Source of the DNA: Candidatus Heimdallarchaeota archaeon
GTDB lineage: Archaea; Asgardarchaeota; Heimdallarchaeia; Heimdallarchaeales; Kariarchaeaceae
Length of the DNA: 64,000 bases
Direction of reading: 5' to 3'
Assembly: GCA_015523565.1 (NCBI GenBank)
Contig: WAKA01000095.1
Coordinates: 18,383-82,382 of the forward strand
The notes under the pieces: generated by a model
The model's database searches: none
Seen by the model: only the letters and a program-made list of their open reading frames with translations
Told to the model about the DNA's origin: nothing
Program-made: the position numbers and the translations under genes
In this document: one piece after another, positions 1 through 64,000 of the stretch
Layout of the letters: the number at the start of each line of letters is the position of its first letter
Numbering within the stretch: the stretch's first letter is position 1

Positions 1-1
1 C

Positions 2-1936
2 TATCTACAACAAGCACTTGCTCCACTAGGCATAGATGTCAAGGTAGTCGGCAAGCCATTCAGCCAATTTGTTGGTGACTTGCTCTTTGTCAGTCCCAAA
101 CCATATGGCATTGGCATTGTCGGATTTGTTGGCGGTTCTGTCATTGCCCCTGACTTCTATGACCTTTACCACAGCCAAGGGTTCTTCGGTGATCTCCTCT
201 ATCAACTGGCATCTGATGAATGGCAGTCTTGGTTGCCAAATGACCCTGGCAGCGGTGGTATCACCCAACGTGAGGTGGACAACCTCATCGGCAACATGAC
301 AAACTCTTTTGACCTGCTTGGTGAGAGAAAGCAATTGACATTGCAATTCCAGCAGATGTTTATGGAACAGTTGCTTTATGACTATCCACTTCTTGCCCCA
401 ACTGGCATTTTCTCAATTTGGCATGGACTCGAAAACTTCGACCCTGAAGAGGGTACCCTTGGTTCTGCATACCTTGGTGCATATTGGGGTAATGAAACCT
501 CCCCAGACAGGCAAAACAATGCATCAACCATCGCAGTCAGGCTTGCCTCCATTACTGGAAACTTTGACCCTCTCCAAGTTGCAGACAGTGAAACATCAAC
601 AACATTGGCTGGATTATTCCCAAGCCTTCTGTTGTTCTCTGGAAGGGATTACAGCCCCCATCCATTCTTGGCAAAACAATTCAATGTCAGCACATGGTTT
701 GATGCTCCAATTGGTCCAAACGGAACAACTGTTGATGTGCCTTACGGAAGAATGGACTTTTGGATTAACAATGATTGGAAATGGAGATATCCAAACGGAA
801 CTGAATTCGGACCAGTCACCGTCGATGATGTCAAGTTCTCATTTGACTTGAGAACCGCACCCCACACCCTTATCAACGGCAAATCCGCGTATCAATATAT
901 CCATCATGTCGAGACCAATGCGACTGAGGGACGGGTCAGTGTTTTCGTTTCTGTACCAAATGTTGATGACCTCTTTGCATTTGGAGGTATGGATATTGTA
1001 CCATACGACTTGTTGGGCGGTGAACTTACATTCGCCAACGGCACAAAAATAACCGCTTTGGGTAATACCTCATACAACCCATTTGAAACCGAAGAATGGA
1101 ATGCTTTTGAGGACAACCCAGTGCAAAGCGGTCCATATTACATTGACTTCTCAGACGTCAATCAATACAAGCCTGGTGAGTATATCTACAAGTGGGCAAA
1201 CCCAGACTTCACCTTCCCCAATGAATGGGACAGCTCAAACTTTGACATGAGAACCCCTGAAGCAGAGGATGCATACTTCTTCGCATGGGCAGACGATCCA
1301 AATACTGCAACCCATGAGAAACCAACTGAGATGACAATCAACCAATTCTACTATCCAATTGTTGAGGACATCAATGTAGAATTGATCCTCTTCAAAGCAG
1401 GTGAAGTTGACTTGACTTCACCCACTGCTTTCGGTGGTAATGAGCTACAATCCCAAATCAATGATCCAAGGTTTGACGTGCACACTGTTTCAACCACAGC
1501 CACAGCAGACCTGTTGATATTCAACCTGCTTGATCCCAACCTGAAGAAATACAATGTCAGGAGAGCAATAGCTCACGCTGTCGACAAAACTGCATTGCAA
1601 GCACTTGTTGACAATCTCCGTGAGCCACAGGACTCACCTGTCAAACCATTCTTCAAGAACAACTACTACTCTGACCAATGGAAGATCCCATACGACATTG
1701 AGGCCGCAAAGGATCTTATGAGGAAAGAAGGTTATACAATTGTCGACCAAGCCGCAGCTAACCCAACAAGCGTAGCTTCATCCAAAGTCGAACAAATTCA
1801 AACCTCTGTCCAATCCAAGGTTAATTCCGTAGTTAACAAAGTGACACAACAAATCAGTCCAAGCCCAGTTGCAGCATTCTTTGCTTCTTTGGCTGTAATG
1901 ACTGTTGTTGTTGGTCTTAAAAGAAGAAAAAACTAA
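2..1936 (+). CDS. Extracellular solute-binding protein, family-5 (ABC substrate-binding)-like, 5'-truncated by the window edge, with a C-terminal TM anchor
   Basis: Frame 2 is open from nt 2, so the listed ORF 80..1936 only starts at an internal TTG. It has SBP_bac_5-like stretches (e.g. ADLLIFNLLDPNLKKYNVRRAIAHAVDKTALQ) and many N-x-S/T sequons (NMT, NET, NAS, NVS, NGT). The C-terminus is a hydrophobic helix plus a KRRKN tail, typical of archaeal surface-anchored binding proteins. Confidence 0.6.
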   Translation, partial: YLQQALAPLGIDVKVVGKPFSQFVGDLLFVSPKPYGIGIVGFVGGSVIAPDFYDLYHSQGFFGDLLYQLASDEWQSWLPNDPGSGGITQREVDNLIGNMTNSFDLLGERKQLTLQFQQMFMEQLLYDYPLLAPTGIFSIWHGLENFDPEEGTLGSAYLGAYWGNETSPDRQNNASTIAVRLASITGNFDPLQVADSETSTTLAGLFPSLLLFSGRDYSPHPFLAKQFNVSTWFDAPIGPNGTTVDVPYGRMDFWINNDWKWRYPNGTEFGPVTVDDVKFSFDLRTAPHTLINGKSAYQYIHHVETNATEGRVSVFVSVPNVDDLFAFGGMDIVPYDLLGGELTFANGTKITALGNTSYNPFETEEWNAFEDNPVQSGPYYIDFSDVNQYKPGEYIYKWANPDFTFPNEWDSSNFDMRTPEAEDAYFFAWADDPNTATHEKPTEMTINQFYYPIVEDINVELILFKAGEVDLTSPTAFGGNELQSQINDPRFDVHTVSTTATADLLIFNLLDPNLKKYNVRRAIAHAVDKTALQALVDNLREPQDSPVKPFFKNNYYSDQWKIPYDIEAAKDLMRKEGYTIVDQAAANPTSVASSKVEQIQTSVQSKVNSVVNKVTQQISPSPVAAFFASLAVMTVVVGLKRRKN

Positions 1937-2021
1937 ACACTCATCAATTTAAAGTGAAATAGTATCAAAAAGTTATCTTAAACAAAAAAAATCTAAAAAA
2001 AGTTTATTTGGAAATAGTTAC

Positions 2022-3815
2022 GTGCAATTCAAAAATATTAGTATAAGAAAGAAAATATTCATTATTGTTCTTCCTATATTGATCATTTCCGCTTTTATTT
2101 TCGGGTATAGGGAATTTAATCAAACATCAAATATTATTGTGTCTAATTTCGACGGTAATCTGGAAAACACAATCGATCTGATAAACAACAAATTAATTGA
2201 AAGAATCACATTTACGCAGAATTTATTGAAAATGCTTGCTTTTTCAAATTTGTCCAAAGCTAAATTTAATTTCCCTAACGATAAAACAGTTGATAGCATA
2301 GTCTATTCATTTTTGGATTCTTTTGAAAACTTGAATGATACTGGAATTTTTGAAGTTTCATTACTTAACTCAACAGGATTTGAAATTGCAAAAGCAGAAT
2401 ACAGGAATCTTAGGGGTAAATTTTACGCAGTGCCAATCCGCGGATTGAAATTACAAGACCGTACAACCGAGGCTTATTTTATAGAAACAAAAAACCTCGT
2501 TGAGGGGCAATTTTTTGTTGATGAAATTCATTTGCAACGTCAGGACGGCGATATAAGGTTTAATCTTGGAGAAGTTATTCCTGTCTTAAAATTAGGTGCT
2601 CCAGTATATGATAATGGTAATTTCCTTGGAGTGGTTGAAATTGGACTATACTTTGACTTTTTCATTAAATCTGATTTGGAATCCTTGAATAAATTAGGTT
2701 CCCTTAATGTTTCAATTGTTGATAGTCATGGATATTTTCTTTATGATAGCTCGTCACCTTGGTCCTCCCCTCAAGACTTGGCTTCAAATTTCACAATATT
2801 TGAAAGATATGAAAACATTGTGTTTCCCAAAGGGGATGAATTCAAGATAACAAGCTTTACACAGCAGTCAAGAATCTATTTGAAAACGCTAGGGATACAT
2901 CCTTCGTCTGGAAATAAATATTTCTTTATAATTGATGCTGATTTAAGTAGTACATTTAGTCGTTCTGGCAAACTTGCACTTTCAGGCATCGTTTTGCAAT
3001 TTTTCATATTCTTGGTAATCGGATCTCTAATTTTCTTCTTTTTTGAAATATTTGTATTTAAAAGGCTTCAGCATCTAAATCAACAACTCACAAAAATCGA
3101 ACAGGGAAAATTGAATGAGATAAATTTGGAGGAAGAAACGATTGATGAGATAGGTCATATTTACCAAACTTTGAAAGGAATGGTCATTTCATTAAGCGAA
3201 ATAATCTCAAATGAACGAATGCTAATTTCGCAAATAAAGGAAAAAACCGTGCATCTAAATCATACGGCAGAAGATGTGACATCAGCTTCAGAAGAGGTTT
3301 CTGCTACTGCTGAATCTCTTTCATTGGGAGCACAGAACCAAACAGAATTAATGGGAGAGGTGACAGGTTCCCTTCATTCATTAAATAAATTGATAGTGGA
3401 TGTTTCCAAGGAAATTGAAATCAGTGCAAAACTCATTTCTGACATCGCAATGCAGACAAACATACTTGCGTTGAATGCAGGTATTGAGGCAAGCAGAGCG
3501 GGGGATTATGGTAGGGGTTTTTCTGTTGTGGCAGACAACATCAGAAAACTTTCAAATGAAACACAAGAGGCAGTCAAAAGAATTGCAGAAACTTCAGAGC
3601 ACTTGGTAAAGGAAATGAAAAATTCATTTGACAGTATAGCTTTACAACTCGAAAACGTAATGAGTGTGTCAGAAGAGACCTCTGCCTCTTCAGAAGAAGT
3701 GGTGGCTTCCATAGAGGAAATCAAAAGTTCAATGGCTTCACTTCTCGAAGAATTCCAAAATCTGAAAAGTATTGCAGAAGACTCTGAAAAAGGTCTTTCA
3801 AAATTAAAAATTTAG
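2022..3815 (+). CDS. Methyl-accepting chemotaxis protein (two TM helices flanking an extracytoplasmic sensor domain, then a signalling domain)
   Basis: It has the highly conserved MCP hairpin MQTNILALNAGIEASRAGDYGRGFSVVADNIRKLSNET. There is an N-terminal TM helix (IFIIVLPILIISAFIFG) and a second TM helix around aa 320-345, followed by a HAMP-like linker. The start is GTG. Confidence 0.85.
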   Translation: MQFKNISIRKKIFIIVLPILIISAFIFGYREFNQTSNIIVSNFDGNLENTIDLINNKLIERITFTQNLLKMLAFSNLSKAKFNFPNDKTVDSIVYSFLDSFENLNDTGIFEVSLLNSTGFEIAKAEYRNLRGKFYAVPIRGLKLQDRTTEAYFIETKNLVEGQFFVDEIHLQRQDGDIRFNLGEVIPVLKLGAPVYDNGNFLGVVEIGLYFDFFIKSDLESLNKLGSLNVSIVDSHGYFLYDSSSPWSSPQDLASNFTIFERYENIVFPKGDEFKITSFTQQSRIYLKTLGIHPSSGNKYFFIIDADLSSTFSRSGKLALSGIVLQFFIFLVIGSLIFFFFEIFVFKRLQHLNQQLTKIEQGKLNEINLEEETIDEIGHIYQTLKGMVISLSEIISNERMLISQIKEKTVHLNHTAEDVTSASEEVSATAESLSLGAQNQTELMGEVTGSLHSLNKLIVDVSKEIEISAKLISDIAMQTNILALNAGIEASRAGDYGRGFSVVADNIRKLSNETQEAVKRIAETSEHLVKEMKNSFDSIALQLENVMSVSEETSASSEEVVASIEEIKSSMASLLEEFQNLKSIAEDSEKGLSKLKI

Positions 3816-3860
3816 CATACAAGAACAAAATTTTATATCGTTCCCGTAAAATTTGACTTA

Positions 3861-4394
3861 ATGACAATATGGCGATTTAGGGGATGCCAGCCAAAAATAG
3901 GGAAAAATGTGTTTATAGCTCCCTCTGCAGACGTCATTGGTGATGTAACCATTGAAGATGACTGCTACATTGGTTTTGGCTGTAGACTGAGGGGTGATTT
4001 CGGTTCAATTCATATTGGTAAAGGCACCACGATTCAAGAAAATGTCGTTATTCACACAAAACCAGAAGAAACTGTTGAAATTGGTGAAAATGTTACCATA
4101 GGTCATGGGTCCGTTCTGCATGGATGTTCCATTGGCAACTTTGCATTGATTGGAATTCGTTCAATCATAAGTGATTTCGCAACTGTGGGGGAATGGGCTG
4201 TTATAGGGGAAGGAAGCTTAGTTCGAAGGAAACAAATTGTTTCAGCCAGAAGCATTGCTGTTGGTTCCCCTGTAAGGATTATTGGCACAATAGATGATCG
4301 AAAAACAGTTAAAATGGAGATGGAGGAGACAAAAAAACATTATAGGGACCTTCTTGAATGCTTGAACAGCAATGATTGTCTTGAAAAAATATAG
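3861..4394 (+). CDS. Gamma-class carbonic anhydrase-like / hexapeptide-repeat (LbH) protein, YrdA/PaaY/CaiE family
   Basis: It has left-handed beta-helix hexapeptide repeats (IAPSADVIGDVTIEDDCYIGFGCRLRGD). The conserved His positions are present (VVIHTKP, IGHGSVLHGC). Its size of 177 aa is typical for the family. Confidence 0.8.
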   Translation: MTIWRFRGCQPKIGKNVFIAPSADVIGDVTIEDDCYIGFGCRLRGDFGSIHIGKGTTIQENVVIHTKPEETVEIGENVTIGHGSVLHGCSIGNFALIGIRSIISDFATVGEWAVIGEGSLVRRKQIVSARSIAVGSPVRIIGTIDDRKTVKMEMEETKKHYRDLLECLNSNDCLEKI

Positions 4395-4443
4395 GAAGGC
4401 AAACTCTATAGATTTTTTTTTAAATTAGGACAGATATTTCACA

Positions 4444-5898
4444 TTGGAAATGGTTGAGCTAAAAAGAATAAACAATAATGTTTGGGAAATTCCTGTTACT
4501 GCCAGGTCAGACATGAATGTTCCAGTGCACATTTATTCCTCAGAAATATTATTGAAAGACTTGGATCAGGGAGTTATAAATCAAGGGATGAATGTTGCAT
4601 CATTGCCTGGCTTGGTGAAAAAAGTCTCCGTTATGCCTGATGGGCATTGGGGATATGGATTCCCAATTGGTGGCGTTGCCGCAATGGATGTTGAAGAAGG
4701 TGTCATTTCTCCAGGCGGTATTGGTTTTGACATCAATTGTGGAATGCGGTTAATTAGAACTAACCTTACTATTGAAGATGTCAAACCTAAACTAAAGGAA
4801 TTAGTGGATGAACTATTCAAGGCAGTTCCAACAGGTGTCGGTACAAAAGGCTTGATTTCGTTGAAAGACCGCCAATTTGACGAAGTTATGCAGAGTGGAA
4901 TTGATTGGGTGATTGAAAATGATCTTGGATGGAAAGAGGATAAGCAATTCATGGAAGAGCAAGGGGTGATCAAGGGTGCAAGGCCTGAATTGATTTCACA
5001 AAAGGCACGTTCAAGGGGTCGTAATCAGTTGGGAACACTTGGCAGTGGCAATCACTTTCTTGAAATTCAAGTGGCACATCCCCAAAACATCCATGACAAG
5101 GAAACAGCAGAAGCTTTTGGTGTAGATATTGACAATCAAATCGTCATCATGATACATTGTGGTTCTCGCGGTTTTGGGCATCAAATAGCTTCTGAACATT
5201 TACGTGTCTTTTTGGAGGCAATGCCGAGATATGGCATAAAAATATTGGATAAGGAACTGGCCGCAGCCCCAATAAAATCGAGAGAAGGTGAAGAATATTT
5301 TGCATCCATGGCGGCCGCTGCAAACATGGCATTCGCAAATCGTGCAATTATTATGCATCAAACAAGGAAAGTTTTCTCAAAAGTGTTCGGTCAGGATCCT
5401 GAAGACTTGGGTATGAGACTCACTTATGATGTTTGTCACAATATTGCAAAATTTGAGGAACACACTGTTGATGGTGAAAAACGGGAGGTCTTGGTTCATA
5501 GAAAAGGTGCGACTCGTGCTTTCGGTCCCAATCATCCAGATTTGGCAGAAAAATACAAACCTTATGGACAACCAGTCATTATAGGTGGAAGCATGGAAAC
5601 TGGTTCCTATATCTTGGCAGGCACAGATGAATCCATGCATGAGGCATTTGGAAGCTCAGCACATGGATCTGGAAGGACAATGAGCCGAAGCAAAGCCAAA
5701 AAGCAAATTACAGGACAGGAACTCTATGAACAAATGTTAACTAAAGGCATATATGTACGGGGCGCTTCTTGGAAAGGTCTTGCCGAAGAAGCAGGATTTG
5801 CCTATAAGGATCTTTCAGAAGTAGTCAAAGCCTGTGAAGGTGGTCATTTGGCCAAACCCATTGTTCAATTAAGACCAATCGGAAATATTAAGGGTTAA
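4444..5898 (+). CDS. rtcB: RNA-splicing ligase RtcB (3'-phosphate/5'-hydroxyl RNA ligase)
   Basis: RtcB signatures are present: MPDGHWGYGFPIGG, GFDINCGMR, GSGNHFLEIQ, HCGSRGFGHQ and the C-terminal HGSGR. The true start may be the ATG at 4450, where a T/A-rich TATA-like run sits about 25 nt upstream. No intein is present. Confidence 0.95.
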   Translation: MEMVELKRINNNVWEIPVTARSDMNVPVHIYSSEILLKDLDQGVINQGMNVASLPGLVKKVSVMPDGHWGYGFPIGGVAAMDVEEGVISPGGIGFDINCGMRLIRTNLTIEDVKPKLKELVDELFKAVPTGVGTKGLISLKDRQFDEVMQSGIDWVIENDLGWKEDKQFMEEQGVIKGARPELISQKARSRGRNQLGTLGSGNHFLEIQVAHPQNIHDKETAEAFGVDIDNQIVIMIHCGSRGFGHQIASEHLRVFLEAMPRYGIKILDKELAAAPIKSREGEEYFASMAAAANMAFANRAIIMHQTRKVFSKVFGQDPEDLGMRLTYDVCHNIAKFEEHTVDGEKREVLVHRKGATRAFGPNHPDLAEKYKPYGQPVIIGGSMETGSYILAGTDESMHEAFGSSAHGSGRTMSRSKAKKQITGQELYEQMLTKGIYVRGASWKGLAEEAGFAYKDLSEVVKACEGGHLAKPIVQLRPIGNIKG

Positions 5899-6839
5899 AC
5901 ATCCCATTCTATAGCCATTGTTCCCATTGAAAATCCAAGGCTTGTGCCTGACACCAAGATTTTCGACCCCTTTTTGATCAATCCATGTTCAATCCCATAA
6001 TTCAATTGAAACAGCAAATCATTGGTTCCCATGTGTGGCACTTCTTGAAGGCATTTCAATCCTGTTTTTTCCAATGGGAATTTCATTTGTTCCAACACCA
6101 TCTTGGTCGCTGCATATGTTGAACAACTTAAAGCAATAAAATCAATGTCTTTTGGATATGTTTTCATGGCAAGACATGCCTTTCGCATATGAGTTCCGAA
6201 TGTTTTCACCATGTAAGCTGAAAGCTCCTTTCCTTTCTGTAAATTTGCCAACTGATATTTTGCATCACTGTTCAGAACAAACATGTCTCTAAAATAAGGG
6301 TTTGTGCTTATTTCCACATATCTTATCATGTTTCCGTGATCTGCCTTGGAAAACGCAAATGCCCCAATAGAATCAGCAAAGATACAATTCCCGTCTGAAC
6401 AATTGTTTGTATATTGTGTTGTCATTTGAACTGATCCAACTATGATGTTTTCAATTTCTGGGTGTATGAAATGGGTTCCCGCGATCTGTGCGGCAACTGT
6501 AACCGAAGCACATCCAAGGGAAAAATCAAATCCAAATCCTTCAGCTCCTGGAAAGGCTTCCATTGTGACTGGGCTTGCTCCTTCTGGATGCCTGTCTATG
6601 CCATTATGAATCCCCAAAAACCCTTGAATGTCTTCTCCTGTCAATCCTGCCATTTCTGCTGTTTTCCTGACTTCACTTATGAGTACCTTGTCCCAATCAC
6701 TTTCATTTGAATAGACATAGGTTGCAGGAACAGGATTTCTACCAAGGACTGTTTTTGGAAGATTAAGCTCTTCAACTGCTATGCGCTTATCGCCCTTGTT
6801 GTAACTCCATCCAGAAAGAGAAAGGTTATCGAACTTCAT
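5895..6839 (-). CDS. FabH-like beta-ketoacyl synthase III / thiolase-fold condensing enzyme
   Basis: It has a thiolase-fold layout with an active-site Cys context (FSLGCASVTVAAQIAG). A His/Asn region (VPHMGTNDL) resembles the FabH HQAN motif, and the C-terminus (GTSLGFSMGTMAIEW) resembles the FabH GFGGGLTWG...W motif. It is divergently transcribed from accC. Confidence 0.65.
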   Translation of the reverse strand: MKFDNLSLSGWSYNKGDKRIAVEELNLPKTVLGRNPVPATYVYSNESDWDKVLISEVRKTAEMAGLTGEDIQGFLGIHNGIDRHPEGASPVTMEAFPGAEGFGFDFSLGCASVTVAAQIAGTHFIHPEIENIIVGSVQMTTQYTNNCSDGNCIFADSIGAFAFSKADHGNMIRYVEISTNPYFRDMFVLNSDAKYQLANLQKGKELSAYMVKTFGTHMRKACLAMKTYPKDIDFIALSCSTYAATKMVLEQMKFPLEKTGLKCLQEVPHMGTNDLLFQLNYGIEHGLIKKGSKILVSGTSLGFSMGTMAIEWDV

Positions 6840-6973
6840 AGAACTAATTCATAAGCCAAAAAGCCTATTCAATAAAGTTTCTTTGTTTACAATATCTATT
6901 TTACAGATAAAAAACAAGAAGAGCCCAACATCCCGAAAAGATTTTCTACACTTGATCGCCAATCATGCAACCA

Positions 6974-6983
6974 TTTTTTTATT
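6974..6983 (+). promoter_or_regulatory. TATA-like box upstream of accC (leaderless-type spacing)
   Basis: The run TTTTTTTATT is centred about 24 nt upstream of the ATG at 7003, and no SD sequence lies between them. This fits archaeal TATA-to-TSS spacing for a leaderless mRNA. Confidence 0.3.
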
Positions 6984-7002
6984 CATGAAAAAAACTTGAA
7001 AC

Positions 7003-8481
7003 ATGATCCAAAAATTACTGATTGCCAACCGAGGTGAAATTGCACTCCGCATCATTCGAGCTGCAAAAACCTTGGGGGTTGAAACAATTGCCGTCTATTC
7101 AGAACAAGACAGGCATTCATCACATGTGAAAATGGCTGATCTGGCAATCAATATTGGCGGAGGTCCTGCAAGCAACAATTACCTGAGCATTGAAAAATTG
7201 ATTGATGTCGCTGAAAAACATGAGGCTGACTCTGTACATCCAGGTTATGGTTTCCTTGCCGAATCCCCTGAATTTGCAGAAGCTGTTGTTAAAGCAGGAT
7301 TTAAATGGGTTGGGCCAAGTGCCGAAGTAATCCAAAAACTTGGTGATAAGCTTACTTCTAGATCCATTGCCGAAAAGGTTGGTGTACCCACTACTTCTGG
7401 AAGTCCAGATCCAGTACTTCCAAACGAAGATGCAAAAAAGATTGCAAAAGAAATAGGCTATCCTGTCATGATCAAGGCATCATATGGAGGAGGCGGTATG
7501 GGCATTCAGGTTGTAAGATCTGAGGATGAATTGCTCCCAACCATTGAAAAAACCTCCAAACAAGCTCAAGCGGCATTTGGGAACCCTGAAGTTTTTATTG
7601 AGAAATTCATAGAAAAACCACGACATATTGAATTCCAATTCATGGCCGATAAAAGAGGGAATGTTGTCCATTTAGGGGAAAGAGAATGCTCAATTCAAAG
7701 AAGACATCAAAAGTTAATTGAAGAAGCCCCATCAATGGCTATCAATGAAGAAGAAAGGGAAAAAATGGGCAAACTGGTTAAAAAGCTTGCAAAATATGTG
7801 GGATATGAAAATGCAGGGACGGCTGAGTTTCTCTATAAGGATGGTCAGTTCTATTTCAATGAAGTAAACACACGAATTCAAGTGGAGCATCCAGTCACAG
7901 AAATGATAACGGGCAAGGATCTTGTCCTTGAACAACTTCTGGTTGCATCTGGAAAAAGACTTTCATGGAAACAAAAGGATATTGCTTTCAATGGCCATGC
8001 AATTGAATTGCGAATCAATGCAGAAGACCCTCTCCAAAATTTTGCTCCTACTGCTGGAAAAATAGAACAATTGTCAATCCCTGGTGGTCCTGGCGTCAGA
8101 TTTGACTCACATATTTATTCAGGATATACTATTCCTCGTGAATATGATTCCCTGCTTGGAAAATTGATCATTTGGGGAGAAAACCGCAACCAATCAACTG
8201 CTCGTGCTTTTATTGCAATGACCGAACTGGCAATAACAGGTGTGCCAACCAATCTCCCATTTCATCGGGTTGCAATTGCCAACAAGAATTTCCAAAAAGG
8301 CAATTTGAATACCCATTTCATCGAAGATAATCTGATACTTCCATATATCCGTGCTGCATACAATAGGAGGGTTGCTGCATTGTTTGCCACACAAATGAAA
8401 ACGCGAAAGGTCTTTCTTCCAATCAGGGAGCAATCCAATTGGCGAAGGGTTGCCTTAAAGGAAATGACAAGGAGGTACTGA
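7003..8481 (+). CDS. accC: Biotin carboxylase subunit of acyl-CoA (acetyl/propionyl-CoA) carboxylase
   Basis: The ATP-grasp biotin carboxylase is conserved along its full length: KLLIANRGEIALRIIRA, HPGYGFLAE, GYPVMIKASYGGGGMGI, ERECSIQRRHQKLIEEAP, NTRIQVEHPVTE. Confidence 0.95.
   Translation: MIQKLLIANRGEIALRIIRAAKTLGVETIAVYSEQDRHSSHVKMADLAINIGGGPASNNYLSIEKLIDVAEKHEADSVHPGYGFLAESPEFAEAVVKAGFKWVGPSAEVIQKLGDKLTSRSIAEKVGVPTTSGSPDPVLPNEDAKKIAKEIGYPVMIKASYGGGGMGIQVVRSEDELLPTIEKTSKQAQAAFGNPEVFIEKFIEKPRHIEFQFMADKRGNVVHLGERECSIQRRHQKLIEEAPSMAINEEEREKMGKLVKKLAKYVGYENAGTAEFLYKDGQFYFNEVNTRIQVEHPVTEMITGKDLVLEQLLVASGKRLSWKQKDIAFNGHAIELRINAEDPLQNFAPTAGKIEQLSIPGGPGVRFDSHIYSGYTIPREYDSLLGKLIIWGENRNQSTARAFIAMTELAITGVPTNLPFHRVAIANKNFQKGNLNTHFIEDNLILPYIRAAYNRRVAALFATQMKTRKVFLPIREQSNWRRVALKEMTRRY
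8471..8476 (+). promoter_or_regulatory. Shine-Dalgarno-like site (GGAGGT) for accB, inside the 3' end of accC
   Basis: GGAGGT lies 6 nt upstream of the ATG at 8483. The accC stop (8479-8481) is 1 nt before the accB start, which suggests translational coupling. Confidence 0.45.
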
Positions 8482-8482
8482 A

Positions 8483-9076
8483 ATGACTCATCCTGCAATC
8501 AAAAAATCAATGGAAGCACAGGAGAAGCTCAAAAAACAATCCCATGAAAAAGTGGAATTGCCTAAAGATTACCTAAAAGAATTCAAATCGTACGATATTG
8601 TATTTACAGGTCGAAAGTCCACACTTCTTTATAATGAAAAAACTGGTGAAATTATCATAGATGGCCAAATATATAAGCCACAAGTGATTGATTGTGGATC
8701 CCATTATGAAATTAAGGTTCTCGGAAAACATTCTTACAATGTATCTTATAGTGAAGGTCACATTTTCCTTGATGGACGGATGGTTGATTTCTCATTTACC
8801 CCTTCAGTCCCCAAACTCAAAAGAAAAGGAAAACACGGTGCCAATAAAATTGAAATCCGTTCTCCTCTACCTGGTGTGATTGTTGGTCTTCATGTCAAAG
8901 AAGGGGACATTGTCAAGCAGGGGGATAAAATTGCCACATTAGAGGCAATGAAAATGCAAAATGAGCTGGTCACCGACCAAGATGGAATTGTTGAAAAAAT
9001 ACATATCAAAATCAATGACCAAACAGAAACCAACCAAATTATTGCCCTGATCAACACCAAAATTGAAAGCAATTGA
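8483..9076 (+). CDS. accB: Biotin carboxyl carrier protein (biotinyl/lipoyl domain) with an N-terminal extension
   Basis: The C-terminal biotinyl domain has the EAMKMQNE biotinylation motif (Lys within AMKM). A PLPGVIV...VKEGDIVKQGD context precedes it. Confidence 0.85.
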   Translation: MTHPAIKKSMEAQEKLKKQSHEKVELPKDYLKEFKSYDIVFTGRKSTLLYNEKTGEIIIDGQIYKPQVIDCGSHYEIKVLGKHSYNVSYSEGHIFLDGRMVDFSFTPSVPKLKRKGKHGANKIEIRSPLPGVIVGLHVKEGDIVKQGDKIATLEAMKMQNELVTDQDGIVEKIHIKINDQTETNQIIALINTKIESN

Positions 9077-9152
9077 TATTCTATAGCTATAGTATAAAAG
9101 AAAACTCGACCTGCTCAGTTGATTTTAAAAACCAATCCGTTTATCCTGATAC

Positions 9153-10724
9153 ATGGGTAACCCCGGGAATGAGGAAACAACAGAAAAAAAAATCCAAAAA
9201 TTTCTTGAACTCAAAAAACAAGCCATGTTAGGCGGGGGGGAAAAACGAATCCATGCACAACATGAAAAAGGCAAGTATACTGCCCGTGAAAGAATTCAGT
9301 TGCTTATGGATCCAGGCTCTTTTGTAGAACTCGGGGGATTTGTAACGCATCACAAAACCGAATTTGGTCTTGACAAAAAAAAATATCTGGGTGACGGTGT
9401 TGTCACTGGCTACGGTCGTGTCAATGGCAGGCTGGTTTATGTCTATGCACAAGATTTTACGGTATTGGGCGGTTCTCTTGGAAATTCACACGCCAAAAAA
9501 ATTGTAAACATAATGAATCTTGCATTGAAAACTGGTGCTCCACTTGTCGGTTTCAATGATTCTGGTGGTGCCCGTATCCAAGAAGGTGTTGATGCCTTGG
9601 CAGGTTATGGTGAAATTTTCTTTCACAACGTTCTTGCTTCTGGTGTGATTCCCCAAATCTCTGTCATTGTTGGCCCTTCAGCAGGTGGCGCAGTTTATTC
9701 TCCTGCCCTAACTGACTTTATCATCATGACAAAAGAAACATCACATATGTTTGTCACTGGTCCATCTGTCGTAAAAACGGTCACTGGTGAGGACATTTCC
9801 TTTGAAGAACTTGGCGGGTCTACAACCCATACCCTGAAATCAGGAGTCGCACACTTTGACGGAGCAGACGAAAAGGAAAGTATCGAATTGATCAAGAAAA
9901 TTCTAAGCTACCTGCCATCAAACAACTTAGAGGATCCTCCCGTTATCACTCCAACTGATGATAAATCCCGAACCAGTGAAAAACTCAATCGCATCATTCC
10001 AGATGATTCCAAATTGCCATACGATATGAAAGAGGTAATAAAAGAAGTCGTGGATCATGGTGAATTCTTGGAAATCCAAGAAAAATGGGCTAAAAACATC
10101 ATTATAGGTTTTGCACGTTTGAATGGCTATCCTGTTGGAATTGTTGCAAACCAACCTCCTGTGCTTGCAGGCGCTCTTGATAGTGAGGCAAGTATAAAGG
10201 GTGCAAAGTTTGTCAGGTTATGTGATGCATTCAATATTCCCATTATTACCTTTGTTGATGTCCCTGGCTTTCTTCCAGGAGTGGATCAGGAATGGAAGGG
10301 AATTATCAGAAATGGCGCAAAGCTTCTTTATGCATATTGTGAAGCTACAGTTCCAAAAATTGCAGTAGTTACGAGAAAAGCATTTGGTGGCGCATATATT
10401 GTCATGTCTTCAAAACATTTGCGGACTGACGTCAATTTCGCATGGCCAATGGCGGAAATTGCAGTCATGGGATCGGAAGCGGCAGTCAACGTGATTTTCA
10501 GAAGGGATTTGGAAAAAGCTGAAGATCCAATTGCCAAACAAAAGGAAATAGAGGCAGAATACCGAGAAAAGTTCTATAACCCATATTCTGCGGCATCATT
10601 TGGATACATCGACGAGGTAATCCTCCCTTCAGAAACCAGACCAAAACTCATTGAAGCACTCTGGCCCCTACTGACAAAACGTGAAAATCGATTTCCCAAA
10701 AAACATGGTAATATCCCATTATAG
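9153..10724 (+). CDS. Acyl-CoA carboxylase carboxyltransferase subunit (PccB / methylmalonyl-CoA carboxyltransferase 12S family)
   Basis: It shows the fused N- and C-terminal carboxyltransferase architecture at 523 aa. Conserved stretches include DFTVLGGSLG, GARIQEG, GPSAGGAVYSPALTDF, PGFLPG..QEW.GIIRNGAKLLYA and RKAFGGAY. Confidence 0.9.
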   Translation: MGNPGNEETTEKKIQKFLELKKQAMLGGGEKRIHAQHEKGKYTARERIQLLMDPGSFVELGGFVTHHKTEFGLDKKKYLGDGVVTGYGRVNGRLVYVYAQDFTVLGGSLGNSHAKKIVNIMNLALKTGAPLVGFNDSGGARIQEGVDALAGYGEIFFHNVLASGVIPQISVIVGPSAGGAVYSPALTDFIIMTKETSHMFVTGPSVVKTVTGEDISFEELGGSTTHTLKSGVAHFDGADEKESIELIKKILSYLPSNNLEDPPVITPTDDKSRTSEKLNRIIPDDSKLPYDMKEVIKEVVDHGEFLEIQEKWAKNIIIGFARLNGYPVGIVANQPPVLAGALDSEASIKGAKFVRLCDAFNIPIITFVDVPGFLPGVDQEWKGIIRNGAKLLYAYCEATVPKIAVVTRKAFGGAYIVMSSKHLRTDVNFAWPMAEIAVMGSEAAVNVIFRRDLEKAEDPIAKQKEIEAEYREKFYNPYSAASFGYIDEVILPSETRPKLIEALWPLLTKRENRFPKKHGNIPL

Positions 10725-10835
10725 ATTATGCAGTGAAAACAGAACCTTAATCCCTTGACTATTTTATGACTAAATAATCAATCTAACACATATTTTAAGA
10801 ATTGTCAGTCAATCAGTCACATAGAAATTACTATA

Positions 10836-13800
10836 GTGATCAATATGAGTGGCAACGACTCCCAAAAAATAAAAATCGAAACTCCTGAAATCTATGATTA
10901 TGAACCTGTTGCAATTGTCGGTATTGGTGCAATCATGCCCGACGCACTTAATGCCAAGGAATTTTGGGAGAATATCAAATCTGGTAAAAACAGTATCACT
11001 GAAGTGCCCAAAGAACGATGGGATCCTGAATTGTTTTACGACCCTGACCCAAGTGTTCCAGACAAGACCTACACTAAAATCGGAGGTTTCATAAAAAATT
11101 TTGAGTTCAATGGAATTCAATTCCGTATTCCACCAAAAATTGCCAGTAAGCTTGACCCAATCCAACAAATGGCTTTGACTGCCGCAAAGGAGGCATTGGA
11201 AGACGCCAATTATGAATCCGATTCATTCAATAAAGAACGAACTGCCGTAATCTTAGGAAATTCTATGGGTGGCGAAATTGTTAGGCAATATACCAGAAGG
11301 GTCTATTTTCCTGAAATTGTCAGAACATTAAAACAAACAAAAGCCTTCAATACACTTGATCAGGATGCACAACAACAATTGTTAATTGAAGTTGAGAAAG
11401 AATATAAATCACATCTGGAAGAAATCACTGAAGATTCCATGCCTGGGGAGCTTGCCAATGTAATTGCCGGTCGTATTGCAAATGTTTTCAATCTTAGGGG
11501 AAAAAACATGACCACTGATGCAGCATGTGCATCCTCTATGGCCGCCATTGACGAGGCCTTCAAAAGCCTTGTGGCACATGAAGTCGATGCAGTCGTCTGT
11601 GGTGGTGCTGACAGGTCAATGGATGTCAGTACATATGTCAAATTTTGTAAAATTGGTGCACTGTCACCTGATGGATCATTTCCTTTCGATGCAAGGGCAA
11701 ATGGCTTTGTCATGGGTGAAGGTGTGGGATTCTTTGTCCTGAAACGTCTTTCAGATGCAATTCGAGATGGCAACAAAATTTATGCATTAATCAGGGGCGT
11801 GGGTTCATCATCTGATGGAAAAGGAAAAGGGATTACTGCCCCAAATCCAATAGGACAGCAACTTGCAATAGAAAGGGCATATAAGCTTGCAGGTATCTCA
11901 CCTGCTGAAGTGACATTAATTGAGGCTCATGGGACATCCACAAAAGTTGGTGACGTTGTTGAAGTCGAAACGTTGCATAAGGTATTCAACAAATACAATC
12001 TACCCAAACAAAGCATTGCATTAGGTTCAATCAAAAGCCAAATCGGACACCTGAAAAGTGCGGCTGGTGCAGCTGCGATCATAAAGACTGCTTTGGCATT
12101 ATATCACAAAATCTTGCCCCCCTCAATAAATTTCGAAACTCCCAATCCAAAAATTGATTGGAGCAATTCCCCCTTTTATGTCAACACACAAGCTAAAGAG
12201 TGGATTCATCCTTCAACAAAGCCACGTAAGGCAGGAGTGTCATCATTTGGTTTTGGAGGAACAAATTTCCACGTGGTAATGGAAGAATATGACCCAAATT
12301 TTGACTATTTTGCCCCCCTAAAGGAAAAGGAAAGGCATAAGGAAACAGAACCATTCGCCTTTCAAGAATTCATTGCCAAAAATAAACATCTCCAAGGAGA
12401 GGCATTTGCAATATCTGGCAAGGATGAAAGCGAATTAAAGGAAAATATTGAATTTTTCTTCAACAGCCTTCCCGAAAATACCTTCTTAGAAGACCCTGAA
12501 ATGCCTTCCCTAACAGAAATTCGAGATCAGGTCAAGTTCAAACCAAATGATGGCTATCGCGTCGCCTTTGCAGCTAATTCTTTGGAACAAATCCATGATA
12601 AAAAAGAAATAATCAACAAGGCAATCTTGACCCCTTCATTCCGAAAAGCGGCGCAGAAAAGAGGCATTTACTTCTCGCAAGATCTCCCAACAGGAAAAAT
12701 TGCATTTGTCTTCCCTGGTCAAGGGTCTCAATATGTAAACATGCTAAAAGACCTTCGTGACAGGTATGAAATAGTTCAGAAAACATTTGAAGAAGCAGAT
12801 ACGGTATTGGAGGAATTTCTAGGAAGAAAACTTTCTGAAATTATTTTTGCTTCCAATCATCAAATAAAGGATAATGAGGAGTTGCTTAAGCAAACCCAAT
12901 TCACCCAACCTGCAATGCTTACTGCCGATATTGCAATATTTAGATTGCTGAAAATGCATGGAATTGTCCCTGAAATGGTTGCAGGACACTCTCTCGGTGA
13001 ATATGCCGCATTGGTCGCTGCAGGTGTACTTTCGTTCCCAGACGCCTTGAAGGCAGTTGCCATAAGGGGAAGGGCTATGGCTAATGTTGATTCAGAAGAC
13101 AAGGGAACAATGGCGTCTGTCTCAGCTCCTTTTGAGAAGGTTCAGGAAGTGCTTAAGACAGTTGATGATTATGTAATTGCCGCTAACCTGAACAGTGTAA
13201 AAAGAATTGTCATTTCAGGGTCAACCCAAGGCGTCAAGAAAGCTATGGAAAAATTCAAGGAACTCGGCATTCAAACTGTTCCCTTATCTGTTTCTGCCGC
13301 TTTCCATACTGATATCGTTGCTCCAGCGGCAAAGGAACTTGCAGAGTTCCTAAAGACAATTGAATTCAAATCACCTCGCATTAAGGTTTCTTCGAATGTT
13401 CTTGGCGATTTTTACCCTGATGACCCTGATGAAATCAGGGCACTTCTTGAAAAACAAGTTGAATCCCCTGTTCATTGGATACAACAATGTGAAACCATGT
13501 ATCAAGCTGGAGCAAGAATTTTCTTTGAAGTGGGTCCAAAAAGGGCTCTTGCTACCTTTGTGCAAGAAAATCTTGAAGGGAAGGACATTGTCTCACAAAT
13601 CACAAATCATCCAAAGACAGGCGACATTTACCAATTCAATGATGCTATTGCATTGGCAAGAGCTTTGGGTATTCAGGTCTCATTTATTGATTTTGAATAT
13701 CCGAAACCAAAAGTCAAGCCAAAGAAAGCTGATCCTCTTCCAAAAATAAAACAGCAAATTACTGCTAAAACAGAATATAATCCAAATGAATTGGCCAATT

Positions 13801-16800
13801 TTGTTAAAACACAACCTTCTCTTCAAAAAATCATTAATGATGAGCTGTTTGAACAGTTTCTTAAACATCAAGGTCAAGCCTTCAATAATTTTCTTTTGGA
13901 GGCATTTGAGGGATTCAAGAAAACAATCAAGGAATCAAATGCCATTGCAGAAAAAGTACAGAGGCTTGGATTAAATCTTGATGACATTGTCATTACAGGA
14001 ACAGGTGTCGGACTTCCTGGAAAATTCAAGGAAATATTTGACGAACGTAATATTGAGCTGATATTGGATGGTTATAATTTCATTGACCCTGTAGGCGACC
14101 GAAAACTCAAACAACAAACCGACAAGAATATCGTAAAACTTGTCAAAAGGGATAGGGGTCAACCTACACTTGAGAAAATCAATAATATTAGGGATGTCAT
14201 AAAGCTTGCCGCCCAAGGAGGAAAATTTGACTTTGTCGAAGAATTCCAACTTGGTGAGAAAATTGTTGAAGCTTACGATAGAACCACAAAACTTGCCATC
14301 GCCGCTGGATTGGAGGCATTAAAGGATGCAGGCATCCCATTGGTCAGAAGCTATACAAAAACAAGCACTGGAAGTTATCTCCCTAGCGATTGGGTATTGC
14401 CAGAAGATCTACGCGAAGATACCGGTGTCATCTTTGCTTCCGCATTTCCAGGATATGACAGCTTAGTTCAGGAAATGACCAAGTTCTATGAAAGCAAATA
14501 TGCAGGAGAGGCATTGGATGTTCTAAGAAAAGTTTATGGCGAAATTGTCAGGAAATTGGGAAACAAGGATGAGTATAGGGAATTTGTCGAATTTCTGGAA
14601 CAGAATCTCAACGAACTTGAAGAACATAAGTCGGTCTACCAGTTCAACAGAAAATTCCTTTTCAAGATCCTCTCGATGGGTCATTCTCAATTTGCACAAC
14701 TTATCAAGGCGTATGGTCCCAACACACAGGTCAATGCCGCATGTGCATCCACAACACAAGCAGTTGGAATTGCCAATGATTGGATAAGATCTGGTAGATG
14801 CAAAAGAGTCATCCTCATTGGTGCAGATGATGCTTCAGGTGAAAACCTATTTGAATGGATAGGTTCTGGATTCTTGGCTTCAGGTGCAGCAACAACAAAA
14901 GAAAAGGTATCTGAAGCAGCCTTGCCATTTGACCGAAGAAGACATGGAATGATCATTGGAATGGGGGCAGTTGGAATTGTAATTGAAACAGCAGAAGAAG
15001 CAAAACGACGAGGCATTAAACCCATCGTCAAAATACTTGGGACATATTATTCCAATTCTGCATACCATGGAACAAGACTCGATGTCAATCATATTTCATA
15101 TGAATTGGAAAAATTCTTCAAAAAAATAAACGCGACCACTGGTCTGACTCCTGAACAGATTGCAAACTCTGCAATGTTCATGAGTCACGAGACATATACT
15201 CCTGCTAGAGGTGGGAGTGCCGCCGCTGAAATACAATCGCTCCGTCATGTCTTTGGTGAAAATGCTTCAAAGATCATCATTGCAAATACAAAAGGATTTA
15301 CTGGTCATCCAATGGGCGCAGGTATTGAAGACGCAATAGCAATCAAGGCACTGCAATACGGGAAAATTCCTCCAATTGCCAATTTCAAAGAACCTGATGA
15401 GACATTGGGAAACCTTTCCCTTTCCAAAGGTGGAAAATACAATGTCAAATATGCAATCCGTTTGGCCGCAGGCTTTGGATCACAGCTTGCATTCGCCCTT
15501 TATGAAAAGGCTGCGGGAATGGATAGGGAAACTCCTCAATATGAGCAATGGCTTAAATCAATTGGTGGCTCAAAGGCAGACCTAATTAAAGTTGGAAAGA
15601 CATTAAGATTAAAAGACAACGGACCACCAAAGAAATCAATCCAAAAGACCAAAATTGTCAAAAAAGTCAAATCCCCTACTCGACCCATTCCCGCAACAGT
15701 TGCAAAACAAAAATCAACACACGCAAATGACATCTTGGAATGGATCGCAAATGAAACTGGCTATCCAAAAGACCTTCTTGATGATTTTGTAAATCCTGTA
15801 AAGGATCTAGGAATAAATGCTCAGAAGCTCGCTTCTGTTGTAGGACAAACAAATGTTGATAATCTGACAATTGCAGATCTCAAAAAACTTTCTTTCAAAG
15901 ACACTTCACCCCAAAAATCCACCCCTATATCCACGAAACCTGACTCTCCAAAAGATGTGAAAGTTCAAAAACGAACAATGACATCTCAAGATGGTGTTAT
16001 CAAAGAAATTGTGAAAATTGTCGCTGAAAAGACGGGCTATCCTGAAGAAATGCTTGATCCCAATCTTGATATGGAGGCGGATTTGGGTATAGATACCGTT
16101 AAACAGGCTGAACTCTTCGGTTTGATACGGGAACATTACAATATTCCTTTGATTGAAGACCTTGATCTTTCTGAATATAACACCCTTGCAAAAATTGCGG
16201 ATTTTGTCAATGAGCATTCGTCATTTGAATCTAAAGCTACTGTTTCATCATCTTCCTCTTCCGCAAACATTGGCATTTCACAAGATCAAGATGAAATCAT
16301 TAAGACAATTACGTCTTTGATTGCCGAACAAACTGGTTATCCCAACGAAATGCTTGAACCCGACTTGGACATGGAAGCAGATCTGGGAATTGATACTGTC
16401 AAACAAGCAGAGTTGATTGGGATGATCCGAGATTATTACAACATCCCATTGATTGAAGACCTCGACATATCTGAATACAATACAATCCGTAGGATTGCTA
16501 ACTTTGTCATGGAATATGCACCCGCCTCCGACAAAAAACAGGTGGTAGTACATAAAGAGGCAAGAGATCAAGATAGGATTCTGAAAACTATCACATCAAT
16601 TATTGCAGAAAAAACTGGTTATCCTGAAGAGATGCTTGAACCTGACTTGGATATGGAGGCAGACTTGGGAATTGACACCGTGAAACAGGCAGAACTAATC
16701 GGTGTCATCAGGGAACACTACAATATCCCATTGATTGAAGACCTTGATATATCTGAATACAATACGATCCGAAAAATTAGTAAATTTGTCATTGAAAACA

Positions 16801-19800
16801 CAAAACCTACAACAGAAATAGAAAGAAAAGAAATTGAAGATGATAAAACTCCAATACTGCAAACGATTACAAAAATAATTGCAGAAAAAACTGGTTATCC
16901 TGAAGAGATGCTTGAACCTGACTTGGACATGGAAGCAGACTTGGGAATTGACACGGTGAAACAGGCAGAACTGATCGGTGTCATTAGAGAGCATTACAAC
17001 ATCCCATTGATTGAAGACCTTGACATATCTGAATACAATACCATTTCCAGAGTGGCGGATTTCGTCATGCAATATAAGCCACAAGAATCTAAGCCGCAAG
17101 AATCATCTCAAAAAGAAAAATCCAAGGAAAGGCAACAAGAAACCCAAAAGGAAAACGAAAAATCCAATGGTGAAATGCTGATCATCCAAAAACTGAAAGA
17201 AAAAGTTTCTGAACTGACTGGTTTCCCTGCAGAATTGGTTGAGGAAAATATCGACTTGGAAAAAGAAATGGGTATTGACAATGCACAAATATTACAGTTG
17301 ACAAAATCCCTCCTCGATGATTTAAATCTACCAGACATGAAAGTCACTGCAACAAGCATCAAGGAAATAGCACAAGAAATTTCAAAACTTTCGCCCTCTT
17401 CCCAAAAAACTTATCGGTACGTAATTGAGATGCAGGAATCACCTAGAACCCTTGATCCAAAGAACATTGATTTCATTGTCCTTACTGAAGAGAAATTGGA
17501 AAATGTCAAAACAGTGGATCTCGATGGTCTAGAACAAACTGAATGCAATCACCTATTGATATTGAATCCCAAACCTGATTTCAATATCTCCAAACTTTTT
17601 GAAATTCTGAAAGGGAAAATTGATGCACTAAAATCATTTGGCGTTGCAGAAACAATTTCAAGACCAAAATCCATAAACGATATCTCTCCAATTACAGGGG
17701 CAATTGGTGGCATGGCAAAAACCCTGATGCATGAGTTCAATATCAATGCAAAAATAATTGCCGCAAATGATCTCCGTGTCATATTGAATGAATTTACTGA
17801 TCAAAATCCCGATATTGAAGTCGTTTTTGATGGATCAAAACGCCTAGTGCCTGCATTGAAAGAAATGGATCTCCCTGTTCCCACTGACATCTCCCTTCCT
17901 AAAGGAAGCAATTTTATAGTCTCTGGAGGCGCTCAAGGAATTACCTTTGAATGTATCATGCCAATTGTAAAATCATCAGAAAACGTTCGGGTGATCCTTA
18001 TTGGTCGAACTGAAATTAAGGAAAATGCATCGGAAATTGCACAAATGTCTGATGAACAACTCAAAGAAAAGAAAAATGAACTTCTTGCACAATTAAAGGA
18101 AAAACATGAAAAAGTGACTCCAGTAATGCTGAACAAAGAATGGTCAAAAATCATAAAATCTGCCATTGTCTACCAGAATATTGAGAAATTGAAATCAATG
18201 GGTGCAGAAGTTGTATATATTCAATCAGACATTACTGCTCCCTCTCTCCCCGATAAAATTAAATCCAACATTATTCCTGACAAACCTGTTTTCATTGTCC
18301 ATGGTGCTGGTGTAGAAATATCAAAAGCAACAAAATCCAAACTCACCTCTGAATTTGAATTGGTTTACAACATAAAGGTTGTAGGCATTGAAAACCTCTT
18401 GAAATCAGTTAAACAAGAGAATGTCAAAAGAATCATTTCATTCACTTCTGTTGCTGGTCGTTTTGGAAATGCGACACAAATTGACTATTCTGCCGCAAAT
18501 GAATATCTTGCAAAACGAATGGCAATGCTAAAACGCCAAGGGGTCTCTGCAACCTCTATTGATTGGTCTGCATGGGCAGAGATTGGAATGGCAACAAAAG
18601 ACACGACAATGAAGGTATTACAGGCTGCGGGTGTAACCCCGATTCCTCTGAAAGACGGTGTTGCCCGTTTCCTTTCTGAATTCTTCAATTCCACCGAAGA
18701 CGAAGTCGTAATAAGCGGCAAACTGGGAATGTTGGCAAAAGGCACTAAATTCGTAAAAAATGACAAAATACCTCTTCCAGCAACAGAAAACAAGAAAAAA
18801 CTATCGTCCCAGAAGCAAAGAAAAGAAGAAGGTGCAAGGAAACAGGAAGCACAAGCTAAATCTGAATCAACCCAAAAGATGGTGACGATAAAAGAACCTC
18901 AAACTGAAAAAACAAAAGAAATAGCGAAAACAAGAGCACCTAACCAAATCAAATCACAATTACATAAGGAACAACCTGTCACAAAAAAAGAACAGAAGAC
19001 ATTCCCCATTCTTAATCCTGAATTTCCTATGATGCATGGAACAATAACAATCAACAAAATTATTGCGGGTAAAAAAGTGTTGAACTTAGAACAGGATTTG
19101 TATCTTGATGACCATCGTATTGACGGAAAAGCTGTTCTCCCCGGTGTTATGGGTCTTGAGTTTTTCACTGAGTTTGTAAACTATCATGGTGGCAAGGTAA
19201 CAGGGATGAGATCTGTTGTTTTTTCATCCCCTGTCAAACTTCCAAAAGACAAGCCCCTTGAAATTTTTGTCATTCCAGAAAAAGTTACTGGTTTGAATTC
19301 AATCAAACTTACTCTCAAATCTAAATTCATTGGTCCAGATGGCAAACAACTAGGGGATCTCCGACCCCATTTTGTTGCAGAAATTATTGAAGGAGAATTA
19401 GCTCCTGGTTATCCCTTCCTTCCCGCAACACAATCAAAATGGTTCATTAAGGAGAACTTGGTGATTCCTAAGGAAAAGATCTATGAAGTCTTTTTCCATG
19501 GACCTTCATTCCAAGTCCTTGACGGAATCATAAATTTGGGTGCCAACAGTATTTCTGCCGTATACAATGAACCTAATGAACCCCTGTTCCCTGACAAGAA
19601 TGCATCTGTGCACCTTGCACCTAGACTTATTGAGGCATGTTTCCAAACAGCAGGCATGTATGATTTACTCATCAATAAAACCATGTCCCTTCCAAATGGC
19701 ATTACAAAAATTCAACTCTACCAAGGATTTGAGAATGCAAAATATATCCATGCCACCCAAACAAGATCAAAGAACAATATTTCCCATTATAACGTCTTTG

Positions 19801-20567
19801 CATTGGACAAAGACCTAAACGTTGTTCTTGAACTGATTAACTATGAAATGATCCACACTGGCACAACAGAAATACCTTTCAATACACCTGAAACCGTTGA
19901 TGAACCTGTTGTTGCAGAATTGATGCATCACGTGGGTCAAATCACTCCGTTGGCAGTTTCAATCTCAACAGAAGCAATGGAACACATCAATGAAGAATTC
20001 CTCGACGCATATTTACTACCCTCTGAAAAAGTAATCTATGCTCGATTCAAAGTGCCAAAAAGGAAAATGGAGTGGCTCGCTGGAACTATCGCCGCAAAAA
20101 AGGCAATTTCTCTAACATTCAATGTCCCTGAAACTGAAGTGGAAATAATTAAAAACAAAAACGGGAAACCTGGTGGAATCTTTGAAGGAATTGAATATCC
20201 TGTCACCAAAACCCATTCAAATGGTGTTGCCATTGCATTGTCACACCCTGATGGTGGTGTAGGCATTGATATTGAAAAAATAGAGCCAAGAGATCCTTCA
20301 TTAATTAAAACCGCCTTCACCAATGACGAAATCAAGCGGTTCCAGATTAAGCCTGATAAACATAAGCTCATCACCCAACTCTGGTCTATAAAAGAAGCAA
20401 GCCTAAAGGCAATAGGAACTGGTTTGAAAACATCACTGAAAGACACAATCATCAAAAAATCGAGCAAAAGCAAAAGATATACCGTCCAAATCAAAAAGAA
20501 ATTGTTGTCAATAACATCTGTCACAACTGATGATTGGGTTGTCACTTTGGCTATACTGAATCAATGA
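10836..20567 (+). CDS. Type I PfaA/PKS-like iterative megasynthase: KS-AT-KS-(carrier-like x6)-KR-DH-PPTase, 3243 aa
   Basis: It is a single uninterrupted ORF. Catalytic motifs for each domain are listed in the sub-features below. The tandem carrier domains and overall layout resemble PUFA / secondary-lipid synthases (PfaA-like). Confidence 0.9.
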   Translation: MINMSGNDSQKIKIETPEIYDYEPVAIVGIGAIMPDALNAKEFWENIKSGKNSITEVPKERWDPELFYDPDPSVPDKTYTKIGGFIKNFEFNGIQFRIPPKIASKLDPIQQMALTAAKEALEDANYESDSFNKERTAVILGNSMGGEIVRQYTRRVYFPEIVRTLKQTKAFNTLDQDAQQQLLIEVEKEYKSHLEEITEDSMPGELANVIAGRIANVFNLRGKNMTTDAACASSMAAIDEAFKSLVAHEVDAVVCGGADRSMDVSTYVKFCKIGALSPDGSFPFDARANGFVMGEGVGFFVLKRLSDAIRDGNKIYALIRGVGSSSDGKGKGITAPNPIGQQLAIERAYKLAGISPAEVTLIEAHGTSTKVGDVVEVETLHKVFNKYNLPKQSIALGSIKSQIGHLKSAAGAAAIIKTALALYHKILPPSINFETPNPKIDWSNSPFYVNTQAKEWIHPSTKPRKAGVSSFGFGGTNFHVVMEEYDPNFDYFAPLKEKERHKETEPFAFQEFIAKNKHLQGEAFAISGKDESELKENIEFFFNSLPENTFLEDPEMPSLTEIRDQVKFKPNDGYRVAFAANSLEQIHDKKEIINKAILTPSFRKAAQKRGIYFSQDLPTGKIAFVFPGQGSQYVNMLKDLRDRYEIVQKTFEEADTVLEEFLGRKLSEIIFASNHQIKDNEELLKQTQFTQPAMLTADIAIFRLLKMHGIVPEMVAGHSLGEYAALVAAGVLSFPDALKAVAIRGRAMANVDSEDKGTMASVSAPFEKVQEVLKTVDDYVIAANLNSVKRIVISGSTQGVKKAMEKFKELGIQTVPLSVSAAFHTDIVAPAAKELAEFLKTIEFKSPRIKVSSNVLGDFYPDDPDEIRALLEKQVESPVHWIQQCETMYQAGARIFFEVGPKRALATFVQENLEGKDIVSQITNHPKTGDIYQFNDAIALARALGIQVSFIDFEYPKPKVKPKKADPLPKIKQQITAKTEYNPNELANFVKTQPSLQKIINDELFEQFLKHQGQAFNNFLLEAFEGFKKTIKESNAIAEKVQRLGLNLDDIVITGTGVGLPGKFKEIFDERNIELILDGYNFIDPVGDRKLKQQTDKNIVKLVKRDRGQPTLEKINNIRDVIKLAAQGGKFDFVEEFQLGEKIVEAYDRTTKLAIAAGLEALKDAGIPLVRSYTKTSTGSYLPSDWVLPEDLREDTGVIFASAFPGYDSLVQEMTKFYESKYAGEALDVLRKVYGEIVRKLGNKDEYREFVEFLEQNLNELEEHKSVYQFNRKFLFKILSMGHSQFAQLIKAYGPNTQVNAACASTTQAVGIANDWIRSGRCKRVILIGADDASGENLFEWIGSGFLASGAATTKEKVSEAALPFDRRRHGMIIGMGAVGIVIETAEEAKRRGIKPIVKILGTYYSNSAYHGTRLDVNHISYELEKFFKKINATTGLTPEQIANSAMFMSHETYTPARGGSAAAEIQSLRHVFGENASKIIIANTKGFTGHPMGAGIEDAIAIKALQYGKIPPIANFKEPDETLGNLSLSKGGKYNVKYAIRLAAGFGSQLAFALYEKAAGMDRETPQYEQWLKSIGGSKADLIKVGKTLRLKDNGPPKKSIQKTKIVKKVKSPTRPIPATVAKQKSTHANDILEWIANETGYPKDLLDDFVNPVKDLGINAQKLASVVGQTNVDNLTIADLKKLSFKDTSPQKSTPISTKPDSPKDVKVQKRTMTSQDGVIKEIVKIVAEKTGYPEEMLDPNLDMEADLGIDTVKQAELFGLIREHYNIPLIEDLDLSEYNTLAKIADFVNEHSSFESKATVSSSSSSANIGISQDQDEIIKTITSLIAEQTGYPNEMLEPDLDMEADLGIDTVKQAELIGMIRDYYNIPLIEDLDISEYNTIRRIANFVMEYAPASDKKQVVVHKEARDQDRILKTITSIIAEKTGYPEEMLEPDLDMEADLGIDTVKQAELIGVIREHYNIPLIEDLDISEYNTIRKISKFVIENTKPTTEIERKEIEDDKTPILQTITKIIAEKTGYPEEMLEPDLDMEADLGIDTVKQAELIGVIREHYNIPLIEDLDISEYNTISRVADFVMQYKPQESKPQESSQKEKSKERQQETQKENEKSNGEMLIIQKLKEKVSELTGFPAELVEENIDLEKEMGIDNAQILQLTKSLLDDLNLPDMKVTATSIKEIAQEISKLSPSSQKTYRYVIEMQESPRTLDPKNIDFIVLTEEKLENVKTVDLDGLEQTECNHLLILNPKPDFNISKLFEILKGKIDALKSFGVAETISRPKSINDISPITGAIGGMAKTLMHEFNINAKIIAANDLRVILNEFTDQNPDIEVVFDGSKRLVPALKEMDLPVPTDISLPKGSNFIVSGGAQGITFECIMPIVKSSENVRVILIGRTEIKENASEIAQMSDEQLKEKKNELLAQLKEKHEKVTPVMLNKEWSKIIKSAIVYQNIEKLKSMGAEVVYIQSDITAPSLPDKIKSNIIPDKPVFIVHGAGVEISKATKSKLTSEFELVYNIKVVGIENLLKSVKQENVKRIISFTSVAGRFGNATQIDYSAANEYLAKRMAMLKRQGVSATSIDWSAWAEIGMATKDTTMKVLQAAGVTPIPLKDGVARFLSEFFNSTEDEVVISGKLGMLAKGTKFVKNDKIPLPATENKKKLSSQKQRKEEGARKQEAQAKSESTQKMVTIKEPQTEKTKEIAKTRAPNQIKSQLHKEQPVTKKEQKTFPILNPEFPMMHGTITINKIIAGKKVLNLEQDLYLDDHRIDGKAVLPGVMGLEFFTEFVNYHGGKVTGMRSVVFSSPVKLPKDKPLEIFVIPEKVTGLNSIKLTLKSKFIGPDGKQLGDLRPHFVAEIIEGELAPGYPFLPATQSKWFIKENLVIPKEKIYEVFFHGPSFQVLDGIINLGANSISAVYNEPNEPLFPDKNASVHLAPRLIEACFQTAGMYDLLINKTMSLPNGITKIQLYQGFENAKYIHATQTRSKNNISHYNVFALDKDLNVVLELINYEMIHTGTTEIPFNTPETVDEPVVAELMHHVGQITPLAVSISTEAMEHINEEFLDAYLLPSEKVIYARFKVPKRKMEWLAGTIAAKKAISLTFNVPETEVEIIKNKNGKPGGIFEGIEYPVTKTHSNGVAIALSHPDGGVGIDIEKIEPRDPSLIKTAFTNDEIKRFQIKPDKHKLITQLWSIKEASLKAIGTGLKTSLKDTIIKKSSKSKRYTVQIKKKLLSITSVTTDDWVVTLAILNQ
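10900..12290 (+). other. Domain: ketosynthase 1 (KS, Cys-His-His type)
   Basis: Motifs are EPVAIVGIG, the active-site TDAACASS (Cys codon 11526-11528), EAHGTSTKVGD and GSIKSQIGHLKSAAG. Confidence 0.9.
12695..13560 (+). other. Domain: acyltransferase (malonyl-type AT)
   Basis: Motifs are FVFPGQGSQY and GHSLGEYAAL (Ser codon 12990-12992). The specificity region SVSAAFHTDIV (xAFH) resembles the malonyl-specific HAFH/GAFH motif rather than YASH. Confidence 0.9.
13975..15515 (+). other. Domain: second ketosynthase-like domain (retains Cys and both His, so not an obvious chain-length factor)
   Basis: Motifs are VITGTGVGLPG and VNAACASTTQA (Cys codon 14742-14744). The His regions are SHETYTPARGG and NTKGFTGHPMGAG. 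An insert of about 80 aa follows the N-terminal strand. Confidence 0.75.
15721..15897 (+). other. Domain: degenerate carrier-protein-like domain (Ala at the attachment position)
   Basis: The sequence ILEWIANETGYPKDLLDDFVNPVKDLGINAQKLASVV aligns with the repeats downstream. The motif reads GINAQ instead of GIDS/T. Confidence 0.4.
15990..17075 (+). repeat. Four tandem in-frame carrier-protein (PP-binding-like) domain repeats, period about 276-300 bp
   Basis: Four copies have the consensus ..I(A)E(K/Q)TGYP(E/N)EMLEPDLDMEADLGIDTVKQAELIG.IREHYNIPLIEDLDISEYNT... Copies 3 and 4 are near-identical at nucleotide level over more than 150 nt (compare 16602-16770 with 16878-17046). Confidence 0.85.
17175..17391 (+). 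other. Domain: degenerate carrier-protein-like domain (Asn at the attachment position)
   Basis: The sequence is LIIQKLKEKVSELTGFPAELVEENIDLEKEMGIDNAQILQLTKSLLDDLNL. It has the same helix pattern as the repeats, but the motif reads GIDNA. Confidence 0.4.
17400..18740 (+). other. Domain: ketoreductase (structural pseudo-KR subdomain plus catalytic SDR subdomain)
   Basis: The Rossmann motif is NFIVSGGAQGITFE (about 17905-17950). A catalytic Tyr context is IDYSAANEYLAK (about 18481-18515). About 160 aa of N-terminal structural half precede it, as in PKS/PfaA KRs. Confidence 0.8.
19000..19860 (+). other. Domain: PKS-type (double hot-dog) dehydratase
   Basis: The HxxxGxxxxP motif is LDDHRIDGKAVLPGV (His codon 19113-19115). 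The second-half motif is HLAPRLIEACFQ, which resembles HPxLLDxxxQ with Glu in place of Asp. Confidence 0.75.
20030..20564 (+). other. Domain: C-terminal Sfp-type 4'-phosphopantetheinyl transferase
   Basis: The ordered PPTase motifs are KRKMEWLAGTIAAKKAI, KNGKPGG, KTHSNGVAIALS, GVGIDIEKI, FTNDEIKRF and LWSIKEASLKAIGTGL. Confidence 0.7.
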
Positions 20568-20589
20568 CAAGTTAACGAAGAAAATATTA

Positions 20590-21402
20590 ATGGCATATGA
20601 AATTCAAATTATGATTGATTTAACAGGCAAACGAGCAATCGTTTTTGGTGTCGCCTCAGAAACAAGCATTGCTTGGGCAATTTCAAAATGGCTTGCCAAA
20701 GCCGGTGCAAAAATCACCCTTTCATATCAAAAACGCTTTAGATCCCGTATTTACTCATTGACCAAAGATGTTGACTTCATCGAGGGGATGCATGAGTGCG
20801 ATGTTGCTTATGACGATCAGGTAAGGGATTTCTTTGCAAACTTGGACGGGAAATTTGATATGGTCGTACATGCAATCGGCTATGCTCCTGCAACCGCATT
20901 GAGCAAACCTATTATCTACACTTCCGAAGAGGATTTCAACACTGCAATGGTGATCTCTGCATATTCTCTGCAAAGAATTGTCAGGCATGCCATGAGGGTG
21001 TTGAACCCAAACAGTGCCTTTCTTACGCTGACATATTTGGGTGCTGTCCGTGTGGTTCCTGGATACCGAATTATGGGCGTTGCCAAAGCCGCTTTAGAGG
21101 CATTTGTCAGGGAGCTTTCTGTCAACATAGGTCTTGCTGGTCATCGTATCAATGCAATTTCCTCAGGACCAATTAAAACTCTTGCAGCAAGTCATGTCCC
21201 TGGATTTGACAACATCCTTGAGTATATGCAACATGCATCCCCGCTAAGACGAAACGTCGTACAGGATGATGTTGCCAAAACGGCTCTGTTTTTACTGAGT
21301 GATTTGAGCTCAGGCATAACTGGCCAAACAATCTATGTTGATACAGGCTTTTCCAGCGTTGCTCTTCCTGCTGATATTGACAAGCTCAAATTTGAGGATT
21401 AA
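20590..21402 (+). CDS. fabI: Enoyl-[acyl-carrier-protein] reductase, FabI type (SDR)
   Basis: FabI signatures are GKRAIVFGVASETSIAWAISK, the Tyr/Lys region LTYLGAVRVVPGYRIMGVAKAALEA, INAISSGPIKTLAAS and ITGQTIYVDTG. It starts 22 nt after the megasynthase stop. Confidence 0.9.
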   Translation: MAYEIQIMIDLTGKRAIVFGVASETSIAWAISKWLAKAGAKITLSYQKRFRSRIYSLTKDVDFIEGMHECDVAYDDQVRDFFANLDGKFDMVVHAIGYAPATALSKPIIYTSEEDFNTAMVISAYSLQRIVRHAMRVLNPNSAFLTLTYLGAVRVVPGYRIMGVAKAALEAFVRELSVNIGLAGHRINAISSGPIKTLAASHVPGFDNILEYMQHASPLRRNVVQDDVAKTALFLLSDLSSGITGQTIYVDTGFSSVALPADIDKLKFED

Positions 21403-21836
21403 ATGTCAATTATGAAATGAGCCTCCCACCCATTGTCAACTTGCTTGACATAAAAATCATGCATTGTAATGGCTTTAATGTCATTTCCAATCTTATCATT
21501 CTCGGGATCAAATAAGTCACCAACAAATTTCCCCTTAACTGCATATCCCTCGTTTTCCTTATCAACGTGAAGTTCAACATTCTTGACAAAAAATAGCTCC
21601 GCATCTTTCAAATAAACCATCTCCTCAAGAAGCGTGTGCAACAGCAAATCCAATGATTTCTCCTCGAACTGAATGGCCTTCTGCATTAATTCATCCAGAT
21701 TACTTGGGTCTGTCATCAAATTTGCAATGGAAAGGCATGCATCCCTAAAAAGCTCATTAAGGTCTTTCCCCGTTACCTTAATGCCAATATCTGCAATTGC
21801 CTCTTCTTCTAGATATTCCCATGGCATAACCTGCAT
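21399..21836 (-). CDS. Archease (RtcB activator / tRNA-modification chaperone)
   Basis: The N-terminus (EEEAIADIGIKVTGKDLNELFRDA) and C-terminus (IKAITMHDFYVKQVDNGWEAHFIIDI) match the archease pattern (..ADI....G..leelf and vKavTyh.l.v....w.a.vvlDi). It is about 140 aa. Confidence 0.8.
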   Translation of the reverse strand: MQVMPWEYLEEEAIADIGIKVTGKDLNELFRDACLSIANLMTDPSNLDELMQKAIQFEEKSLDLLLHTLLEEMVYLKDAELFFVKNVELHVDKENEGYAVKGKFVGDLFDPENDKIGNDIKAITMHDFYVKQVDNGWEAHFIIDI

Positions 21837-21881
21837 TTATTGTGACCCTTTATGAATTTGTTAACAGGTGGTTAAATAATT

Positions 21882-22415
21882 TCAATCTTTTTTCCAATAT
21901 TGTTCTCTTAACTTGAATCTTTGTGGAATGACTGACCTATCTCTTATGATAATGTTATCTTGTTCTAATCTCTCTATCTGCCTACGAATTGATTCAGGTC
22001 TCTTTAATCCCCTGTATTTCGCAATTTGTTCTGCTGTAGCTTCCCCTCCCCATGAAATGATTGCCTCTAAAGTTTCCCTAACTGATACTGCCTGTGTTTG
22101 ATGTAATCTAGTTGTTTCAAGATATTTCTGAAGGCTGTCTGGTAATTCTACTCTGACTTTTCTCTCTTGTTTTGGTTGTTCTATGGTTTGTTCTCTACAA
22201 TTTTCTCTAATGAGTTTTTCAATTACTGCCAATTTCTCTTCAATTCTTGTAAATGAGGTTTGTTTTTCAGGGTTTAGCACTGTGGGATGGGTGAAAAATT
22301 GTTTAACTGCCAATTCTATAAGTCCTGTTCTTGTTATTTTTGTCTCGCTACAATATTCTTCCATCTTTTCAAGCAATTCCTTAGGTAACCATAGTGATAT
22401 CTGGCGTTTCTCCAT
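21882..22415 (-). CDS. Putative transcriptional regulator: N-terminal ribbon-helix-helix (CopG-like) plus C-terminal winged-helix-like domain
   Basis: The RHH pattern is QISLWLPKELLEKMEEYCSETKITRTGLIELAVKQFF. The C-terminus (ATAEQIAKYRGLKRPESIRRQIERLEQDNIIIRDR) resembles a wHTH. Confidence 0.5.
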   Translation of the reverse strand: MEKRQISLWLPKELLEKMEEYCSETKITRTGLIELAVKQFFTHPTVLNPEKQTSFTRIEEKLAVIEKLIRENCREQTIEQPKQERKVRVELPDSLQKYLETTRLHQTQAVSVRETLEAIISWGGEATAEQIAKYRGLKRPESIRRQIERLEQDNIIIRDRSVIPQRFKLREQYWKKD

Positions 22416-22680
22416 GATTATATATTATTATATCATATTATATATTTTTCTACCTTTTTCTTTTTAATGTATTTTTTTATATATGGTTTGTATCGTGGCT
22501 TGGCTTTATTATATAATTTTATATATCGATTGTGCAATTATATATAAATTTATATTGTTTCCTAAATTATATTCTCCCAAAATTCCTTGGCATCGAATCT
22601 TGGATCCTTTATGTCCCCATGAAATGTTGATTGTGTTGATTTTTTTGATGATATTAGAGTGGGCTTGTATTATAATTGGT
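22416..22680. repeat. Extremely AT-rich intergenic region with reiterated TTATATA heptamers
   Basis: By eye I count six exact TTATATA and two TTATATT within about 200 bp. The region lies immediately upstream of the RHH regulator gene. Confidence 0.5.
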
Positions 22681-23127
22681 CTATTGGGTTGACAATTTTG
22701 CTTTTGCTATTGACCATTTCGCTTGTATCACCTTAATGACATCGAAATATACTGAAGAATCTGCTGTTGCCAATATTTGAGGTGGTGATGATGGACCACT
22801 CAACTCCACAGTGGTTTCTATCTTGTCTCTGCCAATGGGTATGCGTAAGAAAGCCGTTACTCCATCGATTGCCTCAAAATCTCCAACAATGGACAGGATT
22901 TTTTGGAGGATTTTTTCAAAGTCATAGAATTTGTCTTCTTGAATTTCCAATAATATAGAATTTTCTATAAATTTGCCGTCTTCCCTTGAGTCATTGAATT
23001 CTTGCTCCAACGCGGATGAGACCGCATGAACATCTTGCAAGTCTATTTGAACGGTGACAACCTCTCCCAAAGTGGAAAGGAGTCCAATGTCTGTTGCCAG
23101 TAACTTTAACTTTTCTTTGGTGCCCAA
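22681..23127 (-). CDS. Hypothetical acidic protein (148 aa)
   Basis: It is a long ORF with a TTG start and no motif I recognise. Coding is inferred from length and from gene packing on the same strand. Confidence 0.4.
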   Translation of the reverse strand: MGTKEKLKLLATDIGLLSTLGEVVTVQIDLQDVHAVSSALEQEFNDSREDGKFIENSILLEIQEDKFYDFEKILQKILSIVGDFEAIDGVTAFLRIPIGRDKIETTVELSGPSSPPQILATADSSVYFDVIKVIQAKWSIAKAKLSTQ

Positions 23128-23248
23128 CCGCGTTCCTCCTTGTTTCTTGTTAAATGATAATAAGTTGATTGCATATTTTAAACTTAAGGGATTTTGAAAA
23201 AGAAAATGCCAATTGGTAGGTAAATCTATTTTCAGGACGTTCTTTTTT

Positions 23249-23620
23249 CTACCAAGCGGTATATAGAATTTCTATGGAATCAAGAACCTTTTCTATGAAT
23301 GTCGTTGCAAGAGAATGTAACATCTTTTTCTCCTCATTTTTCGCTATCAATTGCAAATAATATTCAAGTTGGTTAATCATGGCTGAAAGGATTGCTTCAA
23401 CTCTTGAAATTTCAAGATGGGCCATTGTTTCATCAAATTTTGTCTTGTTGTCGATCACTGCAAGTGCGTCGATTATTGATTTGCCAGCCTCTTCCATTAG
23501 GATCGATAAAGTATCTTCCTTGTCAAAAGTCGTCATGAAAATCAAGGCTTTAATGTTCCTGATTACTTCCTCCATTTCGTCAAGTTTTTGCATAATTTGT
23601 ACTGTAGGTTTTTGATCCAC
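23249..23620 (-). CDS. Hypothetical all-helical protein (123 aa)
   Basis: It is an ORF with a GTG start and heptad-like helical composition. I recognise no family. Confidence 0.4.
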   Translation of the reverse strand: MDQKPTVQIMQKLDEMEEVIRNIKALIFMTTFDKEDTLSILMEEAGKSIIDALAVIDNKTKFDETMAHLEISRVEAILSAMINQLEYYLQLIAKNEEKKMLHSLATTFIEKVLDSIEILYTAW

Positions 23621-23724
23621 AAAACTTAACTATGCATCATATAGTTAAGGATTAGGCAATTATTATGGAGAGATGCTAAAAGAAATTTGGCATTTACGGG
23701 AAAATATTAATTCATCAAATTCTT

Positions 23725-25017
23725 TTGACTCTTGTGTGGTCTGAGGGTTATTCCCGATATGAAACGTCTATCGCTGAAATTTTTAAGGCTGAACAAAAAT
23801 TGAGATATCAGCTTAATGTTGAGGTTGCACTTGCCAAAGTCCAAGAGGAACTTGGCATGATACCCACAGGGTGTGCAAAGGAAATTGAAATCGCTTCCAA
23901 TAATGTAAAACTGGAACGTGTACTTGAAATTGAGAACGAAATCCATCATGATCTTATGGCAATGGTCAAGGCGCTTGCAGAAAAGGCGGGGTCTGCTGGA
24001 GAATATGTGCATTATACTGCAACTTCAATGGATATCCAAGATACTGTTCTTGCATTACAAATGACTAAGGCAAAAGAAGTCATTCTCGATGAAGTTGCCA
24101 AGGTTAAAGAAATATTAAGAAATTTAGTTCAAAACTACAAAAATTTTCCATGTGTTGGTCGAACCCATGGTCAATTTGCGGTTCCAACAACAGTGGGGTT
24201 CAAATTTGCTAATTTTCTTTTTGAATTAGACCTCGCTTCAAAAAACTTAGTGACCGTCCCAACAGAGTATGCAAAGATTTCAGGAGCGGTTGGCAATTAC
24301 GCATCTTCAATGAGAATGGATTTAGAAGAGAAGGTTCTTGCATCTTTGGGATTAAAACCCGTACCAATTTCTACCCAAGTTGTCACTCGTTTGGTTCATT
24401 CTAGGGTTTTGTTTGCCCTTGCCCAAATTGGCGCTGTTTTGGAACGAATCTCCAAAGAAGTTCGGCATTTACAACGATCCGAGATTGGCGAATGGTTTGA
24501 ACCTCGATCAAAAAAGCAAGTTGGAAGTTCTGCAATGCCTCATAAACGTAATCCCCATAAATCTGAACGTATCAACGGATTGGCTAGGGTATTGCGTTCA
24601 AATGTGATGGTCGGCTTGGAAAACATTGCCCTTGAGCATGAACGGGACTTGACAAATTCTTCACCTGAACGACTTGTCATTCCTGAAAATTTCATAGTTC
24701 TTCATTATATGCTACAACAAACAGTTTTCATTCTATCAGGTTTGGAAATCAATGAAAAAAACATTAAACGAAACTTGGATAGGGCCGCGGTTAGTCGTTC
24801 TGAGCAAATTCTAAAACTTCTAGTTGATAAGGTCGGACGGCAGACAGGTCATGAGCTCTTGCGAAGACATGTCGATGCAGAAAACTTCAGGGAATCGGTA
24901 CTCTCTGACGAAAAAATCACTGAATTGATCCCTAAAGACCAATTGGTGAAAATTTTTGATGAGATCAATGTTGGTTTGGCTCCTGACAAATGCGACTATA
25001 TCATTCAAAACCTATAA
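23725..25017 (+). CDS. purB: Adenylosuccinate lyase
   Basis: It has the fumarate-lyase signature GSSAMPHKRNP, plus GRTHGQFAVPTT and YTATSMDIQDT. It is 430 aa with a TTG start. Confidence 0.95.
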   Translation: MTLVWSEGYSRYETSIAEIFKAEQKLRYQLNVEVALAKVQEELGMIPTGCAKEIEIASNNVKLERVLEIENEIHHDLMAMVKALAEKAGSAGEYVHYTATSMDIQDTVLALQMTKAKEVILDEVAKVKEILRNLVQNYKNFPCVGRTHGQFAVPTTVGFKFANFLFELDLASKNLVTVPTEYAKISGAVGNYASSMRMDLEEKVLASLGLKPVPISTQVVTRLVHSRVLFALAQIGAVLERISKEVRHLQRSEIGEWFEPRSKKQVGSSAMPHKRNPHKSERINGLARVLRSNVMVGLENIALEHERDLTNSSPERLVIPENFIVLHYMLQQTVFILSGLEINEKNIKRNLDRAAVSRSEQILKLLVDKVGRQTGHELLRRHVDAENFRESVLSDEKITELIPKDQLVKIFDEINVGLAPDKCDYIIQNL

Positions 25018-25152
25018 ATTGATCAATTTTAATGAAAAGGAGACTGCTAATGTCATGGTACTCTTTTGAGGGCGATCCCTATGAGAAAGAGATTCATAGC
25101 AGTCATTACCCCCCTTCAAAACGTATTGGAAATTTATTTGCTTCGAATTAAG

Positions 25153-25160
25153 TATAAATA
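25153..25160 (+). promoter_or_regulatory. TATA box (TATAAATA) for the zinc-ribbon membrane protein gene
   Basis: TATAAATA begins 23 nt upstream of the ATG at 25176, and no SD sequence is present. This is consistent with a leaderless archaeal transcript. Confidence 0.35.
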
Positions 25161-25175
25161 TTTCTATGCACATGG

Positions 25176-26381
25176 ATGCTTGTGGGAAATTCAGAGCATA
25201 ACGTATGCTGGAACTGTGGGCATCACAACAAAAAATCCGACGTGATCTGTGAAAATTGTGGCATGGGTCTTCAAATTGACGATGAAATGATGGAAAATGA
25301 AGACATTTCTTCCTCTGAAATTATTTCTGAAATAGAAACGCCGCAGGAAATAGCCGAAGGAAATGTATGTTGGAATTGTGGGCACCATAATTTGGAGGGG
25401 GAGATAGTTTGTGAAAATTGTGGCATGGGACTTCAGATTGATGAAGACATGACTGAGGTTGAGAGTTCAGAAACGACATCTGTTGAAAGTCAAGAGGAAG
25501 AGACATTTGCAACATTGGATGAACTTGATTCTTTATTGGATGATACTGAAGATGTCAGTTTAGGCACATTGGGTGATGAATTGGATGCTCTTTTGGAAGA
25601 AGATGATGAGGAACTTGATATAGATAGCATATTGAAAGAGTCATCGGTTCCAGAAATTCCCCAAATTGTTGAAACCAAGGAATTAACTGATGAAAAGGCA
25701 ACAACTTCTCCTGCTGTTCCTGCAATCACTGATGTCTCTCCTTCTGAAGATGTTTTTGTGGCTGAACCCGAAAATTTGCAAATGCCTGCAATCCCTACCT
25801 TTGACGATTTTGCAATTGAAAAAGAGGAAGAGATTGAACAAGAGCTTTCCCCTGTATATGTTTCGAAAGCATCCACCTCCACAAGAAAGTTTCTATCTCT
25901 CATGGGTCAATATTTCTATTGGTTTTTTGTTTATCTTCTTATTGGCATACTTTCAATCGATTTGCAGGATCCCAACGTCTTGGTTCAAGACATCCCAAAA
26001 GCAATTAACGAAAATTTCTTCGTTATTCGCCTAAGTAAACATCTCTTTTTGGGTGTCTTTGTGTTTCTTCCGATGGGATGGTTTTTCTCATACAAGCTAA
26101 AACAGTGGAATGTCACCCGTAAAGCGGTCTATGGATTTTTATTCATCATTGGGCAATTTTTTGTTTTCTCGATATTGACATTAGGCTTATTGTTGTTAAA
26201 TCCTGGTGTTGTTTTTTCCCTTTATTTAATAATGGGTTGGGCTGATTTTTGGATTTCTTTCCTTTTGGGCGGTGTCCTAATGTTTTTTGCAGGTTATAAT
26301 GTCTTGTTTGATCCAATCTATAAAATTTCACCAATGCACGAATTGGAGGAACTTGAAAGCCTAAAGCAGTCAATCCAATAA
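25176..26381 (+). CDS. Membrane protein with two duplicated N-terminal zinc ribbons, an acidic linker and a C-terminal multi-TM domain
   Basis: There are two copies of NVCWNCGHHN..(I/V)CENCGMGLQID(D/E). The nucleotide repeat is about 25200-25290 versus 25362-25450. A D/E-rich low-complexity region follows, then at least four hydrophobic helices. Confidence 0.6.
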   Translation: MLVGNSEHNVCWNCGHHNKKSDVICENCGMGLQIDDEMMENEDISSSEIISEIETPQEIAEGNVCWNCGHHNLEGEIVCENCGMGLQIDEDMTEVESSETTSVESQEEETFATLDELDSLLDDTEDVSLGTLGDELDALLEEDDEELDIDSILKESSVPEIPQIVETKELTDEKATTSPAVPAITDVSPSEDVFVAEPENLQMPAIPTFDDFAIEKEEEIEQELSPVYVSKASTSTRKFLSLMGQYFYWFFVYLLIGILSIDLQDPNVLVQDIPKAINENFFVIRLSKHLFLGVFVFLPMGWFFSYKLKQWNVTRKAVYGFLFIIGQFFVFSILTLGLLLLNPGVVFSLYLIMGWADFWISFLLGGVLMFFAGYNVLFDPIYKISPMHELEELESLKQSIQ

Positions 26382-26744
26382 TTCTGCCAATTGTTTGCTT
26401 AGTTGTCTAATGTTCATTTCTCTTAGTCCTGGTGTTTCTGACTTATCGGTAATAACCACAATATGGTATTTGTCATTAATCTGTCTAACATAAATAAAAT
26501 GATTTTCTTCTTCAATTGTTGTTGAGATAAGTCGGAAATTCTTGCCCAACAACTCTTCTAAAGTTTTCATGGATAGGTCGATTATTTTTGCGGATGTTCC
26601 TTGAATGCTACTTCTATCAAATTTTTGCGAGGCTTCGGCCATGACGAGGGCTTGGTTAGTATCTATTATGCTTGATCCCAATATTCCTTCTGTTTTTGTT
26701 TCAAAGTTTTTTAAAATGTTTTCAAGTTTACTTCCAAACGACAT
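26370..26744 (-). CDS. Roadblock/LC7 (MglB-like) domain protein
   Basis: It is 124 aa and matches the Robl/LC7 pattern: EGILGSSIIDTNQALVMAEAS, then a helix, then LISTTIEEENHFIYVRQINDKYHIVVITDK. Confidence 0.6.
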   Translation of the reverse strand: MSFGSKLENILKNFETKTEGILGSSIIDTNQALVMAEASQKFDRSSIQGTSAKIIDLSMKTLEELLGKNFRLISTTIEEENHFIYVRQINDKYHIVVITDKSETPGLREMNIRQLSKQLAELLD

Positions 26745-26889
26745 GTTTCATTTCTTTTATTCAAAAGAAAAATTTAAACCATTTGCTCCTTTTTTATAAA
26801 TACGATTCAAAATAGCTGTGAATATAGCCTAATCAATAAAATTGCAGAAAAAAAATGAAGCAAGTGGGTATAATTAATTAATATGAAAA

Positions 26890-28299
26890 TTGCAGTTGAA
26901 TACAATGACTTATTTGGAATCTGCAATTACTGACTTTACAAAATCTGTGCTTACGGACGGGTTGCGGACTCTTTTCACTAAACAATACCTCCCATACACC
27001 TTGGCAGCAGTCTCTTTAATCGTTTTTAATTCTGTTGTGTCACTGTCTGGGAATGTTTTTGGTTATCAATTGAATAAAGAGACTGTCGATCTCCTGTTGG
27101 CGGTTGAGGTATCTTTAGGTCTCGCTTTTGTTCTGACAGGTCTAACCATTTCTCGATTTGAAAAATATTGGCTTGATATTCTTTTGATATTTTTGTTTGC
27201 TGGTATCATATTTTATGCCTTCTATACAGGCATTATCTCTTTTGTATATGTGGGTTATGTGGCTGGTGTTCTTTTTATTTTGTGGATGGTTGTCGCAACC
27301 ATTTCACAATACACATTCTTCAGGGATCTTTTTGGTCATTATGTTTTTGGCGGTATTCTGTTCTTTGGAAAACCTGAAGATGATGGAAAGGTACTGTTTG
27401 ACGGGACGATTGGTTTTATAACATTAGTAAATATTGGGTTGGGGTATTTAATTTATCAACATGACAAATCAAATCAGTCATTGCAGTTTTTGGGATTGAT
27501 GATCATTGTTGGTGGTGTGCTTAATTTTCTTCCACTATTGCATTTGCAAAACAAAGGTGATGTCTTTTTCACTGCTTTGACTTGGTTTTATGCCTTAAAT
27601 ACAATTCGGACTGTCAGTATTGTCTTACAATTGTTTGTTTTTTCAGGTGGTGGGAATAATTCTTCAATTGTGGAAACCTTTTTTGCATTGTTTATGGTTC
27701 TGTTTGCTGTTCATAAGGCCGCCCAACAGAGTGTGAAAATTGGCAGGAAAGTTTCAAAGCTTGAAAACATTGATGAAGAGGAAGTTACAATGAAGACTCG
27801 ACCTGATTTGGGGATTTTTAGACTTGTGGGAAAGCTTTTTGGGGATCAAGGCATTGTATTGCTTATTTTGGGGTTTGTTGTAGGTTATCACGCTACCCAA
27901 ATCCAGATAAGATTGGGTTCTGAAAACCTATTGAACATAATTCCGTTCAGCGAAGGAATCAGTCCCCGTATTTGGAGCAATGAAATTGCTTTATTGACTG
28001 CTTTGGTTATTTACCTTGTAACTCTTCTCATGTATTTTGCATTTCCAAAATTCAGGGCATTTGCATCTCCTGAGATTTATCGGGCACCATGGGCACCACC
28101 ATATGAGGAGGCCAAACTTTTGATAACGGCAATCAAGGAAGGTCGTATTGATTATAAGACTGATCTGCTGAAAATGACAGCAAGCCTTGCAAAGGATCAA
28201 CTCAGCAAAAAGCTGTTGGGGAAAAAAGTAAGTCATGAAAAAACGATTGCAGGCACTTTGAGAAGACTCATCAACAAGAGCAAGGAAAAAAATGAATGA
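26890..28299 (+). CDS. Hypothetical polytopic membrane protein (469 aa)
   Basis: It has about 10 hydrophobic segments and a basic C-terminal tail. I recognise no family. An alternative start is the ATG at 26905. Confidence 0.5.
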   Translation: MQLNTMTYLESAITDFTKSVLTDGLRTLFTKQYLPYTLAAVSLIVFNSVVSLSGNVFGYQLNKETVDLLLAVEVSLGLAFVLTGLTISRFEKYWLDILLIFLFAGIIFYAFYTGIISFVYVGYVAGVLFILWMVVATISQYTFFRDLFGHYVFGGILFFGKPEDDGKVLFDGTIGFITLVNIGLGYLIYQHDKSNQSLQFLGLMIIVGGVLNFLPLLHLQNKGDVFFTALTWFYALNTIRTVSIVLQLFVFSGGGNNSSIVETFFALFMVLFAVHKAAQQSVKIGRKVSKLENIDEEEVTMKTRPDLGIFRLVGKLFGDQGIVLLILGFVVGYHATQIQIRLGSENLLNIIPFSEGISPRIWSNEIALLTALVIYLVTLLMYFAFPKFRAFASPEIYRAPWAPPYEEAKLLITAIKEGRIDYKTDLLKMTASLAKDQLSKKLLGKKVSHEKTIAGTLRRLINKSKEKNE

Positions 28300-28378
28300 T
28301 GCATCCAAAAAATTGCCCTTTTTAAATGTTTCTTGGACAATTATATATACCCCAAAAACATAAATGAATTGATAACCC

Positions 28379-29206
28379 ATGCTGGAATTCAAGGTATTTA
28401 TTGACAAAAAGAAAAACCGATCTGATCCATTTGAGCTATTGCTAAAGCAGGTCAGTGAAGCACTGAACTCAGACCAATTTACTTATGAGATTTTTGATAT
28501 TAATAATAAGCAGGCAAGGGATATTGCTGTTCAAATTGGATTGGATGAAGTTCCCGCTGTTCTTTTCAATAAAATAAAAATTAGTGGTCAATTGAATGAA
28601 TATTTTCTCCAAGCCATCGTTGGTCAAATTATAGGTGCAGGAAATGACCAAAAGCTAACAAAATTTGTATTGGATGGGGATGATGCAACTACTAAAATTT
28701 ATGCTGCATCTGAATTCATATTTCACAAGGCATTGATGAGGGATGATACACAAAGTTTCCTCTTCTTGATCAGGGAAACCCCTGACAAGTTTAACATTCC
28801 TGAATTGCAAAAGGCAATTGATAAGGGAACAACAGTGTTTCTGCTTACAAATTTCAAAAAGGGGAAGAATGGGGCAGTCATTGCTGAGCTTGGATCAAAT
28901 GACAATGTCTTGGTAGGTCATATCCTTAGGGATAATATGCATATGACCATGTCAATAACCATACGCAAGAATCGACCATTCTTTGGTTCATATATCAGGG
29001 CCAAACATGTTGATGACAAATGGAAAGGTCAATGGTCTCCCTTATTGCACGATACTGTTGGTGAATTGAAAAAGTTCTATTTGCCTCTGTTTTCCACTGC
29101 ATCTCCTGTTCAGCTTGATGGTACCCTTCCAGAGCCACCAGAAACAAATAGGGTTGTCGCAAAAGTCAAGGATAATATCGAAAAAATCAAAACTCTGTTC
29201 TTCTAA
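28379..29206 (+). CDS. Hypothetical protein; the N-terminal region resembles a cysteine-less thioredoxin/glutaredoxin-like fold
   Basis: The N-terminus (MLEFKVFIDKK...YEIFDINNKQARDIAVQIGLDEVPAVLFNKIKISG) resembles glutaredoxin-like beta-alpha-beta proteins but has no CxxC. The rest is unassigned. Confidence 0.4.
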   Translation: MLEFKVFIDKKKNRSDPFELLLKQVSEALNSDQFTYEIFDINNKQARDIAVQIGLDEVPAVLFNKIKISGQLNEYFLQAIVGQIIGAGNDQKLTKFVLDGDDATTKIYAASEFIFHKALMRDDTQSFLFLIRETPDKFNIPELQKAIDKGTTVFLLTNFKKGKNGAVIAELGSNDNVLVGHILRDNMHMTMSITIRKNRPFFGSYIRAKHVDDKWKGQWSPLLHDTVGELKKFYLPLFSTASPVQLDGTLPEPPETNRVVAKVKDNIEKIKTLFF

Positions 29207-30177
29207 TATTTTTTCACTCTCTTTAATAATGCCCTCAGATCAAACAAATCTGGATATCCATCAAAATCCACAATTTCTGCAAGCTTGACAATTTCATTTA
29301 GATAATCATATAATTCTGATTCTGGGTCTTGTTCTTTCAAAACCTTTTCCAGATAGTAGGGCTTGAAACCAATTATCCATCTCATTGGTTTTCCTGCAAA
29401 AGTGCCATAGGGAAACGTTCTAGAAAGTAATGCATCCAATTTTTGGAATGTATTTTTCAGATCAAATTGATCATCATCCATTTTCAGATCATCATGTTCT
29501 ATTATAACGCTTGATTTTTCCATCATGCTTGTTTCTTCCATTGATCCCTCATTTTTTGTCTCCCTTTCTTTCTTCAAATGGCATGGCACAATTGAAATAA
29601 AATTGTATCGATTTTTAATTGCGTCTCCCAAATAAATTTCAAGCAGGGATGACTTATTGAGAAACAATTCGTCCCGTTCTGATTGGCGAAGTTTTCTGTT
29701 CTTGTCCAAATGAACCCATAAAACCCCTTTCTCTCCATTGATTTCCGCATTGGTAATTATCAAATCAAATTTTAAGACTGATGGCTTTGGCTCATAATTG
29801 ATTTCAATAACACTGTCAGTTAAACTTATCTCAAATTCATGGCTTGTTTTACATTCCATGCATTTTCCAACCAATGTAAACAGAGTTCCTGCAAATTTCA
29901 ATTCCGAAAAATAATTTTCCAATACTTCCCTGCTAAGATAGAATCCATTTTTCTCCCGAACTAATTTTCGTTTTTGTGTTTCAGGATCTCTGGTCTTGAC
30001 AAAAAAGGAAGCAACATTTTCTCGTCTGAACCGATATTCTCGAGTGACCGAAGAGAGAAATGTCATCATGTCTCCAAAATCCTTCAGCCCTCGCATGGTT
30101 GATGTAAATGCATTAATGAGTTTTTTATCTTGTTCAACTTCCTTGACCCAGTCTTCAATCCTGTTTTGATGGCTCAA
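29203..30177 (-). CDS. Hypothetical protein (324 aa)
   Basis: It is a long ORF convergent with the previous gene, overlapping it by 4 nt. I recognise no motif. Confidence 0.4.
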   Translation of the reverse strand: MSHQNRIEDWVKEVEQDKKLINAFTSTMRGLKDFGDMMTFLSSVTREYRFRRENVASFFVKTRDPETQKRKLVREKNGFYLSREVLENYFSELKFAGTLFTLVGKCMECKTSHEFEISLTDSVIEINYEPKPSVLKFDLIITNAEINGEKGVLWVHLDKNRKLRQSERDELFLNKSSLLEIYLGDAIKNRYNFISIVPCHLKKERETKNEGSMEETSMMEKSSVIIEHDDLKMDDDQFDLKNTFQKLDALLSRTFPYGTFAGKPMRWIIGFKPYYLEKVLKEQDPESELYDYLNEIVKLAEIVDFDGYPDLFDLRALLKRVKKY

Positions 30178-30261
30178 ATTCTTTTCGTGGCAAAATCTAA
30201 TTTAAAAAATAAAAGCGTTTGGAATCTAAAAAGAATAAATAGGATGATCTAAAGATTAAAA

Positions 30262-31527
30262 TTGCTTCATTCTGCTTTGCGTATGATGGTTGCTTCAGTT
30301 GTGAACAATTCTATTTCATCAAAGACATCTTCCATAAAAATCTCATTGATTGGGTTGATGCAGCTTTCTGTTGGAATGGTTACGATTGTTGTTGGAAGTT
30401 TCATTAATTCAGAGATGGCTCTCATTGGATGGAAATCAAGTCAAATTTCAATTTTTCTGGGAATTGGGATCTATTTTGAGGTTGTACGAATTTTTGTCGG
30501 AAGGTTGAGTGATTATTATAATGCTGTTAAACCTTTCTTGATTTTTTCGTTTCTTCTTTCAATTGTCGGTTTTCTATCGGTTCCGTATACCATTTCACCA
30601 ATAGGCAACCCCCTGATTATTGTGTCAATTATTTTATTTTCAATTGGAACTGCAATCATGAGTACATTGATCGATTCTCATGTTACTGCGATCTCCCATC
30701 CTTCAGAAAGAAATCGGATCGCTGGTCTCATTCAAGGTTTTAGGTTAAGTGGCTTTGCAGTGGGAGGAATTTTGGGCTACGTTTTCTATAAATCTCTTGA
30801 ATTCTCCCAATTCATTCAGACAATGGCCCTATTTTATTCAATTTTGACTATTGTTTCCTTATTGAATATTTCTGACAGGGATCGAATTATTCAAGGAAAA
30901 ACGGATGCGCATATTTTTCAAATAAATTGGGACTTCCTGTTTTCTGAAAAGACAATTATGATGATCTTATTCCTTGTAATTTATCCGATTTCACTATTTA
31001 TGCAGGACAATATTTTGGAACCTTTTGCAATTGATGAGTTGGGATTCAATAAGGACGGTATTGGAAGGCTTTCCACAATTTGGGGTGTTGTTACTCTGCT
31101 GTTTGTTCCTATGGGTGTGAAAATATCGAATGCGATTGGTCGTTTCAAAACTTTGGCAATTGGTCAAATTCTTTCTTCATTCGGATTGGGTCTCTTAATT
31201 TACAGCGGTCTTGTAGAAAATCCACAATGGGTATATGCAGGTCTCACTCTCTTTGGTATTGGTGCGGGCATTTATAGCGTACCTGGAATATCAAGCATGT
31301 TTGATTTGGCTTCAGAGGATCCTGCATTTTTGGCAACCAATTTGGCAATTTTTGGAATTCTTGTTACGATTGCAAGGGGGAGTGCTTCACTTATTGCTGG
31401 TTTTATTCTCAGTTTTTCAAATGAAAACTATTACTTGGTCTTTCTAACGGAAATAATCTTTTGCTTGGTTTCAATTTTTCCGTTTTATAAAGTTGAAAAT
31501 GCTCTGGAGGTAATGAAATCTAAATGA
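30262..31527 (+). CDS. MFS-type transporter
   Basis: It has about 12 hydrophobic helices and an MFS motif-A-like loop (VGRLSDYYN) after TM2. The start is TTG, and the stop overlaps the next start (ATGA). Confidence 0.6.
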   Translation: MLHSALRMMVASVVNNSISSKTSSIKISLIGLMQLSVGMVTIVVGSFINSEMALIGWKSSQISIFLGIGIYFEVVRIFVGRLSDYYNAVKPFLIFSFLLSIVGFLSVPYTISPIGNPLIIVSIILFSIGTAIMSTLIDSHVTAISHPSERNRIAGLIQGFRLSGFAVGGILGYVFYKSLEFSQFIQTMALFYSILTIVSLLNISDRDRIIQGKTDAHIFQINWDFLFSEKTIMMILFLVIYPISLFMQDNILEPFAIDELGFNKDGIGRLSTIWGVVTLLFVPMGVKISNAIGRFKTLAIGQILSSFGLGLLIYSGLVENPQWVYAGLTLFGIGAGIYSVPGISSMFDLASEDPAFLATNLAIFGILVTIARGSASLIAGFILSFSNENYYLVFLTEIIFCLVSIFPFYKVENALEVMKSK

Positions 31528-31931
31528 AATGCATCCCTGTAGTTGCTGGCATTATATGGCATGAAGACAAGGTTCTTGTTGCTCAACGATTAAAAAAGGA
31601 CAAGGCATTTCCTGGAATGTGGGAATTTCCCGGTGGAAAGATAGAGCTTGGTGAAAGCCCGGAAGATGCATTAAAAAGAGAGATCCAAGAGGAATTGGCT
31701 TTGGATATTTCAGATTTGAAACTGTATGATGTTAAAACCCATACAATGTTATACAGAGGTGAAGATATTCAGCTTATTCTTATTTATTATCTTGCAAAAG
31801 CAAAAGATACCAACGTCATTGAGCTGGAAGTTGAAGATGCAAAATGGGTTTCCAAAGGTGAATTATTGGCTTTTGATTTGACTCCAATGGATGCAACTGT
31901 TGCCTATCAACTGAATAACCTTGATTATTGA
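31524..31931 (+). CDS. Nudix hydrolase (MutT-like)
   Basis: It has the complete Nudix box GGKIELGESPEDALKREIQEELAL (GX5EX7REUXEEXGU). Confidence 0.9.
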   Translation: MKCIPVVAGIIWHEDKVLVAQRLKKDKAFPGMWEFPGGKIELGESPEDALKREIQEELALDISDLKLYDVKTHTMLYRGEDIQLILIYYLAKAKDTNVIELEVEDAKWVSKGELLAFDLTPMDATVAYQLNNLDY

Positions 31932-32030
31932 TGTTTACATTGTTACAAATTATTCAAACTCTGTAATATTTTCCTCATTTTTTCATTTCGTGACAAATGG
32001 ACATATAAATTCAGTAGTTTCAAGCAACTT

Positions 32031-33572
32031 ATGGGTTCTGATGTTTTTGAAAAATATCCATTTCTTAAAGAACTTGGCATCAAGGAAGTCAACTCTGGTT
32101 CATGCTATGGAGAAGACGGCTGGATGCCTATTGAAGGAAGGGAAATAATTGAATCTGTAACTCCAATAGATGGAACTGTTATTGCGAAAGTTGCTTTGGC
32201 AAATGATGAAGATTACGAGACAATTGTAACCAAGGCACAAGAGGCATTTGAAAAATGGAGAATGACTCCTGCACCAAAACGAGGTTTGGTTGTCAGGGAT
32301 TTTGCCAATGAACTGAGAAAATACAAGGATGCATTGGGACAACTCATCACATTGGAAATGGGCAAAATCGTAGTTGAAGGAAAAGGAGAGGTTCAAGAGG
32401 CCATTGATATTGCTGATTTTGCGGTTGGGCTCTCTCGTCAACTTTATGGGTTTACCATGAAATCAGAGAGACCAAGGCACAAAATGTACGAACAATGGCA
32501 CCCATTGGGTGTAATCGGTATTATCACTGCCTTTAATTTCCCTGTTGCCGTTTGGTCTTGGAATGCCATGATTGCCGCGGTTTGCGGTGATCCAATGATT
32601 TGGAAACCTTCTTCACAAACACCTTTATGTGCAATTGCAGTCCAAAACATTGCAAATAAAGTGATGAAGAGACACGGGCTGGAAGGAATATTCAACATCT
32701 GCATTGGTAGGGGATCTGTAGTTGGTGAAAAATTGACAAATGACAGGCGTATCCCATTAATCTCCGCCACTGGTTCCACAAGGATGGGGATTAAGGTTGC
32801 TGAGGCTGTGGCCAGAAGGTTAGGTCGAACCATTCTTGAATTGGGTGGAAACAATGCCATAATAGTGATGGAAGATGCTGATTTGGATCTTGCGGTTCGT
32901 GCCATTCTCTTTGGTGCTGTTGGTACAGCAGGTCAAAGATGTACTACTACTCGACGAATTATTGCACATGAGAGTATTGTGGATGAACTTCAAGAAAGGC
33001 TGGTCAATGCTTACAAACAAGTGAGAATCGGGAATCCATTGGAAGAGGGCATCTTGATGGGTCCAGTTGTCAGTGAAACTGCAATCAACGATATGATGGC
33101 GGCAATTGATAGCTTGCCTATGCAGGGTGGAAAATTAATTTATGGTGGTGAACGCCTTGATAGACCTGGATATTATGTGACTCCTGCAATTGCCCGTGTT
33201 CCAGGCAATGTTCAGATGGTCTGCCGGGAAACTTTTGCTCCATTGCTTTATATTATGTCATTCAAAGACATTGATGAAGCAATTAAACTCCATAATGAAG
33301 TTCCACAAGGTCTATCATCCGCTATTTTTACTAATTCCATCAAATATTCCGAAAGATTCCTCTCTGCTATTGGAAGTGATTGTGGTATTGCCAATGTTAA
33401 TATAGGGACTTCAGGTGCAGAAATTGGTGGCGCGTTTGGCGGAGAAAAAGAGACGGGTGGTGGGAGAGAAGCTGGATCTGACGCATGGAAAGCCTACATG
33501 AGAAGACAGACTAATACAATAAATTGGGGTGATGAGCTTCCTCTCGCTCAAGGCATAAAATTTGGTGATTAA
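32031..33572 (+). CDS. Aldehyde dehydrogenase, ALDH7/antiquitin-like (aminoadipate-semialdehyde dehydrogenase type)
   Basis: The stretch ELGGNNAIIVMEDADLDLAVRAILFGAVGTAGQRCTTTRR closely matches the ALDH7 family catalytic-Cys region. Also present are FNFPVAVWSWN and the C-terminal EKETGGGREAGSDAWK. Confidence 0.9.
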   Translation: MGSDVFEKYPFLKELGIKEVNSGSCYGEDGWMPIEGREIIESVTPIDGTVIAKVALANDEDYETIVTKAQEAFEKWRMTPAPKRGLVVRDFANELRKYKDALGQLITLEMGKIVVEGKGEVQEAIDIADFAVGLSRQLYGFTMKSERPRHKMYEQWHPLGVIGIITAFNFPVAVWSWNAMIAAVCGDPMIWKPSSQTPLCAIAVQNIANKVMKRHGLEGIFNICIGRGSVVGEKLTNDRRIPLISATGSTRMGIKVAEAVARRLGRTILELGGNNAIIVMEDADLDLAVRAILFGAVGTAGQRCTTTRRIIAHESIVDELQERLVNAYKQVRIGNPLEEGILMGPVVSETAINDMMAAIDSLPMQGGKLIYGGERLDRPGYYVTPAIARVPGNVQMVCRETFAPLLYIMSFKDIDEAIKLHNEVPQGLSSAIFTNSIKYSERFLSAIGSDCGIANVNIGTSGAEIGGAFGGEKETGGGREAGSDAWKAYMRRQTNTINWGDELPLAQGIKFGD

Positions 33573-33632
33573 CCCGTTTTATCACTCGGAAATTAAATTA
33601 AAAGCAAATTAAAATATGCTCTTGATTTTTGA

Positions 33633-33872
33633 TTACTCGTCAGCTGCAATCATTGTCATTGTTTTCCTGATGCCTTCAATATTCCTGATTCTATCGCTTA
33701 CCCCTTCCCTGATGGATTTAAGGTCAGGTGCCTCCACTTTTGCGATAATGTCATAGATGCCGTATACCATATCGACTTCTTTTACTTCAGAAAGTTGTTT
33801 CAATTTTTCAACAACTTCGTCTTCCTTAGAAACATCGGTATTGATTAATATGAATGCGAGTGCTATATCAAT
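33633..33872 (-). CDS. Stand-alone Lrp/AsnC-type RAM (ligand-binding) domain protein, about 78 aa, with a non-canonical start
   Basis: This ORF is not in the ORF track. My hand translation of the minus strand is (I)DIALAFILINTDVSKEDEVVEKLKQLSEVKEVDMVYGIYDIIAKVEAPDLKSIREGVSDRIRNIEGIRKTMTMIAADE*. That matches the stand-alone AsnC C-terminal domain pattern (AFILI...G.E..V...L....V.EV..V.G.YDI..KVE..D...). A GGAGG sits just upstream. The first in-frame ATG, GTG or TTG lies well inside the domain. Confidence 0.5.
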   Translation of the reverse strand: MDIALAFILINTDVSKEDEVVEKLKQLSEVKEVDMVYGIYDIIAKVEAPDLKSIREGVSDRIRNIEGIRKTMTMIAADE

Positions 33873-34006
33873 TCCTCCTTTGACAAATTACCTATCGCAA
33901 CAAAACTATTTGAAGCTTTTTCTGCTAAATAATTTCTAAAACACTTGATTCTAATTTTTTGATTTTTTATTCATTGTATAATGCAATTTAAATTTTCATT
34001 ACTCTA

Positions 34007-35020
34007 ATGCATTTTATGTCATTGGTATTGGCGATATTAAAAGCAGTGTTTTTTTTGATTGTATTGGCTCTCTCATCAGAACTATTGGCAAAAGGCGCTG
34101 AAATTTTGGAAGATCGTTTTGGTGCTGGATTTGTTGGATCTGTTATTTTGGGTTTTATAACTATGTTGCCAGAACTGATTTTTGTGCTAATTGCAGTTAA
34201 GGCAAGTGAAGTCGACGTTGCTCTTGGATCGGCAATCGGGGGCAATATTCTTCTTTTCACTTTTGGTCTTGGTCTTGTGATTCTACTTGCATTTTGGAAA
34301 CATGGACAAGCAATTCAAATTTCACGACTATTACGGGATGACCTTGCCTATTTATTTGTCTCTTCAATCATTATACTCATTTTTGCATTTGATCATAAAT
34401 TTCAATTATTAGATGGATTAATCCTGATTGGAATTTATCTTGTTTTTATCATTCATCAATATTGGGAGACTAAAAAATATCCAATGGGGTATCATCCTGA
34501 TGACAAACAGTATTCCAAAACAATTGAAAATGCAAATATGGATAAAACTGAAAAAAAGAACATGAAGCAGAGTATCTTTTATTTTATTATTGGTGGTGTT
34601 GGTATTCTAGTTGCCGCGGAACCATTTGTTGAAAGTCTTGTCGAAATATCATTTGAAACAGGAATTCCTGCCTTATTTCTTTCATTGATAATTTCTCCAC
34701 TTGCCTCTGAAATGCCTGAAAAAATATCTGCATTGATATTAACAATCAAATCAATGACTGGAGCTGAAATGGCTGTCGCTAATTTTATAGGGTCAAAAAT
34801 TCAGGCAAATTCGCTATTATTTGGAGCAATGATTGTTTATTTTTTCTATTTAAATGATTCTGCATTTCCAGTAGGTGATTCTTTTATTGATATCATGATC
34901 ACAATTCTTGTAACTATTTTGGGGGTTTATGTTTTCCTTGATCTCAAACTAAACAAAAAAGAGGGTATTCTCGTTTTCATACTTTACATTTTATCGCTTA
35001 TTGTTTTATATTTCTTCTAA
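34007..35020 (+). CDS. Ca2+/cation antiporter (CaCA, YrbG/NCX-like)
   Basis: Two alpha-repeat motifs are present: GSAIGGNILLFTFGLG and VANFIGSKIQANSLLFG. They are separated by a hydrophilic loop, and there are about 10 TM helices. Confidence 0.7.
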   Translation: MHFMSLVLAILKAVFFLIVLALSSELLAKGAEILEDRFGAGFVGSVILGFITMLPELIFVLIAVKASEVDVALGSAIGGNILLFTFGLGLVILLAFWKHGQAIQISRLLRDDLAYLFVSSIIILIFAFDHKFQLLDGLILIGIYLVFIIHQYWETKKYPMGYHPDDKQYSKTIENANMDKTEKKNMKQSIFYFIIGGVGILVAAEPFVESLVEISFETGIPALFLSLIISPLASEMPEKISALILTIKSMTGAEMAVANFIGSKIQANSLLFGAMIVYFFYLNDSAFPVGDSFIDIMITILVTILGVYVFLDLKLNKKEGILVFILYILSLIVLYFF

Positions 35021-35071
35021 AATTCAACTTATGATAGAATCTATTTTATCTTAATTCCCTTAACAAATGAT

Positions 35072-35989
35072 GTGAACAAAATAGCTTTAATTGGTTCGAA
35101 GGGCAGCGGTAAAAATACATTCATTAATATTTTTGCAGGTGACAACCGGGTCTTCTCCAACGAAAATCATTTAATGGCAATTTGGACGCTAAATATACAA
35201 AATAATGAATTTTTGATTTATGAAATGGAAAATGAAACCTTGAATCAAAATGTGAGTGTTCTTAACACATGCACTGGTTTCATCATAATTATTGACACTC
35301 CAACGATGGAATTTGACAATGACAAAGAGATCATTTCATTTTTAATCAACAAATATCCTTCACGGTCTTTTCTAATTATCTTGAATAAGATAGACCAAAT
35401 TTTTAACAATCAAATTGATTTGTCTTTTTTTGAGTGGTTAACTAATTTGAAATCAGACAATATCCAAATAATGGAAACAAGTCTTGCCTACAAATTGGAT
35501 GTCCCTAAAATCCAAAAGTGGTTCACCCAACTGAAACCAGTCATAGATGTAAATAATTTGGATTTGGTATTTTATAAACTTGGAAAAAATGGTCCAAAAA
35601 ATATTTGTTTTCAATTTGACAAAATATCTTTTGGGTCAGAAGAAAAAAATATAGAGTTTTTAGAGGAATTCATGATCAATACCTCAATTCAATTGACTCA
35701 AGGCGAGGCGTATTCCAAGGGAATTTTTATTACTCCTGCGGGAAGAGTAAATAGTTTCCGTGCTATAAATATGGTTTGGAGGATGAAAGATCCCAGCCCT
35801 GAGAAAGACGAACGTTTGAATGAAGGATTATTTTTTCTATCGATCTTTCTTCCAAGTGATTCTCCGCTATTTTCAATTCCATATTATGAACTAGATGTAT
35901 ACTTTAGTAAATTATCCTTTGATGAGCAAAAGGGGTCAAAGGAATTTGTTTATTCTTTATTGAACGATTTTTTTTCTCAATTGATTTAA
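35072..35989 (+). CDS. Divergent small-GTPase-like domain (deviant G1/G3) fused to an uncharacterised C-terminal domain
   Basis: G1 reads GSKGSGKNT, with Asn where Ser/Thr is expected. G3 reads IIIDTPTM, with no DxxG Gly and no Gln. G4 (LNKID) and a G5-like ETSLA are intact. The C-terminal roughly 145 aa are similar to the C-terminus of the response regulator at 42553..43506. The start is GTG. Confidence 0.6.
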   Translation: MNKIALIGSKGSGKNTFINIFAGDNRVFSNENHLMAIWTLNIQNNEFLIYEMENETLNQNVSVLNTCTGFIIIIDTPTMEFDNDKEIISFLINKYPSRSFLIILNKIDQIFNNQIDLSFFEWLTNLKSDNIQIMETSLAYKLDVPKIQKWFTQLKPVIDVNNLDLVFYKLGKNGPKNICFQFDKISFGSEEKNIEFLEEFMINTSIQLTQGEAYSKGIFITPAGRVNSFRAINMVWRMKDPSPEKDERLNEGLFFLSIFLPSDSPLFSIPYYELDVYFSKLSFDEQKGSKEFVYSLLNDFFSQLI

Positions 35990-36083
35990 ACCAATGTCAA
36001 TCTCTATTCATTATTTCCATATTTTTCGTAATGGAAAGAAAAAAGGTTTTCAATATTGATGTTTTGTTGATATTTGAAGACAC

Positions 36084-36599
36084 ATGGTCACAGCATACAA
36101 AATACTTGTTATTGGGGATGGTGCAGTAGGAAAGACAAGCATTGCCACAAGATATACCACTGGCGGTTTCAAAGAAAGCCATTTAATGACTGTTGGGGCA
36201 AACTTCATGTTAAAGACATTAAATATAGACGGAAAAAGTGTAAAATTAAGTATTTGGGATACCGCAGGTCAAGAAAAGTTCAGGAAAGTTGTTGAATCGT
36301 ACTATAAAGGGGGAAAGGGAGTTCTCATCTGCTTTGCAATCAATGATCGTCGTTCTTTTGAGGCACTTGATTATTGGTATTCAAGTACACAAAAACAATT
36401 GGGTACCAAAGCAAAATATGTTTTAGTTGGAAACAAAAGTGACCTTGAAGATAGCAGAGTGGTTTCCAGAGAAGAAGCTGAAAAATGGGCTGAAGAACAT
36501 AACATGAAATACTTTGAAACTTCAGCCTTACTGAATAAAAACATCTCAGATGTTTTTGAACATATCACCAAATTAATACTATCAAGCGAGGAAAATTAG
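36084..36599 (+). CDS. Rab/Ras-family small GTPase
   Basis: All G motifs are canonical: G1 GDGAVGKTS, a switch I Thr (MTVG), G3 WDTAGQE, G4 GNKSD and G5 ETSAL. It is 171 aa and has no C-terminal Cys prenylation motif (it ends SSEEN). Confidence 0.9.
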   Translation: MVTAYKILVIGDGAVGKTSIATRYTTGGFKESHLMTVGANFMLKTLNIDGKSVKLSIWDTAGQEKFRKVVESYYKGGKGVLICFAINDRRSFEALDYWYSSTQKQLGTKAKYVLVGNKSDLEDSRVVSREEAEKWAEEHNMKYFETSALLNKNISDVFEHITKLILSSEEN

Positions 36600-36601
36600 A
36601 G

Positions 36602-37894
36602 ATGTCGGTCAATGAGGAAACTTCAACTCAAGAAATTGAAATATCTGTAAATGAGCAGATAGAAAAAACATCAATTAATATTTACACATTTTCACTACTT
36701 GATGAGGAATCTGGCATTCCCATGAATTTTCCTTTAATCTTAGGTGGTGAAAATTTAATTACTGATGAAAATGCAAAACTGAAAGTTGAAGAGGCATTTG
36801 GTCAGTTAAACCTGCAAAGCTTGTTTGGGTTTGAAAGACATATATTCCGTTCAGTTGTGTATAGTACTTTCCACCTTCATAATATCAAAGATACATTGAC
36901 TCCTAATGTCTATATTCAAAAAGCCTTTACAAACAATGTTTATCTCTTCAATTACCTTTCAACTCCATATTCTGATTTGAATATTGAATCTACATTTGAA
37001 GAAATCGATTTTATGAGCAAGGCTTTATCGGGTGTTTTTAGGAGAGCTAGTGCACAAGAGAATTTAGGCGAAATAGATAATGATCAAAAATTTGAAATTT
37101 GCAAGGAAAACGTGGATCATCTTGGTGGTTTCATGCATTATAAAATTTTCACCGAAAGGGAATTTCGTGAACGGAGTTCTTCTGTTAAGAAAACTAGTTT
37201 AATGATTTTAGGATTATTTTTTGAACTAGAGGCTGTTGCTTCTGAATATCAATGTCTCGGCAACTGTGGACTTACTTTTTCAGAAAATGACGTTGCTTTC
37301 GAAGGAAAAGACCCTTTAGATGTTGGATGTCCTAATGGTGATGAAGAAGGTCTTGTATTGGCGCCTCCTGCCCTAAAACTAAAAACGGTACAATATGTTT
37401 TGCCTCCAAACACAAAATCTGTCTTCACTGAATTTTCTGAGGATGACTTGGATACTTCCCTATATCTTGGATATTTCACGGGGATTTTCATGCCTCGAAA
37501 TATCTCTTTGACTGTAAACAGATTGGCACCTTCACATTTTCAAGATTTGGTTTCAATTCCAAGACAGGCATTCTATTCAAACAAAATCAATTTTGAGGAT
37601 TATGTCAAGATTGATTGCAATTACCGTATTGAAAACAATAAAATCATTGTATTTGCAAGCATTTCTGATTCAAGGTATAGTCAAAGCAAACATGAAGAAA
37701 ATCTTGTTTCAAGTCTTTCTTCAGTAACCCTGAATCGTGATATCGTTGAAGGCTTCAAAAAGGGATATTCTCTGGAAAAAATTATAAGAGGAAGCATTCT
37801 CAATGATTGGAAAATGAGCGAGAAAATTAAAGTTGACGAAATAGGAAAGTATCCGACTCTTTTGGATATTCCAATTCAAAAAGGTGACGCATAA
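36602..37894 (+). CDS. Hypothetical protein, possible N-terminal longin/roadblock-like domain; translationally coupled to the small GTPase gene
   Basis: It starts 2 nt after the GTPase stop. The N-terminal pattern is INIYTFSLLDEESGIPMNFPLILG ... NVYLFNYLST ... FEEIDFMSKALSGVF, a beta-beta-alpha-beta-beta-beta-alpha-like order. I recognise no family. Confidence 0.5.
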   Translation: MSVNEETSTQEIEISVNEQIEKTSINIYTFSLLDEESGIPMNFPLILGGENLITDENAKLKVEEAFGQLNLQSLFGFERHIFRSVVYSTFHLHNIKDTLTPNVYIQKAFTNNVYLFNYLSTPYSDLNIESTFEEIDFMSKALSGVFRRASAQENLGEIDNDQKFEICKENVDHLGGFMHYKIFTEREFRERSSSVKKTSLMILGLFFELEAVASEYQCLGNCGLTFSENDVAFEGKDPLDVGCPNGDEEGLVLAPPALKLKTVQYVLPPNTKSVFTEFSEDDLDTSLYLGYFTGIFMPRNISLTVNRLAPSHFQDLVSIPRQAFYSNKINFEDYVKIDCNYRIENNKIIVFASISDSRYSQSKHEENLVSSLSSVTLNRDIVEGFKKGYSLEKIIRGSILNDWKMSEKIKVDEIGKYPTLLDIPIQKGDA

Positions 37895-39282
37895 TGGGTC
37901 TGCTACGAGAAACACAAGAAGCAATTGCAAATGAAATCAATAAGACCTTTAGCTCTTTAGCCGCAAAAATAGACGTATTTCAAATCACACAAGATTCTTA
38001 TGTTGAATCTTTAATTCCTAAACTTCAACCGTTTTTCCCCCATTTGGATGATGTAACATTGAAACAAGTCGCTGCACTTTATGGGATTTGCCTAACGGAT
38101 GAATCATTAAGGGATTATACCCCTCAAGGGTTTGCGGAGGATGTTGCATTTCTTAATGAAATAATCCAGGAAAACGAAAACAAGAGTGAAACAGAGCCAG
38201 GGGCACCTACTGAAGAAGAAATTGACGAAGAAAATGATGATGAGATCAAGTCGAAAGAGGATTTGAAATCAGTTCCTTCTTTGGAGGATCAGGGATATGA
38301 AAATTGGTCTGATCGACTTCAAAAGGCAACAGCAGAACAATCCCCCCTAATTCGGGGATTAACAGCTTATTATCAATCCAACATTGATATTTTTAATTTT
38401 ATTACCGCTTTAACAAATGATATTGTCCTGCATAATGTAAATCAAAGAATTGAATTGGCCATCTCTTCCATTTTAATTCGTGAACACATAATTCCATTAT
38501 TGGATCGATTATATTCATTGTATCTTAATTCTGGAATTGACATAGACTTACGTTTCTTAATAGCACAAATACAATATGCTCTGGAAACATATCTTGACAA
38601 TTCCGTTGAGTTTAAAAATTTCAAGAAAAGGTTTGATGAACTAAAGCAGGTTTATCCTCTTGGGAAAGGTGCTGACTTATATTGGGACATGTCTAAGCTT
38701 CTTGTTTACGATAAATATTATGAACCTTTGAAAAAGATGCTTGAACCAATTATAAATGATCAAATTCGTGAAAGGGAAGAATCTGCCAAGGCAATCAAGA
38801 ATATTTTGGACGCACCGAAACCCCGTCAGGGGAGCACTGAATCAATTCGGTCACAAGTGGATAGCCTGATTTTTGAGAGTGTTCGATTTGGTCGTCCTTT
38901 CCAAGGGGAGCAAAGAATTAAGGCACAGAGACTTATTGCCACAGTTCTTAAACGTATGGCTCTCGAAGAATTTGGGAAACAGGATATCCCACACATGGAA
39001 AAGTACAAAGAATATTTCATGAAAGAATTCTTTGAACCTATAATGAAGGAATATCCGCAGTTTCTACTTCCGTTTATTGATTTTCGTCTATATCGTGATT
39101 TTGCAGAAGACCCTCTTGCACATTTCGAAAAAAACAAGGATTATATCCTAAACCAATTTTGGTTCAAAATGCGAAAAATGGGATATGTTCCACGTGGCAC
39201 CCCGAATCAAATTGCAGCGGCATTTGCAGGATTGTTGCAGGACGTTCTTAATGATCCAAGGGTCAAATCATTTGATGCGTAG
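37894..39282 (+). CDS. Hypothetical all-alpha protein with an acidic insert (462 aa)
   Basis: Its start overlaps the upstream stop (TAATG). It has helical composition and an E/D-rich segment (EEEIDEENDDE). I recognise no family. Confidence 0.5.
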   Translation: MGLLRETQEAIANEINKTFSSLAAKIDVFQITQDSYVESLIPKLQPFFPHLDDVTLKQVAALYGICLTDESLRDYTPQGFAEDVAFLNEIIQENENKSETEPGAPTEEEIDEENDDEIKSKEDLKSVPSLEDQGYENWSDRLQKATAEQSPLIRGLTAYYQSNIDIFNFITALTNDIVLHNVNQRIELAISSILIREHIIPLLDRLYSLYLNSGIDIDLRFLIAQIQYALETYLDNSVEFKNFKKRFDELKQVYPLGKGADLYWDMSKLLVYDKYYEPLKKMLEPIINDQIREREESAKAIKNILDAPKPRQGSTESIRSQVDSLIFESVRFGRPFQGEQRIKAQRLIATVLKRMALEEFGKQDIPHMEKYKEYFMKEFFEPIMKEYPQFLLPFIDFRLYRDFAEDPLAHFEKNKDYILNQFWFKMRKMGYVPRGTPNQIAAAFAGLLQDVLNDPRVKSFDA

Positions 39283-39356
39283 TTTTATTGTCAATTTCCT
39301 CATAAAATGTAAACTGAAAAGGAATTCTTAATTTATGACCTTTCTATTCAAATAAT

Positions 39357-41270
39357 GTGGTTATTGAAAATTATGTAACAATACTCCGGGGAAATGAAAA
39401 ACAAATAAATTTTGAAGACCCTGGGAGTTATTCCGTAATTTCTAAAAATCCTGAATTTGGTGAATCTGTTATATCTACATTGAAAAATATTTTTGGAACC
39501 TCGATTATATCATTGGAAAGTTTTCAAAAAATCAATATTGAAAGTTATGATGATTACTTGGGTCCTGTTTTTTTTGATCCATATTATTTTGTGTTTATAG
39601 GGCAGTTTTCTTCATTGACAATAATCGCAATTAATAAAAATTATCCATATAATGCCGATTGGATTTTGCAATCTGTAGAATTGCATTTGAATCATAACCG
39701 CCCAATTTCTTTCAATAGTCTTCAAGAAATGCGTTATGAATTTCTTGATATTTGTACTTCTCCAATTTATGACGATACTACAGATAGTTATAATGATTTG
39801 TTTGCGACATTTCCTCCCAGTAATTTTCTCAATTCAATTATTGGTGAATCAAAAATCACCAACAATATTTTAAGTGACACAATTGATGTAACCAATGCAA
39901 TAGAGATAATTGAATTTTTCCTTTCACAAATTTATCGATCTGACAACAATCATGGACATATCAAAAATTGGCTAGAGAAAATCCATCAGGTATTTCAAGA
40001 ACATTTACTTCCCAATTTGACTCAAAACCCAGAAATAATGTTAATTCTTCTTAATTTTTATGATGCACTTATATTGTTTTCTCCACCGCTGATTTCCCTC
40101 CCTATGATTATTTCTTTCTTGAAAAAGGTACTGAGTTTGGAAGAAATTCAAAAACATCCTTCAGTTCAATATGTGTTAACACTCCAAAAGGCTTTCTTAA
40201 CTAGGGATTCATTACCTCCCTTTGAAATTCATAAAAGATCAATCCCTGAAAGTTATAAACTTATCCCCTATTTTCTTGAAGTACTCAAGAAAGAAAACAT
40301 ATCACAAGAAAACTTCAATAAGATTCAACAATCCATTTCCCCAGAAATATTTTACCGTGGTTATTTTCAGTTAATGCAATACATTGGTGATGAATTGTTT
40401 CGTCAATGCAGATATTCTGTTGCTGAAATCTACTATTCTGAATTAAGGCAAAAGATCCTGGTAAAAGAATCAAATTTTCCCCTTAAGCGAATTATTGATT
40501 CAAAGATTTTTTTCTCGAAACAGGGGATTTTTAATCTATATGTGAAAACTTCAATCCTTCATTACAATATTCATCAATTTGATAAGGCAATGGATTTTGC
40601 TTGGTCTGCAATCAGGATAGGATTAAAGACCATTCAATTTGCAATAGAAAACTCTGTGTCTCCAAGCACCCTGATAGATTCACTTTTCAACAATTTTCTT
40701 CAAATAAAAGAGTCTTTATTGGCAGAGGAAAGGGAAATGAATCCTGTTATTGAGTTAAAACTTGATGAACTCTATACAGACCTTATGGAAATAAAAAATT
40801 TGGATGAATTGCTCGAAAAGATTAATGTTCACCAAGAATCCTTTGCATTCTTAATGCCACAAACTCCCCCAAAATTTTTGTTCCTTACACCAGATGGAAG
40901 ATTGTTATATTCTGTAACTGCCAATTATGACCTTGAAAACAGCGAAGAGGAAACTGAATCACATTTAATGGCTGGTGTATTGACTGCAATACGCACTATT
41001 TTCTTGGAGGCTTCATTTTCAGGAAGTGGAAATGTAAAAGAGATCGATGCAGGTGATACAACCCTATACATTGAAGCAAGAGATTCTGTAGTTGTAGTCG
41101 TCTCATCAGTCAATCTTGATCAAGAACTGAAAAATTTTGCAAATTGGATAGCCAATGAGATTCAGCTCAATTACAGTGAGATCATTGACAATTGGGATGG
41201 GCGAATGCTCTCATTGGAACCCATTGTCAAGTTCATTATTCAAAGCATTAAAGAAAAATTATTGGACTAG
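39357..41270 (+). CDS. Hypothetical large protein (637 aa): TPR-like helical middle and a roadblock/longin-like C-terminal domain
   Basis: The C-terminus reads FLFLTPDGRLLYSV....SHLMAGVLTAIRTIFLEASFSG.GNVKEIDAGDTTLYIEARDSVVVVVSS. This has the roadblock-like order strand-strand-helix-strand-strand-strand. The start is GTG. Confidence 0.5.
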   Translation: MVIENYVTILRGNEKQINFEDPGSYSVISKNPEFGESVISTLKNIFGTSIISLESFQKINIESYDDYLGPVFFDPYYFVFIGQFSSLTIIAINKNYPYNADWILQSVELHLNHNRPISFNSLQEMRYEFLDICTSPIYDDTTDSYNDLFATFPPSNFLNSIIGESKITNNILSDTIDVTNAIEIIEFFLSQIYRSDNNHGHIKNWLEKIHQVFQEHLLPNLTQNPEIMLILLNFYDALILFSPPLISLPMIISFLKKVLSLEEIQKHPSVQYVLTLQKAFLTRDSLPPFEIHKRSIPESYKLIPYFLEVLKKENISQENFNKIQQSISPEIFYRGYFQLMQYIGDELFRQCRYSVAEIYYSELRQKILVKESNFPLKRIIDSKIFFSKQGIFNLYVKTSILHYNIHQFDKAMDFAWSAIRIGLKTIQFAIENSVSPSTLIDSLFNNFLQIKESLLAEEREMNPVIELKLDELYTDLMEIKNLDELLEKINVHQESFAFLMPQTPPKFLFLTPDGRLLYSVTANYDLENSEEETESHLMAGVLTAIRTIFLEASFSGSGNVKEIDAGDTTLYIEARDSVVVVVSSVNLDQELKNFANWIANEIQLNYSEIIDNWDGRMLSLEPIVKFIIQSIKEKLLD

Positions 41271-42044
41271 TTAGATCACAAAAATCTCATGAATTTCTTG
41301 CAAGGCAGTTAAATTCCTAATTTTTATCCCTCCTCCTATTTTCATCCGCAAATTTGGTGTAGATACCAATAATTTTGGACCCATGTTCTCCAAATTGACC
41401 TTGATTTCTTGTCTGATTTGCAAGCCTCTCAGTCCCTTTTTTACATCTTCCCCAACAAATTCAATATAATCAAGCCCTGAAAATCCCGCAATTTCATGCT
41501 TTGTAGCTATTCTTAAACTATTTATTTGTTCATATTTGGAAAATGCTTTTGAATTTTCAAGTGCACGAATTCTATATTTTTTTACTCCCGCATTTTCAAA
41601 AATTTTTTGGGTTCCCTTGTTTCTTAAACTTTCCAGAATTATTCCATGTTTTGGGAAAAAGAACACCACGTCCCAAAAATCCCAATTCATTTTTAACTTG
41701 TCTTTGATTGCACTTCCCTTTTTAAAATCAGTAAGGCAGACAATTCTTGGTTTTTGAAGTAAAACAGTTTTGGTTCCTAAAATTTGTACCTTGACTTTTT
41801 CAATTAGATCTGCTGCATTTCCTTCCTCTTTGAAAGACATTAAATTGAATTCGTCACAAAAAAGCCGATGGAACAGGAAAAGCTTCCAAATTCGATTGGA
41901 TATGCCTCTTTCTTTTATATTTTCATTTATTGCTTCGTTAAACTCTCTTGCTTCTCTATTGATATCTAATGATTCAAATATCTCTGTTGGCACACATTTC
42001 TGAGCTATATTGATGACTTTCCAATAAAGGGATTGTTGTTTCAT
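41271..42044 (-). CDS. Hypothetical protein (257 aa)
   Basis: It is a long ORF abutting the stop of the convergent gene. I recognise no motif. Confidence 0.4.
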   Translation of the reverse strand: MKQQSLYWKVINIAQKCVPTEIFESLDINREAREFNEAINENIKERGISNRIWKLFLFHRLFCDEFNLMSFKEEGNAADLIEKVKVQILGTKTVLLQKPRIVCLTDFKKGSAIKDKLKMNWDFWDVVFFFPKHGIILESLRNKGTQKIFENAGVKKYRIRALENSKAFSKYEQINSLRIATKHEIAGFSGLDYIEFVGEDVKKGLRGLQIRQEIKVNLENMGPKLLVSTPNLRMKIGGGIKIRNLTALQEIHEIFVI

Positions 42045-42054
42045 TTATTCATCA

Positions 42055-42468
42055 CTATTTAAAAATAAACATGTCCTCCTCAATTACTCCATTTACCTTC
42101 CCTGAAGAAATATATTTCTTCAATATTTTGAGAAGATTTTCCTTTGCCACACCAACTTCTGTTGCAAATTCCCCAATGTTGAAATTTTCTGAACTTTTGA
42201 GTTTATCTTCAACCAATTGTTTTTTGGATTTCCCTTGAAAATCTCCTTTTGTTTTTCCCATGGATCCTGTTATGTTTTTTCCACATTTCGGACAGTCCCA
42301 TGTAGCCATGATTGTAATGGTTACATTACCGTCCTTATCAGGCATGGGGGACACCAAGGTCCATTGCTTTTTTGTTGGAACATCGGCAGGCATAAAGGTA
42401 TGTCCACATTTTTTGCATTTGACTGGTTTGACTTTAGGTTTTGTACTTGTCTTTGTTCTTTTACCCAT
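42055..42468 (-). CDS. Basic zinc-ribbon protein with a possible C-terminal winged-helix-like region
   Basis: Two Cys pairs, CKKCGH ... CPKCGK, form a Zn ribbon. The N-terminus is Lys-rich. The C-terminus (IGEFATEVGVAKENLLKILKKYISSGKV) is HTH-like. Confidence 0.45.
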   Translation of the reverse strand: MGKRTKTSTKPKVKPVKCKKCGHTFMPADVPTKKQWTLVSPMPDKDGNVTITIMATWDCPKCGKNITGSMGKTKGDFQGKSKKQLVEDKLKSSENFNIGEFATEVGVAKENLLKILKKYISSGKVNGVIEEDMFIFK

Positions 42469-42552
42469 AACTTCACTACCACCTAAACCGTTGAAAAGAT
42501 TTCTGACTAATTTAAAGAATTATGAACAAACATGATCAAAAGTAAGAACTTC

Positions 42553-43506
42553 TCACTTATTGAATTTGCTTTTCAAAAGCAGTTTCTTCTTTACTTCCTT
42601 AATAATTTCATCCAATAGGCTCTTCTTGACTTGAACCCAATCTACTGATTTCAATTCGTTCGGCATTTGTGACATGACTTGGTAAAACATTTTTTCTAAT
42701 GTGAGAATTTCTGGCAATAACGGCATGTGCTCCTTTTCTATAAAAAACACAATTTGAAAATATCCATTTTTCAATCTCGGATCTTCTGCCTCTTTATCCA
42801 TTAACCTAAAACTGAAAACAAGTAGAATAAAATTCTGAAAAAGACCTGATTGGTAAATGGCAAGACCTTCACTATACTCCTCTCCTTGACCTGCTGAAAA
42901 TAAAGTGTACATACCGAGTTCAAGAAGTGCATCATCCAATTTGTCTTCAGTCAGAAGATCAAGCTTGTCAAAATCTTTGGTTAGAAGTTTGGGACCAATT
43001 GTGTCCATCTTAAAGACTGCCATGGGAAATTTATCTTCTCTAAACGCCCTTTTGATCAACTCTGAATTTGCTTTTATCAGTTCAATGACATGAAGGGCTG
43101 ATGAAGTGGTTTTAATGAGATCTCCCTCTAAGTTCTCTCCCTTTAAAATATATGAGACTCCCTTTTCTACACACTCCAATACCATCCTAATGTCGTCTTG
43201 CCCTGAAAGCATAATTATGTACATCTCTGGATATTTCGACTGTAAATAATCGATTGTATCGATGGTTGTCTCCCCATGCAAATAGATGTCCAAAAACAAA
43301 ATGTCTGGCTTAAACTTCTCAATTCCATCATAAATGTCTTTTTTTCGGGTTATGTTCATGATCTCAAATTTATTTGGATAATGTTTTTCAAGGAACATTG
43401 CCAAAAGATAATAGTCCATGTCATTATCCTCTACACTTATGACTCGAAATTTCTCATCCTGTTGAAATTTTTCAAACTGATCTTTTGAGATAGGTTTGAA
43501 TTCCAT
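42553..43506 (-). CDS. Response regulator: receiver domain plus an uncharacterised C-terminal output domain
   Basis: REC motifs are the acidic pair VISVEDND, the phospho-acceptor PDILFLDIYL, IIMLSGQ and YILKG. The C-terminal roughly 165 aa resemble the C-terminus of the GTPase-like fusion at 35072..35989. Confidence 0.8.
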   Translation of the reverse strand: MEFKPISKDQFEKFQQDEKFRVISVEDNDMDYYLLAMFLEKHYPNKFEIMNITRKKDIYDGIEKFKPDILFLDIYLHGETTIDTIDYLQSKYPEMYIIMLSGQDDIRMVLECVEKGVSYILKGENLEGDLIKTTSSALHVIELIKANSELIKRAFREDKFPMAVFKMDTIGPKLLTKDFDKLDLLTEDKLDDALLELGMYTLFSAGQGEEYSEGLAIYQSGLFQNFILLVFSFRLMDKEAEDPRLKNGYFQIVFFIEKEHMPLLPEILTLEKMFYQVMSQMPNELKSVDWVQVKKSLLDEIIKEVKKKLLLKSKFNK

Positions 43507-43559
43507 TATTATTATCTTCCATTGATTTTATCCCATAAAAAAGCTCCTATTTCAGATTA

Positions 43560-43889
43560 TCAGATAGAGGAAAGCTCTTCTACCAAATATACTAATTCAT
43601 CAAGTAATACCTTCTCTTCTTCTGTAACCTTTCCATCACTTTCTGCTATTTTCTCACACTTTTTTACGATTTCAGTTTCCATTTTCTTCAATTGTTCTTT
43701 GTCAACCATGCCTGTGTTCAATGAAGATATTATCACATTCAAATAATTATGCAACGCCTCGTTAATTGAACTTAATATTGCTTTTTCTTCATTTGTAACA
43801 ACCTCATCTGCCATGGCCAAATCAATCAGTTTTTCCATAATCCTAGACGCTGATTGAACCTTTTCCATTACGTATCCTTGGTCAACCAT
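43560..43889 (-). CDS. Small helical protein, tentatively TerB-like
   Basis: It has two repeats of an acidic helix motif: ADEVVTNEEKAILSSI and SDGKVTEEEKVLLDEL. These resemble TerB/DjlA-N type domains, but the assignment is weak. Confidence 0.35.
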   Translation of the reverse strand: MVDQGYVMEKVQSASRIMEKLIDLAMADEVVTNEEKAILSSINEALHNYLNVIISSLNTGMVDKEQLKKMETEIVKKCEKIAESDGKVTEEEKVLLDELVYLVEELSSI

Positions 43890-43946
43890 CCATTTTTTTT
43901 TATTCTGCTAATTTATTAATCTCTTTATGTGATGGTGAATAAATCC

Positions 43947-45503
43947 CTAATTTTCAATTAATGCTAAAAATGAACTTACTGTGATTGGAAATAAAAAGAC
44001 AATCCCCTCAATGAAAATTAATATTCCACTAGAGAATTGATTAATCATTAGATTATATCCAAGACCTATCAAACCCAAACCAAGCAAGGCAAATATTATT
44101 GAATTTCTAAACAAATGGACATTTCTGTTCCAGACTGATTTTGGATTTGAAGGCATCCCATATTTCAAAAAGCCCAAGATGCTTGCAAACATTATCAATA
44201 CTGTTGTAGAAATGCCAATAATTGTCATAATTGGGATCAATCTCCATTTATAGGATACTCTGGTTGTTTCTTCTTCCCTCAATGATTTGAAAGCAAAAAC
44301 TAAAATCACAAGATATGTCATTAATTCAAACAACGGCAACAAGATGTAAGTAGACACAGTTATTTGATTTATTTGGAGTGACGGTCTGACCAAGTTAATT
44401 CCTATTCCTCCCAAAAATGAGACTATTAGCCCATAAAGAAAAAGTAACGGAACAATGAATGCAATTCCAATGGTGGTTAAAACATCAAGTTTCTGTACTA
44501 CAGACAAGTTCTTGGAAAAAATCAGGTTTTTTAGATTTACACGGATTGATTGTCCCGCCCCAAGTGCCCATCTCCAAAGCTGTGAAATTTGTTCCTTATA
44601 AGTTAGGGGAGATTTTCCCCATGACCCAATTCTTTTGACTAATTTTCCATAATAACCATGTACCATTAATTTTATTGTGGTATCCGTATCCTCTGTAATG
44701 GAATCATAGGAGAAACCATTTATTGACTTTATTGCCGATGTTTTGAACATTGCTGTTGAACCTACAAAAAGGACAGTTTTCCTATTGTTTTTTGGAGTTT
44801 CAATGACTTCAAAATTTTGAAGATATAATAATGCAGAGAAATATGAACTTATTGTCTTCAATCTATTAAAGCGTTTTATTGCTTGCACAAAAGCGAGATT
44901 TTCATCATTTGTCTTCTTGAATTCGGATAACAGAATGTCTATTAAGTCTTTGACTGGAACTTGATCATAATCTAAAATGATAAAATAAGGATCTTTCACT
45001 TTTTGAAGGAGGATATTTACCATCCCTGCCTTGAATTTTTTTTGTGTTCCTGAATGAAAATAGAAAAGGCCATAATTATTGCACAATTCCTTTATTTTCA
45101 ATTTCAGTTCCTGTTCTGTTGTGTCATCTCCTACCATGACCGTCAATTTGTTTCTTGGATAAGTTAAATTTCCAATAGCCTTTACTGTCTCCTCAAAATA
45201 TGAGAGATTTGGGTTTTTAATGGGAATCAAGATTGTAACTCTCTCGTCATAATCATGATTGGGATTTGCTGTTTCGATGTTATTCCCATTTCTTCCCCAA
45301 AAAAGAAAAATGTTGATCGTTGCAATTTGAAGAAAAATTAATGATTCAATAGCCAACGTGATCCAATTGATTCTTTTTGCTATCTCGTCTGTTATTTTTC
45401 TGATTGGTTGAATTGAGAAATAAAGGTGTATGCCAAACCCAAAAATGATTGATGAAATCCAAAAAAATGCAAGCCATTTCTCTTTTTTATTTGATCTTTT
45501 CAA
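43947..45503 (-). CDS. Processive family-2 glycosyltransferase (cellulose/chitin/hyaluronan-synthase-like), integral membrane
   Basis: GT2 motifs appear in order: ILIPIKN, VGDDTT, ILDYDQVP, ITEDTDTT and the Q(Q/R)xRW-type QLWRW. TM helices lie both N-terminal and C-terminal of the catalytic domain. Confidence 0.85.
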   Translation of the reverse strand: MKRSNKKEKWLAFFWISSIIFGFGIHLYFSIQPIRKITDEIAKRINWITLAIESLIFLQIATINIFLFWGRNGNNIETANPNHDYDERVTILIPIKNPNLSYFEETVKAIGNLTYPRNKLTVMVGDDTTEQELKLKIKELCNNYGLFYFHSGTQKKFKAGMVNILLQKVKDPYFIILDYDQVPVKDLIDILLSEFKKTNDENLAFVQAIKRFNRLKTISSYFSALLYLQNFEVIETPKNNRKTVLFVGSTAMFKTSAIKSINGFSYDSITEDTDTTIKLMVHGYYGKLVKRIGSWGKSPLTYKEQISQLWRWALGAGQSIRVNLKNLIFSKNLSVVQKLDVLTTIGIAFIVPLLFLYGLIVSFLGGIGINLVRPSLQINQITVSTYILLPLFELMTYLVILVFAFKSLREEETTRVSYKWRLIPIMTIIGISTTVLIMFASILGFLKYGMPSNPKSVWNRNVHLFRNSIIFALLGLGLIGLGYNLMINQFSSGILIFIEGIVFLFPITVSSFLALIEN

Positions 45504-45564
45504 CCCACTTCAAACTTTCCTAAAATGTTATTTATATCTAATTGATGGTAACGGCTTAAAATCA

Positions 45565-47052
45565 TTATTCAACAAGATTATATGGCAGGGAAAAGACAAA
45601 GGTGGTTCCACTCTCATTGACATTTGGTCTACACTCAATGCTTCCTCCATGTATCTCAATTATTTTTTTCACAAGCGCTAGTCCAATGCCTGTACCCTCT
45701 TGATCTGATATCCCCAATTTTCTGAACATCTCAAAAATCTCATCTTTTTTCTTTATTGGTATCCCTATTCCATTGTCTTTACAATAATATATTATCCATT
45801 CCCCTCTTTTCTCTCCCCAAATCTTAATGTGTGGTGGTACCCCTTTACGACTGAATTTAATCGCATTTTGGATAAGATTTTGCCATACCTGCATAACAAG
45901 GGAAATGTCTCCGAAAGAATATGGGATGTCTTCAGAAACTTCAATTTTTGCATTTGTGTTGTCTATTCTTTCTTGGAGACTTACTGTCGTTACAAATTCA
46001 ATTATTTTTTTCATGTCCAATTTTTGATAGGTGATTTTTTGACTATCAATTCGAGAATAATTGACCAATGCATTTATCATATTATAAAGATGTTTCGCCC
46101 CATCGACCATGATTTTTATCCATTCTTTTTCAGTATTCGTTAACCTATCGGTTGCTGAGTTTTGCAACAATTCCCCAAATGAAACAATCCTTCTTGCAGG
46201 ATCTTTGAGATCATGGGAAACAATTGAGACAAAACGATCCAGTTTTTTGTTAAGAACTTCCAGTTTTTTGTTTGCCTCTTTCAATTCCTGATTTTTTTGT
46301 TTTAGTGCTCTCTTTTGGTCTTCAATCATGGAAACGTCCATGAAATTCAATTCAACCAATAAAATTTCATCATCAAATATAATGGGTGTCAATATCCATT
46401 GCATTGTCTTGTTCCCTAATTTTTCTGTAAACCACATTGACTTTTTTTTCGTAATTGCCAAATTCAGATATTCCTCAAGCTTATGTTTTAAATGATCTTC
46501 AAACAAATTAATAATTTCCTTTCCAAGAACCTCCTCTTTTTTCAGTCCATTCAAATATTTCAACCCTGTTCGGTTTACGAAAGTTACAAAATTTTCAGGA
46601 TTAAAAAGTATCAGTCCAGAAGAAATATTGTCAAGCAATATCTGATCCACATGTATCGTTTCCTTGAGTTGGTCTATTTGCTCTTCAACAAGAGTAAAAT
46701 CATTTCCGATAAAGGCAACCTGCGATTTGTTGCCATTTACTAATTGAAAAATAAGCACCTCTATTTTTTTTTCAGGTCCATTTTTGTCTGAAATGACAAT
46801 TTGAATTGCATTTTCATGATTTATGGTCTGAATGGATTGTTCTATGCAATTCCTGTCTAAAAGCTCTTTCCAATATTTTTGATCTTCTCTTATTGCTTCA
46901 AGAGCCGTTTTTAATTCCTCATCCGCACAAATTATCTGGTTCGTCTCTTTATCAACTATTGCAATTAACCTGTCAAATTTATAACTCAATTTGGATGGGG
47001 TGATTTTTATTATTCCCTTGTCATAATCAAACTTTTTTGTATGGGAACTCAA
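45565..47052 (-). CDS. Sensor histidine kinase (cytoplasmic, PAS-containing)
   Basis: Motifs are the H-box VSIVSHDLKDPARRI, the N-box QNLIQNAIKFS, G1 DNGIGI and G2 GTGIGLALVKKIIEIHGG. A PAS-like region (LILFNPENFVTFVNRTGLKYL) is followed by a coiled coil before the H-box. No TM helix is present. Confidence 0.9.
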   Translation of the reverse strand: MSSHTKKFDYDKGIIKITPSKLSYKFDRLIAIVDKETNQIICADEELKTALEAIREDQKYWKELLDRNCIEQSIQTINHENAIQIVISDKNGPEKKIEVLIFQLVNGNKSQVAFIGNDFTLVEEQIDQLKETIHVDQILLDNISSGLILFNPENFVTFVNRTGLKYLNGLKKEEVLGKEIINLFEDHLKHKLEEYLNLAITKKKSMWFTEKLGNKTMQWILTPIIFDDEILLVELNFMDVSMIEDQKRALKQKNQELKEANKKLEVLNKKLDRFVSIVSHDLKDPARRIVSFGELLQNSATDRLTNTEKEWIKIMVDGAKHLYNMINALVNYSRIDSQKITYQKLDMKKIIEFVTTVSLQERIDNTNAKIEVSEDIPYSFGDISLVMQVWQNLIQNAIKFSRKGVPPHIKIWGEKRGEWIIYYCKDNGIGIPIKKKDEIFEMFRKLGISDQEGTGIGLALVKKIIEIHGGSIECRPNVNESGTTFVFSLPYNLVE

Positions 47053-47192
47053 CTAATATCTCTTTATTTTATCAATTATAGTTATTTCGGTTTGGAATTT
47101 TCGTCAATACAAAAAAAAAGAAAAAGTGATACATGTATTGTCTACTAATGGATTAGGTAAAACTTTATCAAGTATTCGGAGCCATCTAATTT

Positions 47193-47849
47193 ATGGATTA
47201 CTTGAGATTGTATTTATTAGTGGCATATATTCTATTGGCAGGTTTATTACGTTTTTTGAACCAAAAAAACAAAAGTGCCATTTCAATTGGATTATATTTT
47301 GGAATCGCGTTTACTGTCGTTTTCAATGTTTATACATTAATATATGAGGCAATTGTATCGACAACTTTCATTGAATCGGTAAAAACAGATTATCAACCAT
47401 ATGTCTTTTTTTCATTGGCATTGTTGGCTCTTACATTTGTTATTCCTCAACGCATTCTCCTAATAAGAAACTTATCTCAAATCAATCCTCTTGACCATCT
47501 CTATGTTTATTGGCTTGCTGTTTTGTTGCCAATATTTGCTTATCGCATTGTTGACTTGTTCCAACTCTATGGTCTTTTTAATACCGTTATTATTCTTCTT
47601 TTTTATTGCATTTATAACTTGCCAACTTTGTATTTTATCCTTAATTCTTTTGAAAATTCAAAATTTGGCATGTTTGCTGCAGTTATTTACTTGATTTATG
47701 ACCTTTTCATATATGGGGTCGTTGCACATGGCAATTCATTGAAAGAAATAGTTGTTCCAATGTTGGCATTGACTTTTCTTAACCTATTTCTTGCAGGAAT
47801 GCTTTTGCTAAAGAACAAAGGAAAGAATAAAAACTCAAACAACCAATGA
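47193..47849 (+). CDS. Hypothetical membrane protein (about 6 TM)
   Basis: It is hydrophobic throughout. Its stop overlaps the next start (ATGA). I recognise no family. Confidence 0.4.
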   Translation: MDYLRLYLLVAYILLAGLLRFLNQKNKSAISIGLYFGIAFTVVFNVYTLIYEAIVSTTFIESVKTDYQPYVFFSLALLALTFVIPQRILLIRNLSQINPLDHLYVYWLAVLLPIFAYRIVDLFQLYGLFNTVIILLFYCIYNLPTLYFILNSFENSKFGMFAAVIYLIYDLFIYGVVAHGNSLKEIVVPMLALTFLNLFLAGMLLLKNKGKNKNSNNQ

Positions 47850-48592
47850 CACGCATGGAAAATGAGCTAATTTTTTTGGGAACAGGTAATGCCTTTGGAC
47901 ATACTGGAAGAAGACATTCTTCTTATTTTTTAAAACATAAAACGATTGGATTGCTTATTGACTGCGGTCCATCTACACTTCCTGCTCTTCATGATAATGG
48001 ACTTTCTCCTTTGGATATTGATTTCATATGGATAAGCCATCTCCATCCTGATCATTGGTTGGGATTGCCTCTTTTGGTTTTAGATGATAAATGGATTTCA
48101 AAACGAAAAAATCCAATAAGACTAATTGCTCCAAATGGTATATCTGAAATGCTGGACAGAGTCTGCTCTCAAATTTACTCACAAGAAGAGGCAGAGCATA
48201 TACCTAGTGTTTTTGAAGTGATTGAAACTCCACAAGAGGGGGAGATTTCTTTAACAGATGAAATTTCCATTGAATTTTGGCCTGCAATCCATGGTGGGAA
48301 TGGTCGATGTTGCAAATTTTATCTTGGTGATAAAACCCTGTCTTATTCTGGAGATACCGCATATTCTCCTTCCTTATTCAAGCATCTGATTGCAGATATT
48401 TTAATTCATGAGGCATCTTCGTATGATTTTCAAATTCCAAACCACACTATGTTTTTGGATCTCTTAAAGTCAAAAGCTCCTTCAGATTCAACAATTTTCT
48501 TGACACATATTGATGAAAGTATAATCAAAAACAGAGAACAAATACATCCTCCATTTTTTATCGCTGAAGATAATCTCAAAATTTTCTTTTAA
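47846..48592 (+). CDS. Metallo-beta-lactamase-fold hydrolase (RNase Z/PhnP-like)
   Basis: The HxHxDH motif is ISHLHPDHWLG. Other motifs are IDCGPST, the downstream YSGDTAY and LTHID. Confidence 0.8.
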   Translation: MTRMENELIFLGTGNAFGHTGRRHSSYFLKHKTIGLLIDCGPSTLPALHDNGLSPLDIDFIWISHLHPDHWLGLPLLVLDDKWISKRKNPIRLIAPNGISEMLDRVCSQIYSQEEAEHIPSVFEVIETPQEGEISLTDEISIEFWPAIHGGNGRCCKFYLGDKTLSYSGDTAYSPSLFKHLIADILIHEASSYDFQIPNHTMFLDLLKSKAPSDSTIFLTHIDESIIKNREQIHPPFFIAEDNLKIFF

Positions 48593-48644
48593 AAAACTGT
48601 CCGAGATCAAAACTCTAATCTTTTTCAATTTAAAATATGGAATT

Positions 48645-49697
48645 GTGGAATTTGAATTCTCAAGTTACTATTCCCGTCACTTTCCTCTGAATTCTATAGG
48701 AAAAGATGGGCAAAAGCTCCTTGCTAAACGCCATGTATTGGTTGCTGGTGTTGGCGGGTTAGGTACAATAAGTTCTGACCTTTTGGCGGGGCTTGGCATC
48801 GGGAAATTGACAATTGCTGATTTTGACGTCGTAGAACAATCAAACTTACCAAGGCAACCTCTATATACCTTCAATGATATGGGGATGGCAAAGGTTGACG
48901 TTGCCGCAAAAAGGCTTAGCGAGAGAAATCCTTCAATTGAAATCAACCCTGTAGCAATAAGGCTTGACGGTTTGAGTGTAAAAGAACTGCTTGATGATGT
49001 TGATTTGGTGGTTGATGGCTTAGATAGGTTTAGTTCTCGTCAATCATTGCATTTTCATGCAATGAAACTTAAAATCCCCTATTTGTTTGCAGGGGCTGTT
49101 GGAGAACAAGCAAACATTTCTACATTCATGTTTCAGGAAAATGACCCTTGCATGAATTGTGTTTTTGGCATGGCAAATGACGATCCAAACCGAACCTGTG
49201 AATTTATGGGGATTCATCCTTCAATTCTTCATATTGCCGCAGGTATCCAAGTATCTGAAGCGGTTCGTATTCTAACGGAAAAAAAACCATTATTGCAATC
49301 AAAATTGATGATTGTTGATTTGGATGACCTCGATTTTTCTATTTTAAGCCTTAACAAAAATCCAATCTGTCCAACCTGTAGCAATGAGCAAGAAGAAAAG
49401 GGAAATATTGGAGAAAGGAAGAAATTCATGTTTGAAATACCTGGAAAGGGAACTGCTAAAGTGACATCAATTTGCGGGAGAAGTACTTACATCATTGAAC
49501 CACAATGGGAAATAAATCCTGATTTTTCTATTATTGAAGAGAATTACAAGACAATTAAAAAATCAGAAAATGTGATTACTTTTGTTTATCGAAATGCAAA
49601 TGTCTCTATTCTGAAAAGCGGTTTATCTACATTAAGGGGACCTGATTCTATTGAATTGGCAAAAACCATTGCTAAAAAAATATACGGGAATATATAG
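48645..49697 (+). CDS. ThiF/MoeB/UbaA-type E1-like adenylyltransferase with a C-terminal extension of about 95 aa
   Basis: The nucleotide-binding motif is VLVAGVGGLGTISSDLLAGLGIGKLTIADFDVVEQSNLPRQ. Two CxxC pairs are present (CMNC and CPTC). The start is GTG. Confidence 0.8.
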   Translation: MEFEFSSYYSRHFPLNSIGKDGQKLLAKRHVLVAGVGGLGTISSDLLAGLGIGKLTIADFDVVEQSNLPRQPLYTFNDMGMAKVDVAAKRLSERNPSIEINPVAIRLDGLSVKELLDDVDLVVDGLDRFSSRQSLHFHAMKLKIPYLFAGAVGEQANISTFMFQENDPCMNCVFGMANDDPNRTCEFMGIHPSILHIAAGIQVSEAVRILTEKKPLLQSKLMIVDLDDLDFSILSLNKNPICPTCSNEQEEKGNIGERKKFMFEIPGKGTAKVTSICGRSTYIIEPQWEINPDFSIIEENYKTIKKSENVITFVYRNANVSILKSGLSTLRGPDSIELAKTIAKKIYGNI

Positions 49698-49762
49698 GAA
49701 CATTTCCAGATTTACGCAGAAAATTTAACAACCTTTAAGAATTCAATATTAAAAGCCGATTT

Positions 49763-49984
49763 GTGGCAGAAACTTACTCCCCAATCATTTCAGGAAAATT
49801 GCTTATTGCGTCAATCTGGATTTTTTCAATTCTTTCCGTTGCATTTTTGATTTTATTTACATTGTATGCTTGGACTTCCAAAGAAAAGACAAGAAAAGGT
49901 ATTGTCCTATTTCTTGTCTTGACCTGTTTGTCAATTGCAATAGATATTCAATTGATATTTTATCAAAATGCAGTAAATTATTAG
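49763..49984 (+). CDS. Possible small two-TM membrane protein (73 aa)
   Basis: It has two hydrophobic helices and a GTG start. There is no homology signal, so the call is weak. Confidence 0.25.
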   Translation: MAETYSPIISGKLLIASIWIFSILSVAFLILFTLYAWTSKEKTRKGIVLFLVLTCLSIAIDIQLIFYQNAVNY

Positions 49985-50661
49985 CTGGTTAACGCTCCAA
50001 TAGCAATCATGAGATTCAGGACAAAGTGACCTAACATCAAACCGTAAATATTTCTTGTATAAAGCGCAATGAAATCACCTGATATTCCCAAAAACAGCGT
50101 CAGTAAAATAGATCCGAGTAACCCAATGTAAGGTATCAATAATATGATTTCATAGAGATGGATAATGAACCATATAATGTTTTGTAAAACAATTGCTTGG
50201 AATTCACCATGCTTCTTTGCCCAGATCAATAAAATGAACCCTCTTGTCCAATAATCGGTTATTGCCGCCATGATCCCAATCATCAATAGATTTAGTATCC
50301 TCTCTGTTGGGGAAAGCAACGCCCACCCATAAAAAAATATCTGAAATTTCAAAAACACTATCCCCGCCAATGCATAGATGATTCCTCCCCCAAAAATGGA
50401 AATCAATATTTTCCGTCTTTCTTTACATGGGCAAAGCCCCAGATCACATAGGGTCATTCCATTCACCTTAATGAAGAAAAATGAAGGAAACACATAAACC
50501 AAGGTCATTCTGATCATCCTAATGAAACTTCCTGCAAGAATGGTAAGATTCAAATTCTGTTGCATCAAATATAGAATGCCCGCTAAAATCATCTGAATTA
50601 TGATGAGCAAAAAGAATTGGAATTCCCAATCTTTTCTATCTGTTTTCATTACTTTCCTCAA
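49981..50661 (-). CDS. CPBP-family (CAAX/Abi-like) intramembrane protease homologue with a degenerate first motif
   Basis: Motif 2 (FxxxH) is WFIIHL and motif 3 is GHFVLN. The position of the EExxxR motif reads TDYWTRG. Confidence 0.5.
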   Translation of the reverse strand: MRKVMKTDRKDWEFQFFLLIIIQMILAGILYLMQQNLNLTILAGSFIRMIRMTLVYVFPSFFFIKVNGMTLCDLGLCPCKERRKILISIFGGGIIYALAGIVFLKFQIFFYGWALLSPTERILNLLMIGIMAAITDYWTRGFILLIWAKKHGEFQAIVLQNIIWFIIHLYEIILLIPYIGLLGSILLTLFLGISGDFIALYTRNIYGLMLGHFVLNLMIAIGALTS

Positions 50662-52114
50662 ATTGGCTTTCCATAATTATGTTGAAAAGGATGTCCTCGA
50701 CTTTTTCATTTATTTCTTCAATCCTTAAATCATTTTCACCAAAATTTTTGGCAATTTCCTTAATGATCCCTTTGGGATCAAATCCTTTTGTGATTGCTGT
50801 ATTCACCAATGACTCCACTTTTTTTCTAATCAACATTTCTTTTTCTTCTTTTTTCCTGATCCGCTTAATTCGATTTATTCCATCCATGAAATTATCTATC
50901 AACTCTTGAGACTTTTCACTTTGAATAAAGTCGGCTTTAACTTTCTCCTTTTTTAAGTATAGATTCAATTGATCAAGTGCCCATTTCAAATTGCTTTGTA
51001 CCGCAAGGATTTTTGCGATCTCCTTGTTTTCCTCTCCTTTTTCAATCAATTTTTGTGTTTCATTCTCTATACTTCCCACAATTAGGCGTTCCAATGTGTC
51101 GACATCATTGTTGTCTTTTGAAATATTAAAAATTATAGCTTCAATGAATTCAATAGGGTCACTTGTGTTGAATGCAAGAAGTGCTTTCTCAAACTCAGAA
51201 ATCATTGTTTGTTCATCAACTTCTTCGTTTGTAATTACTGTATCTATGAAATTGTTTACTATTTCTGTCTTATCCCTTGATTTCTCTTTCCTATCTCCCA
51301 AAAGAAATCTTTCAATTAGTATCACTAAAAGAATGGTTGCATAAAATGGCTTTTCAAAATCATGATCAACAATCTTTTGAAATTGTTCCAAAAAATCTGT
51401 TGACCACTCAATCAATTTGGTTCTATAGTTTTCAGCTTGCATTAGAATTGGATTGTCTTCAATACTTTCCTCAAATTCAAGATCCATGGCTCTTTTTTTT
51501 ATCGTTCTTACTGCTCCCTCAATTATTTGATCCCCTAACCGGATTTTTGTGTTCATTGACAAAGCACATAAAATTGAAAACGGTTTTGTGATGGGTTTAA
51601 ATTTGATTTGGTTAAACCAGTTTTTGATAAGAGGCATAATCAGATTGTTGGTCAAATTTTCCAATTCGATGAGAAAAAACATGCCTGTCTCAGGACTTGA
51701 TTTCTTTTCGATAAACAACTCTTTCCAAAGATTAATGATATTCTTTAATTTCGGGTAGTAATATTCTTTTACCTTTTGTCGTAACAAGACAATCCACGTT
51801 GCAAATTCTGCCCCCATCCTGATCTGATGGGTTTCAATGTCAGAAATGGGTTCTCCTGACTTTTCCAATGCATTGACATACCATTGGAAATCATCTTTGA
51901 CTAATTTTTTAGAGAGTGTGAATGATGTGTGCAAAACATATACCATTTTTTTAATTGGATAAGGAAAATCCAAAAAGTAAAATTCATCAGGCATTTTTTC
52001 ATTGGAATCTCTGGTATAAATTGATAAGATTTCATTAAATAGACGTTCTTTAAATTGCTCCAAGTTTTTCTCATTCTCATCTGAATCAAGAAATTTTGTT
52101 GAGTTTCCCATCAA
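50636..52114 (-). CDS. Hypothetical all-alpha protein (492 aa)
   Basis: It is a long ORF overlapping the downstream CPBP gene by 26 nt on the same strand. It is helical and K/E-rich. I recognise no family. Confidence 0.45.
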   Translation of the reverse strand: MMGNSTKFLDSDENEKNLEQFKERLFNEILSIYTRDSNEKMPDEFYFLDFPYPIKKMVYVLHTSFTLSKKLVKDDFQWYVNALEKSGEPISDIETHQIRMGAEFATWIVLLRQKVKEYYYPKLKNIINLWKELFIEKKSSPETGMFFLIELENLTNNLIMPLIKNWFNQIKFKPITKPFSILCALSMNTKIRLGDQIIEGAVRTIKKRAMDLEFEESIEDNPILMQAENYRTKLIEWSTDFLEQFQKIVDHDFEKPFYATILLVILIERFLLGDRKEKSRDKTEIVNNFIDTVITNEEVDEQTMISEFEKALLAFNTSDPIEFIEAIIFNISKDNNDVDTLERLIVGSIENETQKLIEKGEENKEIAKILAVQSNLKWALDQLNLYLKKEKVKADFIQSEKSQELIDNFMDGINRIKRIRKKEEKEMLIRKKVESLVNTAITKGFDPKGIIKEIAKNFGENDLRIEEINEKVEDILFNIIMESQFEESNENR

Positions 52115-52276
52115 TTTACCCTCATCTGTTCATTTCTTGTTTAAGCTCTATTTCTTTTGATTCAATTTAAACTAGTGGGCATAGGAACGGACATTTCATT
52201 TTCTTGTTTCAAATTTTAACAACAACTTGGATTTTCTCAGAAAAGTTATAACCTACCGACTACACTTGAAAAATGT

Positions 52277-53503
52277 ATGGTACAGGAAGACGTCGATGAT
52301 GAGCTTTATAATGAAAAAATCAATGAGCTTCCTGTATCAATTTTTTCAAGACCATTCTTCCGTGATTTTGGTCTTTATTTTCTTGCTTTGATCAAATTTG
52401 ATATGTTCTTGGGACCTGTACTGTACTATCATGAAACCAGTAAAGGCTCAGAATATATTCAAAATCTTTTGGATATCCGTAGACTTGCAGAAATATATGC
52501 TGGTTTCGAAAACAACACAATAAAGGTTGTTACAATAAATGACAGGGAAATTGTCCTTGTATCAAGATTATTGGAAGAACATGAGGGAATGGAAACCACC
52601 ACTTTGTTTCTCGTTGGTATAATGAAGAATGATAATCTGGATGAAATTGGAAAAGCCGTTCAACTTTCGCTTAACAAGTCTGGAGGAGATCCAAATAAAA
52701 TTGCGGAAATTTTGAAGAACTCCATTCTAAACATTAAGGAAGAAAAGAAAAATGAGGTTAAGGCCAAAAAATTAGGCAAATCATTTAAAATACTTGCAGA
52801 GGAGAGACCTGTCAAATCTTTGAACCTTCAAAACATAAAAGGTGCAATTATCCTTGACGTTTCTATGGGAATTGCTGATTTTAGGCTTATGCCTCAATGG
52901 GTTGGTCAACAAAACTTGTTCGTCAAGGATTTTGTTGAAGATATTGAATCCTCAATCAAAATTTTAAAACCAAAAACAATATCCTCTATTTACCATAACA
53001 ATGTACATTTTGTCGTCTATACCGCAGATAAAAATTTCTTTATTTTCCTTTATATGCCCTCACCTAACCCATTATTTGCAAGCAATGTGGGAAACTGGCT
53101 TTCAATCTTGATTAAAGTATTGAAAACAGATTGGAAAACTGCATCACGGAGGGAATTGCATACGACATTACAATATTTGGATATGGCAGGAATCCGTTCT
53201 CCCCCCAATGATTTTATTGAAATGACATTTAAACTTTTAATCCATTCTGATAGGATATATCCAATTACAAATACCGAAAATTTTGAACTCTTCTCAATTA
53301 CGTTACCCGAAATAATGAAGCCCATTAACCTTGATCCCCTAAAAAACTTGGGTGGTGAAAAAACAATCAGTGAAATTGCAGATGAATGGCTTACTAACAA
53401 TTTGGAAGTAGTTTTCATTATGCAATGGGCACGAAGCAGGAATCTAATCTCCTTTTTAACGAGCAAACAGTCTTTTGGAAATGGTAAACAAGAAATACAA
53501 TAA
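52277..53503 (+). CDS. Hypothetical protein with two longin/roadblock-like modules
   Basis: The N-terminus reads LYFLALIKFDMFLGPVLYYHE ... IKVVTINDREIVLVSRLL ... TTLFLVGIMK. The middle reads IKGAIILDVSMGIADFRL ... VHFVVYTADKNFFIFLY. This is pattern-level recognition only. Confidence 0.45.
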   Translation: MVQEDVDDELYNEKINELPVSIFSRPFFRDFGLYFLALIKFDMFLGPVLYYHETSKGSEYIQNLLDIRRLAEIYAGFENNTIKVVTINDREIVLVSRLLEEHEGMETTTLFLVGIMKNDNLDEIGKAVQLSLNKSGGDPNKIAEILKNSILNIKEEKKNEVKAKKLGKSFKILAEERPVKSLNLQNIKGAIILDVSMGIADFRLMPQWVGQQNLFVKDFVEDIESSIKILKPKTISSIYHNNVHFVVYTADKNFFIFLYMPSPNPLFASNVGNWLSILIKVLKTDWKTASRRELHTTLQYLDMAGIRSPPNDFIEMTFKLLIHSDRIYPITNTENFELFSITLPEIMKPINLDPLKNLGGEKTISEIADEWLTNNLEVVFIMQWARSRNLISFLTSKQSFGNGKQEIQ

Positions 53504-53523
53504 TATCAATGAAAGTATAGGAC

Positions 53524-54483
53524 ATGAATGTTTCTGACGAATTTCTATTGACCCAACAAATCTGTTCCAGTAACTATCTTGATTGGCTTAATAACAATGG
53601 TATCCTAAACAAACTCAAAAGCAATATCTTTCCTGAAAAGCTTTTTTTTGAAAAGAATTGGTCTGAAAAAGGAATGCCGATTTTCATGAAAATCATGGAA
53701 TTCCTCACGGCTATGGGAATTGTCCAATCTGAAGGTGGCGCTATCCACCTAAATCCTTCAAATATCCCGCAAATACAGCCAATGCTCAAACAAAAGCAAC
53801 AATTTCCTTCATCAAATCCAGTGTCTGTGTTTGTTCGGATTGCACTAAAAAAACTTGATTCTTTACTTATGCATGACGATGAAAAATTTAGTCTGGAAAA
53901 AGATTTGTACTTGGTTGAAGCTGCTTTTGTATTTCCTTATTTTCGAGATATAATAATGACTGTCAAACATTTAATCAAATCCACTTACAAATCCATGTCT
54001 CCACCAAGGATTTTGCTTTTAGGAAATTTTGTGGAATGGTTTGTTGCACCTTTAGTCCAATTGATCGAGTTCCCAGATCAAATAACATTGATTGCTCCTT
54101 CAACAGTTGCAAGAAATAATGCAATCGCATTTTGTGAACTGCATAGTAAAACTTCCATTTTTTCTAATAAGATTATTACCTATTCACAACTGAAAGATTT
54201 TGAAAAAGCTGAATTCCTTCTAGGTCTATTTGCTCTAGGATTTGATCTTTCACCACTTGACATGAAAAAACTTATGTCCTCTCTTTTAAAACATGAAGGA
54301 TATATTATTGGGAACTTCCCATTTCATCACAATAAATCTGGATTGGAGCCTTTCTTTCCCATGATTGAAAATTGGAGGGGTGATCTTTCATCAGACCGAT
54401 TTTTCACAGATCCGTTTATCAAAACCAAATCACCCCGATCAAATATTGTCCTTGGAAAGCTCAAGGGCTTTCAAGCTACATGA
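53524..54483 (+). CDS. Hypothetical protein, O-methyltransferase-like layout with a degenerate SAM-binding motif
   Basis: The N-terminal winged-helix-like segment (IFMKIMEFLTAMGIVQSEGGAIHLNP) resembles an OMT dimerisation domain. The position of motif I reads RILLLGNF instead of a DxGxGxG type. The call is weak. Confidence 0.3.
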   Translation: MNVSDEFLLTQQICSSNYLDWLNNNGILNKLKSNIFPEKLFFEKNWSEKGMPIFMKIMEFLTAMGIVQSEGGAIHLNPSNIPQIQPMLKQKQQFPSSNPVSVFVRIALKKLDSLLMHDDEKFSLEKDLYLVEAAFVFPYFRDIIMTVKHLIKSTYKSMSPPRILLLGNFVEWFVAPLVQLIEFPDQITLIAPSTVARNNAIAFCELHSKTSIFSNKIITYSQLKDFEKAEFLLGLFALGFDLSPLDMKKLMSSLLKHEGYIIGNFPFHHNKSGLEPFFPMIENWRGDLSSDRFFTDPFIKTKSPRSNIVLGKLKGFQAT

Positions 54484-54540
54484 GTGGAAAAGACATTACC
54501 CACAAGCTTTTAGCCTTTAAAAAACATTCTTACATATCAA

Positions 54541-56208
54541 ATGTCCAAAGCTTCACTAGGATTGATTTTCAATAAATGGCGGAAAACCCCTGATCAGGAA
54601 ATAATCCCTGAATTCTATCTGATAAAAATGACACAAAGGGTAAACCGTACTTCACCAATTCTTAAGGGGAAATTCATATTTTGCATACGTGGCAACAGGC
54701 TTGTTGCAAGCAAAATAGAGCTAAAAAAAGGAAATATGACAAAATATATGACATATAAGTCTTTCAAAGAAACTTATTTCCCGAAAATAGAATATTTGAT
54801 GGTACCGATTGATCAATCCATCCCTGCAAGAAATGAATTCATTGAATTCACTCAAAAGGAAAAGTTGCCTTATCCACGTGCAGTAAATCTCTGTCCATCA
54901 TGTCTTGCAAACTATCAACGAATCACGTTAATCCCCAAAAATGAGGTGATAGAGTATTATGGGAAAAAAATCTGCCAGCAATGTGCATTGGAGGACATTC
55001 GGGAAGAGTTTATCAAACGAGGGATTGAACTAACTGACTCTACAACATCATTTTATAGGCAACAATTAAAAAGGACTAAATCTGTTGAAAAAACAATTTC
55101 ATTACTGGAAACAAAACGACAACGCTATTCTGACGAGAGTACACTATTCGATATAATTCCTGCCGATACCTCTTTTCCATTAAAACCTATCTCAACAGGG
55201 TTGAAACAAATCGTCGAAAAGGGAATTTTGGATCAAAAGGTCATTGATGTTTGGATTTCCAAAAATTACAAGTATCTGTTGCCAGTGCAACAGTTGGCAA
55301 TAAAGGAAGGTCTTTTTGATTATCAAGACATGCTTGTTGTGGCAGGGACCTCGTCAGGAAAAACGTTTGTTGGGGAACTTGCTGGCATTTCAACAATTTT
55401 CCGGAAAAAAACAAAGTTTGTGTTCTTAACTCCTCTTGTGGCATTGACCAATCAAAAATATGAGCAATTCAAGCAATTATATCGAAAGGTCGGTCTACGA
55501 GTGGCAATTCGTGTAGGCATGACAAAAATCAATGTAAGAAATCAGGAAAAGGTCATAATTGACGGGTCGATTGAACATGCAGATATAATAGTTGCAACCT
55601 ATGAGGCTTTTGATTGGATACTCAGAAGTAAACAGTATAAGAAAATGGGGGATATAGGATGCTTGGTGATAGACGAGGTTCAATTATTGGGAGATGAAGA
55701 AAGGGGACAGGAATTGGATGGCATTATAGCCAGAACGAGACAAATCTATCCTCATTGCCAAGTCATTGCACTATCTGCAACAATAGGCAACAAAGAGGAA
55801 CTTGCCCAAGACCTAAAGATGTCTTTGGTCTCATACAATCATCGTCCAATACCTTTGGAACGCCATTTGGTTTTTGCTGAAAAAGAGGATGAAAAACCGA
55901 AAATAATTAGTGAACTTATCAAGGAAGGTCTTCAAGAAATTTCATCCACTGGTTTTGTCGGTCGCTCATTGGTATTTACAAATTCAAGACGAAGGGCTCA
56001 AGAGCTCTCCTCATTTTTCAGAGGGGAAGGCATACGGTCAACTTATTATCATGCTGGATTGACATACTATGAAAGAAAGAAAATTGAACAACTTTTTGAC
56101 CAGCAGAAAGTGGATGTCATTGTTACAACAGCCGCGTTGGGAGCAGGTGTAGATTTTCCTGTCTCTCAAGTGATATTGGAAAACCCTCTATGGGTGCAAA
56201 ATGGTTAA
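54541..56208 (+). CDS. SF2 (Ski2/Hel308-like) helicase, N-terminal fragment: Zn-ribbon N-domain plus motifs I-V
   Basis: Motifs are I (AGTSSGKTF), II (VIDEVQLL), III (LSATIGN), VFTNSRR and V (VTTAALGAGVDFP). The N-domain has CPSC...CQQC. The ORF ends just before motif VI. Confidence 0.85.
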   Translation: MSKASLGLIFNKWRKTPDQEIIPEFYLIKMTQRVNRTSPILKGKFIFCIRGNRLVASKIELKKGNMTKYMTYKSFKETYFPKIEYLMVPIDQSIPARNEFIEFTQKEKLPYPRAVNLCPSCLANYQRITLIPKNEVIEYYGKKICQQCALEDIREEFIKRGIELTDSTTSFYRQQLKRTKSVEKTISLLETKRQRYSDESTLFDIIPADTSFPLKPISTGLKQIVEKGILDQKVIDVWISKNYKYLLPVQQLAIKEGLFDYQDMLVVAGTSSGKTFVGELAGISTIFRKKTKFVFLTPLVALTNQKYEQFKQLYRKVGLRVAIRVGMTKINVRNQEKVIIDGSIEHADIIVATYEAFDWILRSKQYKKMGDIGCLVIDEVQLLGDEERGQELDGIIARTRQIYPHCQVIALSATIGNKEELAQDLKMSLVSYNHRPIPLERHLVFAEKEDEKPKIISELIKEGLQEISSTGFVGRSLVFTNSRRRAQELSSFFRGEGIRSTYYHAGLTYYERKKIEQLFDQQKVDVIVTTAALGAGVDFPVSQVILENPLWVQNG

Positions 56209-57221
56209 CTGTTGCAGAATTCCATCAAATGTATGGTCGTGCAGGTCGTTATGGATACCACGATAAAGGTAAGGTATTCTTGGTTGTAACCCCTGGTGCA
56301 AAACTTTATGCGGCAATGGATCGGTCAGAAGAGACAGTGGCTTTTGATCTTTTGATAAGGGATGTTGAACCTGTTGATGTTGAAATTGACTACGACCGAG
56401 AAATGGAGCAGGTTTTGGCAGGTATATCCTCTCTCCGACCAATTGGATTTCACCAATTAAAAAAATATTATCACTCACTTCTATACAATACTAAGCAATT
56501 GGACAATATGCTTTTGTCACTCAATAATTATGGGATGGCAATAAAAAATAATCAAAGGATTCAATTGACTCATCTTGGAAAATCAATTGCTGAAAGCTTT
56601 TTGGATCCAAAAGTTGGATATTCTGTGGCTAAACGCCTTTTGCATGATGAGGTTTTGGATATCGTTGTTGACTTGGCTCCTTTCAAAGCTTTGCACTTAT
56701 CTCCAAAAGCCCACGCTGAAATGGAACAGGGATTGAAATTCAAGATTCCGTCTCGATTTTTAAGTGACCCTGTCTTGGAAGGTATTACCCAAGGAACAAA
56801 CTTTTCAAAGTCAATATCAAAGCCCCTTACCCAACGGATGAAAACTTGGCATTCAGAATTTCTTGACTGCACCTGTAAAGAAAATCCTTACTGCAGGCAT
56901 CCTTTACAAAAAATAACTCGATTGATGATTGCTTTAAGACAAGACGGTCTAGGACCTGTTGAGATCAATTATGAATTAATGAAGCAATATGAACTGATGG
57001 CATTTCCTGGTGATATTTTCTCATGGCTGGAAGAATTGGTGCATGCAATTGAGACAACCATCCGAATTTCAAAAGCCATGAAATTAGCCAAAAAAGAAGA
57101 GGACGCCAAGGCTTTGCTGGAATCAATTGCTCAAACCCATATCTATCAACAACGAATCAAAAAAAGAAAACATGTCCCCAAAAAAAAGAGATCGGTTAAA
57201 AAACCAGCAAATGCAAAATAA
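56190..57221 (+). CDS. SF2 (Ski2/Hel308-like) helicase, C-terminal fragment: motif VI plus WH/ratchet-like region and a Lys-rich tail
   Basis: It contains motif VI (FHQMYGRAGRYGY) immediately after the frame change. It lies in the -1 frame relative to 54541..56208 and overlaps it by 19 nt. Confidence 0.8.
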   Translation: MGAKWLTVAEFHQMYGRAGRYGYHDKGKVFLVVTPGAKLYAAMDRSEETVAFDLLIRDVEPVDVEIDYDREMEQVLAGISSLRPIGFHQLKKYYHSLLYNTKQLDNMLLSLNNYGMAIKNNQRIQLTHLGKSIAESFLDPKVGYSVAKRLLHDEVLDIVVDLAPFKALHLSPKAHAEMEQGLKFKIPSRFLSDPVLEGITQGTNFSKSISKPLTQRMKTWHSEFLDCTCKENPYCRHPLQKITRLMIALRQDGLGPVEINYELMKQYELMAFPGDIFSWLEELVHAIETTIRISKAMKLAKKEEDAKALLESIAQTHIYQQRIKKRKHVPKKKRSVKKPANAK

Positions 57222-57295
57222 GTGATCTTTTTCCGGAATTCATGGGATGACATTAATATGGGCTTGTTGAAAATAAATTGTAGCTAGGTGATGGG

Positions 57296-58234
57296 TTGAA
57301 ACTACTGCGTCAAATTCTCCAAAACATGCGTATTCTAGGTGCTGTGGTAAAAAGGAATATCTTGGTGGATTTAAGATACAAATTTCAGATATTTGTCGAA
57401 ATTACATGGACAACCGTAAATGTTCTTGCATTTGTTCTGCTTGGTGCCGCATGGGATGCAACTGCCTCTCCAGCAGGAGTTCCCTATTCCATGGTCACTT
57501 TCTTTTTGGTCGCAACGGGATTTTTCACTGTTTTTTCTGGAGTCATGGAATCAACTGTTGAAGCAGTTACAGAGGAAAGCAAACTTGGAACCATGGGCTT
57601 TTTGATAACCAACTCTGTTTCACCCACAACCATAATACTTGGAAGATATATTGCCGCAACAATACGATGGCTTATTGTATTGTTTGTTATCGTACTCCCT
57701 CCACTTGTTTTCAAAGGTGTTTATCCAAATACATTGTCACTTGTATTTTCTTCTATTCTTGTATTTTTCATGGCTTGGATTTTCATGGCTGGATTTACCT
57801 TAATATTGACTTCTGTTTCCCTTATCTTCAAAAGAACTACAACATTTAATAAAGTTGGAATATATATTGTAAGATTCCTCTCTGGCGCTATTGTTCCTAT
57901 TTTTTCATTTGATTCCAGCTTCCGCATTCTTGGGAAACCTCTTTCAAACATCCTGATCTGGTTCCCACCAACATATGCGCTGGAAACCCTAAGATGGCTG
58001 TTCTCTGTTCAAGATGAAAAATCCATTGTGTCTGGAGGTACTGTCTCAAAGGACGGTCTTGTTTATGGGTCTTTCAATTCGATTTTCCATATGAATGCAA
58101 CCAATTTTGGATTGAATGACCCTACACTTCAATTGATGTATTTGATATCATTTGTCTTCCTATTGTTGTCTGGTCTTTTCTCCTATTGGCTCACTCAGGT
58201 CAGTCGAAGATGGGGCACAATTGAATTTTATTGA
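57296..58234 (+). CDS. ABC-2-type transporter permease
   Basis: It has about 6 TM helices, is 312 aa, and lies immediately upstream of an ABC ATPase. The start is TTG. Confidence 0.6.
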   Translation: MKLLRQILQNMRILGAVVKRNILVDLRYKFQIFVEITWTTVNVLAFVLLGAAWDATASPAGVPYSMVTFFLVATGFFTVFSGVMESTVEAVTEESKLGTMGFLITNSVSPTTIILGRYIAATIRWLIVLFVIVLPPLVFKGVYPNTLSLVFSSILVFFMAWIFMAGFTLILTSVSLIFKRTTTFNKVGIYIVRFLSGAIVPIFSFDSSFRILGKPLSNILIWFPPTYALETLRWLFSVQDEKSIVSGGTVSKDGLVYGSFNSIFHMNATNFGLNDPTLQLMYLISFVFLLLSGLFSYWLTQVSRRWGTIEFY

Positions 58235-58245
58235 GGTGGAATTAA

Positions 58246-59183
58246 TGGTAGTCAATGCAATAGAATGCCAACATCTGACCAAGACCTTCAAAAATCCCCA
58301 AAACAGGGACGGCTTGACAGTTCTTGGAGATATCACTTTCCATGTGAAAAAAGGTTCAACCCTCGCCATCACTGGTGGGAACGGCTCTGGAAAAACTACT
58401 CTCCTAAAGGTTCTTGCAACCTTGTTTTTACCTGATGGAGGAAATTGTAAAATTCTTGGGCTGGATCTTGTCAAACAAGCTTCTGAAATTCGTGAACGGA
58501 TTTCTTTTGTATCCGCTGGACTTGACTTTCAAAGAAAACTAACCTTGAGGGAAAATCTGGAATTTTTTGCAAAAGTGCAGGGATCGTCTGTTGAGCCTGC
58601 TTTCCGCTTCCTTAACGAGATGAACATGATGCACATCATTGACCAGCGAACAGAGACCTTCAGTGAAGGTCAAAAGGCGATCACCCGCCTTGCAATTGGT
58701 CTGATGAAAGAGAAAAGTGAAATCCTGTTGCTTGATGAGGTCACATTGGGTCTTGATGTAACCCGTAAAGAGGAAGTGATAGATTATTTAACCAAATCAA
58801 TTCGAAACAAAACCCTATTGATTGTTGACCACGATAGTGATGTTATTGAAAGATTATGTGAACAGGTATTGATTCTCAAACCTGGTGGCTTTGTTGACAC
58901 AATTGTTTCTGTTGATCAACTGATGAAATCCCTTCCCTATTCTCACGAAATCACAGCAATTCCCAAACGTTACCTTCAAGACAGGGATATCAAGGAAATA
59001 TGGCCTCATTTTGTAAGGTCCGGCGGAATTATCAAATTCTATCCTGAAAACAAAAGACAGGCCGAAAGGATTACAAACAGATTGTTGAAAACAGATCTGA
59101 TGTCCAGTGTTCAAGCAAGAAAAATAGATTTGAATGACTATGCAATAAGATATAGTCAATCTTCATTAACTGAGTTAATTTAA
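58246..59183 (+). CDS. ABC transporter ATP-binding protein
   Basis: Motifs are Walker A (GGNGSGKTT), the signature FSEGQ, Walker B (ILLLDEVTLGLD) and an H-loop (VDHD). I chose the ATG at 58246, which has GAGGTG 6 nt upstream and follows the permease stop. The track's TTG at 58152 would overlap the permease. Confidence 0.9.
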
Positions 59184-59219
59184 CAAAAGAAATAATTACC
59201 TTGGAAATGGTAAGGTCAT

Positions 59220-60752
59220 GTGCCTGTTGCTGTTTTAAACTTTGGTTCGCAATATACCCACCTTATCGTAAGACGGATAAGGGAGCTTGGAGTCAAGGCA
59301 GAAATCCTCTCACCTACAACAACATTCCAAACAATCCAAAAAGAAGGGTACAATGCCATTGTACTCTCTGGAGGTCCTCAAGACGCTTATAGACCTGATG
59401 CACTCCGACTTGACCAAGAGATACTTCTCTCAGATATTCCTATTCTTGGTGTTTGCTATGGACACCAATTGATGGCAATTCAAAATGGAGGTCAGGTGAA
59501 AAGAAATGAATTTGGGGAATATGGCGTCAAAACCCTAAAAATCTCACATCAAAGTCCACTCTTCAAAGATATTGAAAAAGATGTTTTCAACGTGTGGATG
59601 AGTCACTCTGACCAAGTTATTAAGGTACCGGAAGGCGCTGTCTCAATAGGATCCACAGATACAGATCAAAACGCGGCGATACAATATTCAGATACGAGAT
59701 TTAGCGTTCAGTTCCATCCTGAAGTCCATCATACCGAATATGGCAAGACGATAATCAATAATTTCTTAACATTGGCTAAGGTAAAACGAGATTGGGATGT
59801 CAATTCATTTGTTGACATTGTCTTTTCCAACCTTCCAGAAACAAAGGGAAATATCCTCATGGGAGTGTCGGGGGGGGTTGACAGTACTGTAGTGGCAAAA
59901 ATTTTGTCAGATAGATACCCTGAAAAATTGCATTGCGTCTATGTGGACACTGGTTTAATGCGTGCAAAAGAGACAGAATATGTCTCCAAATTATTCAAGG
60001 TATTGAACATTAGGCATTTCCATGTTGTAAATGCCAAAAAACAATTTCTAGATGCCCTAAAAGGAAAAATTGATCCTGAGGAAAAAAGAAAGGCTATTGG
60101 GAAAACATTTATTGAAGTATTTGAAAAAAGCGCGACGGAAATCTCCGAAAAGTATGGTGAATTTGAATATCTTGGACAGGGAACTATATATCCTGATAGA
60201 ATTGAAAGTTCTGAACCAGGGAAACATGCGGAAGTAATCAAAAGCCATCATAATGTTGGAGGTTTGCCGGAAAAACTTCACCTGAAATTGTTGGAACCAA
60301 TTCGTGACCTCTATAAGGATGAAGTACGCCAACTTGGAAAAATTCTTGGAATTCCCTCAGAATTTCTTAAGAGACAACCGTTCCCTGGACCAGGATTGGC
60401 AATCAGAATCATTGGTGAAGTAACAGAAGAGAGATTGCAAATTGTCAGACAATCAGATGACATATTGCATCAAGTATTGGAAGAAGAGGGGCTGACCGAT
60501 AAAATCTGGCAATTTTTTGCCGCGTTTCTCCCTATAAAAACTGTGGGGGTCATGGGCGATTCCAGGACTTATGACTCCGCAATTGCTGTAAGAATGGTTG
60601 ATAGCATTGATGGGATGACCGCGGATATTATCGATGTCCCAAAAACTGTCCTTCTGAAAATCAGCTCAAGAATTGTCAATGAGGTTAACGGAATAAACCG
60701 CGTATTTTACGACATCACACAAAAACCACCCGCAACCATTGAATTTGAATGA
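59220..60752 (+). CDS. guaA: GMP synthase (glutamine-hydrolysing), fused GATase plus ATP-pyrophosphatase
   Basis: The GATase motif is GVCYGHQLM, the PP-loop is GVSGGVDSTV, and the C-terminal dimerisation domain ends PPATIEFE. The start is GTG. Confidence 0.95.
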   Translation: MPVAVLNFGSQYTHLIVRRIRELGVKAEILSPTTTFQTIQKEGYNAIVLSGGPQDAYRPDALRLDQEILLSDIPILGVCYGHQLMAIQNGGQVKRNEFGEYGVKTLKISHQSPLFKDIEKDVFNVWMSHSDQVIKVPEGAVSIGSTDTDQNAAIQYSDTRFSVQFHPEVHHTEYGKTIINNFLTLAKVKRDWDVNSFVDIVFSNLPETKGNILMGVSGGVDSTVVAKILSDRYPEKLHCVYVDTGLMRAKETEYVSKLFKVLNIRHFHVVNAKKQFLDALKGKIDPEEKRKAIGKTFIEVFEKSATEISEKYGEFEYLGQGTIYPDRIESSEPGKHAEVIKSHHNVGGLPEKLHLKLLEPIRDLYKDEVRQLGKILGIPSEFLKRQPFPGPGLAIRIIGEVTEERLQIVRQSDDILHQVLEEEGLTDKIWQFFAAFLPIKTVGVMGDSRTYDSAIAVRMVDSIDGMTADIIDVPKTVLLKISSRIVNEVNGINRVFYDITQKPPATIEFE

Positions 60753-60772
60753 CAAAAGAAAAAAGTCTCTAG

Positions 60773-61561
60773 TTGATATCAAAACTTGTGAAAGTCCTGC
60801 TTGTAGGTCACGTCTCGAAAGACATGTTTGGAAATCAAGTTCAATATGGTGGTTCACCAACATATCAAACGCCCTTTTTTCTGAGATGGGGTTGCCATGT
60901 CACAATTTATACATCTGCTTCGAGGGATTACCCTTTTCCAAACCACCCAAACCTTCGAATCATAAATGATGAAACTGTTGACACAACTACCTTTTCTTTT
61001 TCATTTGATGAAATTGGCAATAGGCACTTGAGGCTTTTGTACCGGGCAAATGATCTCGGTTCCAAACCTTTAGATAAAGAAATGTTTGACATAGCCATTG
61101 TTTCCCCAATCTGTGGAGAGGTTTCCTCTGACCTGTTGGACACAATAAGAGAACGATCAACCTTTATGGTTGGTGATGCCCAAGGATTCATCAGGGAAAT
61201 AGATCAAAATGGAAATGTGTTGCACTCAAAAGATTTTCCTTGGTTCAAGCTGGAAAGATGGTTTGACATTATCAAAGGATCTGACGAAGAAATTAAAGAA
61301 CCTTCAACATTTCCCAACTTTATATTTATTAGGACAAGGGGAAATAATCCTGTTCAAATCTGGCATAAAGGGACTTATATGGAATTCCCTTTGGAACAAA
61401 TGCCTGAATATAAAATCATTGATACAACTGGTGCTGGAGATTCATTTTTAGCAGGTTTTAGCTATTCTTACTATAAAACACGGAATTTTGAGCAATCAAT
61501 CAAATTTGCCCATACATGTGCAATGGAAAATTTAAGCATGAAAGGTCCACTAAAGCCTTGA
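60773..61561 (+). CDS. PfkB-family carbohydrate/nucleoside kinase
   Basis: The C-terminal PfkB signature DTTGAGDSFLAGF is present, along with an N-terminal GG motif region (YGGSPTY). The start is TTG. Confidence 0.75.
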   Translation: MISKLVKVLLVGHVSKDMFGNQVQYGGSPTYQTPFFLRWGCHVTIYTSASRDYPFPNHPNLRIINDETVDTTTFSFSFDEIGNRHLRLLYRANDLGSKPLDKEMFDIAIVSPICGEVSSDLLDTIRERSTFMVGDAQGFIREIDQNGNVLHSKDFPWFKLERWFDIIKGSDEEIKEPSTFPNFIFIRTRGNNPVQIWHKGTYMEFPLEQMPEYKIIDTTGAGDSFLAGFSYSYYKTRNFEQSIKFAHTCAMENLSMKGPLKP

Positions 61562-61828
61562 AACAAAAGTCAATTCTGCATCCTCCACCCCTTCAAATTC
61601 TTTAATGTATTCTTCCAGCTTGTCTTGCATGCCGTCTTCTTCAGGAATGATAAATTGAACGGTTGCACCCTTAATGCCAAAATACAATGGCTCAATTTTC
61701 ACACCATCTTGCATCTTAATGCGGTCGTCAACCGTCGCAAGTTTCTCTCTTATGCTTTTTGCAATTGCTTCCAAGTCAACGTCTGGACTTGATCCTTTTA
61801 TTTTGTATTGTAATAGTACTTCACCCAT
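61550..61828 (-). CDS. Translation elongation factor aEF-1 beta
   Basis: The sequence MGEVLLQYKIKGSSPDVDLEAIAKSIREKL....IEPLYFGIKGATVQFIIPEEDG..DKLEEYIKEFEGVEDAELTFVSRL matches the roughly 90-aa archaeal EF-1beta. I chose the internal ATG at 61828, which has GAGGTGA upstream. The longer track ORF would overlap the upstream gene. Confidence 0.85.
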   Translation of the reverse strand: MGEVLLQYKIKGSSPDVDLEAIAKSIREKLATVDDRIKMQDGVKIEPLYFGIKGATVQFIIPEEDGMQDKLEEYIKEFEGVEDAELTFVSRL

Positions 61829-61841
61829 GATTTTCACCTCT

Positions 61842-62024
61842 TTATGGTCCTTCAAAGCCACAGCTGATGCAGGTATATTTATTCCCCACTCTTCGGCAAG
61901 ATGCACATCTAATGATCAATGATCCGCATTCCGGACATTGGAACTTTGCGGACCCCTTATCAGATGGGGCAAGTTCCCGATTGCAACTGTAACAATGATC
62001 TAGATTGATGTTAGAACTCATCAA
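61842..62024 (-). CDS. Zn-ribbon protein, the type usually found next to aEF-1beta in archaea
   Basis: Four CxxC pairs are present: CYSC, CPEC, CASC and CISC. It is 60 aa and lies 13 nt upstream of the EF-1beta gene on the same strand. Confidence 0.6.
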   Translation of the reverse strand: MMSSNINLDHCYSCNRELAPSDKGSAKFQCPECGSLIIRCASCRRVGNKYTCISCGFEGP

Positions 62025-62183
62025 AACAATCTCTTCTTATGTTTATAAAAAATAAACGATAGAGTTGGCATAGAAATAAAAATTTCTTGATTTTTCGTGA
62101 ATGAATGGTTTTGGCTTGGATATTCCTATACCAAATAAATGAGTCAATGGCAAAATTAATAATCTCTGCTAAAGTAAATCTTC

Positions 62184-62552
62184 TTGATGGTTGAACTATC
62201 CCTATCTTTCTCCCCTCCTGTCAAAAAAGAATTACATATCACGGAAAAGGCCGCGGAAAAAATTGAAACTCTCCTTAAAAATGAAAACAAAACAGACCAC
62301 GCATTGAGAATCAAAGTTATTCCTGGTGGTTGCGCAGGTTTTTCTTATGACCTTGAATGGTTTCCATTAAATAAAATCAAGGACGAAGTTGTCTTTGAAA
62401 AAGGCAATGCAAAAGTCGTCGTTGGACCCGCGGATCTAAGATTGATTGCAGGAAGTACTTTGGATTATGTGGAAAGCCTGATGGCCAGTAAATTTGAAGT
62501 GAAAAACCCTAATGCCACAAATACTTGCGGATGCGGCAAAAGTTTCTCTTGA
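62184..62552 (+). CDS. Iron-sulfur cluster assembly/insertion protein, HesB/IscA/ErpA family
   Basis: Family motifs are LRIKVIPGGCAGFSYDL and the C-terminal CGCGKSF. The start is probably the ATG at 62187. Confidence 0.85.
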   Translation: MMVELSLSFSPPVKKELHITEKAAEKIETLLKNENKTDHALRIKVIPGGCAGFSYDLEWFPLNKIKDEVVFEKGNAKVVVGPADLRLIAGSTLDYVESLMASKFEVKNPNATNTCGCGKSFS

Positions 62553-62599
62553 AATTTAGTCAAACTTTATATTCGTCATGGTCTACATTTTTTTGAATA

Positions 62600-63550
62600 A
62601 TGACATCTAATGAATTCCCTGACGTGCCTGAACAAATTGTGACTGTTCTGAAAAAAAATGGGTACAATAGCTTAAAAACAGTTGCTCTTGCCACTGAAGA
62701 AGAGTTGATGCACGATCTCAATGTAGGAAGGGAAATCGCGGCGGATCTTATTGCAAAAGCAAGAACACTGGTGTCTGTCCCTCCTGTTACCGCAGATCAA
62801 TTGTTAGATGACGAGAACAACCGCGGAAAGCTTACCACTTCTTCAAACAATTTGGATTCTCTCCTTGAAGGTGGTGTTTGGGAAAAAGAGATCACTGAAA
62901 TTGCAGGCGGGTTTGCCACTGGGAAAAGTCAATTGTGTTTTCAATTATCTGTAAATGCCCAACTCCCACGGGATCGGGGGGGGCTTGAGGGTAAGGTTTT
63001 CTTTGTTGATACAGAAGGAACTTTTTCAGCCAAACGTGTTGGAGAACTTGCGATTGCTCAAGATCTAGACCCCCATGAAGTCTTAAGAAACATATTTGTG
63101 GCAAGAGTCCTTGATTCCAATCAACAATTTCGCATAATCAAGAAAATTGCCGATATGGCAGACAAAGAAAACATTAAACTGGTCATAGTTGATTCTTTGG
63201 CCGCACATTTCAGAGCAGATTATATTGGAAAAGACAAGCTTGTGGAAAGGCAACAAAAAATCATGCAACAGGCTACCTTGTTATCAACTTTGGCATTCAC
63301 TAAAAATCTTGCAGTTGTGGTGACAAATCAAGTTGTTGCAAGGGTTGACGAATTTGCCAGCTCAACCAGCAACCAACCTGCTTTGGGGCAAGCTTGGGCT
63401 CATAGACCTCAAACCAGAATTCTTTTGAGAAAATCTCCTGGGGTCGCAAGACTTGCAAGATTATTGGACAGTCCAAGGAGACCGGAAGGTGAAGAAATCT
63501 TTTATATCACACCTATAGGCATTAGGGATAAACCCCATAATTCATTTTAG
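62600..63550 (+). CDS. radA: DNA repair and recombination protein RadA
   Basis: It has an N-terminal HhH domain (LKTVALATEEELMHDL). The Walker A region is GGFATGKSQLCFQL, followed by FVDTEGTF and Walker B (LVIVDSLAAHFR). It is 316 aa with no intein. Confidence 0.95.
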   Translation: MTSNEFPDVPEQIVTVLKKNGYNSLKTVALATEEELMHDLNVGREIAADLIAKARTLVSVPPVTADQLLDDENNRGKLTTSSNNLDSLLEGGVWEKEITEIAGGFATGKSQLCFQLSVNAQLPRDRGGLEGKVFFVDTEGTFSAKRVGELAIAQDLDPHEVLRNIFVARVLDSNQQFRIIKKIADMADKENIKLVIVDSLAAHFRADYIGKDKLVERQQKIMQQATLLSTLAFTKNLAVVVTNQVVARVDEFASSTSNQPALGQAWAHRPQTRILLRKSPGVARLARLLDSPRRPEGEEIFYITPIGIRDKPHNSF

Positions 63551-63569
63551 GTGCAGCGCCTTGCATAAA

Positions 63570-64000
63570 ATGACTGGACTGGTTCTGGCAGGTGGAAAGT
63601 CAAGCAGGTTTGGAACCAATAAGGCATATGCAACCTATCTGAACACTCCATTCGTCGTTAGGCAAATTCAACTGCTTGCTCATTATTGTGATGAATTATA
63701 TGTCTCAAGTGGTTCAAGGGAAAATACTAAAAAACTGAGAGAGTTTATTTTCTCAAAATTGCCTTCAACTATTTTTGACAAATTGACTTTTGTCACTGAC
63801 CGTCCAGATTTCAATTCCTTTGGTCCCGTCAAGGGAATATTTTCTGCAATTTCCCTGATGAAAAGTGAATTTGTCCTTAGTGTCCCTGTTGATATGCCCT
63901 TATTGAATCAAACTTGCATTGATTCTATGATCAAATATTTCTCTAAATCTATTGATTTAATTTCCTGGATTCACAAGGGAAGAATTACCTACCCTTTTTT
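63570..64000 (+). CDS. MobA-like molybdenum cofactor guanylyl/cytidylyltransferase (NTP_transf_3), 3'-truncated by the window edge
   Basis: My hand translation is MTGLVLAGGKSSRFGTNKA ... DRPDFNSFGPVKGIFSAI ... LSVPVDMPLL, which are the typical MobA motifs. The ORF stays open to the end of the window, so it is absent from the track. Confidence 0.8.
   Translation, partial: MTGLVLAGGKSSRFGTNKAYATYLNTPFVVRQIQLLAHYCDELYVSSGSRENTKKLREFIFSKLPSTIFDKLTFVTDRPDFNSFGPVKGIFSAISLMKSEFVLSVPVDMPLLNQTCIDSMIKYFSKSIDLISWIHKGRITYPF

What the first reader, a model, noticed from the sequence alone, without database searches (positions are those of the whole stretch)
5895..21402. Self-contained bacterial-style malonyl-CoA / acyl-chain (PfaA/PKS-like) biosynthesis island in an archaeal chromosome
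Six adjacent genes are involved: a FabH-like KS III, accC, accB, a carboxyltransferase, a 3243-aa KS-AT-KS-carrier(x6)-KR-DH-PPTase megasynthase, and FabI. Together they provide malonyl-CoA formation, priming, condensation, acyl transfer, carrier, beta-keto reduction, dehydration, enoyl reduction and carrier activation. That is every step of a fatty-acid elongation cycle. Only an obvious thioesterase or off-loading acyltransferase is missing. The flanking genes on the same contig are unmistakably archaeal (RtcB, archease, RadA, aEF-1beta, Rab-like GTPase). Archaea are generally held to build isoprenoid ether lipids and to lack ACP-dependent fatty acid synthases. An Asgard-type archaeon carrying an integrated FAS/PUFA-like system therefore bears on the lipid-divide question and on the origin of eukaryotic membranes.
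Basis: partly seen in the sequence, partly recalled or inferred. Interest (0 to 1): 0.85.

Follow-up and report, generated by a model that had tools for sequence, protein, structure and literature searches.

The report
Fatty-acid-type megasynthase cluster in Heimdallarchaeon
An archaeon from the group closest to eukaryotes carries an intact, long-resident gene cluster for making acyl (fatty-acid-like) chains on a carrier protein, which archaea are usually said to lack, and its carriers have threonine where every textbook carrier has serine.

Summary
All six ORFs sit at the stated coordinates and have the stated domains. The 3243-aa protein reads KS-AT-KS2-carriers-KR-DH-PPTase, and every catalytic residue I checked is intact.

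The region is not an assembly chimera. Three independent assemblies cross the left border and at least five cross the right. The same cluster lies between RtcB and archease on 473-kb and 631-kb contigs of related species. Heimdallarchaeote LC_2 has the empty site. Composition matches the flanks. The host is most likely Heimdallarchaeia.

- The megasynthase belongs to the bacterial "Type R secondary lipid synthase" family (Shulse & Allen 2011), whose product is unknown. The family is common in archaeal MAGs and is present in the complete Ca. Heimdallarchaeum aukensis genome.
- Only four of the six carrier units are usable, and all four carry Thr, not Ser, at the phosphopantetheine site. This is family-wide (456/470 and 223/225 motifs).
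- The "FabH" has the KAS III fold but a non-canonical active site, and belongs to an isolated family whose named members are almost all Heimdallarchaeota MAGs.
- Chain release is not encoded in the window. In H. aukensis, PlsY and a hydrolase are adjacent.

I found no paper describing the archaeal cluster. Verdict: a new variant of a known kind, interest about 0.7.

The parts
4444..5898 (+). RtcB tRNA ligase. Left flank; its 3' end overlaps the 3' end of the KAS III-like gene by 4 nt (convergent).
   Evidence: PF01139 at 564 bits. Nearest named homologues are Kariarchaeaceae and Heimdallarchaeota LC_2 at 75-77% identity.
5895..6839 (-). KAS III-fold protein (314 aa) with a non-canonical active site. 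C110 is invariant. S238 occupies the position of the FabH His. The loop H269-M-G-T-N273-D occupies the position of the FabH Asn.
   Evidence: PF08541 at 36 bits. Alignment to B. subtilis FabHA. Conservation across 28 homologues. AF2 pLDDT 94.4. Foldseek TM 0.85 to FabH. The family is isolated: one full-length 50%-cluster representative at 553 bits, the next full-length hit at 74 bits. Named members are almost all Heimdallarchaeota.
6840..7002 (.). 163-bp divergent intergenic region between the KAS III-like gene and accC. Presumed promoter region (inferred only).
   Evidence: ORF map. The bacterial-type promoter scan is at chance level.
7003..8481 (+). Biotin carboxylase (AccC).
   Evidence: PF02786 248 bits, PF00289 151 bits, PF02785 123 bits. 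NF006367 639 bits, above its cutoff of 597.
8483..9076 (+). Biotin carboxyl carrier protein, with the EAMKM motif and biotinyl-Lys K157.
   Evidence: PF00364 at 60 bits. Sequence.
9153..10724 (+). Acyl-CoA carboxyltransferase, single-chain 12S (PccB/MmdA) type.
   Evidence: PF01039 at 657 bits. TIGR01117 at 808 bits, below its cutoff of 999. Homologous CT genes lie beside the megasynthase in Elusimicrobiota, Chloroflexota, Thermoplasmata and Heimdallarchaeia loci.
10836..20567 (+). Megasynthase, 3243 aa: KS1-AT-KS2-(pseudo-carrier)-carrier x4-(pseudo-carrier)-KR-DH-PPTase.
10902..12323 (+). KS1 domain (aa 23-496); C231/H365/H405 invariant.
   Evidence: PF00109, PF02801 and PF16197. Invariant columns in A1.
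12696..13595 (+). Acyltransferase domain (aa 621-920). GHS719 and R744 are invariant. The AAFH motif suggests malonyl specificity (by analogy with the xAFH motif of malonyl-specific ATs).
   Evidence: PF00698 at 147 bits; TIGR00128 FabD at 244 bits..
13983..15515 (+). KS2 domain (about aa 1050-1560). The intact C1303/H1451/H1491 triad means it is a second active ketosynthase, not a Cys-less chain-length factor.
   Evidence: Second ketoacyl-synt stretch. FabF-like, 98 bits, in the PDB search. Invariant columns.
15723..15848 (+). Degenerate carrier-like unit (aa 1630-1671), DLGINA, with Ala at the attachment position.
   Evidence: hmmsearch with the carrier HMM: 15.7 bits, i-E 6e-7.
15978..17081 (+). 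Four tandem carrier domains (aa 1715-1795, 1816-1895, 1910-1989, 2002-2082). Each has DLGIDTVKQAE. Thr1754, Thr1854, Thr1948 and Thr2040 sit at the phosphopantetheine position.
   Evidence: Four PP-binding stretches. 158-164 bits each. The Thr aligns on the Ser of solved ACPs. The DNA repeat family D1 is 4 x 243 nt.
17178..17336 (+). Degenerate carrier-like unit (aa 2115-2167), MGIDNA, with Asn at the attachment position.
   Evidence: 20.5 bits, i-E 2e-8.
17913..18581 (+). Ketoreductase domain (aa 2360-2582); S2538 and Y2551 invariant.
   Evidence: PF08659 at 84 bits.
19074..19853 (+). PKS-type dehydratase domain (aa 2747-3006). H2760 lies in HxxxGxxxxP; E2933 and Q2937 are invariant.
   Evidence: PF21089 at 33 bits and PF14765 at 30 bits.
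19983..20567 (+). C-terminal Sfp-type phosphopantetheinyl transferase domain (about aa 3050-3243), with the GIDIE and WSIKEASLKA motifs.
   Evidence: PF01648 at 55 bits. Aligns across both halves to Sfp and human AASDHPPT.
20590..21402 (+). FabI-type enoyl reductase, the presumed trans-acting ER.
   Evidence: PF13561 at 234 bits. FabI NCBIfam models reach 244 bits, below their equivalog cutoffs. Y..Y-x6-K motif. FabI also lies beside the megasynthase in Poseidoniales.
21399..21836 (-). Archease, the RtcB activator. Right flank; its 3' end overlaps the FabI 3' end by 4 nt.
   Evidence: PF01951 at 114 bits. In Heimdallarchaeote LC_2 it is separated from RtcB only by an 82-aa ORF.

Best explanation
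This is a functional, vertically maintained cluster in a Heimdallarchaeial chromosome. It most likely builds reduced, fatty-acid-type acyl chains on a protein-bound phosphopantetheine arm.

Proposed mechanism:
1. AccC, BCCP and a single-chain carboxyltransferase carboxylate acetyl-CoA to malonyl-CoA (inferred from family).
2. The C-terminal Sfp-type PPTase domain converts the four tandem carrier domains to the holo form. Because these carriers have Thr at the attachment position, the arm must be attached to threonine (inferred; not shown).
3. The AT domain loads malonyl units.
4. The two active ketosynthases, KS1 and KS2, extend the chain iteratively. By analogy with the two KS of PUFA synthases, they may prefer different chain lengths.
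5. KR and DH process each beta-keto group.
6. The adjacent FabI reduces the enoyl intermediate in trans, giving a saturated or largely saturated chain.
7. The divergent KAS III-fold protein, which has an invariant Cys, acts as an accessory acyl-transferring or priming enzyme. Which of the two is unknown.
8. Release is not encoded in the cluster and needs a trans-acting enzyme. In Ca. Heimdallarchaeum aukensis an alpha/beta-hydrolase and the G3P acyltransferase PlsY are adjacent, so ester glycerolipid is one plausible destination.

The megasynthase has the architecture and partners of the 'Type R' Pfa-like secondary lipid synthase family, here with the PPTase fused. The cluster was inserted between RtcB and archease in an ancestor of this sub-lineage and has since been fully ameliorated.
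For: Domains and cutoffs.

Catalytic residues invariant in 27 diverse homologues:
- KS1: C231, H365, H405.
- AT: S719, R744.
- KS2: C1303, H1451, H1491.
- KR: S2538, Y2551.
- DH: H2760.

Carrier and PPTase evidence:
- The carrier Thr aligns on the ACP Ser.
- Thr is family-wide: 456 of 470 motifs in 120 homologues and 223 of 225 in 80 independent species-representative loci.
- A few members (P0009, P0013, H. aukensis) have Ser at the same position, which shows the two residues are interchangeable there.
- A PPTase is fused or adjacent in at least 36 of the 80 genome loci.
- The PPTase is Sfp-type.

Linkage of partner genes:
- ACC genes are linked to the megasynthase across bacterial and archaeal phyla.
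- An ER is adjacent (FabI in this lineage and in Poseidoniales) or fused (an NMO/FabK-like domain in the ~3580-aa Asgard variants).

Residence in the archaeal genome:
- Both borders are crossed by independent assemblies.
- Synteny holds on 473-kb and 631-kb contigs.
- LC_2 has the empty site.
- A Ras/Arf GTPase is interleaved in the cluster of GCA_026702845.1.
- The cluster is present in the complete genome CP084166.1.
- Tetranucleotide r is 0.971, against 0.964-0.976 for control blocks, and GC3 matches the flanks.

Type R description.
Against: - No product is known for any member of the family, bacterial or archaeal.
- No thioesterase or acyltransferase lies in the window, and PlsY or hydrolase homologues are absent from it.
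- To my knowledge, phosphopantetheinylation of Thr has no established precedent. From memory, E. coli ACP S36T is not modified by AcpS.
- The KAS III-like protein lacks the canonical His/Asn pair needed for decarboxylative condensation.
- The carboxyltransferase is of the PccB/MmdA type, and its substrate is not established.
- In bacteria the family coexists with FAS II, so there it makes a 'secondary' lipid.
- From my own knowledge, cultured Asgard archaea (Lokiarchaeia) have ordinary isoprenoid ether lipids.
- The nearest NCBI-labelled MAG is labelled only 'Methanobacteriota/Euryarchaeota archaeon'.
Confidence: 0.7

Rival explanations
1. The chemistry is the same, but the product is a specialised secondary lipid or polyketide rather than a contribution to bulk membrane glycerolipids. 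Examples would be an unusual long-chain lipid, a hydrocarbon precursor, or a signalling or protective molecule. On this reading the cluster says little about the lipid divide.
For: - The bacterial relatives are 'secondary lipid synthases' of unknown product, in organisms that also have FAS II.
- Tandem carriers and a PfaA-like core are typical of PUFA and heterocyst-glycolipid type systems.
- No glycerolipid acyltransferase lies in the window.
- OleABCD hydrocarbon genes have been reported in Hodarchaeales.
Against: - The archaeal versions have been completed with an ER (FabI adjacent or a FabK-like domain fused) and a dedicated ACC. This is what an organism without FAS II would need for full fatty-acid synthesis.
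- PlsY is directly upstream of the cluster in the complete H. aukensis genome.
Confidence: 0.45
2. The region is an assembly or binning artefact: bacterial DNA joined to an archaeal contig.
For: - The domain families are typically bacterial.
- GC in the island (0.398) is slightly above the rest of the window (0.362).
Against: - The left border is crossed by 3 independent assemblies and the right by at least 5, from ENA, NCBI MAGs and Logan assemblies of SRA runs.
- The gene order RtcB-cluster-archease is identical on 473-kb and 631-kb contigs of other species.
- The tetranucleotide signature and GC3 cannot be distinguished from the flanks.
- Homologues occur in a closed Heimdallarchaeal genome.
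Confidence: 0.02
3. The cluster is an inactive relic. In particular, the Ser-to-Thr carriers cannot be pantetheinylated, so the synthase is dead.
For: - No carrier in the window protein has the canonical Ser.
- Two carrier units are clearly degenerate.
Against: - A 9.7-kb ORF is uninterrupted, and all catalytic residues are invariant across archaeal and bacterial members that are only 38-70% identical.
- The DLGIDTVKQAE motif itself is among the most conserved stretches in the family.
- A dedicated PPTase is retained almost everywhere.
Confidence: 0.03
4. The three carboxylase genes form a housekeeping acyl-CoA (for example propionyl-CoA) carboxylase. They merely lie next to the synthase and do not supply it with malonyl-CoA.
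For: - The carboxyltransferase is of the PccB/MmdA 12S type and scores highest on TIGR01117.
- Archaeal acyl-CoA carboxylases are often promiscuous (my own knowledge).
Against: - CT and/or AccC genes are next to the megasynthase in unrelated phyla: Elusimicrobiota, Chloroflexota, Acidobacteriota, Thermoplasmata and Heimdallarchaeia. They are also present in the Koribacter Type R cluster.
- CT identities fall in the same order as megasynthase relatedness: 71% for the Dive100 archaeon (L052), 67% Thermoplasmata, 60% H. aukensis, 49-56% bacteria.
- A biotin ligase sits in the H. aukensis cluster.
Confidence: 0.1

Closest known systems
'Type R' secondary lipid synthase (Shulse & Allen 2011, PLoS One 6:e20146; Koribacter versatilis, Solibacter usitatus, Elusimicrobium minutum, Roseiflexus spp.)
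   Same: - A single PfaA homologue with KS-MAT-second KS ('CLF')-ACP(3-6)-KR and a dedicated PPTase.
- An ACC gene in some clusters.
- The same bacterial phyla appear among the closest non-archaeal relatives.
- The product is unknown.
   Different: - The host is an archaeon (Heimdallarchaeia).
- The PPTase is fused to the C-terminus rather than encoded by a separate gene.
- A full three-gene ACC, a FabI and a KAS III-fold gene known almost only from Heimdallarchaeota-labelled MAGs are part of the cluster.
- The 'CLF' has an intact Cys-His-His triad.
- The Thr carriers were not mentioned in that paper ('threonine' occurs 0 times).
PfaA of bacterial PUFA synthases (pfaABCDE; TIGR02813)
   Same: - KS-MAT-tandem carriers-KR-DH core.
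- Scores 1131 bits on TIGR02813, above the curated cutoff of 1010.
- Iterative type I logic, with the ER supplied by a separate protein.
   Different: - No PfaB and no PfaC. In particular there are no FabA-like DH/isomerase domains, so there is no route to methylene-interrupted cis double bonds.
- The ER is FabI-type, not PfaD (FabK/NMO)-type.
- There is an extra KS between the AT and the carriers.
- The PPTase is fused.
- The carriers use Thr.
Enediyne PKSE (SgcE/CalE8 type; from my own knowledge)
   Same: An iterative type I enzyme related to PUFA synthases, with the order KS-AT-ACP-KR-DH and a C-terminal integrated PPTase domain (self-activation).
   Different: - PKSE has one carrier with Ser, no second KS and no ER partner.
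- PKSE makes a conjugated polyene released by a dedicated thioesterase within an enediyne cassette.
- None of that cassette is present here.
Fungal type I FAS alpha subunit (C-terminal PPT domain)
   Same: A fatty acid megasynthase that carries its own PPTase domain at the C-terminus. There is a weak sequence match to the yeast FAS PPT (2uv8, E 0.03).
   Different: The fungal PPT is AcpS-type and sits in a barrel-shaped heterododecamer. There is no overall homology in architecture.
ACP-independent archaeal fatty acid synthesis (thiolase/DUF35-based; bioRxiv 10.1101/2024.07.05.601840)
   Same: Both address de novo fatty acid synthesis in Archaea.
   Different: That system uses CoA thioesters, with no ACP and no malonyl-CoA. 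The present cluster is ACP- and malonyl-dependent, the type which that paper states is absent from nearly all Archaea.

Membership tests
Type R secondary lipid synthase (Shulse & Allen 2011) | One pfaA homologue with the domain order KS-MAT-CLF(second KS)-ACP(3-6)-KR | tested here: met
   KS1, AT, KS2, four carriers and KR occur in this order. The definition is quoted. A DH domain follows the KR here.
Type R secondary lipid synthase (Shulse & Allen 2011) | A dedicated PPTase encoded immediately downstream | tested here: met
   Present as a fused C-terminal domain. It is a separate downstream gene in Poseidonia and in many bacterial loci.
Type R secondary lipid synthase (Shulse & Allen 2011) | Phylogenetic grouping of the KS with the named Type R members (Koribacter, Solibacter, Elusimicrobium, Roseiflexus) | not tested
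   The named proteins could not be fetched. The relatives I did retrieve come from the same phyla (Acidobacteriota, Elusimicrobiota, Chloroflexota), share the architecture and are 38-48% identical.
PUFA synthase (pfaABCDE) | A PfaA-like subunit scoring above the curated TIGR02813 cutoff | tested here: met
   1131 bits against a cutoff of 1010.1.
PUFA synthase (pfaABCDE) | PfaC with KS-CLF and two FabA-like DH/isomerase domains, plus PfaB (AT) and PfaD (FabK-type ER) | tested here: not met
   No such genes or domains occur in the six-gene cluster or elsewhere in the annotated window. The only DH is PKS-type, and the ER is FabI-type.
Bacterial type II FAS | Discrete ACP, FabD, FabF/B, FabG and FabZ/A proteins | tested here: not met
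   These activities are domains of one polypeptide. Only FabI and a KAS III-fold protein are discrete.
FabH (KAS III, decarboxylating initiator) | KAS III thiolase fold with a nucleophilic Cys | tested here: met
   Foldseek TM 0.85 to S. aureus FabH. C110 is invariant.
FabH (KAS III, decarboxylating initiator) | Cys-His-Asn catalytic triad at the canonical positions (E. coli C112/H244/N274) | tested here: not met
   The His position holds an invariant Ser238. The Asn position falls in an invariant HMGTND loop. All NCBIfam FabH models score far below their cutoffs (at most 41 bits against 249-315).
Acetyl-CoA carboxylase | Biotin carboxylase, a BCCP with the biotinyl-Lys motif, and a carboxyltransferase | tested here: met
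Acetyl-CoA carboxylase | Substrate is acetyl-CoA rather than propionyl-CoA or another acyl-CoA | not testable with these tools
   The CT is of the 12S PccB/MmdA type. Specificity needs an enzyme assay.
Acyl carrier protein / PP-binding domain | Conserved Ser in the DSL-type motif as the phosphopantetheine attachment site | tested here: not met
   Thr sits at that position in all four canonical units, and Ala or Asn in the two degenerate ones. The fold and motif are otherwise conserved (PF00550, 133 bits).
Sfp-type (group II) PPTase | Two-lobed, roughly 230-aa domain with the GxD(I/V)E and WxxKEAxxK motifs | tested here: met
   Aligns to Sfp residues 15-167 and to AASDHPPT. GIDIE and WSIKEASLKA are visible in the sequence.

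The most novel reading that the evidence does not exclude
Heimdallarchaeia, and also other Asgard lineages, Thermoplasmatota and Poseidoniales, make fatty acyl chains de novo. They do so with an ACP-dependent, self-activating type I synthase whose carrier domains are phosphopantetheinylated on threonine by a co-evolved PPTase. In at least some lineages, such as H. aukensis with its adjacent PlsY, the chains enter glycerol-3-phosphate ester lipids. That would be a bacterial/eukaryote-type lipid route already present in the archaeal relatives of eukaryotes, built on a carrier chemistry I have not found described.
Probability: 0.3. Interest if true: 0.9.

Novelty: new variant of a known kind. Interest (0 to 1): 0.7.

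Why it matters
Current literature still states that archaea lack type I and type II fatty acid synthases, and that ACP and ACP synthase are absent from nearly all of them. The change from isoprenoid ether lipids to fatty-acyl ester lipids remains a central unsolved step in models of eukaryote origin.

This cluster gives a concrete, clonable candidate: six genes and 15.5 kb. It is stably resident in Heimdallarchaeia. Relatives occur in a closed Heimdallarchaeal genome next to PlsY, and in the abundant marine Poseidoniales.

Separately, the near-universal Thr at the phosphopantetheine site predicts a PPTase-carrier pair with unusual specificity. This applies to the whole Type R family, including bacteria that Shulse & Allen list as cultured strains (Roseiflexus, Koribacter, Elusimicrobium), whose sequences I did not examine. 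The prediction can be tested by simple mass spectrometry and could be useful as an orthogonal labelling system.

Tried and rejected
- **Literature.** I found no description of an archaeal PfaA-like or ACP-dependent synthase, and no precedent for a Thr phosphopantetheine site. Villanueva et al. 2017 is not held. Subscription papers and supplements were not covered.
- **Mobility signatures.** There is no tRNA in the window and no flanking direct repeats. No integrase turned up in the annotated ORFs. Both borders are 4-nt convergent gene overlaps. I rejected the idea of a recent mobile island.
- **Compositional test for chimera or recent transfer.** Negative.
- **Bacterial promoter and terminator scan.** At chance level and uninformative for an archaeon.
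- **Release enzymes.** tblastn with H. aukensis PlsY, hydrolase and BirA found nothing in the window or in the other loci. Neighbours in L052 were uninformative: a TPR protein and an ORF with no Pfam match. Downstream of the L042 cluster lie a duplicate hydrolase and type III CRISPR genes.
- **Taxonomic labels from exact-cluster look-ups.** These gave only a coarse 'Methanobacteriota/Euryarchaeota archaeon' label.
- **High-GC Thermoplasmata locus L038.** Too noisy for ORF-level neighbourhood reading.
- **The KS2 tree.** It is neighbour-joining only, with no bootstraps and a distant paralogue root. I use it only for clade membership, not for the direction of transfer.

Full report

Yes. The mechanical ORF list reproduces all six genes at exactly the stated coordinates. 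Pfam and NCBIfam confirm the assignments:
- Biotin carboxylase at 7003-8481.
- BCCP at 8483-9076, with the EAMKM motif and K157.
- A single-chain 12S-type carboxyltransferase at 9153-10724 (Carboxyl_trans, 657 bits).
- A 3243-aa megasynthase at 10836-20567.
- A FabI-type enoyl reductase at 20590-21402 (234 bits; Y..Y-x6-K motif).

The megasynthase scores 1131 bits on the PfaA subfamily model TIGR02813, above its curated cutoff of 1010. Its domains are KS, AT, a second KS, PP-binding, KR, PKS-type DH and ACPS.

An alignment of 27 homologues that are 38-70% identical keeps every catalytic residue invariant: KS1 C231/H365/H405; AT S719/R744; KS2 C1303/H1451/H1491; KR S2538/Y2551; DH H2760.

The sixth gene (5895-6839, minus strand) matches FabH only weakly by sequence (36 bits). 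A confident AF2 model (pLDDT 94.4) superposes on S. aureus FabH with TM 0.85, so the KAS III fold is real.

**2. Is it really part of an archaeal chromosome?**

Yes, on five lines of evidence.
- *Borders.* The right border (FabI/archease) is present in at least five independent assemblies from ENA, two NCBI MAGs and Logan assemblies of SRA runs. The left border (RtcB/KAS III-like) is present in three.
- *Synteny.* The same order, RtcB, KAS III-like, AccC, BCCP, CT, megasynthase, FabI, archease, occurs on a 631-kb contig and a 473-kb contig. The megasynthases there are 65% and 52% identical to the window's.
- *Empty site.* In Heimdallarchaeote LC_2, RtcB and archease are separated by one 82-aa ORF. 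RtcB and archease are functional partners, so the cluster looks like an old insertion between them.
- *Composition.* Tetranucleotide correlation of the island with the rest of the window is 0.971, inside the 0.964-0.976 range of same-size control blocks. GC3 is like that of the flanking genes. There is no tRNA, no flanking repeat and no integrase, and both borders are 4-nt convergent gene overlaps.
- *Host identity.* RtcB's closest named relatives, at 75-77% identity, are all Kariarchaeaceae or Heimdallarchaeota. The window also encodes RadA and a Ras-family GTPase. In one Heimdallarchaeal MAG the ACC/KAS III part and the megasynthase are separated by five genes that include a Ras/Arf GTPase.

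One caveat on the host: the nearest NCBI-labelled MAG carries only a coarse 'Methanobacteriota/Euryarchaeota archaeon' label.

**3. What family is it?**

A search of 5.8 billion proteins returns thousands of relatives. The best 120 are almost all proteins of about 3000 aa with the same architecture.
- Named archaeal sources include Heimdallarchaeota, Kariarchaeaceae, 'Asgard group', Thermoplasmatota and Bathyarchaeia.
- Named bacterial sources include Chloroflexota, Elusimicrobiota, Acidobacteriota, Actinomycetota and Leptospiraceae.

A scan of GTDB species representatives adds two things. One is the complete genome of Ca. Heimdallarchaeum aukensis (CP084166.1). The other is several Poseidoniales (Marine Group II) genomes.

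The architecture, the phyla, the dedicated PPTase and the occasional ACC gene match the 'Type R secondary lipid synthase' of Shulse & Allen 2011. That type is defined as KS-MAT-CLF-ACP(3-6)-KR plus a downstream PPTase, in Koribacter, Solibacter, Elusimicrobium and Roseiflexus, with unknown product. The paper mentions no archaea. I could not fetch the named Type R proteins for a direct comparison.

A rough neighbour-joining tree of KS2 places the window protein in a Heimdallarchaeota/Kariarchaeaceae clade. Three other coherent archaeal clades appear: Thermoplasmatota; an Asgard clade of about 3580 aa with a fused FabK/NMO-type ER; and Poseidoniales. The clades are taxonomically coherent, which argues for long residence. 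The tree is too crude to orient the transfer.

**4.

*(a) The carriers.* An HMM built from the repeats finds six carrier-like units. Only four are canonical (aa 1715-2082; 158-164 bits each). The outer two are degenerate (16 and 21 bits) and have Ala or Asn at the attachment position.

All four canonical units read DLGIDTVKQAE, and the Thr aligns exactly on the phosphopantetheinyl-Ser of solved ACPs. This is a family hallmark:
- 456 Thr against 13 Ser in 120 homologues.
- 223 Thr against 2 Ser in 80 independent genome loci.

The few Ser-bearing members (P0009, P0013 and two units in H. aukensis) show the two residues are interchangeable at that site. So Thr is most simply read as the attachment residue.

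A PPTase is fused or adjacent in at least 36 of the 80 genome loci. In the window it is an Sfp-type C-terminal domain. I found no precedent for Thr-linked phosphopantetheine in two searches.

*(b) KS2.* Shulse & Allen call this domain a 'CLF'. Here it has an intact, invariant Cys-His-His triad, so it is a second active ketosynthase.

*(c) The 'FabH'.* It keeps an invariant Cys110. An invariant Ser238 sits where FabH has its catalytic His. An invariant HMGTND loop sits where FabH has its Asn.

Its family is tiny and isolated. There are about 30 clusters at 90% identity, and their named members are Heimdallarchaeota apart from one MAG labelled 'Methanobacteriota archaeon'. Among 1.84 billion representatives there is one full-length hit at 553 bits, and the next full-length hit scores 74 bits. 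A priming role is possible. An acyl-transfer or off-loading role is equally possible.

**5. How it most likely works**

- ACC supplies malonyl-CoA. Linkage of CT/AccC genes with the megasynthase recurs across bacterial and archaeal phyla, and H. aukensis even has a biotin ligase in the cluster.
- The fused PPTase activates the four carriers.
- The AT, whose AAFH motif suggests malonyl specificity, loads them.
- KS1 and KS2 extend the chain, and KR and DH process it.
- FabI reduces the enoyl intermediate in trans.

Archaeal members consistently have an ER at hand. FabI is adjacent here and in Poseidoniales, and a FabK-like domain is fused in the Asgard ~3580-aa variants. An organism without FAS II would need exactly this for a fully reducing cycle.

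Release is not encoded in the window. In H. aukensis the cluster reads PlsY, biotin ligase, CT, megasynthase (two ORFs), alpha/beta-hydrolase, BCCP. This is one example that links the pathway to glycerol-3-phosphate acylation.

What is shown: gene content, intact catalytic residues, conservation, and genomic residence.

What is inferred: substrate, product, Thr modification, and the roles of KS2, the KAS III-like protein and FabI.

**6. Rivals**

- Chimera and dead-relic readings are effectively excluded (see sections 2 and 4).
- The serious open alternative concerns the fate of the product: a specialised secondary lipid, as presumably in the bacterial hosts that also have FAS II, or a membrane glycerolipid component. 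The data do not decide this. I put about 0.45 on 'secondary only'.
- That the ACC is an unrelated housekeeping enzyme is unlikely, given its conserved linkage with the megasynthase.

**7. Novelty and verdict**

- The enzyme family is known from bacteria, with unknown product. Its sequences are in public archaeal MAGs under generic names such as 'SDR family NAD(P)-dependent oxidoreductase' and 'acyltransferase domain-containing protein'.
- Within the literature I could search, nobody has described the archaeal clusters. A 2024 preprint still states that archaea lack FAS I and II and nearly all lack ACP and AcpS. Major Asgard papers do not mention fatty acid synthesis genes of this kind.
- I therefore rate this a new variant of a known kind. 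The distinguishing features are the fused PPTase, the complete ACC, FabI, a KAS III-like partner largely confined to Heimdallarchaeota MAGs, and the Thr carriers, which appear to be unreported.
- Interest is about 0.7.

Noticed in passing
window 10951-10975 (+) and 22569-22593 (-): A perfect 25-nt inverted repeat. One arm lies in codons ~39-47 of the megasynthase (NAKEFWENI). The other lies in the AT-rich intergenic region between the 148-aa and 177-aa minus-strand ORFs downstream of archease. The longest chance match in 200 shuffles was 17 nt, and there were 0 expected matches in 100 whole-window shuffles. It is not present in the two syntenic relatives (L090, L091). It could be an antisense RNA seed or a relic; unexplained.
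   Followed up: partly
L042 (Ca. Heimdallarchaeum aukensis CP084166.1) 4636-24378: The homologous cluster in a closed Heimdallarchaeal genome is flanked upstream by PlsY (PF02660, 118 bits) and a biotin-protein ligase, and downstream by an alpha/beta-hydrolase. The megasynthase is split into two ORFs with a repeated KS/AT portion. A 100%-identical segmental duplication (PPTase end, hydrolase, BCCP) brackets a Csm6 HEPN gene, next to a type III CRISPR-Cas locus.
   Followed up: partly
homologues P0021-P0063 (about 3560-3615 aa; Asgard, Heimdallarchaeota, Bathyarchaeia and Zixibacteria labels): A variant with a fused NMO/FabK-like enoyl reductase (PF03060). KS2 starts about 730 residues later than in the window protein, which suggests the ER lies upstream of KS2; its exact position was not mapped. 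These proteins have only two Thr carriers. With the fused PPTase, this is a complete reducing synthase in one polypeptide.
   Followed up: partly
homologues P0009, P0013, P0117 and L042: A few archaeal members have Ser instead of Thr at the carrier attachment site, in all or some units. This is a natural S/T polymorphism, useful for testing PPTase specificity.
   Followed up: no
window 36084-41270: A Ras-family small GTPase (PF00071, 192 bits) is followed by three large ORFs (430, 462 and 637 aa) with no Pfam match. A similar GTPase-plus-unknowns block sits inside the cluster of GCA_026702845.1.
   Followed up: no
window 54541-57221: A DEAD-box helicase ORF (555 aa) and a DUF5814 ORF (343 aa) overlap by 19 nt in different frames. 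In another assembly of the same population they form a single 893-aa protein. This is likely a frameshift or sequencing error in the window's source contig.
   Followed up: partly
window 80-3815; L088, L089: A methyl-accepting chemotaxis-type signalling protein (MCPsignal, 96 bits) and a family-5 solute-binding protein lie upstream of RtcB. An MCP gene also lies next to archease in two other Heimdallarchaeal MAGs.
   Followed up: no
window 21882-23620 (-): Three small minus-strand ORFs (177, 148 and 123 aa) have no significant Pfam match; the 177-aa one shows a faint RHH N-terminus. The 177-aa ORF (203 aa in L091) follows archease in all island-bearing relatives; ORFs matching the other two sizes appear in L091 but not in L090. 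No such ORFs follow archease at the LC_2 empty site. A possible link to the cluster, such as a regulator, is untested.
   Followed up: no
window 48645-49697: A ThiF/E1-like protein (PF00899, 197 bits). Neighbouring ORFs are unannotated. Whether it belongs to a ubiquitin-like system was not examined.
   Followed up: no

What the first reader, a model, noticed from the sequence alone, without database searches (positions are those of the whole stretch)
10836..20567. Unusual megasynthase architecture: a second catalytically intact KS between AT and the carrier array, and a fused Sfp-type PPTase
Classical PfaA is KS-AT-ACPn-KR-DH, with the KS/CLF pair and the PPTase on separate proteins. Here a second KS-like domain sits between AT and the carrier domains. 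It retains the Cys (VNAACAST) and both His regions (SHETYT, GHPMGAG), so it does not look like a decarboxylase-only CLF. A complete Sfp-type PPTase forms the C-terminus (GIDIE, WSIKEASLKA). The ER is a trans-acting FabI rather than a PfaD/FabK-type enzyme. I do not recognise this combination as a described synthase type.
Basis: partly seen in the sequence, partly recalled or inferred. Interest (0 to 1): 0.7.

Follow-up and report, generated by a model that had tools for sequence, protein, structure and literature searches.

The report
Known lipid megasynthase in Asgard archaeon
The giant gene is real, but its domain order belongs to a widespread fatty-acid/polyketide megasynthase family first described in 2011; what stands out is that it sits in a Heimdall-type (Asgard) archaeal genome and that its carrier domains have threonine where carrier proteins normally have the cofactor-bearing serine.

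Summary
ORF 10836-20567 encodes a 3243-aa protein with the order KS1-AT-KS2-ACP array-KR-DH-PPTase. KS2 keeps Cys1303/His1451/Lys1486/His1491, the tail is a two-lobe Sfp-type PPTase, and a FabI gene follows.

Shulse & Allen (2011) described the 'Type R' secondary-lipid synthase as KS-MAT-'CLF'-ACP(3-6)-KR plus a PPTase. An exhaustive search with KS2 found 608 cluster representatives at E<=1e-30. Of the best 145, 94 carry KS-AT-KS2 and 30 carry the full order with a fused PPTase.

Three things are worth keeping:
- **Host.** The contig is archaeal and Heimdall-like (RtcB, archease, RadA, Ras GTPase). The synthase falls in an archaeal clade that is usually linked to acetyl-CoA carboxylase genes. 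The whole module lies between rtcB and archease, which are adjacent in Heimdallarchaeota LC_2.
- **KS2.** The domain published as 'CLF' has an invariant catalytic set and a FabF fold.
- **Carrier site.** The canonical phosphopantetheine site is Thr in 98% of 336 family carrier domains, and no conserved Ser exists elsewhere in the domain.

The product is unknown. I infer a reduced fatty acyl chain.

The parts
5895..6839 (-). Divergent FabH-like (KAS III-like) protein, 314 aa. A conserved neighbour of the module.
   Evidence: ACP_syn_III_C at E=8e-9. In the PDB FabH alignment the Cys is conserved, but the His of 'PHQAN' is not. It is 55% identical to a gene upstream of the synthase in Heimdall locus L015, and a homologue sits directly after rtcB in L017.
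7003..8481 (+). Biotin carboxylase (AccC-type).
   Evidence: CPSase_L_D2, Biotin_carb_N and Biotin_carb_C; NF006367 at 639 bits, above its 597 cut-off.
8483..9076 (+). Biotin carboxyl carrier protein.
   Evidence: Biotin_lipoyl at E=1.6e-16.
9153..10724 (+). Acyl-CoA carboxyltransferase (PccB/MmdA-type). The inferred supplier of malonyl-CoA.
   Evidence: Carboxyl_trans at 657 bits. The same BC-BCCP-CT genes lie next to the synthase in archaeal loci L011, L016 and L017; L014 has all three split on both sides, and L013 shows BCCP and BC.
10836..20567 (+). Megasynthase, 3243 aa: KS1-AT-KS2-[ACP-like, 4 x ACP, ACP-like]-KR-DH-PPTase.
   Evidence: TIGR02813 (PfaA subfamily) scores 1131 bits against a 1010 cut-off.
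10893..12335 (+). KS1, a PfaA/PKS-type ketosynthase with Cys231, His365 and His405.
   Evidence: PF00109/PF02801/PF16197; motifs DAACASS, EAHGTST and SQIGHLK; 30% identity to FabF over the full length.
12678..13610 (+). Acyltransferase with GHSLGE (Ser719) and AAFH, the signature usually read as malonyl-specific.
   Evidence: Acyl_transf_1 at 147 bits; FabD model at 244 bits; motifs. The substrate call rests on general knowledge.
13986..15575 (+). KS2, a second catalytically intact ketosynthase (Cys1303, His1451, Lys1486, His1491) with a FabF-like fold and a helical hairpin insertion at nt 14454-14624.
   Evidence: residues invariant in 121/121 homologues; AF2 pLDDT 90.8; FabF hits, TM 0.83-0.89 normalised to target; 25% identity to KS1.
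15984..17075 (+). Four tandem carrier domains with EADLGIDTVKQAEL. Thr1754, Thr1854, Thr1948 and Thr2040 (codons at 16095, 16395, 16677, 16953) occupy the canonical phosphopantetheinyl-Ser position.
   Evidence: five PDB ACP alignments place the Thr on the DS(L/I) Ser; codons ACC/ACT/ACC/ACG; 276-bp tandem repeat.
15732..15854 (+). Degenerate ACP-like segment before the array (GINA; no hydroxyl residue at the attachment site).
17181..17339 (+). Degenerate ACP-like segment after the array (GIDN).
17853..18635 (+). Ketoreductase domain.
   Evidence: PF08659 at E=1.5e-25; DYSAAN Tyr2551.
19023..19925 (+). PKS-type dehydratase with the HxxxGxxxxP motif at aa 2760-2769. It is not a FabA-type DH/isomerase.
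   Evidence: PKS_DH_N and PS-DH; motif.
19953..20564 (+). Fused C-terminal Sfp-type 4'-phosphopantetheinyl transferase.
   Evidence: ACPS at E=1.5e-16; HetI/AcpT models; aligns to Sfp 15-167 and AASDHPPT 50-205. A fused PPTase is present in 39 of 87 family representatives that have KR-DH.
20590..21402 (+). FabI-type enoyl-ACP reductase. The inferred trans-acting ER.
   Evidence: Identical gene order (synthase-FabI-archease) on three other contigs, L008-L010. No FabI within 8 kb in L011 or L013-L016.
4444..5898 (+). RtcB. Left boundary marker of the module and the taxonomic marker.
   Evidence: RtcB at 564 bits. The nearest named relatives are Kariarchaeaceae and Heimdallarchaeota LC_2 at 71-77% identity. 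In LC_2, rtcB and archease are adjacent.
21399..21836 (-). Archease. Right boundary marker of the module.
   Evidence: PF01951 at 114 bits.

Best explanation
The gene encodes a member of the already described, widespread 'Type R' family of PfaA-like iterative FAS/PKS megasynthases (secondary-lipid synthases). Here it lies in the genome of a Heimdall-type Asgard archaeon, inside a compact module: FabH-like protein, acetyl-CoA carboxylase (BC, BCCP, CT), megasynthase, FabI. The module sits between rtcB and archease.

Proposed mechanism:
1. The carboxylase makes malonyl-CoA.
2. The fused Sfp-type PPTase converts the four tandem carrier domains to their holo form in cis. In this family the attachment residue is Thr rather than Ser.
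3. The AT loads malonyl units.
4. Two catalytically competent ketosynthases share the condensation steps. KS1 is PfaA/PKS-like and KS2 is FabF-like. They most likely differ in chain-length range or in priming versus elongation, as the two KS domains of PUFA synthases do.
5. KR and the PKS-type DH process each beta-keto group, and FabI reduces the enoyl intermediate in trans.

The result would be a saturated or mostly reduced long acyl chain. There is no TE domain, so release goes by an unidentified route.

Shown here: domain content, catalytic residues, family size, archaeal host, conserved carboxylase linkage, and the Thr site. Inferred: substrate, division of labour between KS1 and KS2, use of FabI, and the product.
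For: Architecture and motifs.

Published Type R description (KS-MAT-CLF-ACP(3-6)-KR plus PPTase, an ACC gene in the Koribacter cluster, product unknown): PMC3098273.

Family size and identical architecture. Split copies of the same order on frameshifted long-read contigs.

KS2 competence: C/H/K/H invariant in 121/121; a full FabF-like fold at pLDDT 90.8.

Archaeal host:
- RtcB nearest to Kariarchaeaceae and Heimdallarchaeota LC_2.
- Archease, a Ras-family GTPase and RadA on the same contig.
- KS2 best named hits are Heimdallarchaeota and Ca. Kariarchaeum.
- Related synthases lie on contigs with archaeal/eukaryotic-type ribosomal proteins (L18Ae, L31e, S19e) or Arf GTPases and adjacent ACC genes.
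- In an NJ tree these sequences form one clade apart from the bacterial ones.

Insertion between rtcB and archease.

No FabA-type DH and no pfaB/C/D in the window.
Against: - No member of this family has a known product, as far as my ten literature searches could show. 'Fatty acyl chain' is therefore an inference from domain content.
- FabI is adjacent only in the window's own lineage and is absent within 8 kb in five related loci. Full reduction may not be a family property.
- No release enzyme was identified.
- A carrier domain with Thr at the attachment site is not known to be modified by characterised PPTases (my own knowledge). Activity of the array is assumed from its conservation, not shown.
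- Type R membership rests on architecture and on homologues from the same phyla. I made no direct comparison with the named type genomes.
- The NJ tree has no support values.
Confidence: 0.75

Rival explanations
1. One reading: this is a new, undescribed type of megasynthase, defined by a second KS between AT and the carriers plus a fused PPTase.
For: The domain order differs from canonical PfaA. My literature searches found only one paper that writes this order down.
Against: That paper describes exactly this order as Type R. There are 608 cluster representatives at E<=1e-30, and 30 of the best 145 are identical in full order, fused PPTase included.
Confidence: 0.03
2. KS2 is a chain-length-factor-like, non-condensing partner of KS1, as the published 'CLF' label implies. 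It would act structurally or as a decarboxylase only.
For: Shulse & Allen label the domain CLF. KS2 is very divergent: 25% identity to KS1, an unusual HETYTPARGGS motif, and a helical insertion. The actinorhodin KS/CLF structure is among the structural matches.
Against: The defining feature of CLFs is loss of the active-site Cys. Here Cys, both His and the Lys are invariant in 121/121 sequences and align to the FabF catalytic residues. The best structural matches are FabF enzymes.
Confidence: 0.15
3. It is the PfaA subunit of a genuine PUFA synthase whose partners (PfaB/C/D) lie elsewhere in the genome.
For: The TIGR02813 PfaA subfamily model scores 1131 bits, above its 1010 cut-off. Tandem ACPs are a Pfa hallmark.
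Against: No pfaB/C/D-like or FabA-type DH gene appears in 64 kb of window or within the called genes of six related archaeal loci. The conserved partner is ACC instead. KS2 scores only 16 bits on the PfaA model.
Confidence: 0.05
4. It works like an enediyne/polyene iterative PKS (KS-AT-ACP-KR-DH-PPTase) and releases a conjugated polyene or a hydroxylated chain without ER action. The adjacent FabI would be incidental.
For: The KR-DH-PPTase C-terminal arrangement is the same as in enediyne PKSs (own knowledge). There is no ER domain in cis. FabI is absent next to the synthase in five related loci. The published Type R description lists no ER.
Against: FabI follows the synthase by 22 bp on the same strand and is kept in that position on three further contigs. 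No hot-dog thioesterase or enediyne cassette genes are in the window. The multiple ACPs and the second KS are unlike PksE. The linkage to ACC fits bulk lipid supply.
Confidence: 0.15
5. The locus is bacterial DNA mis-assembled or mis-binned into an archaeal genome.
For: The closest characterised relatives of every enzyme in the module are bacterial. G+C of 4-22 kb (0.38-0.41) is somewhat above 22-54 kb (0.32-0.40).
Against: One contiguous 64-kb sequence also carries RtcB (Heimdall-like), archease, a Ras-family GTPase and RadA. The same junctions (synthase-FabI-archease, and rtcB-FabH-like-ACC-synthase) recur on independent assemblies. Related synthases sit beside archaeal/eukaryotic-type ribosomal protein genes on contigs of 0.37-1.1 Mb. 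G+C of 54-64 kb is also 0.37-0.40.
Confidence: 0.02

Closest known systems
'Type R' secondary-lipid synthase (Shulse & Allen 2011, PLoS One 6:e20146; Koribacter, Solibacter, Elusimicrobium, Roseiflexus)
   Same: One pfaA homologue with KS-MAT-second KS ('CLF')-tandem ACPs-KR and an associated PPTase. ACC genes occur in or next to some clusters. There is no pfaB/C/D. The product is unknown. Homologues at about 50% identity in KS2 come from the same phyla.
   Different: The PPTase is fused here rather than a downstream gene, though my census finds it fused in 39 of 87 family representatives. The host is archaeal. FabI and a FabH-like gene are in the module. The 'CLF' is catalytically intact, and the carriers have Thr at the attachment site; the paper mentions neither point.
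PfaA of bacterial PUFA synthases (pfaABCDE)
   Same: KS-MAT-tandem ACP-KR-PKS-type DH backbone. It passes the TIGR02813 cut-off.
   Different: It has an extra KS2 and a fused PPTase. It has no PfaB/PfaC/PfaD partners and no FabA-type DH. The ER candidate is FabI, not the FabK-like PfaD. The carriers read GIDT instead of GIDS.
Enediyne iterative PKS (PksE, e.g. SgcE/CalE8): KS-AT-ACP-KR-DH-PPTase (own knowledge)
   Same: An iterative type I enzyme with a C-terminal Sfp-type PPTase fused after the DH, so it activates itself.
   Different: PksE has a single ACP, no second KS and no ACC or FabI partners. No enediyne cassette or TE is present here.
KS-CLF pairs of type II PKSs and PfaC
   Same: Two thiolase-fold KS-like domains serve one iterative system. 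The actinorhodin KS/CLF is among the structural matches.
   Different: CLFs lack the catalytic Cys. KS2 keeps Cys/His/Lys/His invariantly, is separated from KS1 by the AT, and resembles FabF most closely.
ACP-independent archaeal fatty acid synthesis (thiolase/DUF35-based; bioRxiv 10.1101/2024.07.05.601840)
   Same: Both are proposed routes to fatty acids in an archaeon.
   Different: That pathway uses CoA esters and no ACP. [quoted passage not shown] The present module is ACP- and PPTase-dependent and of bacterial type.

Membership tests
Type R secondary-lipid synthase (Shulse & Allen 2011) | A single pfaA homologue with the order KS-MAT-second KS ('CLF')-tandem ACPs-KR. | tested here: met
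   Pfam and phmmer domain maps; description in PMC3098273.
Type R secondary-lipid synthase (Shulse & Allen 2011) | A PPTase encoded with the synthase (a downstream gene in the type genomes). | tested here: met
   Present as a C-terminal fusion. It is fused in 39 of 87 family representatives that have KR-DH.
Type R secondary-lipid synthase (Shulse & Allen 2011) | No pfaB, pfaC or pfaD partner genes. | tested here: met
   None found among the window's larger ORFs that were scanned.
Type R secondary-lipid synthase (Shulse & Allen 2011) | The KS groups phylogenetically with the Koribacter, Solibacter, Elusimicrobium and Roseiflexus proteins. | tested here: inconclusive
   Sequences of the named type genomes could not be fetched. 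KS2 homologues at 46-55% identity come from Acidobacteria, Chloroflexi and Elusimicrobia MAGs.
PUFA synthase PfaA (TIGR02813) | Scores above the curated cut-off of the subfamily model. | tested here: met
   1131 bits against 1010. The best matched stretch covers aa 24-956 (KS-AT); three further stretches were reported without coordinates.
PUFA synthase PfaA (TIGR02813) | Works with PfaC (KS-CLF-two FabA-type DH), PfaD (FabK-like ER) and PfaB. | tested here: not met
   No such genes in the window or in the called genes of six related archaeal loci. The rest of the genome was not available.
Chain length factor (CLF) | A KS-like domain that has lost the active-site Cys. | tested here: not met
   Cys1303 is aligned to the FabF Cys and is invariant in 121/121 homologues.
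Elongating ketosynthase (FabF/KAS II-like) | A thiolase fold with the Cys-His-His triad and the Lys. | tested here: met
   AF2 model with pLDDT 90.8; FabF structures match at TM 0.83-0.89, normalised to target. Activity was not tested.
Sfp-type (group II) PPTase | About 200-230 aa with two pseudo-symmetric lobes and the motifs GKP, xHS, G(I/V)D(I/V)E and W(S/T)xKE(A/S)xxK. | tested here: met
   Aligns to Sfp 15-167 and AASDHPPT 50-205, with all four motifs present.
Acyl carrier protein / PP-binding domain | A conserved Ser at the N-terminus of helix II (D-S-L/I) as the phosphopantetheine attachment site. | tested here: not met
   All four canonical repeats have Thr at that position. Across the family it is Thr in 98% and Ser in 2% of 336 domains. 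The fold and the rest of the motif match PP-binding (145 bits over five stretches on the 580-aa segment).
Enediyne PKS (PksE) | KS-AT-single ACP-KR-DH-PPTase with a partner hot-dog thioesterase and the enediyne cassette. | tested here: not met
   This protein has a second KS and four ACPs. No thioesterase or cassette genes are in the window.
FabI enoyl-ACP reductase | An SDR of the adh_short_C2 type with the Tyr-x6-Lys dyad. | tested here: met
   234 bits on PF13561. FabI equivalog models reach 244 bits, below their 391 cut-off. YRIMGVAK is at aa 159-166.

The most novel reading that the evidence does not exclude
In this whole megasynthase family the phosphopantetheine arm is attached to a threonine, by a co-evolved PPTase that is fused to or encoded next to the synthase. 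That chemistry would make the system orthogonal to host PPTases and so easy to transfer as a self-contained unit. In Heimdallarchaeia the unit, together with acetyl-CoA carboxylase and FabI, would give an Asgard lineage ACP-dependent synthesis of fatty acyl chains of the bacterial/eukaryotic kind.
Probability: 0.3. Interest if true: 0.8.

Novelty: new member of a known kind. Interest (0 to 1): 0.5.

Why it matters
The architecture itself does not matter, because it has been catalogued since 2011 and is common. Three other things do.

1. **An ACP-dependent synthase in Asgard archaea.** Archaea are generally held to lack FAS I/II, ACP and ACP synthase (stated in bioRxiv 10.1101/2024.07.05.601840). 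How the archaeal ancestor of eukaryotes came to use fatty-acid lipids is an open question. A conserved, self-activating, ACP-dependent synthase linked to acetyl-CoA carboxylase in Heimdall-type archaea is a concrete, testable candidate for fatty acyl synthesis in the closest archaeal relatives of eukaryotes. [quoted passage not shown]

2. **A Thr attachment site.** Thr is near-universal at the carrier attachment site in this family. If the domains are functional, this would be an unreported form of the phosphopantetheine modification. It would also explain why the family always carries its own PPTase.

3. **An orphan family.** The family is very widespread and, as far as my searches show, still has no known product.

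Tried and rejected
- **Genome-contig scan with the whole protein.** It returned only five bacterial loci, and the one I opened (L003) is an ordinary type II FAS locus with FabD and FabF.
- **The search for homologous proteins with KS2.** It listed only proteins under 920 aa, which at first suggested stand-alone KS2 proteins. The two long-contig cases I inspected (L001, L002) are the same megasynthase split into consecutive ORFs; I read this as frameshift errors in long-read assemblies. Other short hits are partial proteins on short contigs. The exhaustive representative search then recovered full-length proteins.
- **Exact look-up of the megasynthase.** It failed, probably because the called start differs. 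FabI, the carboxyltransferase and the biotin carboxylase were found instead.
- **Literature (all ten searches used).** I found nothing on the product of Type R, nothing on Thr-linked phosphopantetheine, and nothing on Asgard megasynthases beyond the Shark Bay note. The 'DST motif' literature concerns the residue after the Ser, not the Ser itself. The PPTase review I tried to open is not held.
- **HGT island signal from base composition.** It was inconclusive.
- **tRNA and Rfam scans of the window.** Both were empty.
- **A KS1/KS2 pair model.** It could not be built, because the predictor takes one chain of at most 1200 aa and accepts only native sequences.
Full report
**1.

The window has one uninterrupted ORF at 10836-20567 on the + strand, 3243 aa long. 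Pfam and NCBIfam give this order:
- KS1, aa 23-496
- AT, aa 624-920
- a second KS, about aa 1051-1580
- PP-binding repeats
- KR, aa 2360-2582
- PKS-type DH, aa 2747-3006
- ACPS-family PPTase, aa 3141-3238

Against Listeria FabF (PDB 3o04), KS2 aligns Cys1303, His1451, Lys1486 and His1491 with the FabF Cys, His, Lys and His. BLASTP against KS1 and against a FabF from locus L003 gives the same register.

The C-terminal 223 aa align to Sfp residues 15-167 and to human AASDHPPT residues 50-205. That covers both lobes, with the motifs GKP, (T)HS, GIDIE and WSIKEASLKA. So it is a complete Sfp-type domain rather than an AcpS-type half.

The next gene (20590-21402) is a FabI with the Y159-x6-K166 dyad. 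None of the window's larger ORFs that I scanned (all of at least 150 aa and most of 120-150 aa) resembles PfaB, PfaC, PfaD/FabK or FabA.

**2. The architecture is not new**

Shulse & Allen (2011, PMC3098273) defined 20 types of pfa-like 'secondary lipid' clusters. [quoted passage not shown] It occurs in Acidobacteria, Elusimicrobia and Chloroflexi, has an ACC gene inside the Koribacter cluster, and has no known product.

A word-indexed search with KS2 returned 1363 hits from exactly such phyla, plus Actinomycetota, Myxococcota and several archaeal MAGs. An exhaustive HMMER search of 1.84 billion cluster representatives found 608 at E<=1e-30, and the best 150 all scored above 467 bits.

I mapped the window's seven domain types onto the 145 new representatives:

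| Feature | Count |
|---|---|
| KS1-AT-KS2 in one chain | 94 of 145 |
| ...and also KR-DH | 69 |
| Full order including a fused PPTase | 30 |
| Fused PPTase, among those with KR-DH | 39 of 87 |

**3. What KS2 is**

The published 'CLF' label does not fit. Cys, His, Lys and His are invariant in 121 of 121 homologues, within a distinctive conserved pattern (GPNT..N.ACAST; SHETYTPARGGSA.AE; NTKG.TGH).

KS2 is only 25% identical to KS1. Its best curated family is FabF at 148 bits, while the PfaA model gives it 16 bits. An AlphaFold2 model built on 40 homologues is confident (pLDDT 90.8, pTM 0.91). It matches FabF structures over their whole length, with TM 0.83-0.89 normalised to the target. A helical hairpin insertion of about 57 residues sits at aa 1207-1263.

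I conclude that KS2 is a second, competent condensing enzyme. By analogy with the two KS domains of PUFA synthases, which handle different chain lengths (own knowledge), I infer a division of labour. This was not tested.

**4. The host is an Asgard archaeon, and the module is conserved there**

Evidence from the window itself:
- RtcB (4444-5898) has a continuous series of relatives from 92% down to 68% identity. The named ones are Ca. Kariarchaeaceae, Heimdallarchaeota LC_2 and 'Heimdallarchaeota archaeon'. Other lineages start at 64% or lower.
- The same contig carries archease, a Ras-family small GTPase at 192 bits (36084-36599) and RadA (62600-63550).
- The best named KS2 hits are Heimdallarchaeota and Ca. 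Kariarchaeum pelagius.

Evidence from related loci. The top full-length representatives lie on archaeal contigs:

| Locus | Contig | Archaeal markers nearby | ACC genes |
|---|---|---|---|
| L011 | 1.13 Mb | Arf GTPase | BC-BCCP-CT directly upstream |
| L014 | 371 kb | r-protein L18Ae, prefoldin | CT upstream, BCCP and BC downstream |
| L015 | Heimdallarchaeota MAG GCA_026702845.1 | Arf GTPase | none within the 8-kb upstream flank; a homologue of the window's FabH-like gene lies upstream |
| L016 | 644 kb | r-proteins L31e and S19e | BC-BCCP-CT upstream |

An NJ tree of KS2 puts the window and these sequences (55-70% identity) in one clade apart from the bacterial ones. The tree has no support values.

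In the window and in L017 (RtcB 82% identical), the order is rtcB, FabH-like, BC, BCCP, CT, synthase. The window continues with FabI and then archease. In Heimdallarchaeota LC_2, rtcB and archease are neighbours, separated only by one small ORF. So the 15.5-kb module (5895-21402) sits exactly between two genes that are adjacent elsewhere, which marks it as a unit. Three further assemblies share the synthase-FabI-archease junction, so a chimeric assembly is unlikely.

Proteins at least 90% identical to the window's FabI and aldehyde dehydrogenase carry the NCBI label 'Euryarchaeota/Methanobacteriota archaeon'. Given the RtcB evidence, I take that as a loose label.

**5. An unexpected feature: threonine at the carrier attachment site**

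All four canonical carrier repeats read EADLGIDTVKQAEL. In five independent alignments to solved ACPs, the Thr falls on the Ser of the D-S-(L/I) motif.

The four Thr codons differ (ACC, ACT, ACC, ACG), so this is not a repeat-copy or sequencing artefact.

Across the family:
- 119 representatives have only Thr-type carriers, 3 have only Ser-type, and 2 are mixed.
- In 336 well-scoring domains the site is Thr in 98% and Ser in 2%. No other column is Ser-rich.
- The motif is the same in named bacterial members: Caldilineales, Anaerolineae, Acidobacteria, Myxococcota and Elusimicrobiota.
- One Heimdall relative (P0278, locus L015) has Ser throughout. This shows the position tolerates only hydroxyl residues, as an attachment site would.

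The two flanking ACP-like segments have Ala and Asn at the site, so they cannot carry the arm.

If these synthases work, the arm must be on Thr. My searches found no report of this. From my own knowledge, Ser-to-Thr ACP mutants are not substrates of AcpS. A dedicated, co-inherited PPTase would then be a requirement, which would explain the constant association. This is inference.

**6. Most likely mechanism**

1. ACC supplies malonyl-CoA.
2. The AT (GHSLGE ... AAFH, the malonyl-type signature by general knowledge) loads the holo-carriers.
3. KS1 and KS2 condense.
4. KR (Tyr2551) and the PKS-type DH (HxxxGxxxxP at aa 2760-2769) process the beta-carbon.
5. FabI reduces the enoyl intermediate in trans.

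No FabA-type isomerase is present, so a PUFA is unlikely. No TE is present, so release is unexplained. The conserved FabH-like protein keeps its Cys but lacks the canonical His, so it could be a primer or a transferase.

FabI is adjacent only in this lineage. That leaves room for the rival that the family makes unsaturated or hydroxylated chains.

**7. Verdict**

The finding as written (a novel architecture) is refuted. The locus is a new, archaeal member of a known but uncharacterised family. Its interest lies in the host and in the Thr-type carriers.

Noticed in passing
window 16095-16097, 16395-16397, 16677-16679, 16953-16955 (Thr1754/1854/1948/2040 of the megasynthase): All four canonical carrier domains have Thr at the position of the phosphopantetheinyl Ser (EADLGIDTVKQAEL). 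The same holds for 98% of 336 carrier domains across the family, bacterial members included, and there is no conserved Ser elsewhere in the domain. I found no report of this.
   Followed up: yes
window 4444-5898 (rtcB) and 21399-21836 (archease, - strand); locus L018 10001-12274; locus L017 10001-21443: The whole lipid module (FabH-like, ACC, synthase, FabI) sits exactly between rtcB and archease. These two genes are direct neighbours in Heimdallarchaeota LC_2, so the module looks like an inserted unit. In L017 the FabH-like gene has the opposite orientation to the window's copy.
   Followed up: partly
window 36084-36599: A Ras-family small GTPase (PF00071 at 192 bits), a typical Asgard 'eukaryotic signature' protein. 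It is followed by four large ORFs (36602-42044) with no Pfam match.
   Followed up: no
window 15732-15854 and 17181-17339: Two degenerate ACP-like segments flank the four-repeat carrier array. They have Ala (GINA) and Asn (GIDN) at the attachment position, so they presumably play a structural role.
   Followed up: partly
window 5895-6839 (- strand); L015 6-884; L017 11496-12446: The FabH-like protein is conserved next to the synthase in three Heimdall-type lineages (55% identity to the L015 copy). It keeps the active-site Cys but not the His of the FabH 'PHQAN' motif. Its role (priming or acyl transfer/release) is unknown.
   Followed up: partly
window 14454-14624 (aa 1207-1263): KS2 carries a helical hairpin insertion of about 57 residues that is absent from FabF. 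It was modelled at lower confidence (pLDDT about 78-85). It could be a docking or dimerisation element.
   Followed up: partly
window 20590-21402 and 32031-33572: Proteins at least 90% identical to the window's FabI and aldehyde dehydrogenase are labelled 'Euryarchaeota/Methanobacteriota archaeon' in NCBI (RMG21539.1, RMG32535.1). RtcB, KS2 and the Ras GTPase point instead to Heimdallarchaeia, so the label is probably loose.
   Followed up: partly
window 2022-3815, 42553-43506, 45565-47052: The contig carries a methyl-accepting chemotaxis protein, a response regulator and a histidine kinase. An MCP gene also lies just past archease in Heimdallarchaeota LC_2 (L018 12658-14667).
   Followed up: no
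loci L001 and L002: On some long-read metagenome contigs the same megasynthase appears as a run of 5-7 consecutive short ORFs. I read this as frameshift errors. It makes protein databases look as if stand-alone KS2 proteins exist.
   Followed up: yes

What the first reader, a model, noticed from the sequence alone, without database searches (positions are those of the whole stretch)
15721..17391. None of the six carrier-protein-like domains has the canonical phosphopantetheinyl serine; the four core repeats all carry threonine
Carrier proteins are modified on the Ser of the (D/H)S(L/I) motif; PUFA synthase ACPs read LGIDSIKRVE. Here all four well-conserved tandem domains read DLGIDTVKQAEL. The Thr codons are ACC (16095-16097), ACT (16395-16397), ACC (16677-16679) and ACG (16953-16955). 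Three different synonymous codons encode the same residue, so Thr is a conserved feature rather than a sequencing artefact. The two flanking degenerate domains have Ala (GINAQK) and Asn (GIDNAQ) at that position. The same polypeptide ends in a PPTase domain. This suggests a dedicated PPTase that modifies Thr, giving a Thr-linked 4'-phosphopantetheine. Alternatively the array may be non-canonical and possibly unmodified. I am not aware of a described Thr-type carrier array.
Basis: partly seen in the sequence, partly recalled or inferred. Interest (0 to 1): 0.75.

Follow-up and report, generated by a model that had tools for sequence, protein, structure and literature searches.

The report
Threonine-type acyl carrier domains
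An archaeal fatty-acid/polyketide megasynthase, and a whole widespread family of related enzymes, has threonine where every characterised acyl carrier protein has the serine that holds the phosphopantetheine arm; this implies an undescribed threonine-linked cofactor attachment, which has not been shown directly.

Summary
The window encodes a 3243-aa protein (10836-20567, +) with the order KS-AT-KS-[6 carrier-like domains]-KR-DH-PPTase. Sequence alignment to solved ACPs and a confident AlphaFold model both place Thr at the first residue of helix II, the position of Ser36 in E. coli ACP. This holds for all four core domains. The two flanking degenerate domains have Ala and Asn there.

The feature is not peculiar to this gene. 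It marks the "Type R" Pfa-like secondary-lipid synthases described by Shulse & Allen in 2011, whose product is unknown. That paper never mentions Ser or Thr.
- 120 loci from species-representative genomes gave 307 Thr and 2 Ser.
- Of 50 diverse proteins with the Type R architecture, 49 have Thr-type arrays and 1 has a Ser-type array.
- An Sfp-type PPTase with all catalytic residues is adjacent or fused.
- No conserved Ser exists elsewhere in the domain.

The host is an archaeon, probably Heimdallarchaeota. In that clade one orthologue has an all-Ser array and another a Ser-Thr-Ser array, each with the same fused PPTase. Thr and Ser therefore look functionally interchangeable at this site.

The best reading is that Thr is the phosphopantetheinylation site (about 0.7). 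This is inferred, not shown. I found no description of it in the literature I could search. E. coli ACP S36T is the standard non-modifiable mutant.

The parts
10836..20567 (+). Megasynthase ORF, 3243 aa from GTG. Public gene calls give 3240 aa, which implies a start at ATG 10845. Domain order: KS-AT-KS-6 carrier-like domains-KR-DH-PPTase.
   Evidence: ORF list and translation; Pfam domains; passes the NCBIfam TIGR02813 omega_3_PfaA cutoff, 1131 vs 1010.1 bits; gene call of 3240 aa.
10902..12137 (+). KS1, ketosynthase with Cys-His-His present (TDAACASS, EAHGTST, GSIKSQIGH).
   Evidence: Pfam ketoacyl-synt and Ketoacyl-synt_C, aa 23-434; motifs read from the translation.
12705..13595 (+). Acyltransferase (malonyl-type; GHSLGEY, AAFH).
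   Evidence: Pfam Acyl_transf_1, aa 624-920; NCBIfam fabD-like hit.
14223..15605 (+). Second KS, called 'CLF' in Shulse & Allen. It retains the active-site Cys (VNAACAS), so it is probably catalytic.
   Evidence: Pfam partial hits; homologues are 48-59% identical, best to Heimdallarchaeota; the Cys motif is conserved in homologues.
15717..15905 (+). Degenerate, truncated carrier-like domain 1. Ala (GCT 15819-15821) occupies the attachment column.
   Evidence: Family HMM hit, iE 4.9e-7, covering HMM positions 4-49 only; alignment.
15987..16217 (+). Core carrier domain 2, DLGIDTVKQAEL, Thr codon ACC 16095-16097.
16287..16517 (+). Core carrier domain 3, DLGIDTVKQAEL, Thr codon ACT 16395-16397.
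16569..16802 (+). Core carrier domain 4, DLGIDTVKQAEL, Thr codon ACC 16677-16679. This is the domain that was modelled.
   Evidence: AF2 pLDDT 92.3 with Thr as the first residue of helix II; Foldseek matches to ACPs.
16845..17075 (+). Core carrier domain 5, DLGIDTVKQAEL, Thr codon ACG 16953-16955.
17184..17390 (+). Degenerate carrier-like domain 6. Asn (AAT 17280-17282) occupies the attachment column.
   Evidence: Family HMM hit, iE 6.4e-8; alignment. Similar degenerate flanking domains occur in the closest homologues P0380, P0489 and P0413.
17913..18581 (+). Ketoreductase.
   Evidence: Pfam KR, aa 2360-2582.
19074..19853 (+). PKS-type dehydratase (HxxxGxxxxP present: HRIDGKAVLP).
   Evidence: Pfam PKS_DH_N and PS-DH, aa 2747-3006; motif read from the translation.
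19983..20564 (+). C-terminal Sfp-type 4'-phosphopantetheinyl transferase domain (GKP, THS, GIDIEK, WSIKEASLKAIG).
   Evidence: Pfam ACPS, aa 3141-3238; phmmer alignment to Sfp 15-167 and human AASDHPPT; the catalytic positions are conserved in 40 PPTases linked to Thr-type arrays.
7003..10724 (+). Acetyl-CoA carboxylase genes, the malonyl-CoA supply: biotin carboxylase 7003-8481, BCCP 8483-9076, carboxyltransferase 9153-10724.
   Evidence: Pfam.
5895..6839 (-). FabH-like KAS III (weak match); possible primer condensing enzyme.
   Evidence: Pfam ACP_syn_III_C 7.8e-9; NCBIfam FabH-type hits far below cutoff.
20590..21402 (+). FabI-like enoyl reductase; probably the trans-acting ER of the system.
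   Evidence: Pfam adh_short_C2 2.1e-69; NCBIfam FabI models at E about 1e-72, below the equivalog cutoffs.

Best explanation
The four core domains are genuine, working acyl carrier domains of an iterative Pfa-like (Type R) fatty-acid/polyketide synthase. In this family Thr has replaced Ser as the acceptor of the cofactor arm. The Sfp-type PPTase fused to the C-terminus, a separate adjacent gene in most bacteria, transfers 4'-phosphopantetheine from CoA onto the Thr side-chain hydroxyl at the N-terminus of helix II. The resulting thiol arms then carry malonyl and acyl intermediates between KS1, AT, KS2, KR and DH and the neighbouring FabI-like ER. The adjacent acetyl-CoA carboxylase supplies malonyl-CoA. 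The two flanking domains (Ala, Asn) are decayed copies that cannot be modified and probably act as spacers.

Shown here: the Thr position, the fold, family-wide conservation, PPTase linkage and intact catalytic motifs, and natural Ser/Thr interchange among orthologues.

Inferred, not shown: that Thr is actually modified, and why Thr is preferred. Possible reasons, all speculative, are insulation from housekeeping AcpS-type enzymes, insulation from AcpH-type phosphodiesterases, or a phosphodiester more resistant to beta-elimination.
For: 1. Thr occupies exactly the Ser36 column and the helix II N-terminus.
2. Conservation is extreme and at the protein level. The 120 loci from species-representative genomes gave 307 Thr, 2 Ser and 17 domains truncated at locus ends, with all four Thr codons in use. 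Those loci were selected with a Thr-specific DNA pattern, so they show purity within arrays, not family frequency. In a sample chosen through the KS2 domain, not the ACP, 34 of 34 motifs were Thr. Among diverse 50%-identity representatives with KS2 directly upstream of the array, 49 were Thr-type and 1 Ser-type.
3. Across 274 Thr-type domains no other column has a conserved Ser (maximum 25%).
4. There is no other carrier domain in the protein or in the 64-kb window. The host is an archaeon (RadA, Archease, Ras GTPase). From general knowledge, not tested here, archaea normally lack ACP and PPTase.
5. A PPTase is fused or adjacent. It was found in 40 of the 8-kb loci and in 21 fused representatives. 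Sfp residues G74, P76, S89, H90, G105, D107, E109, E127, W147, K150, E151 and K155 are conserved at 80-100%.
6. KS, AT, KR and DH motifs are intact, and ACC, FabH-like and FabI-like genes flank the megasynthase.
7. Orthologues in the same Heimdallarchaeota clade carry all-Ser arrays (MCY3414055.1 = P0413; KS2 63.5% identical to the window's) or Ser-Thr-Ser arrays (Ca. Heimdallarchaeum aukensis, L019), with the same fused PPTase. They sit inside Thr-type clades in an NJ tree of KS2. Natural interchange of Ser and Thr at one column is what would be expected if both serve as the attachment site.
Against: There is no direct evidence of modification, no mass spectrometry and no structure. In E. coli, ACP S36T is used as the non-modifiable control (PMC3340395), so at least AcpS-type enzymes reject Thr. 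A secondary alcohol is a poorer and more hindered nucleophile. The PPTase domains show no motif-level adaptation that distinguishes Thr-serving from Ser-serving orthologues, so no sequence feature explains Thr acceptance. The NJ tree has no support values. The product of Type R synthases is unknown.
Confidence: 0.7

Rival explanations
1. The Thr-type domains are never phosphopantetheinylated. The array is a structural or scaffolding pseudo-carrier, and intermediates travel on CoA or on a separate Ser-type ACP encoded elsewhere.
For: E. coli AcpS does not modify ACP S36T. From general knowledge, archaeal fatty-acid metabolism has been proposed to be ACP-independent. The flanking domains show that non-modifiable carrier-like domains are tolerated in this protein.
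Against: A catalytically intact PPTase is fused or adjacent across many phyla and would have no substrate. The helix II recognition surface and the attachment-column residue are 100% conserved, which is stronger than expected for a spacer. No other ACP lies in the protein or the window. Orthologues with Ser at the same column exist. The degenerate flanking domains show what decay looks like when constraint is lost, and the core domains do not look like that.
Confidence: 0.13
2. Thr is modified, but by a different group or enzyme than the linked PPTase, for example another nucleotide-derived prosthetic group; or the Thr hydroxyl carries acyl groups directly as oxoesters.
For: Nothing positive was found. 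It is listed only because the chemistry at Thr is unobserved.
Against: The linked enzyme is a canonical Sfp-type PPTase with CoA- and Mg-binding residues conserved. No other modifying enzyme is conserved in the neighbourhoods inspected. Without a long arm, a carrier could not reach the KS, KR and DH active sites (established mechanism of FAS/PKS; inference).
Confidence: 0.05
3. The linked PPTase modifies only Ser-type domains, as in P0413 and L019. All-Thr arrays such as this window's are inactivated relics of a decaying pathway.
For: Ser-type and mixed orthologues exist in Heimdallarchaeota. This protein has two clearly decayed domains.
Against: Thr-type is the overwhelming majority state across bacteria and archaea, and it is maintained through all four synonymous codons. 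The rest of the 3243-aa ORF is intact with all catalytic motifs. In the KS2 tree the Ser-type members are nested within Thr-types, so Ser looks derived, not ancestral.
Confidence: 0.07
4. Sequencing, assembly or frame artefact.
For: None.
Against: Three different Thr codons occur in four repeats that are 64-80% identical at the DNA level. The same contig is present in four independent datasets. Hundreds of homologues share the motif.
Confidence: 0.01

Closest known systems
Type R secondary-lipid (Pfa-like) synthase of Shulse & Allen 2011 (PMC3098273): Ca. Koribacter versatilis, Ca. Solibacter usitatus, Elusimicrobium minutum, Roseiflexus spp.
   Same: [quoted passage not shown] KS2 homologues from Acidobacteriota, Elusimicrobiota and Chloroflexota are about 50% identical to the window's. 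Loci from those same phyla carry DLGxDTVKQAE arrays.
   Different: Here the DH and the PPTase are fused into the same polypeptide, the host is an archaeon, and two degenerate carrier-like domains flank the array. The paper does not mention that the ACPs have Thr (0 occurrences of 'threonine' or 'serine'). The product of Type R clusters is uncharacterised.
PfaA of bacterial PUFA synthases (TIGR02813; tandem ACPs with LGIDSIKRVEI)
   Same: The protein passes the TIGR02813 cutoff. It has tandem ACP domains in a beads-on-a-string array, the same TGYP...EADLGID...K...E framework, and KS-AT-ACPn-KR-DH order.
   Different: PfaA ACPs have Ser followed by I-K-R-V-E. The Thr-type has T-V-K-Q-A-E, with V(+1) 100%, Q(+3) 99% and A(+4) 100%. 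PfaA has no KS between AT and the ACPs. No pfaB, pfaC or pfaD partners are in the window; the neighbours are FabH-like, FabI-like and ACC genes.
Enediyne PKSE (e.g. CalE8, SgcE) and the fungal FAS alpha subunit: megasynthases with a C-terminal in-cis PPTase
   Same: A PPTase domain is fused at the C-terminus of the synthase it presumably activates. The PKSE order KS-AT-ACP-KR-DH-PPTase (from general knowledge) resembles this one. Fungal FAS alpha PPTase chains appear among the PDB hits of the window's PPTase domain.
   Different: Those systems use a single Ser-type ACP, have no second KS and are not close by sequence. The window's PPTase is Sfp-type with two half-domains, whereas the fungal FAS PPTase is AcpS-like.
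E. coli ACP Ser36 / AcpS
   Same: Same fold and same helix II N-terminal attachment position.
   Different: In E. coli the S36T substitution abolishes modification and function (PMC3340395). Here Thr is the natural, conserved residue.

Membership tests
Acyl carrier protein / PP-binding domain (PF00550) | Profile match above the curated threshold | tested here: met
   PF00550 scores 132.8 bits against a cutoff of 20.8, over 5 stretches.
Acyl carrier protein / PP-binding domain (PF00550) | Small helical-bundle ACP fold with the attachment residue at the N-terminus of helix II | tested here: met
   AF2 pLDDT 92.3; helices at 2-19, 40-54 and 70-81; Thr40 starts helix II. Foldseek TM about 0.8 to solved ACPs.
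Acyl carrier protein / PP-binding domain (PF00550) | Conserved Ser in the (D/H)S(L/I) motif as the phosphopantetheine acceptor | tested here: not met
   Thr in four domains, Ala and Asn in two.
Acyl carrier protein / PP-binding domain (PF00550) | Post-translational 4'-phosphopantetheinylation | not testable with these tools
   Needs mass spectrometry or a labelling assay.
Type R secondary-lipid synthase (Shulse & Allen 2011) | pfaA homologue with KS-MAT-CLF-ACP(3-6)-KR | tested here: met
   Pfam order KS, AT, second KS, 4 (+2 degenerate) ACP, KR. Definition taken.
Type R secondary-lipid synthase (Shulse & Allen 2011) | PPTase encoded immediately downstream | tested here: met
   Present as a C-terminal fusion. 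It is a separate adjacent gene in the Anaerolineae loci L005 and L006.
Type R secondary-lipid synthase (Shulse & Allen 2011) | KS phylogenetic grouping with the named Type R members (Koribacter, Solibacter, Elusimicrobium, Roseiflexus) | tested here: inconclusive
   KS2 is about 50% identical to proteins from Acidobacteriota, Elusimicrobiota and Chloroflexota MAGs. The named type strains themselves could not be fetched.
PfaA, PUFA synthase subunit A (TIGR02813) | Whole-protein score above the NCBIfam cutoff | tested here: met
   1131 bits against a cutoff of 1010.1.
PfaA, PUFA synthase subunit A (TIGR02813) | Operon partners PfaB (AT), PfaC (KS-CLF-DH2) and PfaD (ER) | tested here: not met
   The neighbours are ACC subunits, a FabH-like gene and a FabI-like gene. 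No pfaB, pfaC or pfaD is in the window.
PfaA, PUFA synthase subunit A (TIGR02813) | Tandem ACPs with the LGIDSIKRVEI signature | tested here: not met
   The signature here is DLGIDTVKQAEL, and the column statistics separate the two classes.
Sfp-type (group II) PPTase | Roughly 230-aa two-lobed domain with the conserved CoA/Mg and catalytic residues (Sfp H90, D107, E109, E127, W147, K150, E151, K155) | tested here: met
   Alignment to Sfp 15-167 and human AASDHPPT. Residues are conserved in 40 linked PPTases. AASDHPPT_N plus ACPS Pfam hits occur in the archaeal orthologues.
Sfp-type (group II) PPTase | Transfers Ppant to a carrier-domain Ser | not testable with these tools
   The only carrier domains in cis have Thr. 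Activity on Thr or Ser needs an enzyme assay.

The most novel reading that the evidence does not exclude
O-(4'-phosphopantetheinyl)-threonine is a natural, previously unrecognised protein modification. It would be the standard cofactor linkage of an entire phylum-spanning family of Pfa-like synthases found in Acidobacteriota, Chloroflexota, Actinomycetota, Elusimicrobiota, Myxococcota and Heimdallarchaeota. These synthases would travel with their own Thr-competent Sfp-type PPTase as a self-contained module, insulated from host ACP-modifying enzymes. In Heimdallarchaeota that module would supply a complete bacterial-type, ACP-dependent fatty-acid synthase.
Probability: 0.6. Interest if true: 0.85.

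Novelty: new variant of a known kind. Interest (0 to 1): 0.78.

Why it matters
In every characterised carrier protein the phosphopantetheine arm is attached to Ser. The PROSITE and Pfam definitions, genome-mining tools and mutational controls (S->T or S->A as "dead" ACP) all assume this.

A large natural family with strictly conserved Thr would add a new cofactor linkage. It would also show that some Sfp-type PPTases accept a secondary alcohol, and it could provide an orthogonal carrier/PPTase pair for engineering. Annotation pipelines that require Ser could miss or mislabel these carrier domains; I did not test this.

The claim is easy to test, because cultured hosts and simple E. coli co-expression are available. 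Separately, the host is a probable Heimdallarchaeote carrying ACC, a FabH-like gene, this megasynthase and a FabI-like gene. That bears on whether Asgard archaea can make fatty acids by a bacterial-type ACP-dependent route, which is part of the 'lipid divide' question.

Tried and rejected
1. Literature. Ten full-text searches found no description of a Thr-type carrier or of Thr phosphopantetheinylation. They covered motif strings such as DTVKQ and GIDTVK, threonine with phosphopantetheine in several phrasings, Asgard or Heimdall with ACP/PKS, and Type R host names. Subscription-only papers are not covered, so absence is not proof.

2. An alternative conserved Ser in the domain. None exists. 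The 'SEYNT' Ser of the window's repeats is Arg in most homologues.

3. A separate Ser-type ACP in the window. None was found with the family HMM or with E. coli ACP as query.

4. PPTase adaptation to Thr. I aligned 40 PPTases linked to Thr-type arrays with Sfp, and compared Ser-serving, mixed and Thr-serving Heimdall orthologues. All canonical residues are kept and no discriminating position emerged. The comparison is underpowered, with only two Ser-serving sequences, and no complex modelling was possible.

5. My first regex survey for Ser within Thr-type loci was too strict and missed the Ser-Thr-Ser array of L019. The HMM-based survey replaced it.

6. Searching with the L019 array for more mixed arrays returned mostly an unrelated ACP2-SDR family (DLGIDSVKLGE) and no new mixed arrays.

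7. Strict covariation of Thr with Val at +1 and Ser with Ile at +1, as a volume-compensation rule. It holds for Thr-type versus PfaA-type, and in L019 and P0459. It is broken by P0413 (DSVK) and P0389 (DTIT), so I do not rely on it.

8. GC content as a sign of recent horizontal transfer. The cluster is 39.8% GC and the rest of the window 36.2%, which is a small and inconclusive difference.

Full report
**What is there.** The finding lies inside one 3243-aa ORF (10836-20567, + strand). Public gene calls give 3240 aa, which implies a start at ATG 10845. Pfam gives the following order:
- KS at aa 23-434
- AT at aa 624-920
- a second KS-like domain at about aa 1130-1590
- PP-binding in 5 stretches, 132.8 bits
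- KR at aa 2360-2582
- PKS-type DH at aa 2747-3006
- ACPS-superfamily PPTase at aa 3141-3238

The protein passes the NCBIfam PfaA subfamily cutoff, 1131 against 1010.1 bits. The catalytic motifs are intact in the translation: KS1 Cys-His-His, AT GHSLG, DH HxxxGxxxxP, and PPTase GIDIEK and WSIKEASLK.

**Check of the observation.** The Thr codons are ACC 16095-97, ACT 16395-97, ACC 16677-79 and ACG 16953-55. Ala (15819-21) and Asn (17280-82) occupy the same column in the two flanking domains.

Three independent lines place Thr at the phosphopantetheine attachment position:
- phmmer against PDB aligns DLGIDTVKQAEL with DLGADSLDTVEL of E. coli ACP and with the Plasmodium ACP DLGADSLDLVEL.
- A MAFFT alignment of the six domains with E. 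coli ACP gives the same column.
- An AlphaFold2 model of the third core domain (window 16560-16811; mean pLDDT 92.3) has helix II starting exactly at the Thr. The model superposes on solved ACPs at TM about 0.8 and rmsd 1.4-1.7 A.

A family-specific HMM detects all six domains. The two flanking ones are weak and partial (iE about 1e-7), and the first is truncated after helix II. The four core repeats are only 64-80% identical at the DNA level. The same contig occurs in four independent assemblies. This is not an artefact.

**It is a family-wide trait.**
- Searching 5.8 billion proteins with the four-domain array returned tandem-ACP proteins that fall cleanly into two classes. Of the top 120, 92 had only Thr, 28 had only Ser, and none was mixed.
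- Column statistics on 274 Thr-type and 99 Ser-type domains show that the framework is shared (TGYP...EADLG[IV]D-x-[VI]K). The attachment residue co-varies with its neighbours. The Thr-type has T 100%, V(+1) 100%, Q(+3) 99% and A(+4) 100%. The PUFA-synthase type has S-I-K-R-V. No other column of the Thr-type domain has a conserved Ser; the maximum is 25%.
The hits span Acidobacteriota, Chloroflexota, Actinomycetota (including cultured Mycolicibacterium xanthum and an Amycolatopsis strain), Elusimicrobiota, Myxococcota, Gemmatimonadota, Rhodothermales and Heimdallarchaeota.
- An HMM survey of those loci found 307 Thr and 2 Ser, plus 17 domains truncated at locus ends. Thr is encoded by all four codons: ACC 157, ACG 120, ACA 14 and ACT 14. 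These loci were picked with a Thr-specific pattern, so they show purity within arrays, not how common Thr-type arrays are.
- A sample chosen through the KS2 domain, blind to the ACP sequence, gave 34 of 34 Thr.
- An exhaustive profile search of 1.84 billion 50%-identity representatives found 7466 proteins at E<=1e-3 and 1651 at E<=1e-30. Among the 138 new top representatives, 88 were Thr-only and 34 Ser-only. The other 16 were mostly Thr-type domains plus degenerate ones.

**What the family is.** Every Thr-type representative that could be checked has the extra KS directly upstream of the array: 49 of 49, at 41-72% identity to the window's KS2. Of the 35 Ser-type representatives tabulated in that check (the 34 Ser-only ones plus P0446, whose sixth domain is truncated), only one does; the rest are ordinary PfaA-type or a 'DSIKKAQL' class.

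The neighbourhoods of two Anaerolineae homologues show the same order split into separate genes: acyl-CoA-dehydrogenase-like, KS-AT-KS, multi-ACP(Thr), KR/DH and PPTase, with ACC subunits nearby. This is the 'Type R' secondary-lipid synthase of Shulse & Allen 2011. They define it as a pfaA homologue with KS-MAT-CLF-ACP(3-6)-KR followed by a PPTase gene, sometimes with ACC. They report it from Koribacter, Solibacter, Elusimicrobium and Roseiflexus, with an uncharacterised product (PMC3098273). That paper contains no occurrence of 'threonine' or 'serine'. None of my ten full-text searches found any description of Thr-type carriers or Thr phosphopantetheinylation. By contrast, E. coli ACP S36T is used as the variant that 'cannot be post-translationally modified by 4'-PP' (PMC3340395).

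**The host and the cluster.** The window is archaeal:
- RadA at 62600-63547 (Pfam Rad51, 4.7e-67) and DUF5814
- Archease and RtcB
- a Ras-family GTPase at 36084-36596 (6e-57) and many ORFans

The closest KS2 and whole-protein homologues are labelled Candidatus Heimdallarchaeota. One FabI cluster-mate at >=90% identity is labelled Euryarchaeota/Methanobacteriota in NCBI, so the phylum assignment is probable, not certain.

Around the megasynthase lie a FabH-like gene (5895-6839, - strand), biotin carboxylase, BCCP and carboxyltransferase (7003-10724), and a FabI-like enoyl reductase (20590-21402). Together these form a self-sufficient malonyl-CoA-fed fatty-acid/polyketide system. No other carrier domain occurs in the 64 kb.

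**The PPTase.** The C-terminal domain aligns with Sfp residues 15-167 and with human AASDHPPT. It has the GKP, H, GIDIE and W-x-x-KE-x-x-K motifs. A PPTase was found fused or adjacent in 40 of the 8-kb loci and in 21 fused representatives, 20 of them Thr-type. Across the 40, the Sfp catalytic and CoA/Mg-binding positions G74, P76, S89, H90, G105, D107, E109, E127, W147, K150, E151 and K155 are 80-100% conserved. The enzyme is therefore under selection as an active PPTase. In an archaeon, the Thr-type array in cis is its only visible substrate.

**Ser/Thr interchange among orthologues.** This is the most informative new result.
- Ca. Heimdallarchaeum aukensis PM71 (complete genome CP084166.1, locus L019) encodes the same fused AT-KS-ACP3-KR-DH-PPTase. 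Its array reads Ser-Thr-Ser: DLGIDSIKAAEI, DLGIDTVKQAEIF, DLGVDSIKIAEI.
- A Heimdallarchaeota MAG protein, MCY3414055.1 (P0413, 3234 aa), also has a fused PPTase. It is 47% identical to the window protein over 2220 aa, and its KS2 is 63.5% identical. Its array is all-Ser (DLGIDSVKVAEIF), with two degenerate domains like the window's.
- P0459 is Ser-Thr-Thr. P0375 and P0398 have four Thr-type domains plus one divergent Ser-type domain.

In an NJ tree of KS2 (57 sequences, no support values), P0413 sits inside the window's clade and L019 sits elsewhere among Thr-types. All other members of the tree are Thr-type. The parsimonious reading is Ser->Thr at the origin of Type R, followed by at least two Thr->Ser reversions in Heimdallarchaeota. 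The PPTase domains of the Ser, mixed and Thr orthologues show no motif-level difference.

**Interpretation.** Several facts point to Thr as the acceptor of the phosphopantetheine arm:
- Thr sits at the exact acceptor position of an otherwise canonical and highly constrained ACP.
- There is no alternative Ser in the domain.
- An active-looking PPTase is always linked.
- The surrounding synthase is complete.
- Ser and Thr interchange naturally at this one column in orthologues that share the same PPTase.

I put this at about 0.7. What remains unshown is the modification itself, whether the PPTase is Thr-specific or merely tolerant, and why Thr is so strongly preferred outside a few archaeal lineages. 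Insulation from housekeeping AcpS or AcpH, or greater stability of a Thr phosphodiester, are speculation.

The main rival is an unmodified pseudo-carrier array, at about 0.13. It has to explain away the conserved PPTase, the 100% conservation of the acceptor column and the Ser-bearing orthologues. The two flanking domains of this very protein show what loss of constraint looks like. Relic arrays (about 0.07), other chemistry at Thr (about 0.05) and artefact (about 0.01) are less likely.

**Novelty and score.** The gene-cluster type was catalogued in 2011, so the synthase is a member of a known kind. The Thr acceptor is, as far as I could establish, undescribed. It contradicts the defining feature of carrier proteins. 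I rate it a new variant of a known kind, interest 0.78. A specialist would be surprised, the trait is widespread, and a one-week co-expression and MS experiment would settle it.

Noticed in passing
window 5895-21402: An archaeal contig carries a complete bacterial-type fatty-acid synthesis cluster: a FabH-like gene, biotin carboxylase, BCCP, carboxyltransferase, the Type R megasynthase with fused PPTase, and a FabI-like ER. This bears on whether Heimdallarchaeota can make fatty acids through an ACP-dependent route, and on horizontal transfer of this module between bacteria and Asgard archaea.
   Followed up: partly
window 14223-15605: The domain called 'CLF' in the Type R definition keeps the active-site Cys (VNAACAS) here and in nearly all of 120 homologues. 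It is probably a second active ketosynthase, not a chain-length factor.
   Followed up: partly
L019 3501-4433 (Ca. Heimdallarchaeum aukensis PM71, CP084166.1); P0413 (MCY3414055.1): Orthologous fused megasynthases in Heimdallarchaeota have a Ser-Thr-Ser array and an all-Ser array respectively. They are natural 'mutants' that could be used directly to test PPTase specificity.
   Followed up: yes
window 15717-15905 and 17184-17390; also P0380, P0489, P0413: Degenerate carrier-like domains lacking any hydroxyl residue at the attachment column flank the functional array. They recur in the closest (Heimdall-clade) homologues, which suggests a conserved structural role and not random decay.
   Followed up: partly
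window 17071-17104: A short 15-bp tandem repeat (2.3 copies) encodes a repeated SKPQE unit in the Lys/Glu/Gln-rich linker between core domain 5 and degenerate domain 6.
   Followed up: no
window 36084-36596: Ras-family small GTPase (Pfam Ras 6.3e-57), followed by two ORFs of 430 and 462 aa with no Pfam match. This is the kind of eukaryote-like signature protein typical of Asgard archaea.
   Followed up: no
window 62600-63547; 56190-57218; 4444-5895; 21399-21836: Archaeal markers that identify the host domain: RadA (Rad51 family), DUF5814, RtcB and Archease. A FabI cluster-mate at >=90% identity is labelled Euryarchaeota/Methanobacteriota in NCBI, so public taxonomy labels for this lineage are inconsistent.
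   Followed up: partly
window 2022-3812; 42556-47052: A methyl-accepting chemotaxis protein, a PAS histidine kinase and a response regulator lie on the same archaeal contig.
   Followed up: no
P0242-P0349: A separate, abundant family of proteins with two or three tandem ACPs (DLGIDSVKLGE) fused to an SDR/KR domain turned up when searching with the L019 array. These are Ser-type and unrelated to Type R.
   Followed up: no
L063 4904-5680: In an uncultured archaeon the fused Thr-type megasynthase is followed directly by an alpha/beta-hydrolase (Hydrolase_4, Peptidase_S9). This is a candidate product-releasing thioesterase that is absent from the window's cluster.
   Followed up: no
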